A stretch of 64,000 nucleotides of DNA from Phormidesmis sp. GTDB taxonomy: Bacteria > Cyanobacteriota > Cyanobacteriia > Leptolyngbyales > Leptolyngbyaceae. Shown here in pieces: positions 1 to 64,000 of this stretch; the stretch's first letter is position 1, and each line of letters starts with the position of its first letter. Position numbers and translations under genes: made by a program. The stretch covers positions 1,216,001-1,280,000 of the forward strand of contig CBDFJR010000005.1 of NCBI GenBank assembly GCA_965248535.1. Direction: 5' to 3'. The notes under the pieces were generated by a model, which ran no database searches, had not been told where the DNA came from, and saw nothing but the letters and a program-made list of their open reading frames with translations.

Positions 1-276
1 TGCGGGCGCATCGACCCAACGAAATTTCTGAAACGGTGCCTGATTCGACGGGGTAAACACGCGCTGCTGAGGAGTCGTCGTGGCAGTAATGGGAGTTTCA
101 AAGCCAAGCCGATTCGAGAGATAAAATGGCGTGCCGTTGGGCGGGGTGCATTGAATCGCAAACCCAGCGAAATCTTGGGTGAGAGAGGGGTCTAAGTCAA
201 ATGCCAGTAGAACAGTACCGTCTCCCGGATAGGCGTTGACGGAGAGTCCTGCACTGAGATGATTTGAATGGATCAT
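1..276 (-). CDS. N-terminus of a probable phospholipase D-like domain protein (runs off the window edge)
   Basis: Manual translation from ATG 276: MIHSNHLSAGLSVNAYPGDGTVLLAFDL...FAGFAI...SNQAPFQKFRWVD. Resembles the N-terminal region of bacterial PLD-like proteins; HKD motifs are outside the window. Confidence 0.55.
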   Translation of the reverse strand, partial: MIHSNHLSAGLSVNAYPGDGTVLLAFDLDPSLTQDFAGFAIQCTPPNGTPFYLSNRLGFETPITATTTPQQRVFTPSNQAPFQKFRWVDAPA

Positions 277-469
277 TGCCAAGCCCCAGATGACCGTTGT
301 TGCTCTTCCCTTATACTCCTAGAGGCGCTAACTGAAGATGACAAAGATGTGAACAGGAGATTGAGTTGATGTGACAAGCGCGAACAGTGCTCTGGATTAA
401 CGGCACAGCCGATCTAACTGAGTGAAATAACGCTACACTATCCTTCATTCATCCAGTAAGAGTTTCATC

Positions 470-865
470 ATGCTTAATATTCACCTTCTGCGATGGGCAG
501 TCGCCCCAGTCGCGATCGGGATGCTCATCCTTTCGGGATGCGGCAAACAAGAACAAGCGTCTGCTCCTGCTGCAAATACTCAGCCTGCGCCTGCCTCATC
601 CATAGCCGCAAAGTCTCCGATTCCCGCTGCTGCTGCAAGTCCATCCGGAGAAATGAAAGCCCCGGTTGGAGGAATGAAGCCATCCGGAGGGATGAAGCCC
701 CAGGGAACTCAGTGTGTGGGAGATGCGCCCGTCAAGGGCAATGTCAAAGGAGAGAAAAAGATCTACCACATTCCAGGCTCAAAGGGTTATGACGACACGA
801 AGCCTGAGACGTGTTTTAAGACCGCTGCCGATGCTGAGAAAGCAGGCTTTCATGCTCCTAAATAG
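470..865 (+). CDS. Lipoprotein with C-terminal sunset/Ada-like domain
   Basis: Lipobox LSGC, Ala/Pro-rich linker, VKGN...KIYHIPG...Y...PETCF...A.KAGF motif. Confidence 0.7.
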   Translation: MLNIHLLRWAVAPVAIGMLILSGCGKQEQASAPAANTQPAPASSIAAKSPIPAAAASPSGEMKAPVGGMKPSGGMKPQGTQCVGDAPVKGNVKGEKKIYHIPGSKGYDDTKPETCFKTAADAEKAGFHAPK

Positions 866-971
866 CAGGGTTGCTCCAAGCATTCATCTAGGCTTTCGTG
901 ACTCGATTACTAAGACCCGGTGTTTACAGGGATTTATCTTGACTTCTATGAGCTGTCAATATTGTCTAGAA

Positions 972-1331
972 CTAGGACGATTCTGAGCGGACTCGCCCTA
1001 AACTCATTAGCAAGACTCCCAGATCTACCAACAGAATTGCTCCCCATTTTTCAGGAATCAGAACGTCGATCGGTAAGGGTCTTGCGATCAGCAAGACCAC
1101 CAAAATTGCAGTTACAGGCAGGGAAATCTGCAATTTATTAGCATCGTTTGCGACATATCCACCTAGCTCAAACAGTCCCGTGAACATAGGCACGGCTTTA
1201 GGAGATTGAGCAATTCTGGCAAACACATTCTGAAGCGACAAACAGACTGTGGTGAGGAGTGCCAAGGTGAATCCTCGCCACCAATGAGCAGCCTTAAGAG
1301 GTGAGAAGTTAGGGGAGGCAGGAGAAGTCAT
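972..1331 (-). pseudogene. Internally deleted EamA/DMT transporter remnant
   Basis: Hydrophobic 119 aa joining an EamA-like start (LSLQNVFARI) to an EamA-like end (WGAILLVDLGVLLMSL); too short for a full protein. Confidence 0.45.
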
Positions 1332-1352
1332 CAGCGATAATTGGATGAAATA

Positions 1353-1470
1353 TAATACTTCGGACAGTTTTTGAGGTTGAAATCCTCATTTTATCGTTAG
1401 CATTTAACCTCCATAAGGAGGCTAAAACATATGTTCTACGGTTGGCGGTTCAAAACTGTTCAAACCGTTA
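1353..1470. mobile_element. MITE-like derivative of the IS at 29375-34478
   Basis: Left end AATACTTCGGACAGTTT matches the TIR at 34461-34477; degenerate inverted copy TCAAAACTGTTCAAACCGTTA at 1450-1470. Confidence 0.45.
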
Positions 1471-1633
1471 CTAGACGTGCTGCTGATTCTTACGTATGTT
1501 TCAGAATGGTTTCCGTAATCGTCCACTTGAATATTTCTATGCCCTTTCCTACAGATTTCTACCTCTTTAACGACTTTGTACTGAGACGGGTGCCAGATCT
1601 GAGCTAAATCAAATTATTTCTGATCTTCGCTCC

Positions 1634-1669
1634 AATCTTTCCAAGTTCTTGACATTTGTTATTTAAAGT
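1634..1669 (+). promoter_or_regulatory. Regulon box 1 plus -10 (upstream of COG4705-MFS-response regulator)
   Basis: AATCTTTCCAAGTTCTTGAC (1634-1653) + 10 nt + TAAAGT. Confidence 0.8.
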
Positions 1670-1927
1670 AAAACATGAGGTGAATTTGTGGTGATGACGA
1701 ACACAACAATTTGCAATACTGCTTGACAGTGGGAAATTCATCTAATCATCTTATGCTGACATGATAACTCTGCGATCTCTGAATTTTTCACAGGCAGTAT
1801 CAGCAATCATGTAATTCACCAGGCAAATTTCTCTATTTTAGTTGTGAAAAATCATGAATCTGTAGGTACAAGTAAAAGTCAGGAACTGGAATGAAAAATT
1901 TTCAAAAAATCAAGCAGGAAAAATATC

Positions 1928-2695
1928 ATGAGAAGAGTGTTAAACAGGGTTCCAGAAGTTACAGGTTCCTTCTGGATTGTTAAAGTTCTGGCAACCACGG
2001 TGGGTGAAACTGCGGCTGATTTTCTATCAGTAAATTTAAACCTTGGTTTAAGCGTTACATCGTATGTTATGAGTGGCGTATTGCTGATTGCGCTTCTGAA
2101 TCAGTTTAGGCTCAAACGGTATGTCCCAGTGAGCTACTGGATTGTAGTTGTTTTGATGAGTATTACTGGCACACTGATTACTGACAGACTGGTAGATAAT
2201 TTTGGAGTTAGTTTCATGACAACTACTGTCATTTTTAGTGTTGCCTTGACAGCAGTTTTTGCACTCTGGTATTTAAACGAAAAGACATTAGCGATGCACT
2301 CCATCAACACCGCTAAAAGAGAGTTGTTCTATTGGGCAGCTATCTTATTTACGTTTGCCTTGGGCACGGCAACAGGAGACCTTCTAGCGGAGGCTTCGGG
2401 TCTAGGTTATGCACAATCAGTTCTAGTGTTTGGCGCTTTAATTGCGATCGTAGCGATTAGTTATTATTACTTTCGGCTGAATGCAGTCTTGGCATTTTGG
2501 ATAGCTTACATCTTGACTCGCCCACTTGGAGCATCTATGGGAGATTTATTATCCCAACCTACGACAATGGGTGGTTTTGGTTTGGGTACAGTTAAAACTA
2601 GTATGCTCTTTCTTTCCATAATCGTGAGCTTGATCATTTACTTAAGCCTTAAGCAGAAGAAGCCAGTCGCACTGTCCATCGATCAACAAGATTAA
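1928..2695 (+). CDS. COG4705/DUF347 family membrane protein
   Basis: NRVPEVT..FWIVKVLATTVGETAADFL, FYWAAILFTFALGTATGD, AFWIAYILTRPLGASMGDLL motifs. Confidence 0.85.
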   Translation: MRRVLNRVPEVTGSFWIVKVLATTVGETAADFLSVNLNLGLSVTSYVMSGVLLIALLNQFRLKRYVPVSYWIVVVLMSITGTLITDRLVDNFGVSFMTTTVIFSVALTAVFALWYLNEKTLAMHSINTAKRELFYWAAILFTFALGTATGDLLAEASGLGYAQSVLVFGALIAIVAISYYYFRLNAVLAFWIAYILTRPLGASMGDLLSQPTTMGGFGLGTVKTSMLFLSIIVSLIIYLSLKQKKPVALSIDQQD

Positions 2696-2855
2696 TGAAT
2701 GAGCGATCCAGCGGTGACGATTTGCCCCATTGTTCAGCAGAGATCTTGAATCGATACTACGTCTATTGCTCGATTCCAGAAGTGATAAGCTTGCTCGTAG
2801 TAGTGCCGACAAATATCTGCTTGAGTAAGACAGTCATGTTTTCGGGTCGAGATCG

Positions 2856-4037
2856 ATGAAACCTCAACTTCTCAGAAACTTGCCCCGTAACGTTTGGATT
2901 CTGGGCTTTGTGAGTTTACTCACTGATGTCAGTTCCGAGATGATTCACTCGGTGCTGCCGTTGTTTCTCGTTTCAACGTTGGGAGCGAGTGTAGCTACAG
3001 TTGGACTGATTGAAGGGGTTGCCGAGGCAACGGCTTCAGTGCTGAAAGTCTTTTCAGGCGCATTAAGTGATTACTGGGGACAGCGGAAAGGATTAGCGAT
3101 CGCTGGATACGGACTATCGACGCTTGTTAAGCCACTGTTTGCGATCGCGACCAGTCCTGCTTGGGTTTTGTTGGCTCGATTTTCCGATCGAGTGGGTAAA
3201 GGAATTCGAGTCGCTCCGCGTGATGCCCTAGTCGCAGATGTAACGGCTCCTAGCGATCTCGGTGCAGCCTATGGATTGCGTCAGTCGCTCGATACGATCG
3301 GCGCATTTCTCGGCCCCTTAATTGCCTTTGCGTTGCTATCTCTATCCGCGCAGAATTTTCGGCTGGTTTTTTGGGTAGCACTGTTGCCGGGAGTGTTGGC
3401 AGTTGCTCTACTCGCAGTTGGAGTCCAGGAACCCAAAGCGCCGATTCGGGCGAAGCAAAACCCGCTACGATGGTCGGCGCTCAAAAGTTTGAGTCGAAGA
3501 TACTGGTGGTTGGTTGGCGTTGCCCTACTCTTCAATTTGGGAAACTCCAGCGATGCCTTTTTGCTGCTTCGAGCGAAACAGGTCGGAATTGCAGATCCTC
3601 TGATTCCTTTATCTTTAGTGGTGATGAATGTAGCGTATTCGTTGAGTGCTTATCCGATCGGGTTACTCTCCGATCGCGTGGGTCGGATGGGGCTTTTAGT
3701 CGGTGGATTCTCACTCTATGCGCTGACTTATTTGGGATTTGGGTTTGTCCAAGCGCCTTGGCAAATTTGGGGGCTGTTTGCGCTCTATGGGTTGCATCTG
3801 GGAATGAGTCAAGGGTTGCTGCTGGCGATCGTCGCTGACACGATTCCCAGTGCTCTACGCGGCACTGCCTTTGGACTGATTAATCTCGTGACTGGAATCG
3901 CGCTTTTACCTGCGAGTTTACTCGCAGGATTTTTGTGGCAAAGTGTCAGTCCGCAGGCAACTTTTTTAGTAGGAAGTTTATTTGCGATCGCGGCGATTTT
4001 CCTTCTTTTGGCAATCCCTCGCGATAATGTGGATTGA
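2856..4037 (+). CDS. MFS transporter
   Basis: About 12 TM helices; GALSDYWGQRK and GLLSDRVGR motif-A loops; DRVGKGIRVAPRDAL. Confidence 0.9.
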   Translation: MKPQLLRNLPRNVWILGFVSLLTDVSSEMIHSVLPLFLVSTLGASVATVGLIEGVAEATASVLKVFSGALSDYWGQRKGLAIAGYGLSTLVKPLFAIATSPAWVLLARFSDRVGKGIRVAPRDALVADVTAPSDLGAAYGLRQSLDTIGAFLGPLIAFALLSLSAQNFRLVFWVALLPGVLAVALLAVGVQEPKAPIRAKQNPLRWSALKSLSRRYWWLVGVALLFNLGNSSDAFLLLRAKQVGIADPLIPLSLVVMNVAYSLSAYPIGLLSDRVGRMGLLVGGFSLYALTYLGFGFVQAPWQIWGLFALYGLHLGMSQGLLLAIVADTIPSALRGTAFGLINLVTGIALLPASLLAGFLWQSVSPQATFLVGSLFAIAAIFLLLAIPRDNVD

Positions 4038-4061
4038 AGCCTGAGTAATCTAGCAACACTG

Positions 4062-4736
4062 ATGAGAATTTTATTAGTTGAAGACGATCACCGAATTGCG
4101 AAGCCTTTAGCAGAAGATCTGCGACATCAGCACCATGTTGTAGACATTGCGAAAGATGGTTTAGAGGGATGGGAAGCGTCTCAGTTGGTTGCTTATGACC
4201 TGATTTTACTGGACTTAATGTTACCGAAGCTGGACGGCGTTAGCCTGTGTAAACGGTTGCGAACTGCCAAATCCCAAGCCCTAATTCTGATGCTAACAGC
4301 ACGCGACACGACGGGCGATAAAATCATTGGATTGGATGCCGGAGCCGATGATTATTTGGTTAAGCCCTTTGAACTAGATGAATTAGCCGCAAGAATTCGG
4401 GCGTTGTCACGACGAAGTTCAGAAGTCAAACCCTCAACTTTGATTCATGGTCAATTAGAAATTGATCCAAGTACTTACCATGTCACATATGGAGGCGTGC
4501 CTGTATCACTAACGCCTAGAGAATATATGATTCTGGAGTGTTTTTTACGAACTCCTAGTCAGGTTTTAACTCGTTCAGCCATCCTAGACAAGCTGTGGGA
4601 GTTTGATAAATCTTCGGGAGAAGAAACGATTAAAACTCATATTACGAACTTGCGTCGCAAGCTGAAAGTCGCTGGGAGTCCAGAGGATTTTATCGAAACG
4701 GTGTATGGTCTCGGTTATCGACTTCATTCTGTTTAA
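4062..4736 (+). CDS. OmpR/PhoB family response regulator
   Basis: LLVEDD, LDLMLP (phospho-Asp), GADDYLVKPF, winged-helix IETVYGLGYRL. Confidence 0.95.
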   Translation: MRILLVEDDHRIAKPLAEDLRHQHHVVDIAKDGLEGWEASQLVAYDLILLDLMLPKLDGVSLCKRLRTAKSQALILMLTARDTTGDKIIGLDAGADDYLVKPFELDELAARIRALSRRSSEVKPSTLIHGQLEIDPSTYHVTYGGVPVSLTPREYMILECFLRTPSQVLTRSAILDKLWEFDKSSGEETIKTHITNLRRKLKVAGSPEDFIETVYGLGYRLHSV

Positions 4737-4737
4737 C

Positions 4738-6151
4738 CAGTGGTGGGTTTGGGAGGCGATAGGTTCCACGCTCTATGCGAAGCATGAGCGCCCCTGATAC
4801 ATGGACATCCCAAGCGCCTGAGCGAAGCGAAGAAGCCCTCTCTCAGAGCATTTAACAGAATGCCTAAATTTGTTAAATTATTGGAATGTTGAGTCTGACC
4901 TACAGCTACCGAATTTATCCAGACCTCACCCAATCAGCCGAAATGCTGTCTTGGTTGGAGCAATGTAGAAAGGTCTACAACTATGCTTTGCAAGAGCGCA
5001 AGGACTGGATCAATTCGCGTAAATGTGCGGTCAACGCTTGCAGCATCAGAGCAGAATACATCCTTCCCGCAGACGTACCCTACCCCGATTACTACAAGCA
5101 GCAGAACGCGTTGACTCAAGCCAAGAACGAGATTCCTGAACTCAAACAAGTTCAGTCTCAAGTGCTGCAAGACGCGCTGCGCCGAGTCGATAAAGCCTTC
5201 AAGTTCATGAAAGAGCGGGATTTTGGGTTCCCACGCTTCAAGAAGTTTGGGCAGTATCGCTCGGTTGTGTTTCCGCAATTCAAAGCGAATCCCCTGAGCA
5301 GGAACTGCATCAAGTTGCCGAAGCTTGGGGACATCCCGATCAATCTGCACCGCCCGATTCCCGATGGATTCGAGGTGAAGCAGGTCAGAGTGGTGAAGAA
5401 AGCGTCGCGCTGGTACGCCCAATTGATTCTGCAATGCAATGTTCAAGTGCCCGACATCCTGCCCCATGGTGAACCCATCGGCATTGATTTGGGACTGGAA
5501 AAGTTCTTGGCGGTTTCGACCGGAGCGTTGATTCAACGACCCCGCTTTTTTGTGGACTTGCAAGGCAAGCTGAAATGGCTGCAACGCAAGTTAAGAAACA
5601 AAAAGAAGGGTTCTGCGAATTACCGGAAAGCCCAAGCCAAGATTCGCACTCTGCACGAACACATTCACGACACCAGGCGAGAGTTCCACTTTCAAACGGC
5701 TCACCAGCTTTGTGATCAAGTCGGGATGATCTTTGCTGAAGACCTCAACTTCAAAATGATGAGTCGAGGGATGTTGGCAAAGCATTGTTTGGACGCTGCG
5801 TGGGGGAGCTTCCTCGACATCCTCAAATGGGTGAGTTGGAAGCGAGGGGTGTTCTTTGCCAAGGTAGACCCCAACGGGACAAGTCAAACTTGCCCCAACT
5901 GTGGAGCGCAGACCGGAAAGAAAGAACTGAGTCAGCGTGTGCATGAGTGTGGTGAGTGTGGATATGTCACTGACCGAGATGTAGCTGCCGCCCAAGTGGT
6001 GATGCAGCGTGGACTTGTAGCCGTTGGGCAAACGGTGATACTGCCTGTGGAGGAAGGTTGCTTGGGAACCCCGATGAAGCAGGAAAGCTCGGTTGCGAAG
6101 CCGAGAAGCCAGCGCGCTATTGCGAAGCAATGAGCGTCTGGAGAATGTCAC
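4738..6151 (+). mobile_element. IS200/IS605-family non-autonomous (tnpB-only) element
   Basis: Related subterminal hairpins (CGCTCTATGCGAAGCATGAGCG near 4769; CGCTATTGCGAAGCAATGAGCG near 6114). Right end GAGAATGTCAC; TTAAC precedes the inferred left end. Exact ends are inferred. Confidence 0.7.
4886..6133 (+). CDS. tnpB: RNA-guided endonuclease TnpB
   Basis: YSYRIYP, GIDLGL (RuvC-I), AEDL (RuvC-II), CPNCG..CGECG Zn finger, DRDVAAA (RuvC-III). Confidence 0.95.
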   Translation: MLSLTYSYRIYPDLTQSAEMLSWLEQCRKVYNYALQERKDWINSRKCAVNACSIRAEYILPADVPYPDYYKQQNALTQAKNEIPELKQVQSQVLQDALRRVDKAFKFMKERDFGFPRFKKFGQYRSVVFPQFKANPLSRNCIKLPKLGDIPINLHRPIPDGFEVKQVRVVKKASRWYAQLILQCNVQVPDILPHGEPIGIDLGLEKFLAVSTGALIQRPRFFVDLQGKLKWLQRKLRNKKKGSANYRKAQAKIRTLHEHIHDTRREFHFQTAHQLCDQVGMIFAEDLNFKMMSRGMLAKHCLDAAWGSFLDILKWVSWKRGVFFAKVDPNGTSQTCPNCGAQTGKKELSQRVHECGECGYVTDRDVAAAQVVMQRGLVAVGQTVILPVEEGCLGTPMKQESSVAKPRSQRAIAKQ

Positions 6152-6157
6152 CTCAGT

Positions 6158-6193
6158 AATCTTTTCAAGTTCTTGACATTGTTTCTCTACGAT
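6158..6193 (+). promoter_or_regulatory. Regulon box 2 plus -10 (upstream of uppP-histidine kinase)
   Basis: AATCTTTTCAAGTTCTTGAC + 10 nt + TACGAT. Confidence 0.8.
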
Positions 6194-6222
6194 AAGAGCG
6201 TTGTTTTAACTCTCGGCGTAGA

Positions 6223-7116
6223 ATGATTTCTTACCTTATGGTCACTTCCGCTTGTTCGAGCGATGTTGATTTGGGATTTGTGCAACTCGGCTGGTTTAAG
6301 GTCATGATCTTGGGCATTGTTCAAGGCATTACTGAGCTACTGCCAATTAGTAGTACGGCTCATCTGCGAATTGTTCCAGGTTTGCTGGGATGGCAAGATC
6401 CAGGCAGCGCCTTTAGTGCTGCGATGCAGTTAGCTAGTCTGACGGCGGTTGTCACTTATTTCTGGAAAGACCTTAACCGTATGACTGGCGCAACCATTCG
6501 AGCCATTGCACAACAAGACTATCAGGATCAAGATTTTCGACTCGCGATCGGGCTACTCGTTGGAACCATTCCCATTGGAATTACTGGGTTGCTGCTGAAA
6601 AAAACGCTCAATGCCTGTAATTCTCCGTTTCGCGCCCTTACCGTCGTTGGGATTGCATCGATCGTCATGGCTCTGTTACTGGCAATCGCAGAGAAACGCG
6701 GCAAGCGAAATCGGGAGTTCAATAAACTTTCGATGCAAGACGGAATTTGGGTAGGTCTTGCTCAAGCTTTGGCGCTCATTCCTGGAGTCTCTCGTTCTGG
6801 CTCGACGCTCACCGCAGGACTTTTCTTAGAAATGGATCGTGAAACGGCTGCCAGATTTTCCTTTTTACTCGGATTGCCAGCCATCATTTTAGCAGGCGCA
6901 CTCGAACTGCATACACTATTCAAAGCTGGGCTTGACCTCTATGGGTGGATGATTCTACTGGTCGGACTGGTTACAGCTAGTCTTTCTGCATTTGCTGCAA
7001 TTTACGGACTCCTTCACTATTTAGAAAAACGCTCTACCTGGGTATTTGTTTGGTATCGTCTGATTATGGGTGTATTCCTACTCGTCGGAGTTAGTGCGGG
7101 ATTTCTTCGCAATTAG
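6223..7116 (+). CDS. uppP: Undecaprenyl-diphosphate phosphatase (BacA/UppP)
   Basis: GIVQGITELLPISSTAHL and ALIPGVSRSGST signature motifs. Confidence 0.95.
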   Translation: MISYLMVTSACSSDVDLGFVQLGWFKVMILGIVQGITELLPISSTAHLRIVPGLLGWQDPGSAFSAAMQLASLTAVVTYFWKDLNRMTGATIRAIAQQDYQDQDFRLAIGLLVGTIPIGITGLLLKKTLNACNSPFRALTVVGIASIVMALLLAIAEKRGKRNREFNKLSMQDGIWVGLAQALALIPGVSRSGSTLTAGLFLEMDRETAARFSFLLGLPAIILAGALELHTLFKAGLDLYGWMILLVGLVTASLSAFAAIYGLLHYLEKRSTWVFVWYRLIMGVFLLVGVSAGFLRN

Positions 7117-7157
7117 TTACCCTTAGTGTTAGCTGTTCTCTATTGCCTTCAGCATTT

Positions 7158-8405
7158 GTGTTTAAGCAGATTCAGTATCGCTTGTTGGTTTCCTACCTCA
7201 TCGTTTTCACAGCGATTTTAGGAACGTTTGCGATCGCTGTTCGCATTGTTTACGGGTATAGTCTGAAGCAGCAACTCACCGACAAACTCGTCGCATTAGG
7301 ACAAGGAGCAGTATCCAGCGCAGACGTAAATAACGGTCGGCTCGAAGTCGGGCATGACATTTCTGCTCAAGATTTAATTACGCGGGGTCAAGCACTGCAA
7401 TGGTTTGATCTTCAGGGTCGATTGATGACTCAGCAAGGAAAAACGGTGACGACCTTACCGTTTTCGAGCAGTGAAACTTCTCAAGTTCAGAGATCACACC
7501 CTCGTATCCAATCGATCACGTTACCCATTGTCAGCAGCGACAATCAACACCGCTTTGGATATGTTAGAGCGAGTCAATCTCTCGAAGAATTAGATGAAAA
7601 TCTGCGAAAGCTCGACTGGGGTTTAGGAAGTGGAATTGTGATGGCACTGATTCTCAGCGGTATTGGAGGGGTTTGGTTAACTCGCCAAGCCATGCAGCCG
7701 ATCGAGGAAAGTTTTGAGCGTCTGAAACAATTTACGGCGGATGCGTCCCATGAATTACGAAGTCCGTTGATGGTCATTAAAAGCAATGTATCTGTCGCTC
7801 TAAAATATTCAGATGGGATGCGCCCAACTGATGCCGAAAAGTTTGATGCGATCGCGAGTGCGACTCATCAAATGACTCACCTCACCGAAGACTTATTGTT
7901 ACTAGCGCGGACTGATAAGGTAGCAGTTCCAGATCGACAACCTGTTAATTTAACCCAAGTTTTAGAGCAGATAGTTGAGTTATACCAGCCTCAGGCCCAG
8001 ACCAAGCAAATCAGCCTGCAAGCTCACCTTGCTCAGTCTGCTTTTGTGCTAGGTGACTCAGCACAACTGATTCGATTGTTCATAAATCTAATTGTGAATG
8101 CTTTGCACTACACTCTAGAGCGAGGAAAGGTCGAGGTAAAGTTAAATCGAACTGGGCAAAGCCTTGTGGTTGACGTGAGCGATACGGGAGTCGGAATTGC
8201 TCCAGAACATCTAGCGCGGGTGTTTGACCGATTTTGGCGGGCGGATCAGTCGCGCTCTCATGAGGATGGCGGGTCTGGGTTAGGACTCGCGATCGCGCAA
8301 TCGATCGCTCAAAGTCATGGCGGGACAATCAGCGTCAGTAGTCAGGTTGGGGTTGGCACTTGTTTCACCGTGCAGTTGCCTCTCTTAACAAGACTATTTC
8401 CCTGA
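7158..8405 (+). CDS. Sensor histidine kinase (probable GTG start at 7158)
   Basis: Two TM segments, H-box FTADASHELRSPL, N-box NLIVNAL, G-boxes DTGVGI and GGSGLGLAI. Confidence 0.93.
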   Translation: MFKQIQYRLLVSYLIVFTAILGTFAIAVRIVYGYSLKQQLTDKLVALGQGAVSSADVNNGRLEVGHDISAQDLITRGQALQWFDLQGRLMTQQGKTVTTLPFSSSETSQVQRSHPRIQSITLPIVSSDNQHRFGYVRASQSLEELDENLRKLDWGLGSGIVMALILSGIGGVWLTRQAMQPIEESFERLKQFTADASHELRSPLMVIKSNVSVALKYSDGMRPTDAEKFDAIASATHQMTHLTEDLLLLARTDKVAVPDRQPVNLTQVLEQIVELYQPQAQTKQISLQAHLAQSAFVLGDSAQLIRLFINLIVNALHYTLERGKVEVKLNRTGQSLVVDVSDTGVGIAPEHLARVFDRFWRADQSRSHEDGGSGLGLAIAQSIAQSHGGTISVSSQVGVGTCFTVQLPLLTRLFP

Positions 8406-8426
8406 TTGCCAGTCCAGTGCGACTAA

Positions 8427-9290
8427 TTATGGTACTTTCTCTAGTAGAACAAACCCAGTATATTGTGTGATGGTTTGCCAATATCGTCTAGCAAAACAGC
8501 GGATTAAAATTTCAGCAACTCCGACTAAGTGGGTTTGCCGATTGCAAAGACAAGCCGCTTGCCAAATCGATCGAAACTCCTTCACTCTCCAGCCATAGGG
8601 TCGAAAAAAATCTGTGCCCTCATCAGGAGCAAACAAAAAGGTTGCCTTCCCATTCGCGAAGTATTGGTCAAATAGCCTTTGTCGGTCAGATTTTTGAGCC
8701 TGCTGTAATATCATCGACGAGGCTAACTCAAACATCCACCAGCGAAAATTCGATTGCTGATGTAAATCGGCTGCAAGAGATGCAACTTGTGCTTCAGTCA
8801 GATAAGACAACAAACCTTCTGTAATCACAAGAGCTTGGTTTGCCGAGGCGTTGACCTGTGCAAACAGATTTTTTCTCAAGGCGACATCAGTAAGGTCTAG
8901 CTTGATTCGTTCTACCCAACAAACGGGCTGTTCGCTCTTCAGTATCTGCTCTTTGTGCGTCAGAATGCCTGGGAAATCAACCTCAATCCAGCGCAGGGAA
9001 GCCGGAAGATTTAACCGATAGGGACGGGTATCTAATCCAGCCGCTAGGTTTAGAACAGTGTCAACGCTGCCTGATTCTACAAGGCGTGTGATCATCCCAT
9101 CGATCGTGCAGGTGCGAATTGCCATTGCAGCGATTCCTTGTTGTTTCTCCCCCAGCACTTCAACCATCATTGCTCCTTCTCCGCCGGCCAAGCGACGCGC
9201 AAATAGATCTTGAAACAGTGCATCTGGACGTTCACTTTCTAAGGCGCGATACATAGCAACTAAGTGGGCCGTTGCAGAAATATTATTCAT
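8427..9290 (-). CDS. SAM-dependent methyltransferase, leucine carboxyl methyltransferase (LCM)-like family
   Basis: TAHLVAMYRALESERPDALFQD.FA, LNLAAGLDTRPYRL, ITEGLLSYL. Confidence 0.88.
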   Translation of the reverse strand: MNNISATAHLVAMYRALESERPDALFQDLFARRLAGGEGAMMVEVLGEKQQGIAAMAIRTCTIDGMITRLVESGSVDTVLNLAAGLDTRPYRLNLPASLRWIEVDFPGILTHKEQILKSEQPVCWVERIKLDLTDVALRKNLFAQVNASANQALVITEGLLSYLTEAQVASLAADLHQQSNFRWWMFELASSMILQQAQKSDRQRLFDQYFANGKATFLFAPDEGTDFFRPYGWRVKEFRSIWQAACLCNRQTHLVGVAEILIRCFARRYWQTITQYTGFVLLEKVP

Positions 9291-9799
9291 AGTTCATCAG
9301 AATCAGCAAAGTCCGAGAGTGCAAAAATTGGCTTGCGATAAGCGAGATACCGAAACTCCGATTCTTGAAAATGCTGCTTTACAACTTTTAATCCCTGCGA
9401 TCGTAGTATCGGAGCCATCTGTTCTGCTACATTAAAGAACAGTGGCTGCCATCCGTAGGCTTCAGTAAAGGTTAGAAACTCATACAGCGCCACTATAATC
9501 TGTGAATTGCGCCCTTTGAAGTTTTCGCCAGAAATGCTCACCACGAGCCGCTGAAATGCCTCAAAAACAGTTTGTTCATGAATCGCTCGGAGATGTTCAG
9601 ACTGCTCGATTGCCAAGATAGTGTAGCTAATAGAAGGAGATATGTATGCTCTATTATTCCTACAGAATCGCATCTGGTGATCAACGAAAATCTGTGAAAT
9701 TACTTCTATAGTCAATAGATTGTTCGCATTCTGCTTTGACAGTTCTGTTGAAGCGACTAACGGTCGGCGAGTTATTGAAGTATTTATCAATTTAGTCAC
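9287..9799 (-). CDS. Hypothetical protein with weak resemblance to the aminoacyl-PG synthase (DUF2156) domain
   Basis: EFLTFTEAYGWQPLFFNVAEQMAPILRSQGLK parallels SFQQFCDLNDWYAAFYEVPPDQLDLYTSLGLR of the MprF in this window. The GTG start overlaps the upstream stop (GTGA). Confidence 0.45.
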   Translation of the reverse strand: MTKLINTSITRRPLVASTELSKQNANNLLTIEVISQIFVDHQMRFCRNNRAYISPSISYTILAIEQSEHLRAIHEQTVFEAFQRLVVSISGENFKGRNSQIIVALYEFLTFTEAYGWQPLFFNVAEQMAPILRSQGLKVVKQHFQESEFRYLAYRKPIFALSDFADSDEL

Positions 9800-9954
9800 G
9801 GAAACCTTGCCTGCTGGCAAGTTGAATAATCAGGATCACACGAACGACTCATTGTCACAACAAGGTTGATCAGCATTGCTGCAAAGACTATTGTTGCTAG
9901 GCTAATTATCAGGATCTGAAACACCAGTTTGAGCGGGTAATATTTTCCGTCCAT
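9796..9954 (-). CDS. Unannotated 52-aa single-TM small protein
   Basis: MDGKYYPLKLVFQILIISLATIVFAAMLINLVVTMSRSCDPDYSTCQQARFP; lies downstream of regulon box 3; stop overlaps the next start. Confidence 0.6.
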   Translation of the reverse strand: MDGKYYPLKLVFQILIISLATIVFAAMLINLVVTMSRSCDPDYSTCQQARFP

Positions 9955-10113
9955 TTTCTTCTTCTGCTTGCTTCAGCGGTTATCATGCTTGCGTTAGTCC
10001 ATGGGTGTTACTGAGCTAGAAACTTACAGTGCGTATTTTGTACCGTTAAGGTCGAGATCTTGAAAAGGTTGTCTGCCAAAAAACTTTATAGTGTATGGAA
10101 GTTTGAAACCAAC

Positions 10114-10149
10114 ATTCTAAAGGGTAAAAGTCAAGAACTCGGAAAGATT
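10114..10149 (-). promoter_or_regulatory. Regulon box 3 plus -10
   Basis: Minus strand AATCTTTCCGAGTTCTTGAC + 10 nt + TAGAAT. Confidence 0.8.
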
Positions 10150-10271
10150 CAGTGATCTGCAATGTTTTTGAAGAAAAGCTATAAAAAGACTAACTTTTCT
10201 GCTCTCCTGAGTATTAGATGATAAGCAAAGTCTATAAGCCTTCTAGCAAGGGTTCTATGCTCTAGACAACA

Positions 10272-10313
10272 CTAATTTTGTAGTTGATAATATGGTTTCA
10301 ACTACAAAATTAG
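10272..10313. repeat. Perfect 16-bp inverted repeat
   Basis: CTAATTTTGTAGTTGA-N10-TCAACTACAAAATTAG. Confidence 0.85.
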
Positions 10314-10363
10314 GAGAGCCACTTTTCTCGTGCTAAGACTCCTTATTCCTCACAATTCTAGTC

Positions 10364-10399
10364 AATCTTTCCGAGTTCTTGACTTTTTTCATCTATTTT
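10364..10399 (+). promoter_or_regulatory. Regulon box 4 plus -10
   Basis: AATCTTTCCGAGTTCTTGAC + 10 nt + TATTTT. Confidence 0.75.
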
Positions 10400-10468
10400 A
10401 AGAAAGCATCGCTTCGATAAAAGGATTTTAGTCGATCCCAGCCTCTTATTCCTTTGCTTTGTATTCCT

Positions 10469-11629
10469 ATGCCCCTTGGGTCAATCCGTTCGGTCTCACC
10501 TTTTTTGGTACTTGACCGATACATTGCATCTCAATTAGCAAGTCCCTTTTTGTTTGGCGTTGCAGCATTGTCTTCAATTCTGGTGTCAGTTGGCGCACTC
10601 TTCGATCTGATTCGCAAAATGACGGATGCTGGGCTACCTCTGTCGATCGCGTTCAAAGTCTTTTCCTTCCAAGTGCCTGAATTCGTCAGCTTGTCGTTTC
10701 CAATGGCAACGCTGCTATCAACGTTGATGGTGTATGGTCGTCTTTCGACCGACAGCGAACTAATCGCGCTTCGCAGCGCTGGCATTAGTGTTTACCGACT
10801 AATTGCACCCGCGATCGTGTTGAGCTTGTTGGTGTCAGCTTTAACGTTTGGGTTCAACGAAGCGATCGTTCCTGCGGCTAAGTATCAAGCATCTGTCACG
10901 CTGGATAGTGCCTTGAAGCGGGATAAACCTGCGTTCCAGCAGAATAATATTGTTTATCAACAGTATGGCGACGTAAAGCAAGCTGATGGTAGCAAGGTGC
11001 AAGTTTTAGAGCGAATTTTCTATGCAAAACAGTTCGATGGTAAGCAAATGAAAAGTCTGACTGTGTTAGATTTTTCCCAAAATGGACTCTGCCAGATCAT
11101 TACTGCCCAAACTGCGACGTGGAATACCTCTCGCAGCACCTGGGATTTCTTTAATGGCACGATTTATGTAATTGCACCCGATGGGTCTTATCGCAATATT
11201 CTTAAGTTTGAACAGCAGCAACTACAGCTTTCTCGGACTCCGTTAGATCTTGCCAGTCGGCAACCAGATGAAGGTGAGATGAATATTGAGCAGATTCAGA
11301 ATTATCTCAAGTTGGTCAAGCAAAGTGGAGACGAGAAACTTGTGATCAAATTACGTTTACGGATTCAGCAGAAAATAGCGTTTCCGTTGGTCTGTCTAGT
11401 TTTTGGTTTAACAGGCGCAACACTCGGCACTCGCCCTCAACGCGGCGGTAAAGGAACTAGCTTTGCCATTAGTATCGTAATCATTTTCACGTACTATTTA
11501 CTTTCATTTATCTGTGACTCATTTGGGCAACTTGAGATTTTATCTCCTGTTATTGGAGCTTGGTTGCCTACGATCGCAGGATTACTGGCAAGAGCGTTTC
11601 TTTTATTGCGGGCAGAAGAGTACCGCTGA
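10469..11629 (+). CDS. LptF/LptG family permease
   Basis: LDRYIASQL..PFLFGV, YGRLSTDSELIALRSAGISVYRL, QKIAFPLVCLVFGL. Confidence 0.9.
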   Translation: MPLGSIRSVSPFLVLDRYIASQLASPFLFGVAALSSILVSVGALFDLIRKMTDAGLPLSIAFKVFSFQVPEFVSLSFPMATLLSTLMVYGRLSTDSELIALRSAGISVYRLIAPAIVLSLLVSALTFGFNEAIVPAAKYQASVTLDSALKRDKPAFQQNNIVYQQYGDVKQADGSKVQVLERIFYAKQFDGKQMKSLTVLDFSQNGLCQIITAQTATWNTSRSTWDFFNGTIYVIAPDGSYRNILKFEQQQLQLSRTPLDLASRQPDEGEMNIEQIQNYLKLVKQSGDEKLVIKLRLRIQQKIAFPLVCLVFGLTGATLGTRPQRGGKGTSFAISIVIIFTYYLLSFICDSFGQLEILSPVIGAWLPTIAGLLARAFLLLRAEEYR

Positions 11630-11770
11630 ATTTGATAACAAGATTCTGTCTAGAGTTGAATTAGGGTTCGAGGCTCAAAACCAATTCAAATTTTGGTCGA
11701 AGTATGGTGTTGTCACAATACGATAGAAATTATCATCCTAACTTAGGGCATTAAGGACTATTCAGCATCA

Positions 11771-13453
11771 ATGAAATATAAAATCATACCAAAAAATCTA
11801 ACACTAAAGTTGTTCTCATTATTCAAGAACATTCCACTCACAAAACCAGACTCAAACCTGAGAACAATATTGATACTGGCATCAATATTTTTTGTTTTCA
11901 TGGTCGTTTTCTCACTCAATCGCTACTACAGTTTTTACTCATCCTACGATCAAGGACTTTTTAACCAGTTGTTTTGGAATGGTCTCCGTGGACATTTGTT
12001 TCAAGGCTCTCTTTCCTCTGGTCAATCAAGCGCTGTTCTAGATGATGGTCAAATAGCTACAGCATCTTACTACCATTTGGGACAACACTTTGTTCTTGAC
12101 TTTTTGCTTTGGCTACCGATATATGCTCTATTTCCTAACGGTGCTACTTTAGTGATTTTACAAATCACATTAGTTACGGCAGCAGGAATGGTCTTGTTCG
12201 CTCTAGCTCGTCATTATCTCCCTTTCTCGATCGCTGTTTTAATGACTGCTAGTTTTTACGGCTCTATCGCTGTGATGGCACCGTCATTGGGTAATTTTTA
12301 TGAGGCTTGCCAGATTCCTCTATTCGTATTCAGTTTACTACTTGCTTTAGCAAAACGTAGATGGCGATTGTTTTGGCTCTTTGTTGCTTTGACATTAGGA
12401 ATTCGAGAAGACACAGGGTTTATCATCTTTAGCATTGGTGCCTACTTAATTTTAATCCGTCGCTATTTTCGCTTAGGCTTGGCTTTATGCCTATTAAGTT
12501 TTAGCTATATTGCTCTAGTAACAAACGTATTAATGCCGTTGTTTTCTAATGATAGTTCCCGTCTATACGTAAAAAGTTACTTTCACCAGTATGCTCAGTA
12601 TGTTCAAGGAGGTACTCCTACTACTCTGCAACTTCTCTGGAGCATCATCAGTCACCCTAAAGAACTGGCAGTGAGTTTATTGACTCCCTTCGATCGGCGG
12701 GTAGAGTACCTTTCACTTCAATGGCTCCCTTTGGCATTTGTCCCTGCGCTCTCTCCTGCAACTTGGGTACTGACAGCCTTTCCATTACTGGAACTGTTGC
12801 TTCAAAAAAGTGATAAAGCGCTTTCCATCAATATCCGCTATGCATTGAACGTCGTTCCCGGACTGTTTTATGGTGCAATTCTGTGGTGGGCAAACCATCA
12901 ACATCAATTTAGACCACGCTTTCGTCGATTTTGGAGAGGATGTATCGCCTTGTCTATCCTTCTAGCAATTACGACAAATGGACAAGGAGCTTTCTACTTT
13001 TTAATTCCAGATTTTGGTCACCCTGCACTCTATATTTCTCTCAGTCGCCAATGGGAACATGCAAGCCAGGTCAAGGCATTAATGAACTTGATTCCGCCGC
13101 AAGCTAGCGTCTCAGCGACCGCCTTTCTGATTCCGTATCTGTCAGGTCGGCGAGAGATTATAGAACTAGCGAATGAGCGCTTGCCGTCTCTGATGATCCG
13201 CAATGACAAAGGAGAAATAAATCCTGTTGACTATATCTTAGCTGACTTATGGCGGCTGCAACGGTACCAAGTCGTCAGAAAACCTGATCGGCAGAGACTT
13301 CAAGCGCTTGTCCCTCTACTAGATACACTTATTGCTCAACAAAAGTATGGCATTCTGAATATACAAGACAAGGTTGTTCTCTTACAGAAAGCAACGACAT
13401 CTTCCCCTCAAGCTCAGACTGATTGGTTAAAGTTGCGTTCAGAATTAAAATAA
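11771..13453 (+). CDS. DUF2079-like polytopic membrane protein (GT-C type glycosyltransferase candidate)
   Basis: YSSYDQGLFNQLFWN, LGQHF, GIREDTG, IPPQASVSAT..LIPYLSGRR. Confidence 0.75.
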   Translation: MKYKIIPKNLTLKLFSLFKNIPLTKPDSNLRTILILASIFFVFMVVFSLNRYYSFYSSYDQGLFNQLFWNGLRGHLFQGSLSSGQSSAVLDDGQIATASYYHLGQHFVLDFLLWLPIYALFPNGATLVILQITLVTAAGMVLFALARHYLPFSIAVLMTASFYGSIAVMAPSLGNFYEACQIPLFVFSLLLALAKRRWRLFWLFVALTLGIREDTGFIIFSIGAYLILIRRYFRLGLALCLLSFSYIALVTNVLMPLFSNDSSRLYVKSYFHQYAQYVQGGTPTTLQLLWSIISHPKELAVSLLTPFDRRVEYLSLQWLPLAFVPALSPATWVLTAFPLLELLLQKSDKALSINIRYALNVVPGLFYGAILWWANHQHQFRPRFRRFWRGCIALSILLAITTNGQGAFYFLIPDFGHPALYISLSRQWEHASQVKALMNLIPPQASVSATAFLIPYLSGRREIIELANERLPSLMIRNDKGEINPVDYILADLWRLQRYQVVRKPDRQRLQALVPLLDTLIAQQKYGILNIQDKVVLLQKATTSSPQAQTDWLKLRSELK

Positions 13454-13456
13454 AAA

Positions 13457-13652
13457 CATTAGACCTCCTGTGTGAATCTTTTTGCCCTCACTCTACCCTC
13501 GCTCCTTAGAAGAAGGAACAAGAACTCTAGCCCTTCTCTTTTGGGAGAAGGGTTGGGGATGAAGGTCTTAACTATTCGTACAGAAGACATCATGAATGCG
13601 CGATCGCTCTCACAACCCCGGATGAAAATCTATTTCCAAAGGAGGTCTAATG
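13457..13652. mobile_element. MITE-like element containing a cyanobacterial short dispersed repeat
   Basis: 13-bp TIR CATTAGACCTCCT...AGGAGGTCTAATG; internal CCCTTCTC..GAGAAGGG hairpin. Confidence 0.55.
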
Positions 13653-13716
13653 TAATTGTCATTGGGTCAATGTAATTGCGCTCTATAGTTTTCTACTACC
13701 GTATACTGTTCTCTGC

Positions 13717-14526
13717 TTAGTGTCCCTGTCTTGCTGGCTTCTGCGGAAAGAGCAAGATCCCCAACACGATTAACACTAGCAGGGTTGCCGATGCCGAGTA
13801 GCGGCTTAACTCTAAGCCACCTTTGCTGACGGGTTTGTCTAAAAAGTCACCGACGACTGCGCCCAGCGGCCGAGTCAAGATAAAGGCTGCCCAAAATAGC
13901 GCCGTGCTAGATATTCGTGTTCGGTAGTACGCCGCCGCGATCGCTGCCAGCATCGTCCCAAACACGAGGGCACTTCCCAAATACCCAAGACCCTGGGTAT
14001 CGGCTGTCCAATCGCCCAGCGCCGTCCCTAAGGTTTGCGAAAACATAATCGTGACCCAATAGAATATCTCAGATCTGGGCGACCCCACTGTGTGAACCGC
14101 GATCGACCCCAGCGTGCGATACCACAAGAATAGAGATGCCAAGAGCAAGGTCAGCAAGATTGCCGTACCGCCCGCATAGCCAATGCCCAGAGAACGATCT
14201 ACAAAATCTGCCAGGGTTGTGCCCACGGTTGTAGTGGCGATAATCGTCGTCCAGTACAGGATGGGATTGAATTTCTTCGCGAGAACCTGAGCGATGACTG
14301 CAACGGCAAAGATAACGACGAAGATCCCAGTACTGGTGAGATAGCCAAGATTCATGGACATAGACACAGCATCTCCGCCCGTCTCACCCAGAGTTGTGGC
14401 AAGAATCTTGATGATCCAGAAAAGCAAGGTGACTTGCGGAACCTTGCTGATCAGATCACCCCGGAAGCGTTCATCTGATTGTTGAGATGCCGTCATTCGA
14501 TACTCCTTATGCGGTTGATTTGCCAT
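13717..14526 (-). CDS. COG4705/DUF347 family membrane protein (second paralog)
   Basis: SKVPQVTLLFWIIKILATTLGETGGD, FYWVTIMFSQTLGTALGD, FWAAFILTRPLGA. Confidence 0.85.
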   Translation of the reverse strand: MANQPHKEYRMTASQQSDERFRGDLISKVPQVTLLFWIIKILATTLGETGGDAVSMSMNLGYLTSTGIFVVIFAVAVIAQVLAKKFNPILYWTTIIATTTVGTTLADFVDRSLGIGYAGGTAILLTLLLASLFLWYRTLGSIAVHTVGSPRSEIFYWVTIMFSQTLGTALGDWTADTQGLGYLGSALVFGTMLAAIAAAYYRTRISSTALFWAAFILTRPLGAVVGDFLDKPVSKGGLELSRYSASATLLVLIVLGILLFPQKPARQGH

Positions 14527-14628
14527 AATCGAAAATTGAAATTAACAACGCTTGTAAGGCTTAGACGGATTTGCATTGCAAGTCGTTCATTCCCTTGAGC
14601 AACTGTATCTGAACCTGTGACTTTGCAT

Positions 14629-14664
14629 AGATTAGCGAGAGAAAGTCAAGAACTTGGAAAGATT
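14629..14664 (-). promoter_or_regulatory. Regulon box 5 plus -10
   Basis: Minus strand AATCTTTCCAAGTTCTTGAC + 10 nt + TAATCT. Confidence 0.8.
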
Positions 14665-14695
14665 AGTGAATGACTTTGCTGCTGTGCCGAGTCAG

Positions 14696-14731
14696 AAAAA
14701 TCCCCTCAATTTCCTGATCAAAAATTGAGGG
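14696..14731 (-). terminator. Intrinsic terminator after the PepSY gene
   Basis: CCCCTCAATTT/AAATTGAGGGG stem followed by a T run on the minus strand. Confidence 0.6.
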
Positions 14732-14823
14732 GTCAAACTGCTACAAGCTTGCAGTCAACGTTAGATCAGCACTACCTATCCTTGTCAAAGGAGGATTACA
14801 AGACTCGATCGATAGCTTTTTTA

Positions 14824-15409
14824 TCAGCCATCGTCATTGGTTTCACCATCCGTTTGAGGAACCTGGATGCTGCTACGAGGTTGAGTCTTCTCGTTGTTCT
14901 CCCTGGTTGGCGTGTTTGTACCGAGAACTCTACCGTTGCCTGCATCTACGATCACTTCATTCTGTGTCCTACGGAGTTGCGCGGAGCGCTAATCACAACG
15001 CATAAACTAAGCTGCCGTTTTCACTTTCTAGCTTGACATTGCTGGCAGTTCCTTTGACAGTGGCTTCAGCCGCTTGCTGTGCCTGCTGAGACGTGATTTT
15101 AGCCAAGGATTGCAGTTTTTGAGATTCCTGCTGTTCCTTCACGTCGTCATTGGTTTCACCATCTCCGTCACTCGCTTCTGCCTTTTGAGTCGGTTTGTTT
15201 GCTTGAAGTTGAGACTTAAGAGCGTTTTCTGGTGCTTCTGTCGCAGGATTGGCTTCGCTATCTCCGTCACTCTTTTCGGTGACTTGAGCAGCGGGCATGA
15301 CTGCAACAGGAGATTGCATCTGAGCTGCGTTAACCAGTTTAGCTAGACCGCCGAGTCCTAATGTTCCGATCGCAGCAGCCGTCAAAATGAGTTTTGTTGA
15401 AGTTTTCAT
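14824..15409 (-). pseudogene. PepSY-domain secreted protein, frame broken near 14965-14995
   Basis: Signal peptide, AKITSQQAQQAA..VKLESENGSLVYA, then a stop. The tail QNEVIVDAGNGRVL...DGETNDDG* continues in another frame. Confidence 0.75.
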
Positions 15410-15444
15410 CGAGTCAAATCCACCTAATATCGGTTTGCCATTTC

Positions 15445-15480
15445 ACTGTATGCACTGAAAGTCAAGAACTTGGAAAGATT
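15445..15480 (-). promoter_or_regulatory. Regulon box 6 plus -10
   Basis: Minus strand AATCTTTCCAAGTTCTTGAC + 10 nt + TACAGT. Confidence 0.8.
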
Positions 15481-15627
15481 GGAGTCAAGCTAAAAAAGTT
15501 GTGGCTCCTCATGATTACTCTGCTTTTCAAGCAATCATTGAAGCGCTCTGAGATCAAGTTAATAGAAGGTGAGATCAACAAAGCCAACGGTTGGTGAATC
15601 ACGCCGGAATAATTCTTCACAAGTGCA

Positions 15628-15663
15628 AATCTTTCCAAGTTCTTAACGTTTGCTTTCTACACT
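15628..15663 (+). promoter_or_regulatory. Regulon box 7 plus -10
   Basis: AATCTTTCCAAGTTCTTAAC + 10 nt + TACACT. Confidence 0.8.
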
Positions 15664-15735
15664 TCAAAAAGTAAGCTTGAGTAATTCTCTAAGCCTTGCA
15701 ATGACAGAAAAATAAGCCCAAGAGCAAGGTCAAAA

Positions 15736-17424
15736 ATGGCGTTAACACGACGAGACCAGATTGGACTGTGGACAGCCACGCTCCTCACGAGTTTGACTGG
15801 AATTGCTAATCTAATCTCTGCGGTTACGCCCAGCTTGCCAGAGCGAATCGAGTGGCTCAGGAAAATTTTTCCGTTTCCAGTACGAGCGGGTGGACACTTT
15901 TTTGCTGCCATTAGTGGATTTATCTTGCTCACACTCGCGGCTCACCTACTGCGACGCAAGCGGGTAGCGTGGTTACTGACCGTTGGTCTGCTGGTCATCT
16001 CCATCTTAAGCAACCTGATTAAAGGGTTCGACTACGAGGAAGGATTATTGTCAGGAGTGCTGCTGCTTCAGTTGATTTTGATGAGGCGTGTCTTTACCGC
16101 ACAGTCAGACCAACCTTCGATCGCCCAAGGCATTAGAGTCTTGGTTGGTGCGCTCTTGTTTACCTTGGCTTATGGAACACTGGGATTCTACATTCTGGAT
16201 GGACGGTTTACGATCGATCAACAGTTTGTCAATTTTGGCTTTAGGCAGGCACTTTTGCAGACATTAGCCATGTTTTTTACAGGAGACAATGCAGGTCTAG
16301 AAGCGAAAACCCGATTTGGTCAATTTTTTGCTGATTCTATTTACATGGTTGGTGCGACCACGTTGGGCTATGCATTGTTTATGCTGCTGCGGCCTGTGTT
16401 GCTCCGAGGCGATCCGTCTAAGACATCTGAGTGGGAGCGTGCGAGAGCGATCGTGGATCAGCATGGGCAAACCTCGCTCGCTCGACTGGCACTGTTGGAA
16501 GATAAAGCCTATTACTTTAGCCCGTCAGGTCAAACGGTCATTGCTTATGTCGCAAAAGGACGAGCCGCAATCGCGTTAGGTGATCCGATTGGTTCAGTTG
16601 AAGATCGACAAGAAGCGATTGTTAGCTTTCAGCAATTTTGCGATCTCAATGACTGGTATGCAGCATTTTACGAGGTTCCGCCTGATCAACTTGACCTCTA
16701 CACTTCTCTCGGTTTGCGATCGCTGCAAGTTGGTGAAGAGGCAATTATCAATCTCAAAACGTTTTCACTAAAGGGAAAAGCAAACCAAAATTTGAGAACG
16801 GCTGTTAACCGTCTCACAAAGATAAGATATACGGCTCAGGTTTATGCTCCTCCGATCTCAGACACGTTGCTCCGTCAACTCAAGCCCGTGAGTGATGAAT
16901 GGTTGCAGCACAAACAAGGGGCGGAAAAGCAATTCTCGATCGGTTGGTTTGATCCAGACTACCTACGAGAGTGCTTCATTGGAGTTGTTTTTGATGCAGA
17001 GTATCAGATTATTGCTTTTGTCAATTTGCTGTCAAACTACCATCAGCCAGAAGTAACCGTTGACCTGATGCGGCATCGCCAGGAGGTTCCCAATGGAACA
17101 ATGGACTTCCTGTTTGTTTCACTCTTGCAGCACTTTCAGCAGCTTGACTATGATGGCTTTAATTTCAGTCTTTCCCCGCTAGCAGGGGTTGGAGAAGCAC
17201 CCAATTCCCAACGGACTGAGAAGGCATTGCACTATCTCTCAACGCACTTGAATCAGTTTTACAACTTTCAGGGGTTACGTGAGTTTAAGGAGAAATTCCA
17301 ACCTCAGTGGGAACCTCGCTATCTTGTCTATCCGAGCCTGTCCGCATTACCGGATATCGTGGTCGGGCTGGTGAGAGCCGATTCGGGCGATCGCTGGCTC
17401 GATTATTTCAAACCTGACGCTTAA
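15736..17424 (+). CDS. mprF: Phosphatidylglycerol aminoacyl(lysyl)transferase, MprF-like synthase lacking most of the flippase domain
   Basis: LLRRKRVAW TM block, ALGDPIG, GEEAII, VDLMRH..PNGTMDFLF, YNFQGLREFKEKFQPQWEPRYL. Confidence 0.88.
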   Translation: MALTRRDQIGLWTATLLTSLTGIANLISAVTPSLPERIEWLRKIFPFPVRAGGHFFAAISGFILLTLAAHLLRRKRVAWLLTVGLLVISILSNLIKGFDYEEGLLSGVLLLQLILMRRVFTAQSDQPSIAQGIRVLVGALLFTLAYGTLGFYILDGRFTIDQQFVNFGFRQALLQTLAMFFTGDNAGLEAKTRFGQFFADSIYMVGATTLGYALFMLLRPVLLRGDPSKTSEWERARAIVDQHGQTSLARLALLEDKAYYFSPSGQTVIAYVAKGRAAIALGDPIGSVEDRQEAIVSFQQFCDLNDWYAAFYEVPPDQLDLYTSLGLRSLQVGEEAIINLKTFSLKGKANQNLRTAVNRLTKIRYTAQVYAPPISDTLLRQLKPVSDEWLQHKQGAEKQFSIGWFDPDYLRECFIGVVFDAEYQIIAFVNLLSNYHQPEVTVDLMRHRQEVPNGTMDFLFVSLLQHFQQLDYDGFNFSLSPLAGVGEAPNSQRTEKALHYLSTHLNQFYNFQGLREFKEKFQPQWEPRYLVYPSLSALPDIVVGLVRADSGDRWLDYFKPDA

Positions 17425-17445
17425 AGTCATGCTGAACTCCTACAC

Positions 17446-17521
17446 AAAAAATCCCAGCTAAAGCCGGGAAGTAAAGGTGAGAGGATAAATCTACAATAGT
17501 TAAAATTGAAAGACTTCCTCT
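17446..17521 (-). ncRNA. Putative ~76-nt small RNA driven by regulon box 8
   Basis: Promoter box, then a short ORF-less stretch, then the terminator UCCCGGC-UUUA-GCUGGGA-UUUUUU; internal UCCUCUCACCUU tract. Confidence 0.6.
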
Positions 17522-17527
17522 AAAAAG

Positions 17528-17563
17528 AGTGTAGTAGAAGAAAGTCAAGAACTTGGAAAGATT
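17528..17563 (-). promoter_or_regulatory. Regulon box 8 plus -10
   Basis: Minus strand AATCTTTCCAAGTTCTTGAC + 10 nt + TACACT. Confidence 0.8.
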
Positions 17564-17576
17564 GGCTGGTTTTACG

Positions 17577-17612
17577 GTTCTTTTCAACTTCTTGACGTTT
17601 GTTCGATACATT
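17577..17612 (+). promoter_or_regulatory. Regulon box 9 plus -10
   Basis: GTTCTTTTCAACTTCTTGAC + 10 nt + TACATT. Confidence 0.7.
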
Positions 17613-17641
17613 ACGATTGTTCTCTCAATTCACCCTACAAA

Positions 17642-19040
17642 ATGCAAAACCTGATCCACTTCTGGGTTCGCCTAGTCAATCCACAACTTGCAACACTCAT
17701 TGCAGCCGTTGGAACGATCTGTCTACTGAGTTGTTTAGTGATCCTACTGAGCTTGAGTTGGCTGTTTCCTAAGTACAGGACAAAAGTTTTAGAACTTGGA
17801 CAAACTGCGCTTGACGAGTATCGAGGTTGAGTAAAATCTGGCGGAGGTGATCTAACCCGGTACGAAAGATGCTCCTGGCGTTGCGTCCATGCTTTTTGAT
17901 TTGAATGGGCTGATGTTCCCCGACCCATTCCCCGACTCGATGTGCCCAGCAGAACGCCAAGGTCAAGAGAGCGATGAGCTTCTTGAGTCGTTCCGGGTCT
18001 CTGATTTGGGTTGCCTCCAGACAAAAGCCACGGGTTTTCAAGCAGCCAAACAAGGTTTCGATGCCCCAACGCAGAGCATAGTCAGCAATGGCAGTGGAGG
18101 GTTCATGGTTCGTGGCAACCACCAGCAACGACCCGTCTTCGAGTCGTAATCCTGCCAAGTAAAGCCAATGCCCCCAAAGCCGTCGTTTGCGTGACAGCAC
18201 CTTGGATTGATGAGGCTGCAAATCTTGAAACACAATCGTGGTTTTAAGCGATTGCTGCCCATCAAACAGGAACTCCGACTCGCGAATGCGGATGCGAAAG
18301 CGAGTCACAGGCTCTGCCATTAGCAAGGCAAACCATTGGGTGCCGATAAACTCCCGGTCTGCGGTCAAAAAAGCGATGTCTTCAGGTGCAAAGACGCACA
18401 GAAACTCGACCCACTGATCAAAGCGCTCTTGCGTGTTCGAGTTACCCCGCTTGTCTAATAGATGCCAAAACAGAGGAAACGCTACCCCTTGATGCACGAC
18501 CCCTAACATCAGAATGTTGATGGTCACTGACCCAAACTCCCAGGTGGTGCGGTTCACACTTAAGACCCACGGCTTCGGAATCCCCACCATCGTCACGACC
18601 AACTGGGCGATCTGGTCGTAGTTAATCTCAAACGAGCGCAGAAATCGTTGGATGCGTTTGTCATTCGACTCGGCTTTTGCACGTCCCGCAAATCCAGTTG
18701 CCACCTCTGCCAGGTTCACCGTCTTGACCCGGAACAGGGCAACCAGAAACAAGGACAGAAAGGTAACTCTTGCTCCATGCCAGCCGAGCAGAGGCTGCAA
18801 TGTTTGCCGTAATTGAGTAATCCGATTCATAGGGTTTCATCCTGCAAACTCACTATTTGCATGAAACCCTTTCCTACCCTCTTTTAGCAAGCTTTTGTCT
18901 TGTACTTAGGGCTGTTTCAGGAAGTTCTAGAGAAGGAAGCATTCAAATTCGATACAACAGTGTTGCTGAGTGCTGAGTGCTGAGTGTGCATCAGTGGGCA
19001 AATCCCATTCTTGATCAAGTAATGTTGAGCTTAACTCAGC
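17642..19040 (+). pseudogene. PAP2-family membrane phosphatase 5' part, interrupted by an IS and truncated
   Basis: Removing the IS gives ...LSWLFQEVLEKEAFKFDTTVLLS/VHQWANPILDQVMLSLTQ, typical of cyanobacterial PAP2 N-termini; a (GCTGAGT)x3 expansion also shifts the frame. Confidence 0.65.
17769..18909 (-). mobile_element. IS4-family insertion sequence (transposase 17769-18830)
   Basis: TIRs CTAAGTACAGGACAAAAG / CTTTTGTCTTGTACTTAG, 9-bp target duplication GGCTGTTTC (17760-17768, 18910-18918), ADREF and YALRWGIETLFG motifs. Confidence 0.93.
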
Positions 19041-19397
19041 CTCTAATTCTTCCCGAACGATGTTCTGGAACGAACGGGGTATGAGACATTCTCTGCTGGA
19101 ATCACAAAATCTGGTACCTACATATTAGGACTTGGCGTTGTGAATGTTGGCGACCCACTATATGATTCTGCTGTGTTGCTAGACAACTTTAAACCTGTCT
19201 CTGCATAGGCGATAGTCTTGTAGCTACTGTTGAAAATACTAGCTTTAACGCAGATGTTACTTTCCTAACGCTTGCGTTAAATCTGGTTTTCGATTTCCCT
19301 TAAACGTTCTGATCTCGTTCTATGGGTATACAGTAATTTCATTCTAGTTTCATGTGGATGTCGGAAGCTGATATAAGTGGCGATCGTTTTCTCTAGA

Positions 19398-19633
19398 ATG
19401 GACAGACTTAATACGATAAATTTTGACTATGACTTAATTGTGATTGGAGCGGGTCCAGGCGGTCTAGCTGCATCAGAACGAGCCGCCAGCTATAGCGCTA
19501 AGGTCGCTATCGTCGAACGCGATCAAGTTGGTGGCACTTGTGTAGTTCACGGCTGTATTTCTGAAAAATTGATGACTTATGCCGCCAGCTTTCTGCAATT
19601 TTTCCAAAACGCCGACGAGTATGGATGGGGTAA
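19398..19633 (+). pseudogene. gor: Glutathione reductase 5' fragment
   Basis: FDYDLIVIGAGPGGLAAS..VGGTCVVHGCISEKLM; ends at the IS boundary. Confidence 0.75.
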
Positions 19634-20898
19634 CTCACATCTTGCAGCAGTCTCAACAAGCTAAGGGGAGGGGCTTGACAAGGATTTCAAACCCTAGGTC
19701 ATCCGCAAGTTTCCGGTGCTTTTGAATCTGATGCAATAGCTTCATCCATAGGACTTGAGGCAAAAGTTCTGCAATTGCTTGGGCACTGACTTCACCCCAA
19801 TCAAGCGGTGCCCAGGTGGGGAACGTTCGAGAGACCCAATGGGCAAGCAGGTAAGCAATGAGGGATAACAGCAACCAACGGTAAATGCCCAGTCGAGTCT
19901 TCTGTCCAAAGCAATGCAAACCAAAGCGATGTTTGATGGTTTTGAAGAAGCCCTCAATGGCCCACCGTTGTCGTCCTAACCGCACGAGGTAGGTTCCAGA
20001 ATAGGGATAGGTGGAGACGACAAAGCGCAATTCCCGCTTGCCATCACTGCGCTTGAGCCAAAACCAGGAAACGGTCAACGGCACCTCGATGCCCGCTAAT
20101 CGCACCTGCTGTCCCCGTTTTGATTGACGGTAAAGCGATTTGAGGGGTTTGCCCGTGTCCATTAGACGAGTGCAGCGCATTCCCACGACCGCTCGCCAGT
20201 GCCGTTTTCGCACCGCCGTGAGAAACTCCACGGTGCCAAACTCGGTATCTGCCAGAACGACGACAGGGAAACGTTTCGTGAGGGTCTGGGGCACACGAGC
20301 GAGGAGTTTACACGCGAGTTGAGGGTGACTCGCAGCACCCTTGCCATGCCAGATACAGAAACTCCAAGGCACCTGCCACGAACCCAGCACTAAGTAGAGC
20401 ACGACAATGTGGAGTCCTCGCTTGCCGTTGAGCACTCGCACCCACGGATTGGGCATTGCCTCATCCTCAGTCGGGTCACTCAGATGACGAAACTTGCCGC
20501 ACTTCTCTAAGGTGGTCAAATCAATCAGAACTTTCAGTGGACTTCCAGAGCGCGGGAGATGCTGTTTCATCTGCTGCAACACCTGCTGGCGAGTCGTTCG
20601 CAGTACGCCGCGGGTTGACCCCTCATACTGATTGAGAAAGCGACTCAACGCGCTAGCAGATTTCGTCTGGCACTGTTGCGGCAACGGATGCCCTTGCGCC
20701 TCTAAAAACAATCCTAAAAGAGAACTGAGACTGGCGTGCTGATAGGAGCTAGGCATCAGATGAAGGAGGGCGTACACTAGTCCTTGGGCGTGTTTCAAGA
20801 TGGTTTCCATAACCGTCCTATTCAACTATTTCTACGCCCTTTCTTACAAACTTTCAGCCGTTTGGCAACCCCTTGTTGAGAATGGTGCAAGATCTGAG
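19634..20898 (-). mobile_element. DDE insertion sequence (IS4/IS701-like; transposase 19653-20825)
   Basis: About 27-bp TIRs CTCACATCTTGCAGCAGTCTCAACAAG / CTTGTTGAGAATGGTGCAAGATCTGAG; IDLTT, ADTEF, RWAIEGFFK; no target duplication. Confidence 0.88.
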
Positions 20899-21448
20899 CT
20901 TACCTAAAATAGATGGGATAGAGGTCTGCACTCGCATTCGCCAGAGCAAATCTGTCAGAAAAGATCCCTACATTATTATGTTGACGGCTAAAGGTGCTGA
21001 AGTCGATCGCATTGTGGGCTATTCCACGGGAGCGGATGACTACATTACAAAGCCTTTCAGTCCTCAAGAATTAGTGGTGCGTTTACGGGCAGTGTTGCGA
21101 CGCACGATGCGCCATCAGGGAGAGCAAACCACGATCGGAACTCGGCACTTTATTATTGACCAAGAAAAACGGGAAGTGATGGTGCAGAAAACAGATGATG
21201 GTGAGATTGAAGCTGTGAGACTCACAACTGTTGAATTTGATCTTCTAGCACTGATGGCATCTCGCCCGAAGCGGGTGTGGAGCCGTTCTGAGTTGCTAGA
21301 TGCGGTGCGAGAAAATGACTTTATTGGCGATGAGCGATCGATTGACACTTACATTGGACGATTGCGACGCAAGATTAATCCAGATGATCAGCGAGATCGC
21401 TTTATTCGCACTCATACGGGCATTGGATATAGCTTTGAAGACGATTAA
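20899..21448 (+). pseudogene. OmpR-family response regulator lacking the receiver N-terminus
   Basis: Starts at LPKIDG; GADDYITKPFSPQELV and the winged-helix C-terminus are intact. Confidence 0.85.
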
Positions 21449-21456
21449 AAGACATC

Positions 21457-22578
21457 ATGAGCCTTCGCCTAAGACTATTTCTGACTAATGTGCTTGTGTT
21501 AGTATCAGCCCTCCTTTGCGCTGCGACTGTTGCTTATGGCTACAAGTCGCAGCAATTTCCGGCTCGACTAGCCAATTTAGAAAGACGGTACAAACAATCA
21601 ACGTCATCAGAGCAAAAGTTAGCAAATCAAGATTCATACAATGACATTGTTGACATCTTTTATCGAGTCAACGATCGAGGGACATTGCTGGCTTTTGCTG
21701 CTAGTTTACTAACAGTGAGTTTGCTGAGTTTATCGCTAACGCATTCGATTTTGAAGCCATTGAGGAAGATTGAACGAGTCGCGAAACAATTTAGTGAGGG
21801 GGATTTAGATGCTCGCATCCCGCCCAGCCAGATTTCAGAAATTCGTCAGCTTGAATTGACGTTGAACAGTGTGGCGGATCGATTGCAAGGCGTTGAGGAG
21901 CGTCGTCAGGAATTAGTGGGGGATTTGGCGCATGAAATGGGGACTCCTCTGACCGTGATTCGAGGCTATTTGGAACTATTAGATTCTTCAGACGGATTCG
22001 AGCTAACGCTGGACATCAAGCGACAGCTCCATGAAGAAGCAGAGCGAATGACACGATTATTAGCAGATCTAAGAATTCTTTCGAGCATTGAGTCAGGAGG
22101 TTTACCACTACGATTGGAATCATTTCCTCCCTCCCCAGTCATTAAGACTGTTGTTGCTGGTTTCTGTAGCCGAGGATGGATCAGCGACTGTGTTCTAGAA
22201 CTATCGGGTGCTGAAAATTTACCTCATATTTTTGCGGACTGCGATCGCTTCAAGCAAATCCTCACGAACCTCATTAATAACGCATTGGCGTACACCCCTA
22301 AAGGCACTGTGACGGTTCAAACTTGGGCAGAACGAGAAAAGCTTTGGGTGATGGTGAAAGACACAGGAATCGGCATTTCTGCTGAAGATCTACCTTCTGT
22401 ATTTCAACGCTTTTGGCGCTCTGATGACTCTCGACATTTGCGCCAGGATGGAAGTGGCATTGGGCTTGCAATCACAGAACGATTGGTCAGAGTAATGGGA
22501 GGACGAATTGAGGTTGAGAGCGAACTGGGTCGAGGGTCAGCGTTCAGATTTTGTTTACCAATCGATACGCCAAGCTAG
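21457..22578 (+). CDS. HAMP-domain sensor histidine kinase (BaeS-like)
   Basis: DLAHEMGTPL, NLINNALAYT, DTGIGI, GSGIGLAI. Confidence 0.92.
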   Translation: MSLRLRLFLTNVLVLVSALLCAATVAYGYKSQQFPARLANLERRYKQSTSSEQKLANQDSYNDIVDIFYRVNDRGTLLAFAASLLTVSLLSLSLTHSILKPLRKIERVAKQFSEGDLDARIPPSQISEIRQLELTLNSVADRLQGVEERRQELVGDLAHEMGTPLTVIRGYLELLDSSDGFELTLDIKRQLHEEAERMTRLLADLRILSSIESGGLPLRLESFPPSPVIKTVVAGFCSRGWISDCVLELSGAENLPHIFADCDRFKQILTNLINNALAYTPKGTVTVQTWAEREKLWVMVKDTGIGISAEDLPSVFQRFWRSDDSRHLRQDGSGIGLAITERLVRVMGGRIEVESELGRGSAFRFCLPIDTPS

Positions 22579-23570
22579 AATCCCCTTAACAAGTAGCGAG
22601 TTAGGTCTGCACCAACACGGCGTTCATCTTCAGGCTCAGGGGGAAGGTTCCAGCGGATCGATTGATAGAGCAAGTGGCGATAGAGGTCAAATGCAGCTTC
22701 GATTAGTTCACTATAGGTTCTGGCAGCATCGATCGCCCACTGATAGGCGAACCAAGCAGAGCAAATCCCTAACAGCAACGACCACGTTGCCCAAAGGTTC
22801 CAACCGAGAAATGTCCAGCCGCAGAAAAGGAGGCTCCACAGCCAAGCACGGGCAGCAGTATTGAGGTCGGCGCGAGCTTCCTGGAGGTCTTTTTTGACTG
22901 CATCGGGAAGCAGCATCCAGAGCCGCGACCAACAGACGATCGCATCGAGTCCATATTTTTCTAAAGGTTTTCGTTCGGCAGCACGTAATAGATTGCCGAG
23001 TCGTGTAGGCATGAGGTCGGTGCTGGTGTTTGGCATTTCTCTGAGGAATTGCCCCAGACGAATCAGGGTTCCTTGTTCGTCTAGGGTCAGCAGTTGTTCG
23101 CAAAGTTGAAGATAGAGATCGCGCTCCCTGACACTGAGTTTTTCACCTCCTTGGCTCTGTTTCAGATGTTCGAGCGCAGCAAATTCTTGTTTCCGTTGTT
23201 CTTCGGTTGCCCTCAGTTCTTGACGCTGTTGGACGAGTCGTTTCCAACGAGCGCGGTAGTGTCGAACGCGTTGTTGACGGAAGCAATGGAGCCACGGGTG
23301 CCAATAGCCCTCTAGAAACCGCAATGTGGCTAGATCAAATCGCTGCATGACAAAAGCAGAAGCGGCAATGATACACAGGCATCCTACCAAAATGGCAATT
23401 TGTAAGGGTTCAGGATGACGAGTGAATTCAGTAACAAGCGTCTGCCAGCCATACCGCTGAATTGCTGTGGCAAAACCGCCAAGCCAGAAGACAAAAGCAG
23501 GGGTGAGTAAGGTAGCAACCCACTGTTCAGCAAATTTGCCGCCGAAGCTTTCGAGGACTTTTGCAGTCAT
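22575..23570 (-). CDS. Hypothetical membrane protein (2 TM + helical region + 2 TM)
   Basis: 331-aa ORF with hydrophobic pairs at both ends; PTRLGNLLRAAE..YGLDAIVCWSRLW block. Confidence 0.8.
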   Translation of the reverse strand: MTAKVLESFGGKFAEQWVATLLTPAFVFWLGGFATAIQRYGWQTLVTEFTRHPEPLQIAILVGCLCIIAASAFVMQRFDLATLRFLEGYWHPWLHCFRQQRVRHYRARWKRLVQQRQELRATEEQRKQEFAALEHLKQSQGGEKLSVRERDLYLQLCEQLLTLDEQGTLIRLGQFLREMPNTSTDLMPTRLGNLLRAAERKPLEKYGLDAIVCWSRLWMLLPDAVKKDLQEARADLNTAARAWLWSLLFCGWTFLGWNLWATWSLLLGICSAWFAYQWAIDAARTYSELIEAAFDLYRHLLYQSIRWNLPPEPEDERRVGADLTRYLLRGF

Positions 23571-23579
23571 GGATGCACC

Positions 23580-23966
23580 TTACGATTGAGCGGGCATGAG
23601 GGGAACTAAGTGGGTGGGACACAACGGAATTGCGCTGGTATCTTCTCGATACCAAGTGTGGGCGCACCGAGGGCAGCCATATTTGACTGCGGGTTGTGGA
23701 GAGGAGTCTCCTGGTAAGCCCAAGAAAGAGCGGGTAATATCTGCTTGAGCTTCCCCCTGGAGAAAGCGCTGTATCCATTGCCGTGTCGTGTCTGACTGGC
23801 GCAAGAGAGCGCTTAGTTGAGTAGGTTGAGCTTGATTCTCATCAATTTGAGCAAGGAGGGTGCGGATCTGCCGATCGTACTCTGCGGCGCTCTCAGGAGA
23901 AAGAAGGACGGGAAGTTCAGGGAGAATGGCTTGGGCAGCAGCAATGATTTGGTCGGGTGTTGGCAT
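23580..23966 (-). CDS. Hypothetical protein with C-terminal Zn ribbon
   Basis: CPRC...CPTH; 9 bp from the next gene. Confidence 0.75.
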   Translation of the reverse strand: MPTPDQIIAAAQAILPELPVLLSPESAAEYDRQIRTLLAQIDENQAQPTQLSALLRQSDTTRQWIQRFLQGEAQADITRSFLGLPGDSSPQPAVKYGCPRCAHTWYREDTSAIPLCPTHLVPLMPAQS

Positions 23967-24017
23967 AGGAGGAATTCAGATTGAGAGTAGGCGGTTCAGA
24001 TGGGTAGACAGACGACT

Positions 24018-24383
24018 TTATGAGTCTTTAGAGTTCTCTTGCGTGATTGATAGAAGAATGAATTCGAGCTGGGTTGCGATCGGTGAAAGTTCTTGAACTG
24101 CTTGCCAAACGGTCGTAATGTCGATGTTCATGTAGTTATGAATGAGGATGTCACGAAATCCAGCCATCCGTCGCCAAGGAATTTCTGGATATTGTTGGCG
24201 GAGTTCGGCGGAAAGGCGTTTGGTCGCTTCGCCGATGATTTCAAAATTGCGAATCACAGCATCTTGGAGCAACTGAGACTGAAGGAACGCGGCTTGTCCA
24301 GATTGGGTGTAGGTTTCGATAGTATGAATGCAGCGCAAAATGTCACTGAGAAAAACCGGGTCGTCTTGGGCTGGCTGTCTCAT
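24018..24383 (-). CDS. HepT-like HEPN ribonuclease toxin (DUF86)
   Basis: DAVIRNFEIIGEA, IPWRRMAGFRDILIHNY (R-x4-H-x-Y). Confidence 0.92.
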   Translation of the reverse strand: MRQPAQDDPVFLSDILRCIHTIETYTQSGQAAFLQSQLLQDAVIRNFEIIGEATKRLSAELRQQYPEIPWRRMAGFRDILIHNYMNIDITTVWQAVQELSPIATQLEFILLSITQENSKDS

Positions 24384-24670
24384 AGAGGAATAGCTTCACT
24401 CAGGATGCGATCGCGGCAAAATTCTCGAATCCGATCGGCAGGAACGAGGTCTACTTTCCGTCCCAAGAGATCTTCGAGGTCTTGAATTAATCCGATGTGG
24501 TCGAAAAGGCTCCACTGACGTTGGACATCAACGAGAAAATCCACGTCACTATCGGGGCGTTCGTTTCCACGAGCGACTGAGCCGAAAAGACGCACGTTTA
24601 CAGCATCGTACTGAGCGGCAAGAGTCAGAATTTCGTCTCGTTTGCTGAGGATCAGGTCGCGGAGAGCCAT
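24380..24670 (-). CDS. MNT nucleotidyltransferase antitoxin
   Basis: LFGSVARG....SDVDFLVD; LEDLLGRKVDLV; 4-bp overlap with the HEPN gene. Confidence 0.92.
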   Translation of the reverse strand: MALRDLILSKRDEILTLAAQYDAVNVRLFGSVARGNERPDSDVDFLVDVQRQWSLFDHIGLIQDLEDLLGRKVDLVPADRIREFCRDRILSEAIPL

Positions 24671-24687
24671 AGGAGTTGGGAGAGATT

Positions 24688-27657
24688 TTATAATCCAGTG
24701 TAACTGAAGGCTGCCCAGTGGAAAGGGTGAGCAAAGTCGTGATCGCTCGGTGTTCTAAAGGTGAGTTCGTCATAGAGAACACGGGCGGTGGATTCTGGGA
24801 AGCGAGAACTGCCACCAAATTCAGGCAGGGAGGCTTCGAGTCCCTGTACTTTTTCCTCATTGGTGGTGTCGCGCAGCCAAATTTGAGCTTGGCGTAATGC
24901 TTGAGCAGGCGGTAGGGCTTGGTCGCCGCGCCAGAAGTCGTAGAATTTGGTGAGCAGGAGCATGGTACTCAGGTCGGAGACTGACCAGAGGGAGGCAATG
25001 ACTCCAGCGACTCCAGCTTGTAGCAGTCCGGTGGGCAGACTGATGGCTTCATCAGCATTTTCGATGCCAGAAAGTCCAGTTTCGCAGGCGGAGAGGATGG
25101 CAAGGCGAACACCGCCGCGATCGCTCAAGTTAAGAGCAAGGATATCGCGCAGGGTAAGGAGTCCGTCACTCATCTGGAGTCCACTGTTAAGCGGGTCGGT
25201 GAGTTCAGCTTTTCCGTGGCAGGAGAAGTGGACGATCGAGGCTTCTGAGAGTTGCGATCTCTCCGAGATATCTGCTAAAGCAGATCGCACGGCTTCGATC
25301 GTGGCTTCGGTGTGTCGGAGAACGGTGCGCTGTTGAAAGTTAGCGATCGCGGCGTGTACTTCTCGTTCTGAGTTTTTGAGATCTTGAGTAGGGTTGTCGA
25401 TCGCTAGGATTGAATCGGCTGGGGTGCGAGTAGCGATCTCTTGGGCAGCGGAGAGCGATTGGGCATTGGGTGCGTGGGTGAAATGAATATCATCGAGGGC
25501 ATAGTGTCGTCCGGTCGGAGTTGTGGAATTTTCTGTCCAGGCAGCGTGGAGGGGCAGCAGGCTGAAGTATCCGGTGGGGATGAGGGTAGCTCGATGGAAG
25601 TTATGGGTTTTGAGATGACGAATGAGGGGTTCCATCAGAGGTTGCCAGAGTTGATGAGTAACGGAGTCGATCGCATTGAACCAGGCTTGTCGATCGAGGT
25701 GGGACTGTCTATATGCTTTCAGCCACGTATTGTTTAGCAGATCAATCAGTTGTGTTTCAGCAAAGTTGTTCAGCCAGATTGACTCAATATCATCTGGGGT
25801 AACTACGAGAGCTAGGCTGCCTGCTGAAGTGCTAACGAGGTAGACCAAGGGGCGATCGCGGGTTACAGCCCGACGGACATCTTCAAAGGTTGGGAGGGTC
25901 AAGAAAGCTTCGTAACTGGGTACTTGGCGGACTTCTTGAATGAGTGTGTTGAGTTGCTGACGTAGGGCGATCGCGGTTTCTCGCGTGTCTTCAGGGGTTA
26001 GGTTGTGAAGATCGCTAGAGGTCATGCTAGCGCGTTGCTGATTTTCTAGACTGCGGAGTTGGGTGGTGAGGCTTTGATATTGTTCATACAGAACTGGGGC
26101 AAGTTGTTGGAGTTGGTCAAGATCGGCTCGATCTCGGTTTAAGCTTTCACTGAGTCCACGGGCACGACCTTGTTCTAGAACTTCGACAGCCTTTTGGAGG
26201 TTGCCAATGCGGGCGAAAGTATAGGCGCTACGGCGGGGCAGATCAGCAGTCTCAGCCAGTTCAGCGGCTTTGCCGTCGAGGAAGATGCAGGCTTGATAAA
26301 GGACTTCATAAGCACTGAGGGCAGTGTCGTAAGCCTCGGCAGCGTTTGACCAGGTTTGTTGTTCAAAGTGCAGATTGCCAAGATTGCGGGCAGTTCGCCG
26401 ACACTCTTGTGGGAAAGCGTCGGAGGTATAGACTTTCAGGGCGAGTTGATAGGCTGCGATCTCATCTTCAAGATTTTCAGCCCGATCTCCCCGAATGCGG
26501 TTACTGTAGGCAAGTGCCAAGTTATTTTGTGTTCCTGCCCATCGTTCTCGGAAATCATCGGGGGTATAGACTTGCAGAGCGAGTTGGTAGCCAGCGATCG
26601 CCTGTTCGAGATTTTCAGCCCGATCTCCCCAGATGCGGTTATTATAGGCAAGTGCCAAGTTATTTTGCGTCGTTGCCCATTGTTCTGGGAAAGCGGGAGT
26701 TCTTACTTTCAGGGCGAGTTGATAGACCGCGATGGCCTGTTCGAGATTTTCAGCCCGCTCTCCCCGGATGCGTTCAGTGTAGGCATTTGCCAGGTTATTT
26801 TGCGTCGTTGCCCAATCTTGTGGGAAAGCGTCGGGGGTATAGACTTTCAGGGCGAGTTGATAGGCCGCGATGGCCTGCTCGAGATTTTCAGCCCGATCTC
26901 CCCGGATGCGGTTCTTGTAGGCAAGTGCCAAGTTATTTTGCGTCGTTGCCCATTCTTCTGGGAAAGCGTCGGGGGTTCTCACTTGCAGGGCGAGTTGACA
27001 GGCCGTGATGGCCTGTTCGAGATTGTCAGCGCCCTCTCCTCGGATGCGGTTCTTGTAGGCAAGTGCCAAGTTATTTTGCGTCGTTGCCCATTCTTCTGGG
27101 AAAGCGTCGGGGGTTCTCACCTGCAGGGCGAGTTGATAAGCCTCGATACTCAACTCTAGATTGAGCCAGCGAGTACCTAAAGGAAATTGCTGAATTAGAT
27201 TGCCAAACCCAACCAATACAGCCGCTACAAAGATTCGCTGTTCTGCCTCTCCGGTAAACAACCGTGCCATCACTTGAGGCATCACCGCTAGCAATTCCAG
27301 ATTCAACCGTTCCTGCTGCTGTGCCCAGACTGCATAGACCTGTTGCGTATTTCCTTGGTTTTCTGCCACCAACTGCAACGTCTCTAGCAAAAACCTTGCT
27401 GCATCCTCCGTTCCGGTCGAGTTAGCGGTTTCTAAACCCAACGCCTGCGACAACTGCGCCGCAAATCCCCGTAGCCATTTTGCATCGCTATCGCCTTGAC
27501 TCTCAAGATGCACCGCAACCCGCTCCATCTCCTCCAGCAACCCTGCATCCACCAATTCTGCATTTGCCTGCAAAAGCTCTGCCTCCTGCCCCTGCGAACA
27601 GCCCAACAGTTGCTCAATCAATCCCACATACGCCTTTATCCGCTGCTCATCTATCAC
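24688..27657 (-). CDS. TPR-repeat CHAT-domain (caspase-like) protease
   Basis: About six near-identical 40-aa TPR units (WATTQNNLA.AY..RIRG.RAENLEQAI); catalytic HFSCHG and LSACETG; HPFHWAAF terminus. Confidence 0.93.
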   Translation of the reverse strand: MIDEQRIKAYVGLIEQLLGCSQGQEAELLQANAELVDAGLLEEMERVAVHLESQGDSDAKWLRGFAAQLSQALGLETANSTGTEDAARFLLETLQLVAENQGNTQQVYAVWAQQQERLNLELLAVMPQVMARLFTGEAEQRIFVAAVLVGFGNLIQQFPLGTRWLNLELSIEAYQLALQVRTPDAFPEEWATTQNNLALAYKNRIRGEGADNLEQAITACQLALQVRTPDAFPEEWATTQNNLALAYKNRIRGDRAENLEQAIAAYQLALKVYTPDAFPQDWATTQNNLANAYTERIRGERAENLEQAIAVYQLALKVRTPAFPEQWATTQNNLALAYNNRIWGDRAENLEQAIAGYQLALQVYTPDDFRERWAGTQNNLALAYSNRIRGDRAENLEDEIAAYQLALKVYTSDAFPQECRRTARNLGNLHFEQQTWSNAAEAYDTALSAYEVLYQACIFLDGKAAELAETADLPRRSAYTFARIGNLQKAVEVLEQGRARGLSESLNRDRADLDQLQQLAPVLYEQYQSLTTQLRSLENQQRASMTSSDLHNLTPEDTRETAIALRQQLNTLIQEVRQVPSYEAFLTLPTFEDVRRAVTRDRPLVYLVSTSAGSLALVVTPDDIESIWLNNFAETQLIDLLNNTWLKAYRQSHLDRQAWFNAIDSVTHQLWQPLMEPLIRHLKTHNFHRATLIPTGYFSLLPLHAAWTENSTTPTGRHYALDDIHFTHAPNAQSLSAAQEIATRTPADSILAIDNPTQDLKNSEREVHAAIANFQQRTVLRHTEATIEAVRSALADISERSQLSEASIVHFSCHGKAELTDPLNSGLQMSDGLLTLRDILALNLSDRGGVRLAILSACETGLSGIENADEAISLPTGLLQAGVAGVIASLWSVSDLSTMLLLTKFYDFWRGDQALPPAQALRQAQIWLRDTTNEEKVQGLEASLPEFGGSSRFPESTARVLYDELTFRTPSDHDFAHPFHWAAFSYTGL

Positions 27658-27708
27658 AGATTATCCCATCAAGACTCCATGATGATCTACACAGTCATTG
27701 TTCGCTAT

Positions 27709-27776
27709 ACCGGATTTATACGGATAAAATCACAGTTTCCTAACCGGATTTATACGGATAAAATCACAGTTTCCTA
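27709..27776. repeat. Perfect 34-bp tandem duplication
   Basis: ACCGGATTTATACGGATAAAATCACAGTTTCCTA x2. Confidence 0.9.
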
Positions 27777-28059
27777 ATGGCGCTAGAATCGCTCGAACCG
27801 CCCGACTCGCTGCCTCTGGATTCTTCTCATTCAAGAAATCAAACTGCTTTTGCAAATCAGCCAGTGCTTCTGGTAGCCAAGAGAGCTGAAACATCACGAT
27901 CGCGGCTCTTTGCGTAGATTTGCCGCCCGCTCCACAACCTGCTCATGGGACATTCGGCTTCCAATTTGCTGAAACGTCTGCCATCGCCGTTCATTAGTCT
28001 TGAATGATTTCCGCCTCAGTCAGTTCGACAAATCTCGCAGTCGTATCCACGTCTTCCAT
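27777..28059 (-). pseudogene. Decayed antitoxin plus ParE/RelE-like toxin remnant
   Basis: Toxin start at 27894 (MFQLSWLPEALADLQKQFDFLNEKNPEAASRAVRAI) is truncated; upstream frameshifted ORF ...TEAEII../..WQTFQQIG..SHEQV. Confidence 0.55.
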
Positions 28060-28123
28060 TGCGCTATTCGCTTCATTCACGGCAAGTTGCTGAAGATGGA
28101 AAGACTTCAAAGCGTATGAACGA

Positions 28124-29269
28124 CTAAAATTCAGCATACTGCGGCGGACTCGCCCCGACCCGTTGCGTAATTCGAGGATAGTTGACCTTCAGTTGCGGTT
28201 CTGTAATCGCCACAACACCTACCTGATGCCACCAATCATCCCCAAAATCAAACCAATAGCCAAACGGTTCGTTGATCGCTAAACCCAACGCTCCAATTTT
28301 GGTCTTGGCAACATCCCCTGCGATCGGGCTATCAAAATCATCCTTTGAGTTCATGGCTAACCCATAACGATCGGCATTCGGATCGCCGGGACCACTCCCT
28401 TTCAACTGAAACTCATACAGATGCTCCTCTTCGCGATCGAATGCTCTGAAAATGATGTGATGCAGATCTTCTAAGGTTTGATCCCCCCGAATCTCGATCG
28501 TTCGGACGATTTGAGGATTTTTCTTGACAAACTTCTCGGCAATCGGACCACTAAGTAAGGCGACTTCCAAAACATACAACGCTTGGAGGGCTTCTGCGGA
28601 AGGCGGCTGGCTCGTCGATGTCAGTTTACGCTGGGCAGATTTGGCTTTTCGGGATTCAGGAGGATTTTGGGCTGTCATCCCTTCTATTGCGTTCGCGATC
28701 GCATCACTGTTCTCCTTGTGTCCTGGAATGTAGGGAATCAGCCCTTTACGATAGGCTTCCACCTGCGCCCCAAGCGGTGCGCTGCGGATATCCATCAGCA
28801 AACCATTCACCGACAGCATCCAGATCAGGGGATTGCGATCGACCATGCTGGGCAAGCACCAATCCGGGTCAAACTGCCGCATCTTCAACGTATCCCGCAC
28901 GAGCTTTGATTTGCCTTGCCCGGTACTCTCGGCAACCCCAAACCCCCGATAGAGTTCGCTGGCATTAATATGAGGGCTTTGAGAACTATCAAACAGAAAA
29001 TTGACCATCCCGATCGCATGGGTAATACCACAAGCCCACGTCTTTGCCTGTCCTTTGTCGAGTGGAGAAGGGCGCTTGCGGCAAAGCGCAGCCGTGGCTT
29101 GACGAATCAGATGGGCGTATTCCTCGTTGAGATGTTGCCGCGCAAATTCATCAGTCAGTGCAACGATGCTGTTGAACTTCGCTTCCATTGCCTTTGGGAC
29201 ATCTTCGGATTTCTTAGATTTAGCCATGACGGTAGGGTGAGCGAGAAATTGAGGTGAGAGCGGGGGCAA
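28124..29269 (-). CDS. DUF6398-like domain fused to a pRiA4b ORF-3-like domain
   Basis: LCRKRPSPL..WACGITHAIGMVNFLFD N-domain; TLEDLH..I..AFDREEEHLYEF and YWFDFGDDWWH C-domain. Confidence 0.75.
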   Translation of the reverse strand: MPPLSPQFLAHPTVMAKSKKSEDVPKAMEAKFNSIVALTDEFARQHLNEEYAHLIRQATAALCRKRPSPLDKGQAKTWACGITHAIGMVNFLFDSSQSPHINASELYRGFGVAESTGQGKSKLVRDTLKMRQFDPDWCLPSMVDRNPLIWMLSVNGLLMDIRSAPLGAQVEAYRKGLIPYIPGHKENSDAIANAIEGMTAQNPPESRKAKSAQRKLTSTSQPPSAEALQALYVLEVALLSGPIAEKFVKKNPQIVRTIEIRGDQTLEDLHHIIFRAFDREEEHLYEFQLKGSGPGDPNADRYGLAMNSKDDFDSPIAGDVAKTKIGALGLAINEPFGYWFDFGDDWWHQVGVVAITEPQLKVNYPRITQRVGASPPQYAEF

Positions 29270-29496
29270 AAAATGTAGAAGACCTACTTTATTTTTACAG
29301 TACCTCGCTCACCTGCGATTGTCCTCAGCGTGCGATCGCACTCTCATGTTTTGATTTAGTCAAATTAAAGTTAACAATAGTTCGGACAGTTTTTGCGGTC
29401 AGACGTGGACAGAAAAGCTATCCATCAGCTAGGGTGCAGATTAGAAACAAAGCGCACCGGATGGATAGCCACAGGGAAGAAATTGTACAGACCTTA

Positions 29497-30715
29497 GGGA
29501 CTTGCGGATAAATAATCTCCCAGTCATTCTAGAAAGTAGGAAGCGTAGGTCAGCCGCCGCCCCTATCAATCTCTAGAATTGGAATGTACAGAACCATGTT
29601 AAGCGACTCCATTCAGTCTACTTTCAAAGATGCTGCTCAGAAACTGACTGGCAACCGCAAACGAGACTTCATGGCAAAAGTCACCCAAGACTACTTTGAG
29701 GGTTCAGCCCGTAAAGCAGAAACCGTTTTAGGCTGGTGTCGCCATAGTGTCCAACTGGGTTTGCATGAACAGCGCACCGGAATAGTCTGAGTGGACAACT
29801 ATCAGGCAAGGGGACGACGCAAAAGCGAAGTGGGGAGAAGCGGATATTCGTTCATTGGTAGATGCTCGAGGACCCAAAATTTCAATCGACCTTTCTATTG
29901 CCCGAAGTGGAGCGGCACTTGTGAGTGAGGCGGGTTACGAAGCGCGAATTGACTCGTCAAACAATAAGAGGTGCTGAATCGCCTGGGATATCGCCTAAAA
30001 AAACACAAAAGACCAAACCCTTGAAAAAGATTGCTCAAACGGATGCAATCTTCCAGAATGTCTTTGAACAGTCAGGCATCGGATGATAATGCATTCGTTC
30101 GAATCTCGATTGATAGCAAAGCCAAAGTGAAGAGCGGCAAAGCCAGGACAATCGATCCTCCACAGGCTGATGACCACGACGAGTGGCAAACCGTCTTGGT
30201 GCCCTTTGGAATTCTCAACACTCACACCCACCAATTCGCAATCTACATGGGGCAGTCGGCTGAAACTAGTGATTTTATCGTCAATTGTCTTACCGATTGG
30301 TGGACGCACAATCGACCTAGTTATCCTCAACTCGACGAGTGGGTGATTGACCTTGATGGAGGGGCAGCAACCCGCAGTCGCACACAATTCATCAAACGAA
30401 TGGTCGCTCAGGCAATTGGGGTGACAATCCGATTGATTTACTACCCGCCGTACCACAGCAAATACAATCCAATTGAACGCTGTTGGGCAGTATTAGAGAA
30501 TTATTGGAACGGTGCAATCTTAGATTCAGTCAAGACCGCTCTAAACGCTAGGCGAATAGCCCCAATTGTACAGTGGTCGAAACCACCTATGAAAGAGGAA
30601 TCAAAGCTACCAGAAGAGCTAAAACAGTACCAACCCTTCTGGCAACGTTCTGAAGTATTCATGGGACATCACCATTGTTCCGACTTAGCTGGTAGATTAT
30701 TTACCTGCAAGTCCC
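29497..30715 (+). mobile_element. ISAzo13-family element, degenerate
   Basis: TIRs GGGACTTGCGGATAAATAATCT / AGATTATTTACCTGCAAGTCCC, TTA duplication, RISIDSKAKVK and YYPPYHSKYNPIERCW motifs; stops and frameshifts. Confidence 0.85.
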
Positions 30716-31692
30716 TTACTGTCAAAAGTGGGAAATTTCGCAAACCGCAATCGAAGTTTTTAGTGACGTTATTCTCGACGATTTTGGTGGTGTGTGGCAA
30801 AGTGAACTTCACGAATTTGAGTCGATACAGTGAATTGAATGAGAAGACGTATCGACGGCAGTTTATTGAAGAGGTCGACTTTGCGAAATTGAATGCAACC
30901 CTGATTCAAGCGGCAGCCGAACCGGGGCATCAGCAACTTGCAGTAATGGATTGCTCGTTCCTTCGCAAAAGCGGCAAAGCGACGTTTGGGCTAGACCGCT
31001 TCTGGAATGGCTGCAATAGTCGTGTGGAGCGAGGATTAGAGGTGTCGTTGGTGGGAGTGGTAGAGGTCGAAACGGAGATGAGCTATGCGCTCCACGCCCA
31101 GCAACCTTCGCTCAACGGAGATGGCGGGCGTGAGTCGGATGGATCAGTATCTGGGTCATCTCACTCTGGTACGCTCTCAACTCCCACCCACGGTGCAGTA
31201 TTTAGCCGTCGATGGGGCTTATGCGAAGGAGCGGTTTGTGACGGGTGCCACGCGATTGAAGTTGGATGTGATTAGCAAACTGCGGTGTGACGCGAACCTG
31301 CGTTATCTCTACACCGGGGTGCAGAAGACGCGGGGCAGAAAGCGCAAGTATGACGGCAAAGTTGACCTCACAGACCTCACCCGTTTGACTTGGGTGGAAA
31401 CGGTGCAACCCAAAGTTGACCTCTACACCCAACGCGTCTGGCACGTCTCGCTGAAACGGGAGATTCGAGTTGTCTACCTGGTTGACCGTCGTGCTCCCAA
31501 CCGAGTCCGCACCGCTCTGCTGTTCAGCACCGATGTCGAGCAAGACCCCAAGCAGATTATTCAGTTCTATAAATTGCGCTTCGGGATTGAGATAAGCCAG
31601 CCTCAATGCCCTCATACACCTCTGAAACTTTATGACGCGATTGCATTGGATGAGATCGTTTTTTGGACATCACAAAACTCCTGTCTTAAATT

Positions 31693-33869
31693 CTACGATA
31701 AGTCTGTCTGACTGGAATCAGGGCAGCATGTAATTTCAAGGACTTCGCCGCGCCAACGCTGGCGTAAGATTGCGCCCGGTGGCTGCTGGCGATGGGTTCT
31801 GAGTCGCTCCAACTCCGGTTCATCTGCCCAGATAATCCAATGTTTGGGGAACTCCGGTTGCTGACGCGCTTTCACCCAACCGCGTCTGACCCAGTTGTAG
31901 AGGGTGATAGTTGGCATCTGTAAAAGGGCTGCCAAATCGGGCAACCACCATTCCTGCTCTGCCAAAGCAGATTGAATTTGAGGGGCACGCGGCTCAACCA
32001 ATCCTAATCGCCGGATCAATACCCGAACTTCTTCTCTGTTAAACGTCTTGCGTCGCTTCGGAGGATAGAACCCCTCTTGACGAAGACACTGAACAATCTC
32101 GTCAGTGGGGATACCTGCTTGAACGAGTTGTTCAAGGCGTTGGCACAATTGAGGATAGTTGCTGAGTTGAGTCCATGTTGCAACGGGACGAATCAGGTTC
32201 AGGTTACTGATTGCTCCACCTGTCCATTCAAGTTTAATCTTAACCTGTTCACTATTTCCTTCAACGTTGATGATCACCTTTTTAACGACTTATCGAATAA
32301 TTTCTTTTCGCTGTGTTTGAGTTGTTGTTTTAGCATTCCATAGTATCGGAATATCTTCTGCTAGTTTATGGATCATCTGGCGTTCTTCATTCGTGAGTAA
32401 TCTCGATTGTTGATGCATGAACCGTTGGTAATCCTCTTGCAGTTGTTGTTGAATGTTCAGTTTCGTTTCCCATTCTCGTGCTAATTGTCGTGCCACTAAG
32501 TGGTTTTCAGGTTCGACCAACCGATAGTGCCGCGCGGTTCGCTCTGCCTCAAACGCGGCTCGCTCTAACCGTTGCTGCCAAAGTTGATCTAGCTCGGTGC
32601 GCTCTTGTTCTAAATGGGAAGCGGCAGCAAGCGATAACTCCAGTGCCGCAGGTTCTAATGCGTTTAACACCTGCTCCACAACCAACTCATCTAAACAGGC
32701 TCCAGCGATCTGCTGGCAGACTTTACCGCCATAATCGCATAGCTCGCGCATACAGATGTAGCGATGATTTTGTTGTCGATGGTACTGCACGCTCATCCGA
32801 CACCCACAACGTCCGCATGTGACTAATCCAGACAGCAAAGAGATGCCCGGACGGGTACTCCCTAACTCATCGGCACGAGTTCGATTCGATTTCAACTGAG
32901 CTAGATTCTGTTCGTACTGCTGCCAGGAAATGTAAGCTGGATGGTGGTCGTGAATCAAGACTTGCCATTCCGCTCGTGGGGTGACGACACAGCCTTGGTA
33001 GGGTCGTCCTGCTTTCCGTCCTGCCTGCTGTTTGCTCAGGTCGGTGTGACTTCGACCGTAAGCATAGGCACCTCCATACGCCGGATTCTTTAACAGGTTT
33101 TGCAGCGTGGCACGATTGGGACGGTGCCATTCGAGATCTCCCTGATTCGCACCGGACAAAACGCGCACTCCTACTTGGATCTGATGACCTACTAAGTAGC
33201 GCAGCACCGCACCGCATTCAAGGTGCCTAGCTCCTCAAACTTCCGGAAGATCAGCTTCACCACTTGTTGCACTTGCTCATCAGGGTCGAAGCAAATCTCC
33301 CCAGACAAACGACGCACATAGCCAATCGGCAGATGAAACCCTAACTCTCCCCGTTGCGCTTTATTTAACTTGCCTTGCAGCATTCGTTGTTTCAGAATAT
33401 GCAACTCGGCTTCACTCATGGTGCCTTTCAACCCCAACAGTAAGCGGTCGTTGTACTGACTCGGATCATAGATGCCATCCACATCCGCAATCAGGGTGCG
33501 GAACAGGGCACACACTTCTAACAAGTGATGCCAATCTTTGGAAGAGCGTGCCAACCGTGACATCTCAATTCCTAGAATTAATCCGACATGGTTCAGACTG
33601 ACTTCGGTGACGAGGCGCTGAAAGCCGCTACGACCTTCTGCACTACTGCCCGACTTGCCTAAATCCTCATCAATGGTCAGAATTCGCTCTGGACTCCACC
33701 CTAACGCTTCTGCCCGATGCACCAGTCCATACTGAAGTCGAGTGGATTCTTGATGATCCAGAACTTGTTGTAATGTGGACTGTCGGACGTACACGACCGC
33801 GAGGCGATCTAGATGGTGCGGCAACAGCTTTTCTGACACGAAGCCTTGGACGGGCAGATTAGGAGTCAT
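31693..33869 (-). pseudogene. Large serine recombinase (resolvase + recombinase + Zn ribbon + C-terminal HTH), disrupted
   Basis: YVRQS catalytic motif, EMSRLARS, LSGLVTCGRCG; 5-bp GCGGT duplication near 33205-33215 and an in-frame TAA at 32290. Confidence 0.88.
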
Positions 33870-34068
33870 GCGCCTGACCCTCCACCGAGGGAGCCACAAC
33901 CTGGTTCTCCAGCATTTGGCTCAACACCCAGATCAGGCGTTTGCGGTTGGCAGTCGGGAGTTGATCCCACACATTCTGAGTCAGACTGGCAGGCGGGGGG
34001 GAGGGGTTCTCTCTGGCATACAGTACCTTCTGGGTGAGACGTGAGGGTGATAGCTTGAATGTTTGCAA
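33859..34068 (-). CDS. Small accessory protein of the LSR element
   Basis: 69 aa (..VWDQLPTANRKRLIWVLSQML..) overlapping the LSR start. Confidence 0.55.
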   Translation of the reverse strand: MQTFKLSPSRLTQKVLYARENPSPPPASLTQNVWDQLPTANRKRLIWVLSQMLENQVVAPSVEGQAHDS

Positions 34069-34539
34069 GCGTATTCACGAGGCGAAGTAAACCTTCGATT
34101 CCTAGTTTAGGCGATTGAGTCGATTTTGGATTTATCGGGGTGTTGTGGCTGCCAGATTGAATTTCTCTTCCGGGATGCCAAGCAGTTTACGGGACTGGGG
34201 GATTGTCAAGCCCGCGATGTCTTGAAGCTGGACTTTCACTTCAATGCCAGTTTTACCGCTCTCAATTTGGCAAAGTTCGACGCGCATCAACAGCACCAGG
34301 GTCAAGACCCGTTGGTGTTCTCGATGGCAAGTGTCAAACGTCGTGCCTTCAATCAACACCTACTTGAACGATTTATTGCCACCTTAGACTTGGAGCCAAG
34401 CTTGATTAAATCCCATCCCAACTACTCAACCCTTTGCAATTACGGCACTATCGCCGCCTAAAACTGTCCGAAGTATTGAATCTGCTAACGGTAGGATAAT
34501 CATTGCAAACTTGAACAGCCTTGCAAAGGAACTTTCAGC

Positions 34540-35119
34540 ATGATTCACGCTTACGGAGTCGAAAAAAAGGGCGGTGAACTTAACCCCTTTGAATATGAGC
34601 CTAGAACTTGGGAGGTGAAGAAGTCGAGATTAAGGTCGAATATTGTGGAATCTGCCACAGCGACTTGAGCATGATCAACTAGTAGCAGGGCATGAAGTGG
34701 TTGGCACGATCGCCCAAGTTGGCAATGAAGTCAAAACTCTCAAACCCGGTCAGCGAGTCGGGCTGGGCTGGGACTCTCGATCGTGCATGACCTGTGAATG
34801 GTGTATGTCAGGCAATCACAATCTGTGCTTGGGGGCAGAAGGCACGATCGTGGGTCGCTATAGTGGGTTTGCCGATGCGGTTCGTGCTCACGAGGCGTGG
34901 GTGATTCCGTTACCTGGAGCGATCGGCATTGGGGGCTTGGGTCACATGGGGCTGCGGTTTCTTCACGCTTGGGGCTGCGATGTGACGGCTTTTTCGACCT
35001 GCCCTGATAAAGAGCCTGAAGCTAGAGAACTGGGAGCCAATCACTTCATCAATTCTCGCGATGAAAAGGTGGTGCAGGGTGGAAGTGTGGGGCTGCTAGA
35101 TCTTCCGCGTCGAAGGTAA
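34540..35119 (+). pseudogene. Zn-dependent NAD(P)H alcohol dehydrogenase remnant
   Basis: YCGICHSDL, GHEVVG, CMTCEWCMSGNHNLC, GIGGLGHM with frameshifts and deletions. Confidence 0.8.
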
Positions 35120-35294
35120 ACTTTGGCAGTTTCGGGCAATTACAAAAGATGTCTGGCCCGTAGAGGCGAGGGAAAGGCTTACCCAACAGAAGCGATGGTG
35201 GAGGATGCTGGTAGATATTGGCTCAAAGCTTAATGATGTGAACGATTGCTAAACCAACCGATCGCCCCAACTATCCCGTTATGGCAACTCCTAG

Positions 35295-35591
35295 TTAGGA
35301 GGCCCGGTTGTCAACGAGCGTAGCTACATCAGCAAATTGTATGGTAGGTCGGATGCCATATAGCTCAGTTACTTGTTCGATTAGTTGCGGCGAAAAAAAT
35401 GCCTTCGCTGCCTCCTCAGAATCCCAAACATAGAAATTAAGCGCCTCTTGGTTGACTGAATCAACCGTGAATGTCTTTGAACGGAGCCCAGGCATGCCTT
35501 CAAACTTTGCTCGTGCTCCGTCTGCGATCTGCCGCACGTATGCCTCATTGAATTCGCTTTCATAGCGAAAACGGATAAAAACTGCGATCAT
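35295..35591 (-). CDS. YdhR/ABM-like putative monooxygenase
   Basis: GMPGLRSK..NFYVWDSEEAAKAFF dimeric alpha-beta barrel pattern. Confidence 0.65.
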   Translation of the reverse strand: MIAVFIRFRYESEFNEAYVRQIADGARAKFEGMPGLRSKTFTVDSVNQEALNFYVWDSEEAAKAFFSPQLIEQVTELYGIRPTIQFADVATLVDNRAS

Positions 35592-36005
35592 GGTAGGCTC
35601 CTTGTCTGTTTTCGTCGTGGGTAATGTTTAGTTCAACTCCTACAACCACAGGAATGAAACATACTATAGGTTGCGAAAACTTTTCTAATTTCCGTAACCT
35701 AAATCTATCACTTGTTTGCCTGCTTGAACTCATTGGAGCTAAAAGTTGCCACCAGGGAAGCTCATGACCAATTGTTGAATAATTCACGCAATTGATGAAT
35801 CATTCAACGTGAGTGCCTCTCGAAACTCTTGCCTTTTCTCGGCTTTTGAAAGGGCCCAGATAATAAATTTGGTGGGGAAAAGAAGTGTAGACTTCTACCC
35901 ACCAAAATAGTGTAGATTGACGCGAAGATAACGAGTTCATCAGAGACACCTGTAGTTTCTAAGCCTGGCTCAAAGCGGTCAAATTTAAAAGACTTCGGCT
36001 GCAAA

Positions 36006-37383
36006 TCAAGCGTGAACTAATAGATATTGAGCATTGCCTAACACCTTGCCCGCACCACTCCTAAAATGCTGCATACACAGAAGCAAATACAGTCTCCAGA
36101 TTCGCCGGAACTTGCTATAGCTCATGCCATAGTCTAGTCTTTGAAGCTGGGTTTGGTGATCGTCAAAGTTTTTGAGCCACACTCTTAGCGTCTGGGCGTA
36201 GCTGTTGCCATTGATATACCACTGGCTAACGGTTTTGATGTCTTGATTGATCTGTGGCATCACGTCACAATTCCACACCCGCATATTGGGAAAGATATAT
36301 TGATTGATAAACGGATGGGTGATGTTGCTGGGCAGTTGAGTGCTAATGATGTGAATGAATACTTTCCCATGAGGGTTGAGATAAGTTGCCAGTTTATGGC
36401 AGGATCTCGTCAAGTTGCCAATATGCTCAAATAGCCCGATCGCGATGATTTTGTCGAATCTTGTCACAAACTGCACGTCGTTAAAATCTGCCTCATAGAG
36501 CCTGAAACGATCAGAACTCAGGTGGCTTTCAGGGAGTTGCATTTTCTGGCGAATATAGTCACATTGCGGGTGGCTGAGATTGACAGCAGTGACTCTAGCG
36601 TGAGGAAATCGAGCCAAGATATAGTTTGAGGCAGCACCCCAACCACAGCCCAAGTCTAATATCTCGTCACCATCGTTGATGCCGAGTTTTTCGATCACAT
36701 CATCTAGCATATGCCGTTGAGCTTGCTCTAGATGGGTGGCTCCTTTGTCCCACAGGGCCATGGTGTATTTGGGGTATATCAGTGCCCCTTCGCCCACGCT
36801 AGGACATTTGCTTGCCCTGCACGTCACGCCTGCGAACGAGCAAGACCGAGCGCAGGTCGCAGAACTGATGCACCAAGTGCAGCAGATGACGGGGGAATCC
36901 GTTGAGGTCGCCATCGCGGTTTCGGCGATTAGCGCGAGATTACGAGCGGCTCACAGAAACCCTAATTGGCTTTCACCTGATTGCGTTTGTAATAGTGAGT
37001 ATCATCCTTTGTCCCACAGGGCCATGGTGTATTTGGGGTATATCATGTTGAAAGAGAGTCTTGGGCAAATCGTACTGAATCTGCATTAAGTGTTGCGGGT
37101 CTTCAGCGAGATGCTTGCTTTCTTGCGATAGCCATTCATAGGGCACCAATAGCTCAGAAAAGTGTTTGTAGTTGGTCTGTGCGGAGACATTGAGCAATGA
37201 CTTTAGGGCCGCGTCAGGAATCTCTAAACCGTTGATGTAGGCTTCTGTGCCTGCGGTGGCGAGGATGCTGTTTAGAGCGATCGCCGTGCGAGCAAAAATG
37301 GAATGAGTTGAGGGTGAGGTCGATCCATTTTTCTCTAAAAGCGTCTGCATGGGGGCAGCTTGTGGATTACTCGCAGAACTCAT
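36006..37383 (-). pseudogene. Cyclopropane-fatty-acid-synthase-like SAM methyltransferase interrupted by an IS5 remnant
   Basis: ILDLGCGWG, FDKIIAIGLFEHI, QYIFP; break flanked by 41-bp direct repeats at 36741-36781 and 37005-37045. Confidence 0.8.
36797..37004 (+). mobile_element. Internally deleted IS5-family transposase fragment
   Basis: [21 protein letters not shown]...VEVA joined to [16 protein letters not shown]. Confidence 0.75.
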
Positions 37384-37393
37384 GGGTACACTC

Positions 37394-37591
37394 CTAATGG
37401 GTTAGGGTTGGGACAGCGATCGAGCTTAAACGACTTCTGTTAGGCATGGGAGACAAGAGAGGGCTTGTCAATTGGCTATTTTTTAGTTCAAAAACGGGCA
37501 TTTCTTGCCAGCAAGTTCGGCAAAACCAGTAGGTAGATCTCCCTTTGATGTGGCGAAGAAGGGTATCGGAGCAACAAAGACAATTTTGCAT
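37394..37591 (-). CDS. Small Zn-ribbon-like cyanobacterial hypothetical protein
   Basis: MQNCLCCSDTLLRH....YWFCRTCWQEMP. Confidence 0.7.
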   Translation of the reverse strand: MQNCLCCSDTLLRHIKGRSTYWFCRTCWQEMPVFELKNSQLTSPLLSPMPNRSRLSSIAVPTLTH

Positions 37592-38046
37592 AAGCTCCAA
37601 CTCTGGCTAATTAAATTAATTGATTAAAGTCAGCCGATTAAGGAGTAGGACTGCTGATCGCTAGGGCATAGGGCAGTTGTTGACCCCGATCGCCCACGGT
37701 GATTTTCACTATTTATAAACTGACTAAAAACGTAAAGAATGATGAGTGAATCTATAAACCAGGGAGTAAATCTTAGATTTAAGACTTGGCTGATCTCTGC
37801 TCTGAGACTTGACGCTGTATCGATCGCGAGTGAAGTCGCAGAGAGACACCTGTTCACTCACCTATATTGGCATAGCTGACGCGGTTGAAAAATCTATCGA
37901 CTGATAGAGATAAAATTAAAACATCTTCATAATCTAATTCAAATTAGAAATGAATAAAGATTTAAATCGACTAATCGGCTAAAAATGCAAAAATAGTACC
38001 TTCCACTCTCATTTCAAAACATAAAATGAGACTCTAAAAAAAGAGA

Positions 38047-38451
38047 TCAGCAAAACAATTTTGACCAATCTGCATTCATTAAGGCAATGGTCGGGTCGCG
38101 CTGAATTGCCTGATAATAGCGTTGCTCAGAAGCGCTGCCTGTTGCAGCAGGCTGAAGTAACGTGCGGGCTTGGCTCAAAAACTCAGTGGCTTGGGTGCTA
38201 TTGATCGGCTCTTTGGCCGCCAATGCTTCGTCAACTTGAACGATAAACTGCGAGACGGGACGCAGCCAGCTAAACCATTCATCATCTAAAACGAGCCGAA
38301 ACAACTCGCCCTGCGATCGGATCGGCCCATGAGTCTGCTCATAGGCTTCGCGTTCAGAGTCAAGCAAGGCTTTGTGGAGACGCAGCAGCGATAGACGCAC
38401 GGCTTTGAGGTGTTGCAGCGTAGCGTCAAGAGAGGGATCGATCGCAGACAT
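38047..38451 (-). CDS. Conserved hypothetical protein
   Basis: LLRLHKALLDSER.AYE..HG.I..GEL..L...FSWLRP.S..IV..DE pattern. Confidence 0.75.
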   Translation of the reverse strand: MSAIDPSLDATLQHLKAVRLSLLRLHKALLDSEREAYEQTHGPIRSQGELFRLVLDDEWFSWLRPVSQFIVQVDEALAAKEPINSTQATEFLSQARTLLQPAATGSASEQRYYQAIQRDPTIALMNADWSKLFC

Positions 38452-38514
38452 GAGGCAAAACTCGCAGTAAACACTTCCTCTATCCTGTCACATTCTGCGA
38501 GGCCTAAAAACCCC

Positions 38515-39370
38515 TCATCTTAGCGTTTGAATGTCTTCAACGCTTAAGCCAGTGGTCTGACTGATGGTTTCGATATCTAAAACATCTAATAGCTGCCGGG
38601 CGATGGCGATCGCGCTTTGTTTGGCCCCGATCGCTTCACCTTCTAGCCTGCCTTCTTGTCGGGCTTTGAGAATCGCGTTGCGGCTGTCGTGAATAAAAAT
38701 TTCTCGCTTTTCTAAAACTTCTAACTCTTTGCGCGTTAACTTGCTTTGTTTAGCGACACTAAAGGCGTGATTGATCTCAGGAATCGACTCTAGGCTAGAG
38801 GGCACCGCTTCAAGCTGGTTGGCGCATTTGAGGAAATACAGCCACTTATCACTAATCGATTCCAGTTCTCTGAGCGGTTTGTCAAATTTGGGTAACTCAA
38901 CAAACACAAGCTCGATATCGTCACTGTAATCAGTCAGTTCATCTTGTTCTTTAAGTCTGTATCGAGAAATGACTTTAGGGCTTTCAGAAAACATTTCAAA
39001 ATCTGTGATCGTGAGCGCAATCACAGGATTTAACAAGGTGTAATCGTCTCCTACGTTTAGCTGAATCGAAAATGCCTTTGCAGCGTTGTAAAGAACTCGC
39101 TTCTCAAATCCTAAAACGTTGAGCACCTGCATTTCGATAATCACCGTTTTGTGACCCACGATCGTGGCCTTGACATCCAAGATAAGAGTCTTTAATGCCC
39201 TTAATTCGCGGCGCTTGATAGGGATCGAGAATCTCTAGATCTTCAATAATCGGCCGAGATTGATACAAAATCGCGTTGAGAAAACTGATCAAGATATCTT
39301 TGCTCTGCTTTGAGCCAAAGATCTTCTTAAACGCAAAATCTGTTTTGGGATTGATGTAAACGCCCGACAT
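38515..39370 (-). pseudogene. Rpn family recombination-promoting nuclease (PD-(D/E)XK), frameshifted near 39180
   Basis: YINPKTDFAFKKIFGS, DVKA..VIIEMQV, LVFVELPKF split over two frames. Confidence 0.85.
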
Positions 39371-39632
39371 CGCGATCGCTCACAAAGACTGTCTCTATCC
39401 TACCAATCAGACGGGAAACCCATCTCTTTTGACGGGTTCTCTCCCAAAGCGGCGATCGCGCTCTCATCCCCCATCGGTAACTCCCACTCTTTCGTTACGG
39501 TTTGCCTCAGTGCCCTAATCTACTGCACATCTTAAATTAGATTCATGCAGGTGAGAGCGGTCAAGTTAAACCCTTCCCTCGCTCCAATTCCCTCTCTGTC
39601 AAAAGCTACTCTCTCTCAAAAGGTAACGTCTT

Positions 39633-40154
39633 ATGATGACTCTCGTTAATTGGCAACCCTGGCAAGAAATGGAAGCGATGCGTCGTCAGTTCGATCGCGT
39701 CTTTGAAGACCTAGCAACGGTCAAGCGTGTTGAACCCACCTGGCAACCCGCCGTCGAACTTCAGAGCAGCGATGCCGAATTTGTGCTCCGAGTCCAGCTT
39801 CCTGGCATCGAAGCTAAGGATCTGGCGGTAAAAATCGGTCGCAACGGTGTGGCGCTCTCTGGTGAGCACAAGGCTGAAACCAACACCGAAGAAAATGGCT
39901 TCTTCCGCTCTGAGTTTCGCTATGGCAAGTTTCAGCGCGCGATCTCGCTGCCCTCCCCGGTGGAAAACGATCGGGTCACTGCTGACTTTAAAGATGGCAT
40001 TCTGACCTTGACGCTGCCCAAAGTGCAGGCTGTTCGCCCCTCAGTGGTGACGCTGAATCTGACCGGGCCGAATGAAGCTGATCAAGCTGAAACGGCTACG
40101 ATCGCCTCCTCCACAGACCCGTCTGAAACGGGCGATGCCTGGGCCCAAAGCTAG
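39633..40154 (+). CDS. hspA: Hsp20/alpha-crystallin small heat shock protein
   Basis: WQPAVEL, LPGI, RSEFRYGKFQR.I.LP, FKDGILTLTLPK. Confidence 0.92.
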   Translation: MMTLVNWQPWQEMEAMRRQFDRVFEDLATVKRVEPTWQPAVELQSSDAEFVLRVQLPGIEAKDLAVKIGRNGVALSGEHKAETNTEENGFFRSEFRYGKFQRAISLPSPVENDRVTADFKDGILTLTLPKVQAVRPSVVTLNLTGPNEADQAETATIASSTDPSETGDAWAQS

Positions 40155-40488
40155 AAAAAGCTGAGTTTTGCGGGCTGAATTGGATTGATTTGGCCCGCAA
40201 AATTCTCTCAACCGCCCTCCTTCAGGTTCGGTAAATACGCCTTCATGGATTGACGGAACCTGAACACTATATAAGGAGGGGATCGAATGCCGCTCAGTTG
40301 GCATTGAGTGTATTACTCTCTCACGACCTGACTTGGAGGACGAATTTCGCTGGGCAAGCACCACTCATGCAAAGGGTTTTAAAGCCCGTTTGAGTCCTGG
40401 CTGCCCTCCTTTGCCGATTCTGGCTGACAACGCCAGTCCCCTCATAACCCCTAAAAATCGCATTTATTGTTGGAGCCAAAGCACTCAT

Positions 40489-42402
40489 ATGGCAAAAGTT
40501 GTTGGAATTGACTTAGGTACTACAAACTCCTGTGTCGCCGTGATGGAAGGCGGCAAACCGACCGTAATCGCTAACGCTGAAGGGGCGAGAACCACGCCCT
40601 CAATCGTAGCTTTCGTAAAAAATGGCGATCGCCTCGTCGGTCAAATCGCCAAGCGTCAAGCTGTGATGAACTCCGAAAATACCTTCTATTCAGTGAAACG
40701 GTTTATCGGTCGGCGATTTGATGAGATCACCCATGAAGCCACCGAAGTTTCTTATAAAGTCCTCAATGTAGGTGGCAACGTTAAGCTCGATTGCCCCGCT
40801 GCTGGCAAGCAATTTGCCCCCGAAGAAATCTCTGCCCAAGTGCTTCGCAAACTGATCGAAGATGCCAGCAAATATCTCGGCGAAACGGTGACTCAAGCCG
40901 TGATCACGGTTCCGGCTTATTTTAACGACTCGCAGCGCCAAGCGACCAAAGACGCTGGAAAAATCGCGGGTGTAGAAGTCTTGCGGATTGTCAACGAGCC
41001 GACCGCAGCCTCCTTGGCCTATGGCTTAGAGAAGAAAAGCAACGAAACGATTATCGTCTTTGACCTAGGTGGCGGTACGTTTGACGTATCGATCCTAGAA
41101 GTTGGCGATGGCGTGTTTGAGGTGTTAGCCACGTCTGGTGACACTCACTTGGGCGGAGACGACTTTGACAAGAAGATCGTCGATTATCTCGCGGGTGAGT
41201 TTCAGCGATCGGAAGGCATCGACCTCCGCAAAGATAAGCAAGCCTTGCAGCGTCTGACTGAGGCGGCTGAAAAAGCGAAGATTGACCTGTCTAACCTGAC
41301 TCAGGCTGACATCAACCTGCCCTTTATCACCGCGACTCAAGACGGCCCCAAGCACCTTGACACCACGTTGACTCGCCAGAAATTTGAAGAACTGTGCGCC
41401 GATCTAATCGATCGCTGCCGCATTCCGGTTGAGGCAGCGCTGCGCGATTCTAAGCTCGACAAGAGCAAGATCGATGAAGTTGTCTTAGTTGGCGGTTCGA
41501 CTCGCATTCCTGCTGTGCAGGCGGTTGTCAAGCGCGTCTTGGGCAAAGACCCTAACCAGACCGTTAACCCTGATGAAGTGGTCGCCATGGGTGCCGCGAT
41601 TCAGGCGGGCATTCTCTCTGGTGAAGCAGGAGCCGAAGGGCTGTTGCTGCTAGATGTCACCCCGCTATCTCTCGGTGTTGAAACCTTGGGCGGCGTGATG
41701 ACCAAGATTATTCCTCGCAACACCACGATCCCCACTAAGAAGTTTGAGGTTTTCTCAACGGCGGTGGATGGACAAAGCAACGTGGAAATTCACGTTTTGC
41801 AGGGTGAGCGCGAAATGTCGAACGACAACAAGAGTCTCGGAACCTTCCGGTTAGACGGCATTCCTCCGGCTCCTCGTGGCGTTCCTCAAATCGAAGTCAC
41901 CTTTGACATTGACGCAAACGGCATTTTGACCGTGGGCGCAAAAGATAAGGGCACGGGCAAAGAGCAGTCAATCAGCATCACGGGCGCTTCGACGTTGCCT
42001 AAAGATGACGTTGAGCGGATGGTGCGCGATGCCGAACAAAACGCCTCGACTGACAAAGAGCGGCGTGAGCGCATCGACCTCAAGAATCAAGCCGATTCTC
42101 TGGCTTATCAAGCTGAAAAGCAGATGAGCGAGTTGGGTGATAAAGTTCCGGCGGATGACAAGACGAAAGTGGATGGGTTGGTCAAAGATCTGAGAGCGGC
42201 GATCGCTGCCGAAGATTTTGACAAGATCAAAACGATGACGACTGATCTCCAACAAGCTCTCTATGGCATCACGACCAACTTATATCAGCAGTCGGGTGGC
42301 GGTGCGGCTCCTGAAGATGGCACTCCTCCTCCGGGAGCGGGTGGCACGACTTCGGGCGGTGGCGATGATGTGATCGATGCTGACTTTACCGAGTCGAAGT
42401 AA
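40489..42402 (+). CDS. dnaK: Chaperone DnaK (true start at 40489)
   Basis: [38 protein letters not shown] tail. Confidence 0.98.
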
Positions 42403-42446
42403 CTGGGATGGGTAATGAGACTTCTCATTACTAAACGCTAAAAAAT

Positions 42447-42488
42447 AAAGCTGGTAGTCATTCTAAGTTAGAAGCTACCAGCTTTTTT
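42447..42488. terminator. Probable bidirectional terminator between dnaK and the Uma2 gene
   Basis: AAAGCTGGTAG...CTACCAGCTTT stem with A/T runs on either side. Confidence 0.7.
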
Positions 42489-42489
42489 G

Positions 42490-43155
42490 TTAGGGAAGAT
42501 CATCAGGATTAACACCGATCGCTCGTAAGTAGTCTTCTAGCTGCTGCGATCGCTGGCGTTCTTGCTCTAACAAAGACTCTGCTTGCTGAATCCGTTGATC
42601 CATCTCGATCGAGGTCAAAAATCGCTGACCATCAGGACGGTAGATCACTAACTCTCCTTGACCTGTCTCAAAGCGAATGCCTAAACGAGGACTAACTTGT
42701 CCATCTAATTGCCACAGCTTTGTGAGATGCCCATCTTGCCGATGCCAGCCATCTAATCGGAACGTGTCGGGATCGTATAAATAATATTCTTCAATCCCAT
42801 AGGTGTCATAAAATTCCAGCTTGCGCTCCATCTCGTCGGCGTTATTGCTAGGAGACAGAATCTCAAAAACCACCTGCGGAGGAATGTTTTCTTCTCGCCA
42901 TTGACGGTAAGAACTGCGCTTGCCTTTGGGTCTGCCGAACACAACCATCACATCGGGAGCTACAGGAGCGATAATGCGAGTCGGAACGGGATACCACAGC
43001 AGATCTCCGGCGATGAAAACGGTTTCGTCATTCGCAAACAGCACTTCTAAGTTCTCTTTGATCGTGACAATCCAACGGAACTGCTCGGTATTGTCCGCCA
43101 TTGGTTTGCCGTCACTATCGGGGAGGTTGAGATTGGTTTGTGAGAAGAGGGTCAT
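42490..43155 (-). CDS. Uma2 family endonuclease
   Basis: PDSDGKPMADNT, APDVMVVFGRPK, PQVVFEILSPSN, EEYYLYDP. Confidence 0.92.
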   Translation of the reverse strand: MTLFSQTNLNLPDSDGKPMADNTEQFRWIVTIKENLEVLFANDETVFIAGDLLWYPVPTRIIAPVAPDVMVVFGRPKGKRSSYRQWREENIPPQVVFEILSPSNNADEMERKLEFYDTYGIEEYYLYDPDTFRLDGWHRQDGHLTKLWQLDGQVSPRLGIRFETGQGELVIYRPDGQRFLTSIEMDQRIQQAESLLEQERQRSQQLEDYLRAIGVNPDDLP

Positions 43156-43303
43156 GGGGTAAGCTCGGCTTCTCGGCTTCTCAATTCTAAATCAACCTGG
43201 GGAAGGGCACGATCGCCATTTGCTGCAATCGATGCGGGATGGAAAATCAACCGCCGAGTCAGTCAGGTACAATGGTCTCCTATCCTGCGTCTGCGTTTGC
43301 GCT

Positions 43304-44815
43304 ATGCACCCCAACTATCTCGAAAAAATTCTGACGGCTCGCGTCTATGATGTTGCCCAAGAGACCGCGCTAGAGGTTGCGCCTAATCTCTCGGCCCGCC
43401 TCGATAACAAAGTGCTGCTCAAGCGCGAAGATATGCAGTCTGTGTTTTCGTTTAAGCTGCGGGGTGCTTATAACAAAATGGCGCAACTGCCGCCCGATGT
43501 TCTCGCGCTGGGTGTGATTGCTGCGTCTGCTGGAAACCACGCTCAAGGTGTTGCCCTCGGTGCTCGTCACCTAGGAACGACGGCGATCGTGGTGATGCCG
43601 ATGACGACTCCGCAGGTGAAAATTGACGCGGTGAAAGCTCGTGGCGGTGAAGTGATTTTGCATGGTGACACCTATGATGAGGCCTATGCTTATGCGCGGC
43701 AGCTAGAAGTCGAGAAAGGATTGACGTTTATCCATCCGTTTGATGACCCGGATGTGATTGCGGGGCAGGGCACGATCGCGATGGAGATTTTGCGTCAGCA
43801 TCAACAGCCGATCCATGCAATTTTTGTGGCCATTGGCGGTGGCGGATTGATTTCTGGAATTGCCGCTTATGTGAAACGATTGCGTCCTGAAATCAAGATC
43901 ATTGGCGTTGAACCTGTCGATGCCGATGCGATGTCTCAGTCGTTAAAAGCGGGATATCGCATTAAGTTGCCCCGCGTTGGATTGTTTGCCGATGGCGTTG
44001 CCGTGAGTGAAGTCGGAGTCGAAACCTTTCGGCTGTGTCAAGAGTATGTCGATGAAGTGCTGTTAGTCGATACTGACCATATTTGTGCAGCGATTAAAGA
44101 TGTGTTTGAAGACACGCGATCGATTCTTGAACCTGCGGGAGCTTTGGCGATCGCTGGCGCAAAAGCTTATGTCGAGCGCGAACAGATTCAAGGACAAACC
44201 CTCGTCGCCATTGCCTGCGGTGCGAATATGAACTTCGATCGGCTGCGATTTGTGGCAGAACGAGCAGAATTTGGCGAACGTCGAGAAGCCATTTTTGCGG
44301 TGACGATTCCTGAAAAAAATGGCAGCTTAAAGAAGTTTTGTGAGTGCCTAGGCAAACGCAGTTTGACCGAGTTTAGCTACCGAATCGCTGATGACAAAGT
44401 AGCGCATATTTTCGTCGGCATTCAGATTCAAAATCGAGCAGATGCGGCTCAGATTGCAGCCACTTTTGAGGCAAATGGATTCAACACGATCGACTTAACC
44501 GACGACGAACTCACAAAACTGCATCTCAGACACATGGTTGGCGGACGATCGCCGCTGGCTCATAATGAATTGCTCTATCGTTTTGAGTTTCCTGAGCGTC
44601 CGGGTGCGCTGATCAAGTTTCTCGCCTGCATGAGTCCCGATTGGAATATCAGTCTCTTTCACTATCGCAATCACGGAGCCGACTATGGTCGCATTGTGGT
44701 TGGAATGCAGGTTCCGCCCCACGAGATGAACGACTGGCAGGCGTTTCTCGATACGCTCGGCTATCGCTATTGGGATGAGAGTCAAAACACCGCCTACAAA
44801 CTGTTTTTGGGGTGA
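43304..44815 (+). CDS. ilvA: Threonine ammonia-lyase, biosynthetic
   Basis: LKREDMQSVFSFKLRGA, ASAGNHAQG, two regulatory repeats, FEFPERPGAL. Confidence 0.97.
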   Translation: MHPNYLEKILTARVYDVAQETALEVAPNLSARLDNKVLLKREDMQSVFSFKLRGAYNKMAQLPPDVLALGVIAASAGNHAQGVALGARHLGTTAIVVMPMTTPQVKIDAVKARGGEVILHGDTYDEAYAYARQLEVEKGLTFIHPFDDPDVIAGQGTIAMEILRQHQQPIHAIFVAIGGGGLISGIAAYVKRLRPEIKIIGVEPVDADAMSQSLKAGYRIKLPRVGLFADGVAVSEVGVETFRLCQEYVDEVLLVDTDHICAAIKDVFEDTRSILEPAGALAIAGAKAYVEREQIQGQTLVAIACGANMNFDRLRFVAERAEFGERREAIFAVTIPEKNGSLKKFCECLGKRSLTEFSYRIADDKVAHIFVGIQIQNRADAAQIAATFEANGFNTIDLTDDELTKLHLRHMVGGRSPLAHNELLYRFEFPERPGALIKFLACMSPDWNISLFHYRNHGADYGRIVVGMQVPPHEMNDWQAFLDTLGYRYWDESQNTAYKLFLG

Positions 44816-44876
44816 ATATTATTGCAATACTTTGAACAAAGCTTGAGTAAGTTTTCGAGTCGGTTACAATTCGGGC

Positions 44877-45155
44877 ATGGATTATGAATGGGACTCGACT
44901 AAAGCAGCCATCAATCTCAAAAAGCATGGTGTGAGCTTTGAGGAAGCTAAAACAGTCTTCAACAACCCGCTTGCTCTAATTTTTGAGGATGAACTACATT
45001 CAGTAGAGGAGCGTCGGGAAATTATTATCGGGCATTCCCAACAAAGTCGAATGCTGCTGGTTAGCTTTACAGAACGTCCCAACGCGATTCGCATTATCAG
45101 TGCCCGTATCGTGACTCCAAGAGAACGTGAAGATTATGAGAACAACACCTTTTGA
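44877..45155 (+). CDS. BrnT family toxin
   Basis: EWDSTKAAINLKKHGVSFEEA, IRIISAR. Confidence 0.9.
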   Translation: MDYEWDSTKAAINLKKHGVSFEEAKTVFNNPLALIFEDELHSVEERREIIIGHSQQSRMLLVSFTERPNAIRIISARIVTPREREDYENNTF

Positions 45156-45354
45156 TGAATCTCCGCAGAATGACGATGATTTGGCGGCAGAATATGTCTT
45201 CGATTATGGCAAAGCAAAGCCTAACCGATTTGCAGCACAAGATCAAGAACGAAAAATGACCATTGTTGTTCTTGATGAAGATGTTTCTCAGGTCTTCTCC
45301 ACGTCAGAAGCCGTTAACAAAGTTTTAAGGGCCTTGATTGAAGCAATGCCTTGA
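45136..45354 (+). CDS. Probable cognate antitoxin of BrnT
   Basis: Overlaps the toxin; EYVFDYGKAKPNRFA..VLDEDV..F.TSEAVNKVLRALI. Confidence 0.7.
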   Translation: MRTTPFDESPQNDDDLAAEYVFDYGKAKPNRFAAQDQERKMTIVVLDEDVSQVFSTSEAVNKVLRALIEAMP

Positions 45355-45435
45355 GTTGTAGTTGAACGGGGACTTAAATTACTTTGAAACTGGTCAGCGA
45401 TCGCTCCGTCTAAGCCGCGACATCGCCTTGTCGAA

Positions 45436-45587
45436 TAGACTTCTTGCAAAAGTCACGAAGCTACCTCAGAGTAGGGTGGTTCTTGAGCGCTAATTCCTTC
45501 AGGTTTGAGGTCTTGGACTTGTTCGTAGCTCATTAGCCCCTCCTTGACCTACTTATACTGATTTTTCAGACTTTTGCAAGAAGTCTA
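45436..45587. mobile_element. MITE-like element
   Basis: Perfect 19-bp TIR TAGACTTCTTGCAAAAGTC / GACTTTTGCAAGAAGTCTA, 152 bp, non-coding. Confidence 0.7.
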
Positions 45588-45708
45588 ATCAAAAGCTAGG
45601 CGATAATCTGGACAGATTACCGCCTAGCTTGAGTTAATTAGCAGTAAGGGTGATCTGCCATCATCAGCAAGATAATTGCAGATCACCCTCGCGATTTAAA
45701 GCCTTTGA

Positions 45709-46527
45709 TTAGCTGGTTGCTCTTCCCACGGCTACTTCTACCCCAGCACCTTTACGCTTGCGCCAAGCACTCAATCCTAGACCAATCAGTCCAGGAAGCA
45801 GAGCAGGAGTTGGAATGGCAGTTCCCCCAGGTTGAACAACTGGACCAGTACCAACGTTGATCAAGCTTGAATTGATTCCTTGAGTAAAATCGTAAAAGTT
45901 ATCGCCCGGATCTTTGTCTAAGACCTGATACACCGCGTTATTTGTGCTGACTAACGAAGTGTAGAAAGCATTCAACAAGGTTGTGTTAGTGCTGTAGAAC
46001 CACCCTGTATCTAGCAACTCGTTGCGGAAGCCACCCCCACTGAAACCTGCACCCGCTCCAACACCAACGGAGTTTGTGTTTTGAGTATTGACACTGCTCC
46101 AGTTGCCAAAATCTAACCCATTAACCAGTAGATTGTTGTCGTTGAAATCGAAATCGCCATTCGCGGTATCGCCATCGAAAAGGGTAAAGCGAATTCCAGC
46201 TTTCTGAATGCCCCCACCTAAGGCACTGAGAACTGATGACGTGAAGCCAGTTTGAGTCCCGATCGTGCCAGTTCCGGGCACTGGAGTCGAGTTGTAAAAA
46301 CCTTGAAATAACTGGCTAGCAGCTAACTGGCTGGTTACGCGAGTTCCGTTTGTGCCTGTTAAATCTAATACAATGCCGCCGACAGTGCTAATTCCGGTAG
46401 GAATGACACCACCTGACGGGGAAGTATCGGTGAAAGTAGATGCTCCCGCTACGCCAGCAGACCCCACGATTGCTAACGCAGCCCCGGACAGAGCGATAAC
46501 CAAGTTTTTTGCGATAAACAAAGACAT
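45709..46527 (-). CDS. PTPA-CTERM (PEP-CTERM-like) exported protein
   Basis: Signal peptide; C-terminal IPTPALLPGLIGLGLSAWRKRK. Confidence 0.9.
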   Translation of the reverse strand: MSLFIAKNLVIALSGAALAIVGSAGVAGASTFTDTSPSGGVIPTGISTVGGIVLDLTGTNGTRVTSQLAASQLFQGFYNSTPVPGTGTIGTQTGFTSSVLSALGGGIQKAGIRFTLFDGDTANGDFDFNDNNLLVNGLDFGNWSSVNTQNTNSVGVGAGAGFSGGGFRNELLDTGWFYSTNTTLLNAFYTSLVSTNNAVYQVLDKDPGDNFYDFTQGINSSLINVGTGPVVQPGGTAIPTPALLPGLIGLGLSAWRKRKGAGVEVAVGRATS

Positions 46528-46793
46528 TACTTAATACTCCTGAAGATGAAGGATTGGGTGGCAGGAGTACCCTGAAGCTCATACTCAGCTTTAGAGTTAG
46601 AACACGCGTGTTAATTGACTCATCGCTTGAGCGAACTGCTTAGTAATGTATCAGCATTTGTAACCGAATCTAGTGTTTACACTGAGGTTTACGTAAACTT
46701 CAGATTACTCTTAAAAAATCACCTTTATGTAAAGTTTCTTACAATGAAGGTCAACGAATTTATTGAGGACTTGAGTTGTGGCTGAATGGGGAC

Positions 46794-47184
46794 TTAAATT
46801 ACTGCAATGCAGTCAATCTCGACGCGCACATCTTTAGGCAACCGCGCCACCTCGACACAGGCACGAGCGGGAGCCGTCGCTTCATCAAAATATTGGGCAT
46901 AGACCGCGTTCATGGCAGCAAAATCATTCATGTCTGCCAAGAAAACCGTGGTCTTCACGACATCTTGCAGGGTTGCCCCGCCCGCTTCGAGAATGGCTTT
47001 GAGACTGGTTAACGATCGCTCTGTTTGAGCCGCTACATCGCCTTCACCCACGATCGCCCCCGTTGTCGGATCGAGGGCAATCTGTCCGGCCACAAAGATC
47101 ATCTGACCCGACGCTAAAATCGCCTGGTTATAAGGCCCCAACCGGAGCCGGAGCCGCATCGGTTTGAATAATGGTTCGAGTCAT
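46794..47184 (-). CDS. ridA: RidA/YjgF family enamine deaminase with an apparent +1 frameshift
   Basis: [22 protein letters not shown]...VKTTVFL...[19 protein letters not shown]; extra G in the GGGG run near 47136-47139. Confidence 0.88.
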
Positions 47185-47189
47185 AAAAA

Positions 47190-47811
47190 CTATTTCTTTT
47201 TGAGCAGTGGGTGGAACGAGTTCGATATTGACTTCGTTAACGGCGCGACGTTTGAGCGTAGTGGACTCCGATCGGGGCAGCAGGTCAAACACGGTGCGAA
47301 ACACATCATCGACTTGCTCATAGGCAACGTTGCCTTTGCCGTCAAACACTACCTTACCGGATTGGTCAAACAACACGGTCTGGGGCACAAACCCTTTGTA
47401 GTAATATCCCGGCTCTGTCGGCTCAAAGGTTTGTTTGACGGGTAGTGAGTCAACGCGAATCGGCAAGAAGTCAGCCGCCCGACCATAAAACGCCTGAAGC
47501 TGAGACACCACCGCCGAAAACTGTTTAGAGTCGCTGCTATCGTCGGTGTAAAACACCATCAGAGCGGGTTTGTGCTTGTCAAACGAGTCTGCTAGCTTGA
47601 CTTTTGGCGGCACCAGTGAGCCGTTGCCCGCATAGAGCGCAAAGATCTCGCCATCATAGCGATCGTCGGTTAAACCCGCCAGTGCAGGATTGCTAAAGCT
47701 CAAGGCTGCGATCGTGATCACCAGCGATAAGACCAGCCCTGAGACGTTGCGCCACCAAGCAGACTGAGAAAAAAAGTGTGAGCGAACAAAAGACATAAGG
47801 ATAAGGTTCAA
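47190..47811 (-). CDS. Thioredoxin-like thylakoid membrane protein (PSI accumulation factor type)
   Basis: DDRYDGEIFALYAGNGSLVPPK, FYTDDSSD.KQF, VPQTVLFD; the stop appears lost by an A-run indel, so the 3' end is inferred. Confidence 0.75.
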
Positions 47812-47868
47812 GATGACCGATTCAAAACATCGCTGCTTCTATTGTCGGTCTTGTTGACACTCCCCGGT

Positions 47869-49155
47869 CTAAAGACGCGGAGATTCTTGAAGAGTCCAGA
47901 ATCTGAACTTCAAAGGCGCTGTCAAATCGCCTCTACTGATTCCGCTAAGGTCAAGCCCTAGCATCATCGCTACTTTGCTGAGAATGTTTGCAGCGCCATT
48001 GCAGTCTGCATTAATCCTGAAGCCGTTACTCGCTTTGTACAAACCACGTTTGACGCGATTACCTGAGGCTTTCCACCCTTCGGGTTTTTCACCGTATTTA
48101 GGCAGAGCGTCAGAGTCTAAAAAACTCGCCTTAGACGTATACGCTTCTTCGGTTTCGACAAAGTGAATCCCGTGCTGTTCGCACATCTGTTTGATCCGCT
48201 CTTTTAGTCTGGCAGTGGGAATCTGCACAAACTTCTGATTCGTTTTTTTGCCCATGTTGGCACCGTTTTTCTGACCACGATTCCAACCAAATACCAGCGT
48301 ACCAATACGATTATCTAGGCAGTGGTTGATCACCAATCGAGCGGTCTTATTCACAGCGTCTCGCATCTGACGATTGCGCTTCTCTGTCAGGTTAGCCAGC
48401 CGCTTAGACCAAAATCCGTTATCCTTGCCTTCCATCAGTTTTGCAACTGATTTGTTGTACCACTGGTTAACGGACTTAAGGTGCTTACCGTCAATCACAA
48501 AGCTAGTGCCAACATTGCTCACGCCCGTTAGCCAGTTATTGATCCCGTGATCTAAACCCAAGCATTTAGCGGGGTCTAAATCGACTTTGACGACCGATAC
48601 GGGGTAGACAAACTCAGCATAGAAACAACCATTTCTAGGCAGAATCCGAACCTCTCGCAAAGCTTTGAAGTCTAGGTTTGACGGCATTGGTAGAAAGAAT
48701 TCTTTCAGACCGAACCACGCTTTAACTTGCAGCCCCAACGGAAAGCGGATCATTCCGTCAATCAGCTTTAAGCAAACTTTAGGGAATGCAGCTAATTGAT
48801 AACCTGGCTTGCGATAGTTTGGGAATCTAGGCTTTTGCTCTAACTCTCCCTTGCGAGACTTTTTAAGTAGTTCTGAGAACGATTTAATCGACTCACCTAC
48901 AGAGATACAAGCTTGCTCTGCAACGTAAGAAGGTAGTGCTGAAAACTTAGAGTTTCCAGATTTACGCATCTCGTTTACCAGATCAAAACCAGTCACAAAA
49001 GTTTTAGTCTTAAACCACATTTGACGAGCATAGTAGACCGCGCAATTGTGTAGCTTATTCGACTCAGAACAAATGTACGCTAAGACCGCCTGAGTCTCTT
49101 TGTCAGTGCTGATTAGGTTTTGTTGAACCCCCCTTAGCTTTTTAGGTTTAGCCAT
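47869..49155 (-). CDS. tnpB: RNA-guided endonuclease TnpB
   Basis: GLDHGINN, EEAYTSKASFLD, NADCNGAANI. Confidence 0.93.
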   Translation of the reverse strand: MAKPKKLRGVQQNLISTDKETQAVLAYICSESNKLHNCAVYYARQMWFKTKTFVTGFDLVNEMRKSGNSKFSALPSYVAEQACISVGESIKSFSELLKKSRKGELEQKPRFPNYRKPGYQLAAFPKVCLKLIDGMIRFPLGLQVKAWFGLKEFFLPMPSNLDFKALREVRILPRNGCFYAEFVYPVSVVKVDLDPAKCLGLDHGINNWLTGVSNVGTSFVIDGKHLKSVNQWYNKSVAKLMEGKDNGFWSKRLANLTEKRNRQMRDAVNKTARLVINHCLDNRIGTLVFGWNRGQKNGANMGKKTNQKFVQIPTARLKERIKQMCEQHGIHFVETEEAYTSKASFLDSDALPKYGEKPEGWKASGNRVKRGLYKASNGFRINADCNGAANILSKVAMMLGLDLSGISRGDLTAPLKFRFWTLQESPRL

Positions 49156-49241
49156 CGTTTTGACCTGCGATGTGTTTGTTGTTTGCTCTTATCTAATGAT
49201 ACACTAAATTTGTAGATTATTCTGAAAAAACAACAAAGCGA

Positions 49242-49649
49242 ATGAGAAGTAATTCTTACGAATATCGGCATTACAACCACTCATTGGGTTTGGCTGTTGT
49301 TCATCTGGTTTGGATTCCTAAGCGTCGCAAACCTGTGCTAATTGGGGAGGTTAGGGACAGGCTCTTTCAAGTCGTTAGCGAAGTAGCCAAGGATCACGAC
49401 TGGAATGTTAGAGCCTTAGAGATAGCGCCTGACCATGTTCACCTGTTTGTAGAGATTCATCCCACAGACGCTATCAATCAGGTTGTGAAGGCGTTTAAGG
49501 GGCGTTCAGCCTATTTGCTCAGAAAGGAGTTTTCACACCTGACAAAACTCCCTTCACTTTGGACAAATAGCTATTTCTTCTCTACGGCTGGGAATGTTTC
49601 GGCAGATACAATTGAGCGATATATCAATGACCCACACCATAAGAGTTAG
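49242..49649 (+). CDS. tnpA: IS200/IS605 Y1 transposase TnpA
   Basis: HLVWIPKRR, PDHVHLF (HUH), LWTNSYF, IERYI. Confidence 0.95.
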   Translation: MRSNSYEYRHYNHSLGLAVVHLVWIPKRRKPVLIGEVRDRLFQVVSEVAKDHDWNVRALEIAPDHVHLFVEIHPTDAINQVVKAFKGRSAYLLRKEFSHLTKLPSLWTNSYFFSTAGNVSADTIERYINDPHHKS

Positions 49650-49822
49650 GCGGTTGAAGCCGCTCGCGTGGGCTTTCCCCTTCGGGCTGAAGCCGCGAAG
49701 TTCCTAACCCTACCGCAATTTTCTGATGGGAAGATGCTCAACTTAACTTTAAGATTTGCGCGGTTAGGGAGTCGCCAAAATGGAAGATATCCGGCAATCG
49801 ACGGCTCCCTAACGCCCAAGTT

Positions 49823-50194
49823 TTAGAGTTGAATCGTCGTTTTGTTGTGCAACTCCTCTACGTGAATCAGTGAACCGTCACCCAAGACGATATTGAATTT
49901 GATGAGAGAACGCTCAACTTGATAGCCGGGCAAGACTCGCACAATTTGATATTCTGTGGTCAAATCACTGGTGCCATCCCACTTCAGAAAGGCCAGTTGA
50001 TTAGACGCGATTTCACTCAGTTCTGAGACAAACTCTTCAATGCGATCGCTAACATTCACGAGAATGCCAGACGGCACAAAGAGATAACGCTCTTGCAAAT
50101 CTAATGTCACACTGACTCGATAACGCTTTTCGATTGAGCATCGCAACTCAACGGTGAACGAAATCGAGCTAGGAACGATCGTCCTAACTGCCAT
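49823..50194 (-). CDS. Hypothetical protein
   Basis: 123-aa ORF with a GAGGA RBS; no recognised family. Confidence 0.55.
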   Translation of the reverse strand: MAVRTIVPSSISFTVELRCSIEKRYRVSVTLDLQERYLFVPSGILVNVSDRIEEFVSELSEIASNQLAFLKWDGTSDLTTEYQIVRVLPGYQVERSLIKFNIVLGDGSLIHVEELHNKTTIQL

Positions 50195-50211
50195 GGTTTT
50201 TGTCCTCTCGA

Positions 50212-50331
50212 TTAATTCAAAGAGGACAAAAACACGGATCTCTCAGACAGTCTGTTGGGGTGAAACCTGTATGCAGGATCTTGATTCCAGCCTTTCAAGA
50301 TCCCATAGCAAAGCTGACGGTGTACAATCAT
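50212..50331 (-). CDS. Putative 39-aa leader peptide
   Basis: AGGAGG 5 nt before ATG; MIVHRQLCYGILKGWNQDPAYRFHPNRLSERSVFLSSLN; stops inside an RBS-sequestering hairpin. Confidence 0.45.
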   Translation of the reverse strand: MIVHRQLCYGILKGWNQDPAYRFHPNRLSERSVFLSSLN

Positions 50332-50525
50332 GAACGCCTCCTGAGTTATTCTCGGTAACTAGGGATGGAAGTCCTCGGAGTCTGATTGCCTAGATCAGAT
50401 TTCCGGGGCACAACTCCATCACTGCGAAGTATTCTACAAGAGTTTCTTGTTTTTTGGAAGGCTGAATTTCTACACACCTGATCAAGTAAACGCCTAAAAA
50501 ACAGCGATCGTTTCAACTGAGAGAA

Positions 50526-50598
50526 TGGAGAATAGGGGAATCGAACCCCTGACCTCTGCGGTGCGATCGCAGCGCTCTACCAACTGAGCTAACTCCCC
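50526..50598 (-). tRNA. tRNA-Ala(CGC)
   Basis: GGGGAGTTAGCTCAGTTGGTAGAGCG-CTGCG AT CGC AC CGCAG-AGGTCAGGGGTTCGATTCCCCTATTCTCCA. Confidence 0.97.
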
Positions 50599-50625
50599 TC
50601 ATAGGGCTATTCTACCATTTCAAAA

Positions 50626-51348
50626 CTATTCTGTTTTTGATTGGGCGGGTTCTCTAGAAAAAACCTGTTGAATGCGATCGAGTTCTAGATCTGAGAGATA
50701 GTCTACTGTCCAGTTTGCACAGCGTTGCAGCATGTGAAACGGATAGGTGTTGGCAACCCCAACCACAGGAATGCCTGCTCGTTTGGCGGCGGCAATGCCT
50801 GCAAAGGTGTCTTCGATCGCTAAACATTCATCAGGGCGCAGCTTGAGATCGGGGAAGGCTTGATTTAAGCGATCGATGGCCAGCAGATAGCCATCGGGTT
50901 CGGGTTTGCTCACCGTTAGGTCATCGCTTGACACGATCGTGGTGAAATATTTTTGCAGTTGGCACCGCTCTAAGACTAGCTCGATTTCGCTGAGGCTGGC
51001 ACCACTAACGATCGCGAGTTTGCACTGAGTGGGGCGAAGGTTAAAGATTAAGTCGTCTAGACCCAGATAAGTCGGGAGGGTTTCTAGGGCTGAGAGTTGT
51101 TGCACATAGGCTTTGGCTTTGCGATCGATGAGGTCGTCGAGATAGCGATCGCTGACCTGTCGGCCGCGACTTTCGAGCAGATCTGAGAGACAGGCGCGAT
51201 CGCTGCGACCCAGACATATCTCCCGAAATTCTCCTGGCTTAGAGCGAAGATTTTCTTCGATCAGAAGTTGCTCGATCAGCTTTTCGTGAAGCGGTTCGTC
51301 GTTGATGATCACGCCGTTAAAATCGAAAAGAACTGCTTTGAGCGCCAT
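50626..51348 (-). CDS. HAD family phosphatase
   Basis: LFDFNGVIIND, SKPEPDGY, IEDT.AGI.AAK.AG. Confidence 0.92.
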   Translation of the reverse strand: MALKAVLFDFNGVIINDEPLHEKLIEQLLIEENLRSKPGEFREICLGRSDRACLSDLLESRGRQVSDRYLDDLIDRKAKAYVQQLSALETLPTYLGLDDLIFNLRPTQCKLAIVSGASLSEIELVLERCQLQKYFTTIVSSDDLTVSKPEPDGYLLAIDRLNQAFPDLKLRPDECLAIEDTFAGIAAAKRAGIPVVGVANTYPFHMLQRCANWTVDYLSDLELDRIQQVFSREPAQSKTE

Positions 51349-51593
51349 GAAAAAATGAAAAAGACCACTCTCACTTTACCAGCAGGAGAGAAGCGATCGG
51401 GTTTAACTCTTGATGTCTTGCCCTACCGTAGGCTCGCAAATCGTCGATCGCTCCGTTTCAGTGGGCTGAAAGAACCAAAACGCAGCGATAAAGACTTGTG
51501 TACCTAGTCTCTCGCATCAGTCTCTAGAAAAGCTACCGGATTTGTTTTTATTTTTCTATACTGGTTGCGTAAACCCACTTAGCCCTCTCTCCT

Positions 51594-53677
<2,084 letters not shown>

Positions 53678-53710
53678 GCAAATTTTTGTCGAGCGATCGA
53701 GGTTCTAAAA

Positions 53711-54373
53711 ATGACCACTCAAATCGTCACGCCCGTCACCGTCCCCATCAAAGACATCGTGCTCGAACCCGGCAGCGTCTTGACCATCACAGACATCACC
53801 TGGGAAAAATTTGAAGCCATCTTAGAAGAACTGGGCGAAAAGCGCAGTGCCCGCATCGCCTACAGCAATGGAGTGCTAGAAATTGTATCCCCTTTACCCG
53901 CCCACGAACGTCCCAACCGCATTATTGGAGATATCGTCAAAATCCTGCTGGATGCCCGAAACTTGGATTGGGAAGACTTTGGCTCGACGACCTTTCGACG
54001 CAAAAAAAAGCAAGCCGGATTGGAACCCGACACCTGTTTTTACATCGGAGAGAATGCAACGCGAGTGCGATCGTGCATGATGTCAATGAATTTAGACCTG
54101 TATCCGCCGCCCGACTTAGCCATCGAAGCCGATGTCACCTCAAAAACCACCCTAGAAGCCTACGCCGGAATCCAAGTGCCAGAAGTCTGGATCTACAACA
54201 AAGGCACGCTAAAAATCAATCTGCTCACCAATGGCGACTACCAGGAATCACCCACCAGTCTTGTGTTTCCCGATTTGCCGATCGCCCAACTGATCCCCGA
54301 TCGGGTGCAGCAAGCCATGCAAGCAGGCACCAGTCAAGTTTTGCGGCAACTGCGCCAAGAATTTTCCTCCTAA
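53711..54373 (+). CDS. Uma2 family endonuclease
   Basis: ITWEKFE.IL.ELGE.R..RIAY..G.LEI, GLEPDTCFYI, PPDLAIEAD, VPEVWIY. Confidence 0.92.
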   Translation: MTTQIVTPVTVPIKDIVLEPGSVLTITDITWEKFEAILEELGEKRSARIAYSNGVLEIVSPLPAHERPNRIIGDIVKILLDARNLDWEDFGSTTFRRKKKQAGLEPDTCFYIGENATRVRSCMMSMNLDLYPPPDLAIEADVTSKTTLEAYAGIQVPEVWIYNKGTLKINLLTNGDYQESPTSLVFPDLPIAQLIPDRVQQAMQAGTSQVLRQLRQEFSS

Positions 54374-54386
54374 CGGCAAGATGGCT

Positions 54387-55253
54387 CTAACCGATCGCGG
54401 CCGCCCATTGTCCCTCGCTGTCTTGAGTCAACGGCTTAGGTCTGACTCGCTGACCCGGCAATGGTTTCACCCCACGGGTCACCTGATGAATCCACCAAAA
54501 CTCCTGGGTCTGAACTGCGCCAAACCCGGCGGCTCCCATCCAGGCATCTAAATTGCCAGCCGCATAGTCTTGAATATAGGGTTCTTCAAAGATTTGAGTC
54601 AGCCACTCAGTCTGTCTGAGAGTTTTTTGATTGCCATCTAGAATCAAAACTTCGCCCCCAACGCTCAGAAGTCGATAGCTTTCTTGCAAAATGGTTGCGG
54701 CGATCGCGGGTGGCGTTTCGTGAAACAACAGCGATGCCGTCACCAAATCAAACGACGCATCAGGAAAGCGAGTGTGTTCAGCATTGCCCTGCTGCCATGT
54801 GATCTTTAACCCGGCTTGAGTGGCTTTATGATCAGCAACCACGAGCATATAAGGCGATAAATCGATGCCAATCACGTCTGCATCAGGAAACGCTTGTTTA
54901 AGCAACAGCGTTGTAGAACCTGTGCCACAGCCCAAATCGAGAATGCGACGGGGCTTGGTTTGAATCGAATCAATCAAACTCTGACGCACCCACGTCTCGT
55001 TAGGCGGCAGCGCATATTGCGTAATCGGATCGTAAGAAACCGCAGCACTAATATTTAGATAGCCGTTTTCAATGCTGTGAAAGTGTTGACTGCTGTAGTA
55101 CTCAGGATAGGTGAGTTGCGGATCTCGAAAGCGATCGCTCTCGGTTTGCCAGTCAATGCTTTCATAAAACCGTCGCAGAGCAGGTTCGTCGATCAACAGA
55201 CGAGCGATCGGGGCCAAATATTGTTCAAAAATCGTGTCTTTACGAACTGCCAT
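54387..55253 (-). CDS. Class I SAM-dependent methyltransferase
   Basis: ILDLGCGTGS, GIDLSPYML, FDLVTASLLFHE. Confidence 0.9.
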   Translation of the reverse strand: MAVRKDTIFEQYLAPIARLLIDEPALRRFYESIDWQTESDRFRDPQLTYPEYYSSQHFHSIENGYLNISAAVSYDPITQYALPPNETWVRQSLIDSIQTKPRRILDLGCGTGSTTLLLKQAFPDADVIGIDLSPYMLVVADHKATQAGLKITWQQGNAEHTRFPDASFDLVTASLLFHETPPAIAATILQESYRLLSVGGEVLILDGNQKTLRQTEWLTQIFEEPYIQDYAAGNLDAWMGAAGFGAVQTQEFWWIHQVTRGVKPLPGQRVRPKPLTQDSEGQWAAAIG

Positions 55254-55324
55254 AAGCGTTAGATAAAGTGATTGCGACTTGTTTTAGTTTAGTGAATTCT
55301 AGTCATCGGTGCGCTGATTCAGAA

Positions 55325-56023
55325 TCATTTTCGGAGGTGACTCATGCCGCTGCGATACCAGCGAGCAATGCGATCGGGCGACACCCCTAAAAAATAGGTC
55401 AAAATCACGAGTTGATTGATCAAAGTGGTTCTGACTATGCCCAAAGTTTGCCAGCGCCGCCCAGAGGTGATCACGGCGGGAGATACGATCGCGATTCTTC
55501 CGTGCCGTTTGAGTTGCCTCACTAGCTCAAAATCCTCCATGATCGGCAAAGCAGGAAACCCTCCCAGAGCCTGAAATGTCGTGGTTTTGAGAAAAATAGC
55601 CTGGTCACCATAGGGCATTTGCAAATAGCGCGATCGGGCATTTACGCCCCATTCAATCACTCGCAATTTCCACGAAGGCGCATCAATGGCTAGCCGAAAC
55701 GCTCCCGCGATCACGTTAGGCTGACAAAGCGCATCACGAATCGCCGCGTCAAAGTCTTTGGGCAGTTGTGTATCAGCATGAAGAAATAGCACAATGTTGC
55801 CCGTTGCCTGGGCTGCCCCTGCATTCATTTGATGGGCCCGCCCGATCGCAGATTGAATCACCACAACGCCTAGGGAATGGGCGATCGCTTGCGTCTGATC
55901 TTGACTGCCGCCATCAACCACAATGACTTCTATATCAGCCGCTTGTTTGAGAATGGACAGAGTTTTAGAAAGCTGACGAGCTTCGTTGAGAACGGGAATG
56001 ATAATGGAGATGCTTTCAGTCAC
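55325..56023 (-). CDS. GT2 glycosyltransferase, TIGR04283-like
   Basis: ISIIIPVLNEA, VVDGGSQD, LFLHADT, PYGDQAIF, TSGRRW. Confidence 0.9.
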   Translation of the reverse strand: MTESISIIIPVLNEARQLSKTLSILKQAADIEVIVVDGGSQDQTQAIAHSLGVVVIQSAIGRAHQMNAGAAQATGNIVLFLHADTQLPKDFDAAIRDALCQPNVIAGAFRLAIDAPSWKLRVIEWGVNARSRYLQMPYGDQAIFLKTTTFQALGGFPALPIMEDFELVRQLKRHGRIAIVSPAVITSGRRWQTLGIVRTTLINQLVILTYFLGVSPDRIARWYRSGMSHLRK

Positions 56024-56637
56024 AAGAACGATAACTTCTCCAAATCTTCAGGACGATCAACATCACTGAGCACAGGTAGAGTCACAATGGATAACTGTAG
56101 TGTTTCTGCAATCGTCATTGTCTGCTGATAGACCACAGAAGTGCTCCAATTAATCTCTCGAAATAGATCAGGAATCATAGAGCGCAACCCAATGAGATAA
56201 TAACCACCATCGCTAGCAGAACCGATCACTAAATCATGATCGGCTAGCTTTTGGAATGCTGACGTTAACAGAGACGCATCGAGATCGGGGCAATCAGTCC
56301 CGATCGTGACTACAAATTTTGCGCCGTCATCGAATGCTGATTCAAACGCCTGAGTGATGCGATCGCCCAAATCTCCATCACGCTGAGGGTGATAGTGCAA
56401 ATCAGCCCCTAACCAAGCTTGCATTTGATCCCGATCGCCGTCTGCAAACCACACATCTAGGTCTATGTGCTCGGTTATCAGTCTTGCCTGTGACACCGTG
56501 CGTTCTGCCATTTGGCGATGGAGGGCGGCGGCTCCCGTTGCGCCCAAGGCCGGAATCAGCCGAGTTTTTGCCTTCCCTGGCTCTGGATAGCGCGTGAAAA
56601 TAATAAGGCGGTTCACAGCAGATCCCTGATCGGTCAT
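56020..56637 (-). CDS. TIGR04282-like (DUF2064) transferase
   Basis: FTRYPEPGKAKTRL, IGTDCP, DGGYYLIG, DVDRPEDL; coupled to the GT2 gene. Confidence 0.9.
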   Translation of the reverse strand: MTDQGSAVNRLIIFTRYPEPGKAKTRLIPALGATGAAALHRQMAERTVSQARLITEHIDLDVWFADGDRDQMQAWLGADLHYHPQRDGDLGDRITQAFESAFDDGAKFVVTIGTDCPDLDASLLTSAFQKLADHDLVIGSASDGGYYLIGLRSMIPDLFREINWSTSVVYQQTMTIAETLQLSIVTLPVLSDVDRPEDLEKLSFL

Positions 56638-56771
56638 CAGACTCTCATCTTTAGACAGCTTTTCTACTCTAGAGGAAGATGTTGGCTATCTGACAAAAAC
56701 GGGCAACCACCAGCGATCGCCCGTTTATCCGACACGCCGCATCCCTGCCAACGGTGAGATTTCAACCCTCT

Positions 56772-58091
56772 CTACAGGGTTTCCATCACTGATTTTGCGG
56801 CAGCGATCGTGCGATCGATATCCGCCTCGGTGTGAGCCAACGACATAAAGCCCGCTTCAAACTGAGACGGCGCAAGATAAACCCCTTGCTCTAACATGCC
56901 GCGATGGAAGCGCCCAAACTTAGCTAGGTCGCACTGCTTTGCATCTTCATAATTGCGAACCGGGCCTTCAGTGAAGAAGAAGCCAAACATGCCGCTGATT
57001 GAGCCACCGCAGGCCGCATGGCCCGTGTCTTTAGCCCCTTGCAAAAGTCCGGTGACTAGCCGAGTGGTGACCCGATCGAGCAACTCATAGGTTCCCGGTT
57101 GGTGCAACAGTTCCAGGGTCTTGATCCCCGCGGCCATCGCCAGCGGGTTACCAGACAGCGTTCCTGCCTGATACATCGGGCCGGCCGGAGCAACCATCGC
57201 CATGATGTCTCTGCGACCGCCATAGGCCCCCACAGGCAACCCGCCGCCAATCACTTTCCCCAGCGTCGTCAAGTCTGGAGTGATGCCAAACTTCTCTTGC
57301 GCGCCACCGTAGGCAATGCGAAACCCGGTCATCACTTCGTCAAACACCAGCAGAGCGCCATGCTCACGAGTCAACTCTCGCAAGCCTGCCAAAAAGCCTC
57401 GATCGGGCGGAATGAAGCCCGCGTTGCCAACCACAGGTTCTAAAATCACGCCAGCAATCTCACCGGGATGGGCCTTAAACACTGCCTTCACCGCTTCTAG
57501 ATCGTTAAAAGGCGCTGTCAGCGTGTTGTCTGTCGTCGATTTAGGAACACCTGGAGAGTCGGGTAAGCCTAAAGTCGCTACTCCAGATCCCGCTTTCACC
57601 AAAAACATGTCAGCGTGACCGTGATAACAGCCTTCAAACTTGATGATTTTTTCTCGCCCCGTAAAGGCCCGCATCAAGCGCAACACCGACATACACGCCT
57701 CAGTGCCAGAATTGACAAACCGCACCATTTCGACGCTAGGAACGGCATCAATCACCATTTCAGCTAAGACGTTTTCTAACGCATTGGGAGCGCCAAAACT
57801 CGTCCCTTTCTCTAACGTTTCGTGAAGGGCTTTTAAGACTTCGGGGTGGGCGTGACCGCAAATTGCAGGGCCCCAAGAGCCGATATAGTCGATATATTGG
57901 TTGCCATCGACATCCCACGCATAGGCACCTTTGACATGATCGAACACGATCGGCTGTCCGCCTACCGACTTAAACGCTCGCACCGGGGAACTCACCCCAC
58001 CCGGCATGAGTGCTTGGGCGGCAGCAAAGATTTCTTCTGATTTTGTCGTTCTCAACGTGCTTGTGATCAAAGTTTTCTCCTTAGAATCCAT
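56772..58091 (-). CDS. hemL: Glutamate-1-semialdehyde 2,1-aminomutase
   Basis: [37 protein letters not shown]. Confidence 0.98.
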
Positions 58092-58199
58092 TGCGCTGCC
58101 CCCTGAGTTTGATCTCTAAAGATATTCCTCAAGGTAGGCAGATTTCTAGTTAGAGCCAGCCATACTGATCAATTATCTCACTTACCGGAGGCGGCCAAG

Positions 58200-58421
58200 A
58201 TGTCGTATCAAAACAATCAGGAGTTACCTGCGAGCATTCGCAATCAGCTTTCTGAAACGGCTCAACACTTCTACAGAGTAGCGTTTAACTCTGCTCTCCA
58301 GTGGTATGGCGAAGAGGCAAAGGCTCATCAAATCGCATGGAGCGCGGTTAGAAATCAAGCAGTGAGCTTGAATAGTGGAATCTCCCAAGATGCTCGTCTT
58401 GCAAATGTCAAAGCTGCCTAA
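58200..58421 (+). CDS. ChaB family protein
   Basis: Y..N.ELP.SIR..L...AQ..YR.AFNSA...YG.E..AH.IAWSAV. Confidence 0.85.
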   Translation: MSYQNNQELPASIRNQLSETAQHFYRVAFNSALQWYGEEAKAHQIAWSAVRNQAVSLNSGISQDARLANVKAA

Positions 58422-58714
58422 TTTCTTGATTTTTTGAGTTCAATTTTTAGATTGTGAATTTTTGAGGCGGGTGCCTCGCCCTTGGTTGAGGAGAAATTTC
58501 AAATTAGTTGAAGCAAAAATTTATGGGAGTGCGATTTTGCCAAAAGCGGTTGCTTGGCGATAGGCGTGCTCCCATTTTGCGTTGATGAGGTGCTAAATTT
58601 TCCTAGGCGCGATCGCTGGGCAGTCTAACCGTGGCGCTCTGGCGATGGGGAGATTAGCATCTAGCAGCGATCGCGCAAATGATATCGTGAACAGGTGACT
58701 TATCCACCCGTGCC

Positions 58715-59362
58715 ATGTCAGCCTCTAAATCTCTTTCCATAACATCCATTCCGGTTGAGACTATTCAGTATGACGATCGGGGGTTGGTTCCGGCGATCGT
58801 GCAAGATTATCTTGATGGCACCGTTTTGATGATGGCGTGGATGAATCAAGCATCGCTGCAAAAGACTTTAGAGACAGGCGAAACCTGGTTTTGGAGTCGA
58901 TCGCGTCAAGCATTTTGGAACAAAGGCGCAACGTCAGGACACATCCAAAACGTCAAAGCCATCCGCTATGACTGCGACAGCGATGCGCTGCTGGTCACGG
59001 TTGAGCAGATCGGTGATGTCGCGTGCCACACGGGTGAGCGCAGTTGCTTTCATCAGGTCGATGGTGGCGTGACTCCTCCCCCGGCAGATACGCTGTCGCA
59101 AGTGTTTGGGGTGATCTGCGATCGCCGTGACAACCCCAGCGAAGGCTCCTACACCCGCAGCCTTTTAGAGGGTGGCGATAACAAGATTCTCAAAAAAATT
59201 GGCGAAGAAGCAGCAGAAGTAGTGATGGCCTGCAAAGACGATGATGCAGATGCGATCGCCGGAGAAGCGGCCGACTTGCTTTATCACACGCTGGTGGCGA
59301 TCGCTTACCATCATGTAGACATTAAAGCCGTCTACCGTAAGCTACAGGAGCGGCGGCGCTAG
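58715..59362 (+). CDS. hisIE: Bifunctional phosphoribosyl-AMP cyclohydrolase / phosphoribosyl-ATP pyrophosphatase
   Basis: [38 protein letters not shown]. Confidence 0.97.
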
Positions 59363-59366
59363 AGGT

Positions 59367-59558
59367 ATGGAACCCACGACTGATCAGGCTCAGGGACTTT
59401 ACAGACTTTGTTATCGACTAACGAATGTGATCTACCCTGGCTGGCAATTTAGAGCCGTTGAACTGATTAGAATCGATCAACGGACTGGAAACCTCTAGGT
59501 ACTCGCTGGAGATAGCCTTGACTTTGAGATTAAACCAACCGGAGGGTATGAGCCATGA
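59367..59558 (+). pseudogene. DUF6888-like small protein with an internal stop
   Basis: MEPTTDQAQGLYRLCYRLTN...IDQRTGNL*VLAGD..EIKPTG; TAG at 59496; ATGA overlap with the next gene. Confidence 0.6.
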
Positions 59559-59767
59559 CGTTAGCCAATGATGATGCAATGAATCTTGATCAGCTACGTG
59601 AGTATGTTCTCACCCATCGAGAAGACATCACTGCTTTTCAAAAGTACGTCGATCGCTCCAAAGCAGCAGGACGCATGATCACCATTCAAACTAACGATCC
59701 CCACTGGGAAGAAAGCCTGGAAAAGAGAATTCAGCAAGCCGCCTCTGGAGATAGGGAGTCAAATTAG
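59555..59767 (+). CDS. DUF6887-like small protein
   Basis: M...QLREYVLTHRED..AF..YVDR. Confidence 0.7.
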   Translation: MTLANDDAMNLDQLREYVLTHREDITAFQKYVDRSKAAGRMITIQTNDPHWEESLEKRIQQAASGDRESN

Positions 59768-59798
59768 GTTGCCTAAGCGACTTTCTGCGCTTGGTTTT

Positions 59799-59864
59799 GC
59801 GATCGCCTACCACGATGTAGACATCAAAGCCATCTATCGCAAATTGCAGGAGCGAAGGAGATAG
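59799..59864 (+). repeat. Diverged duplicate of the hisIE 3' end beginning at a HIP1 site
   Basis: Encodes [21 protein letters not shown] versus [21 protein letters not shown] at 59297-59362. Confidence 0.92.
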
Positions 59865-59876
59865 AAGCTGCGGTGG

Positions 59877-60743
59877 TTATCGCCTGCCTGCTAACTTCAG
59901 TTTTTGCTTGACGACCAGCCATAAGAATGGTAGGTCATCGATGAGATAGCGTCGCCAGAGGCGATTAGGTTCACACCCTAGACGATAGAGCCACTCTAGA
60001 CCTAGTTGGCTCATCCAGTCTGGCGATCGGGGTTTGTTTCCGGCTTCAAAGTCGATTGAGGCACCCACCGCCATAAAAATATCAATTTTGGGAAGCTGAT
60101 CTTTATAGTTAGAAATCCAGATCTCTTGTTTGGGTGCGCCGACCCCAATCACTAAAACCGTTGCCGGGGAGTGATTGATCATCTGCACGATCGCTTGACA
60201 CTCCCCTTCGTCTTTCTCAAACCCAAAAGAGGGAGAATGGGCCGCCACAATAATGTCTCGTCCGGTTTTGCAGTTGATGCGATCGCGAGCGCGATCGGCA
60301 ATGCCCTCAGCCCCCCCTAACAAAAAGATTTTGATTTTATCGTTAGTTTTATGATGATCACAAAAAACTGGAAAAAGCTCAGAGCCAGAAATCTTGGCTT
60401 GGAGAGGAGACCCCAAAAACTTAGAGGCATAGAGAACAATTTGGCTATCGCAAATCTTATAGTCTGCCATTTCATAAGCCTGGCGGAAGGTTGGGTCATG
60501 CCGCAGCTTCATCAAATGATCGACGTTTGGGGTAAAGACTACCCCTTTGGTGAGTCGCTCTAGAAGCTCAGTTCTCGATAGGTTATCGATTTGAACGTCT
60601 AAGACTTCGACTTTCTCACGGAGTGATGTGCGATTTTCACGAGTGATTTCGTTAGCCGTCGAAGCAAGAACGGCTTTTCTAAAATCTCGATAAAGCCGTT
60701 GCACCTCTTCTTTTTTGACAACCCTTGGAATTTCTTGCGCCAT
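59877..60743 (-). CDS. WecB/TagA/CpsF family glycosyltransferase
   Basis: TPNVDHL, FLLGG, GVGAPKQE.W, VGASIDF, GLEWLYRL..EP.RLWRRY. Confidence 0.93.
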   Translation of the reverse strand: MAQEIPRVVKKEEVQRLYRDFRKAVLASTANEITRENRTSLREKVEVLDVQIDNLSRTELLERLTKGVVFTPNVDHLMKLRHDPTFRQAYEMADYKICDSQIVLYASKFLGSPLQAKISGSELFPVFCDHHKTNDKIKIFLLGGAEGIADRARDRINCKTGRDIIVAAHSPSFGFEKDEGECQAIVQMINHSPATVLVIGVGAPKQEIWISNYKDQLPKIDIFMAVGASIDFEAGNKPRSPDWMSQLGLEWLYRLGCEPNRLWRRYLIDDLPFLWLVVKQKLKLAGRR

Positions 60744-60945
60744 GATAATTCAGCTTGCAAATGACTAGATGCGCCCTATCTCGACTAAAAGGCACGATCG
60801 CATCCCTACAACATAGGGTATGTTAGCAAGCCAGACTCGCGCCATACACCTCTAGTCATAGAGTGCCCAATGTGACTCAGATCTCAGTATTATGATGAAA
60901 TCATCGGAAAGTTTCAGCAACCTTGAATGATTATAAGGGGCTGAC

Positions 60946-61878
60946 TCACAAAACCTTTGCTCTTAACCATGCGATCGGTAGCGCCACGATCTTTTTAGGC
61001 TTTGATACATAGGCCCGTTGGCGAAAATTATCGTAATCGTTGCGCTCAATCACCTCTAAAATCTGACTGTAGAGCATGAGGGCAGACCAGACTGGCCACC
61101 GAGCATCTTGGCTCAGGGCCCCGATGCCACTTTCTGCTAGAGCATAAAACTTGCGCGCTCGTTGAATCTGAAACGCCATCAACGCTCGCCAGCGATCGTC
61201 AACCACGCCCTTGAGCAACTCGGCCTCAGTGTAGTTAAACAGGGCTAAATCTTCGAGCGGCAGATAGATGCGCCCCCGACTAGCATCTTCACCGACATCG
61301 CGCAGAATGTTCGTGAGTTGGTTGGCAATGCCGAGAGCGATCGCTTCATCGATCGGGTGGCTGGTTTTGGGCTGATCCCACGGCGCAGTGGATAGAGTCT
61401 CATCGCGACCCATCACGGTTGTAGACATCAACCCAACGGTGCCTGCGACGCGATAGCAATAGAGTCTTAGCTCATCAAAGGTCTGATAGCGACTGCGATA
61501 CAGATCCATGCGCTGCCCCGCAATCATGTCTTTGAATGGCTCAATATCAAGCGGAAAGCGCTCTAGGGTGTCTACTAGCGCCACATCGTAGTGATCGTGG
61601 GGGTGACCCGCAAAAATGGCTTCGAGTCGTCGCTCCCACTGATCGAGGGTCTCGTTAGTCGTCAAGTTGGCGTTGGGGCCATCGACCAGTTCATCGGTGC
61701 GACGGCACCAGACATAGATTGCCCAGATTGCCCGACGTTTTTCCGCCGACATCAAGAGCGTTCCTAGATAGAACGTTTTGGAATACGTTGCCGTGATTTT
61801 GCGGCAGTGCTCGTAGGCTTCTTCTACAGAAGCCAGGGTTCTCATACAGGAGGTAGTTGGTTCGGGCAATTGCAGCAT
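60946..61878 (-). CDS. crtB: Phytoene synthase
   Basis: [39 protein letters not shown]. Confidence 0.97.
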
Positions 61879-61915
61879 TCTGTTGCAGTCTGGAGGGTTG
61901 ACAAAGCGCTACTTG

Positions 61916-63394
<1,479 letters not shown>

Positions 63395-64000
63395 TTACAT
63401 TTGCCGTCTTTGACCAGGATTGCTGTCTGCAACCAAAATAAGGAGTTAGGGACGACGCTAGATCCAGCCCTTCACAATTCTTTATATTTTTTGCCCCCGG
63501 CAAAGTCGTTGAGGGCGATCGCGATTCGTGAAGAGAGAGTCTGGGCGAACCTGTTGAGTCTATCGAGGTTTGAGGGTTCGTCGATCAATAGTTTCTGTGA
63601 AGAGCATTTTAGCGAGTTGAGGGAGATCTGCGATCGTCCTTTAGCCATCTCTCGTTTAATGTTGTCAACAGTGTGACAAGCGGGTACTATTTAGCCAAAC
63701 TTGACGCTGTGTTCCGGTCTTCACCAAAATTGCCTGTTCGCGTCAATCAATCTGTGTTCTTTAGACGGTTTGCAACGCCTTGCTCTTTACTCCGATCGCG
63801 ACTACCCAGATTGCAAAGCTCTATCAGCTAACGTTTAGTCGCTGCTTGCAAACCCTCAGTCACCCATTCTGAGAGCCTACCTACCTAAAACTCGGCTAAA
63901 GGCACTTCTCAGTTCTCAGAGGAAAAAATCATCGTGTTAGACTCCAATCCTGTCACCCAAGCATCTGCTGGGGGTGTAAATCTCGCTGCGCCTATCTCGC

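Follow-up and report, generated by a model that had tools for sequence, protein, structure and literature searches.

A probable mobile, autoregulated envelope-remodelling regulon behind a recurrent promoter box in Phormidesmis sp.

Genes and boxes of the island

The window, which is the whole 64,000-nucleotide stretch of Phormidesmis sp. DNA that was analysed, contains an island in which nine copies of one box, each with its own -10 hexamer, lie between genes. Box 1 (1634-1653; 1634-1669 with TAAAGT, plus strand) heads an operon encoding a DUF347 (COG4705) membrane protein of 255 amino acids with eight predicted helices (1928-2695), an MFS transporter of 393 amino acids (2856-4037) and an OmpR/PhoB-family response regulator of 224 amino acids (4062-4736), all on the plus strand. 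Between the regulator stop and box 2 lies an IS605-family element (4737-6151, plus strand, ends inferred; tnpB 4886-6133), a passenger present in four copies in the genome. Box 2 with TACGAT (6158-6193, plus strand) heads the gene for undecaprenyl-diphosphate phosphatase UppP/BacA (6223-7116, plus strand), which scores above the NCBIfam cut-off, and that for a sensor histidine kinase (7143-8405, plus strand, start possibly at 7158). A box beside the regulator stop, as box 2 is here, is also found in two other loci, L206 and L208.

Box 3 (10130-10149; 10114-10149 with TAGAAT, minus strand) is followed on the same strand by a 52-amino-acid membrane peptide with one helix (9796-9954), a 177-amino-acid ORF of no family (9287-9820) and, as the last gene of the operon, a SAM-dependent methyltransferase (LCM/TIGR00027; 8427-9290), whose family members immediately follow a box in other genomes. 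Identity of the 177-amino-acid ORF as a fragment of MprF was rejected. Box 4 with TATTTT (10364-10399, plus strand) faces the gene of an LptF/LptG-family permease (10454-11629, plus strand), with which that of a DUF2079 membrane protein (11771-13453, plus strand) is probably co-transcribed. Box 5 (14645-14664; 14629-14664 with TAATCT, minus strand) faces a second DUF347 gene (13717-14526, minus strand; 269 amino acids). The predicted DUF347 model (pLDDT 84) gave no fold match above Z 7.9, and an Atlas search with DUF347 returned DUF347 alone.

Box 6 (15461-15480; 15445-15480 with TACAGT, minus strand) faces the gene of a secreted, acidic PepSY-domain protein with repeated DGDGE stretches (14800-15409, minus strand, 3' end approximate), which in this assembly is frameshifted near 14996 and encodes 138 amino acids, against 150-200 in relatives. 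Box 7 with TACACT (15628-15663, plus strand) faces the gene of a short MprF-like aminoacyl-phosphatidylglycerol synthase of 562 amino acids (15736-17424, plus strand), which scores too low for the bifunctional MprF model. A 27-amino-acid ORF antisense to the end of this gene is without support. Box 8 (17544-17563; 17528-17563 with TACACT, minus strand) would be the promoter of a candidate small RNA, and box 9 with TACATT (17577-17612, plus strand) that of a PAP2 phosphatase gene. The 5' part of the latter (17642-17768, plus strand) is separated from its decayed 3' remnant (18910-19045, plus strand) by a DDE-transposase IS with terminal inverted repeats (17769-18909, minus strand), flanked by a 9-bp target duplication (17760-17768 and 18910-18918); an intact paralogue with the same box lies at about 2318042 of contig C5 of this genome (G000). 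This copy of the regulon is partly decayed: three targets are damaged or interrupted, with PepSY and PAP2 broken.

The box as part of a promoter

The first-pass annotation had listed eight copies of a 20-mer with 0-1 mismatch (1634+, 6158+, 10130-, 10364+, 14645-, 15461-, 15628+ and 17544-) and a ninth with 4 mismatches (17577+), each followed after exactly 10 nt by a given hexamer; all nine were re-found, hexamers and spacing included. In 100 shuffles, copies with 0-1 mismatch averaged 0.02, with a maximum of 1. Conservation goes no further than the 20-mer, T-A---T of the hexamer and two spacer T's, and the flanks are unalignable beyond the promoter unit. The claimed direct repeat with an 11-bp period holds; its wording as TCTT-N7-TCTT is better replaced by two heptamers with a 4-bp spacer, TCTTTCC-N4-TCTTGAC, perfect TCTTGAC-N4-TCTTGAC versions of which are present in relatives. 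This 7+4+7 repeat covers the -35 position, where all nine boxes read CCAAGT-like from -35 to -30 and not TTGACA. The arrangement, an 11-bp-period direct repeat over -35 at a fixed distance from the -10, is that of OmpR/PhoB class II promoters, and comparative evidence supports the Pho-box-like geometry first proposed: TAnnnT stands at exactly 10 nt behind 156 of 173 matches of the 20-mer matrix. Every copy is intergenic, eight facing genes (that behind 17577+ being the IS-split PAP2 gene) and box 8 the candidate RNA, as had been stated. A degenerate copy without a -10 lies at 10051-.

Two other readings of the box bear on this geometry. The likeness of TTGAC to a -35 hexamer and the several IS in the region might suggest a mobile-element end or the -35 element of an alternative sigma factor; however, the flanks are unrelated, every copy is intergenic and aimed at a gene or RNA unit, only 11 sites exist genome-wide, and the 9 nt from TTGACN to the -10 are far too short for any sigma-70-family promoter. 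The chance of this reading is negligible, and an identity as MITE or IS end was ruled out on the unrelated flanks, the lack of genome-wide scatter and the gene-facing intergenic placement. It is also improbable that the regulator, phosphorylated or not, blocks the promoter at the box until the signal comes, in the manner of ManR. The box does overlap the polymerase footprint, and OmpR-family proteins can repress from near the -10, as SphR does at urtA, but the lack of a usable -35 under the box and the strict 10-nt phasing suit recruitment, and BqsR activates from an equal position. The 4062 regulator would in all likelihood activate rather than repress.

Distribution in the genome and among cyanobacteria

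The statement that no copy exists beyond 17.7 kb stands for the rest of the window, as far as copies with a -10 are concerned; the genome has two more (C5:2317944- and C5:2317977+), 1.08 Mb away within a duplicate of the mprF-tail/PAP2 segment, or 11 sites in 5 Mb. The genome-wide matrix scan that had been proposed as a check was made with a matrix trained on 105 boxes from other genomes only, and its top ten hits, at 35.7-49.1 bits, are the nine window sites and C5:2317977; the next site scores 21.0, and four genome shuffles gave 0, 0, 0 and 1 sites scoring at least 20. Among 401 genomes across the phylum, single matches are near the control level (42 genomes with the real motif versus about 23 with the control, the latter counted by us from the table), whereas at least two matches per genome were reached by the real motif only. 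In this genome box sites occur in the island and its one duplicate only, and other genomes with such sites have regulators of the 4062 clade.

The regulon extends beyond this island as a module that occurs patchily and often on plasmids. Its cargo differs greatly from genome to genome: 61 other clade loci contain the kinase in 56 cases, PepSY in 28, DUF347 in 26, PAP2 in 12, the MprF-like enzyme in 6 and UppP in 4. The recurrent targets are the secreted acidic PepSY protein, DUF347 and PAP2. PepSY genes also occur in the BqsRS operon. Anion channels and CrcB lie inside the cluster of one relative. Culturable carriers include Nostoc punctiforme PCC 73102, Anabaena cylindrica PCC 7122 and plasmids of Chroococcidiopsis thermalis PCC 7203. 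A full-text literature search, confined to running text and to a collection with few subscription papers, found neither the box nor the regulon described, nor any cyanobacterial envelope-remodelling regulon; five exact box strings had zero occurrences in it.

The regulator and its recognition helix

Both PF00072 (receiver) and PF00486 (winged-helix Trans_reg_C) score above cut-off in the 4062 protein, which places it in the OmpR/PhoB family; its helix signature is ETIKTHITNLR. Its proposal as the likely binder of the box gains support from clade co-occurrence and from covariation with the recognition helix. Among 39 clade loci retrieved by the regulator alone, 36 have the box, 10 nt and TAnnnT within about 10 kb, and the other 3 are short contigs or contig ends; counting all clade loci, the box is present in 55 of 62. 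No box lies within 10 kb of any of the four closest paralogues in this genome, which are 50-56% identical. Sister regulators (53-62% identity) adjoin a related box ending in ...TCTTTAC; the motif family therefore extends beyond a single regulator, and cross-talk is possible. Autoregulation, also proposed earlier, is supported by several relatives in which a box directly precedes the regulator or the kinase gene.

Residue 191 (K/R) matches the last box base in 55 of 55 loci and residue 188 (E/G) matches base 7 in 43 of 45. Counted by boxes, K191 goes with C (100/101) and R191 with T (13/13), and E/D188 with T (59/60) and G188 with G (34/40). These residues align with Glu215 and Asn212 of PhoP, respectively; in the part of the PhoP-DNA structure report covered (PMC4832192), Glu215 touches the end of the PhoP heptamer and Asn212 its middle; the base-pair mapping of those contacts onto the covarying box bases is our own reading. 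On the tree the covariation rests on few events, 4 and 5-6 changes; counting starred branches only, there are 1 and 2 independent pairs, and a sign test is not significant.

Binding of the box by another regulator, such as SphR, a chromosomal paralogue or the member of a second two-component pair at 20873-22578, is very unlikely. The second pair lies just 3 kb away, phosphatases are among the targets, and the second half-site departs from the SphR unit YTTAAYYW at 1-2 positions; the first, however, has 3 mismatches at all nine boxes, and the second regulator is N-terminally cut beside an IS and without a box. The restriction of sites to the island, its duplicate and 4062-clade genomes, and the covariation of box bases with the 4062-type helix, speak against any other binder. 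A Pho regulon of SphR, with YTTAAYYW repeats and a 3-nt spacer ahead of phosphate genes, was rejected. On this comparative evidence the 4062 protein very probably binds the box.

The candidate small RNA

The unit behind box 8 (17444-17521, minus strand, about 76 nt) consists of a 5' hairpin, the CU-rich seed UCCUCUCACC, which is partly paired in the predicted fold, and an intrinsic terminator (17469-17452). It had been put forward as a small RNA, and its recurrence behind boxes in other genomes supports the claim; its expression, as predicted from sequence, is likely. The unit follows only 9 of 231 boxes. The seed shares 9 of 10 bases with the core of Yfr1, and the exact Yfr1 motif is found in the sister-system copy of genome G496 and nearly so in G708 and G135. 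The candidate itself has neither the exact ACUCCUCACAC motif nor membership of RF01116: an Rfam search of the region gave nothing relevant, the Yfr1 model being unmatched both at E<=1 and at E<=10, and the true Yfr1 of this genome, its sole RF01116 match, lies elsewhere (C2:1224512).

It is somewhat doubtful that the unit is instead a terminator or leftover leader without a function of its own. The second genomic copy has lost its fold (z +1.6), the unit beside sister regulators is part of the leader in front of a gene for a small membrane protein, one copy lacks a box within 400 nt, and the predicted targets have no clear theme in common. Against this, only the opposite strand of mprF lies downstream of the unit here; in G745, G733, G538, G708 and G285 separate boxes precede the unit and the next gene; and the seed is kept across copies while both stems vary in sequence. 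With an RNA model, noisy at low score, 90 genomes of the family gave 16 matches, of which 8 were training copies, 2 were new and stood behind boxes and 6 had no box, and 61 genomes of another order gave 3, one of them behind a box. The RNA pattern had 26 matches in a metagenome scan, none behind a box, and these are read as chance. The main-text passages covered of a 202-genome RNA screen (PMC12873609) do not mention PepSY, DUF347 or PAP2; its supplements and those of Nostoc start-site studies may list the RNA.

The sensor kinase and its signal

The kinase at 7143 has two membrane helices (about 15-33 and 161-179) and a periplasmic domain of about 125 amino acids, with an acidic patch, E149xxE152, before helix 2, where ColS has its metal-sensing ExxE. 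Possible metal sensing by this kinase is weakly supported, since ExxE occurs in 31 of 57 orthologues and their periplasmic domains have no conserved His, Cys or Met. At the membrane surface Arg34 is invariant and Asp158 nearly so. Upstream, at a distance of 7-11 kb, are ArsR, heavy-metal ATPase and cation-efflux genes; genes for a P-type ATPase and MerR-CbiC lie next to the second PAP2 copy, and metal-export genes are frequent neighbours. The odds are about even that the signal is excess metal cations or a related cationic or acid envelope stress.

With the same regulator and box, the signal could alternatively be shortage of lipid carrier, attack by cell-wall antibiotics or peptides (bacitracin-type) or low pH, a possibility to which we give somewhat lower odds. 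UppP, PAP2 and MprF-like enzymes are classic responses to cell-wall antibiotic or lipid-carrier stress, and all three have genes among the targets; the sensor has the conserved Arg34 and Asp158 rather than a strictly conserved metal motif, and the anion channels and CrcB of one relative may be added. Yet UppP and the MprF-like enzyme occur in few of the 61 loci, the commonest target is the DGDGE-repeat protein, and metal-export genes often adjoin.

Proposed working of the regulon

The 36-bp unit would be an activator-dependent promoter of the sigma-70 type. Judging from family and synteny, the kinase may phosphorylate the 4062 regulator, a head-to-tail dimer of which, by the geometry and by analogy with PhoP and BqsR, would bind both heptamers at about -40 to -23, substitute for the missing -35 and recruit RNA polymerase to the -10 10 nt on. 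Since regulator and kinase themselves stand behind boxes, positive feedback would result. The outputs, comprising secreted acidic PepSY, DUF347 proteins, UppP and PAP2 phosphatases, the MprF-like lipid-charging enzyme and the LptF/G permease, would recycle lipid carrier and lower the negative charge of the envelope, and the RNA, with its anti-Shine-Dalgarno-like, Yfr1-like seed, would damp translation of other messages. To this reading as a whole, a box-dependent, autoregulated envelope regulon, we assign a probability of roughly 0.8. The system is probably an undescribed, mobile envelope-remodelling regulon working in the manner of ColRS and BqsRS, with cation or membrane stress the probable trigger. 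Its circuit design is textbook; the system itself is new, not the principle.

More tentatively, the pair may constitute a mobile envelope-stress circuit that induces lipid-remodelling genes together with a Yfr1-like RNA joining or competing with the constitutive Yfr1 network to lower envelope messages, in which the periplasmic PepSY protein might be a cation buffer or feedback partner and the regulator variants a two-residue, two-base specificity code usable as orthogonal inducible promoters. Sites are known for few cyanobacterial response regulators; this system supplies a precise one, with predicted start points and culturable carriers. It connects DUF347 and PepSY proteins, both uncharacterised, with a stress response and a regulator with a Yfr1-like RNA, and its naturally occurring helix/base swaps lend themselves to the study of how OmpR proteins read DNA.

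Relation to described systems

The best NCBIfam matches of the pair are RppA and RppB, both below cut-off (231.6 < 250 and 284.1 < 400 bits), and annotated RppA is 44% identical to the 4062 protein and outside its 23-row clade. The pair resembles the RppA/NrsR, CopR and ManR group as the same family of metal-related pairs, and membership of RppA/NrsR-RppB/NrsS was rejected on these grounds. The CopR site is TTCAT-N4-5-TTCAT, a sequence present at the mntC and nrs promoters as well (PMC4182526); three such sites occur in 1-19500, none inside a box, and CopRS membership was likewise rejected. The comparison with SphR and CopR sites suggested at the outset therefore finds the box unlike both. No Synechocystis plasmid is among the 27 plasmid matches at E<=1e-42.

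In the parts of the Yfr1 and Yfr10 reports covered (PMC2190773, PMC6778093, PMC6974561), those RNAs share with the candidate their size, hairpin-linker-terminator build and CU-rich seed, but Yfr1 is nearly constitutive, whereas the candidate stands behind a regulator box. ColRS of Pseudomonas putida, as described in the sections consulted (PMC2689224, PMC4074579), is an OmpR-type pair with the box YYNASNNYTTTTTSAC, and similarly has an asymmetric direct repeat ending in ...SAC, a regulon of membrane genes, a neighbouring methyltransferase and a two-helix sensor with an acidic patch before helix 2. The boxes here, however, differ from that box by 2-4 mismatches at 16 consensus positions, and within the same sections ExxE is conserved in ColS, colRS is not autoregulated and a PepSY/DUF347/sRNA core is lacking. 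PhoP of Mycobacterium tuberculosis, in the portion covered (PMC4832192), likewise reads a 7-bp repeat with a strict 4-bp spacer as a tandem dimer, but its heptamer is TCACAGC and it is a global regulator, unlike the local module here. BqsRS (CarSR) of Pseudomonas aeruginosa, with the box TTAAG-N6-TTAAG, belongs to another phylum and has other cargo, and its RExxE Fe(II) motif is not seen in the kinase here; in the part of the account covered (PMC4358008), BqsR activates from the -35 position, and the two systems share an 11-bp-period tandem repeat over -35, activation, autoregulation and an output against cationic stress.

Box motif and promoter geometry

The first-pass annotation had described nine copies of a 20-mer box, each followed after 10 nt by a TAnnnT hexamer. 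All nine were recovered with their hexamers, eight at 0-1 mismatch (shuffle mean 0.02) and the ninth, at 17577+, with four mismatches. The genome containing the window is near-complete (5.03 Mb), and its relatives in named records are cyanobacteria. A box matrix trained solely on 105 boxes of other genomes returned ten strong sites from this whole genome, namely the nine window boxes and C5:2317977, 1.08 Mb away; a weaker eleventh site faces the latter, and both extra sites sit in a duplicated mprF-tail-to-PAP2 segment. The motif is real and local, and it is not a mobile-element end; the flanks of its nine copies do not align with one another. A degenerate tenth box lacking a -10 lies at window 10051-10070 (-), 79 bp downstream of box 3.

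Taking the transcription start to be about 7 nt past the -10, the two heptamers of the box, 4 bp apart, would occupy about -40 to -34 and -29 to -23, in keeping with the proposed Pho-box-like direct repeat over the -35. Boxed promoters carry CCAAGT or a similar sequence in place of a good -35, and should therefore need an activator.

Regulator clade and recognition helix

The regulator at 4062..4736 (+) belongs to the OmpR family and is nearest to RppA, but it scores below the RppA model cut-off, and identity with RppA was rejected. Its clade received an SH-aLRT support of 100 in a quick tree (23 of 57 rows). Members (E<=1e-90) occur in 50 of the 401 genomes of the class and on 12 plasmids, and the clade is thus patchy and mobile. 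Forty regions were fetched by the regulator alone, without use of the box; 39 contained a clade member, and in 36 cases the box accompanies it with 10-nt spacing. Across all clade loci, some of them originally found through the box, the proportion is 55/62. The strict window pattern was matched in 10 of 17 genomes with the clade versus 31 of 383 others, kin not being independent in this comparison. No box was found near the four closest paralogues of the regulator in the window genome.

Residues of the recognition helix track the bases of the box. K191 pairs with a final C in 100 of 101 boxes and R191 with T in 13/13; E or D at residue 188 pairs with T at base 7 (59/60) and G188 with G (34/40), while Q and N at this residue show a mixed base 7. 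With the helix columns left out of the tree, the residue-191/last-base traits change four times in step (55/55 loci agree) and the residue-188/base-7 traits five to six times (43/45), although independent helix-base pairs on the starred branches number only 1 and 2, not enough for a sign test to reach significance. Residues 191 and 188 align with Glu215 and Asn212 of Mycobacterium tuberculosis PhoP, which contact the last and the middle base pairs, respectively, of a 7-bp repeat with a 4-bp spacer (PMC4832192, in part); the base-pair numbering of these contacts is one that we infer. One further regulator, with T195R, adjoins boxes ending CCC. This visible protein-DNA specificity code is an unusual feature of the regulon. 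Together with the co-occurrence, it argues for the 4062 regulator as the likely binder of the box, as had been proposed.

Sister regulators (53-62% identity, helix KVH) adjoin a related box that ends in TTTAC and whose spacing is often 11 nt. The box of this two-component family, TCTTTCCGAGTTCTTTAC, was found, mostly spaced at 11 nt, at fetched regions L171:11619-12537, L131, L132, L120, L187 and L336. Behind it lie genes for a lipoprotein and a small PepSY-TM-like protein; in Chroococcidiopsis it precedes an aquaporin-Mn catalase-VIT1 operon.

Regulon cargo and sensor kinase

The window boxes head nine units: DUF347-MFS-regulator, uppP-kinase, small peptide-ORF-methyltransferase, lptF/G-DUF2079, a second DUF347, a secreted PepSY protein, an MprF-like gene, a short RNA unit and a PAP2 gene. 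BLASTP against the window and selected references identified, in the 61 other clade loci, the kinase in 56, PepSY in 28, DUF347 in 26, PAP2 in 12, MFS and DUF2127 in 9 each, MprF-like in 6 and UppP in 4; bestrophin channels, glycosyltransferases and GH3-family enzymes are further cargo. The PepSY start codon typically lies 30-37 nt past the -10. In several genomes a box immediately precedes a regulator or kinase gene, which supports the probable autoregulation of both.

The kinase (7143..8405, +) contains two helices, and no His, Cys or Met is conserved in its periplasmic domain. An ExxE just before helix 2, present in the window kinase and 31 of 57 orthologues, corresponds in position to the metal-sensing motif of ColS (PMC4074579, in part). 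PepSY proteins contain acidic DGDGE stretches, and metal-export genes are located 7-11 kb upstream and adjoining the second PAP2 copy. We give cation excess or a related cationic stress a probability of about 0.5 as the signal; lipid-carrier, peptide or acid stress is a serious candidate of somewhat lower probability.

Candidate small RNA

The RNA unit behind box 8 (17444..17521, -) is 76 nt long, with two hairpins (z -3.6), and ends in an intrinsic terminator. A similar unit lies behind a box in genome G574, and a pattern from these two matched G745, likewise behind a box. Reading downstream of all boxes yielded units in G514, G708, G733 and G725 (two), and Chroococcidiopsis has one behind a sister-type box. 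An RNA model built on nine units retrieved four more copies, each preceded by a box, from G538, G285, G135 and G496. It also returned one good copy that no box precedes, and noise at low scores, likewise unboxed. A strict rule of seed plus terminator, derived from these same sequences, was satisfied by 9 of 231 boxes versus 4 of 40,000 random genome windows. The candidate sRNA of the first-pass annotation thus has counterparts behind boxes elsewhere.

The window seed, UCCUCUCACC, is one base off the Yfr1 motif core (PMC2190773, in part), and the genome's own Yfr1 is located elsewhere. Extra RNAs with the Yfr1 motif are already known (PMC6778093, in part), and Nostoc Yfr1 represses porin and peptidoglycan genes (PMC6974561, in part). 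No report of such an RNA driven by a two-component regulator was found in the literature examined, and the putative regulator-driven Yfr1-like RNA is another unusual feature of the regulon. A Yfr1-motif RNA is also present at three sister-family loci. Among the best predicted pairings of the seed in this genome are C2:1372901, a 425-aa gene whose start is preceded by AAAGGTGAGAGGA, and C2:801165, a 570-aa exported protein.

Comparison with known systems

The ColRS (PMC2689224) and BqsRS (PMC4358008) regulons work likewise, but the box matches neither of theirs as given in the parts of these sources available. In the suggested comparison with SphR and CopR sites the box matched neither, and SphR as binder (PMC13226834, in part) and CopR identity (PMC4182526, in part) were rejected. 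Synechocystis regulators are listed in PMC4361706 and PMC7760821, with no motif in the available portions. No description of the box was found in the main texts of the open-access literature searched, which agrees with the first-pass annotation. The regulon is apparently undescribed; its class is well known. Overall, the original observation is confirmed and sequence comparison favours its interpretation.

Island and its surroundings

The window PAP2 gene is interrupted by an IS that is flanked by a 9-bp target duplication, and the PepSY gene carries a frameshift. An IS605 element separates box 2 from the regulator's stop codon; in two relatives a box follows this stop directly, and box 2 is therefore native. 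A weak Rfam RAGATH-18 match (window 6044-6085) coincides with the tnpB 3' end, the expected site of a guide RNA in such elements. The duplicate of the mprF-tail/RNA/box-pair/PAP2 segment (C5:2317830-2318720; L009:9830-10720) has an intact PAP2 and a decayed RNA copy, and adjoins a P-type ATPase and a MerR-CbiC gene. Region L010:4884-11996, 5-11 kb before the window, encodes an ArsR repressor, a heavy-metal P-type ATPase, a cation-efflux protein and an ABC transporter.

Not behind boxes are a lipoprotein with a 'sunset' domain (window 470-865) and, on the opposite strand, an apparent membrane-protein gene fragment (972-1331). An oxidoreductase gene fragment occupies 19377-19664, and at 19653-22578 an IS701-like element stands beside a second response regulator (20873), truncated at its N-terminus, and a HAMP kinase. 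A serine recombinase gene at 32293-33899 (-), consisting of one ORF for a resolvase and another for a recombinase plus zinc ribbon, may mark the edge of a larger mobile region. A tRNA-Ala(CGC) is located at 50526-50598 (-).
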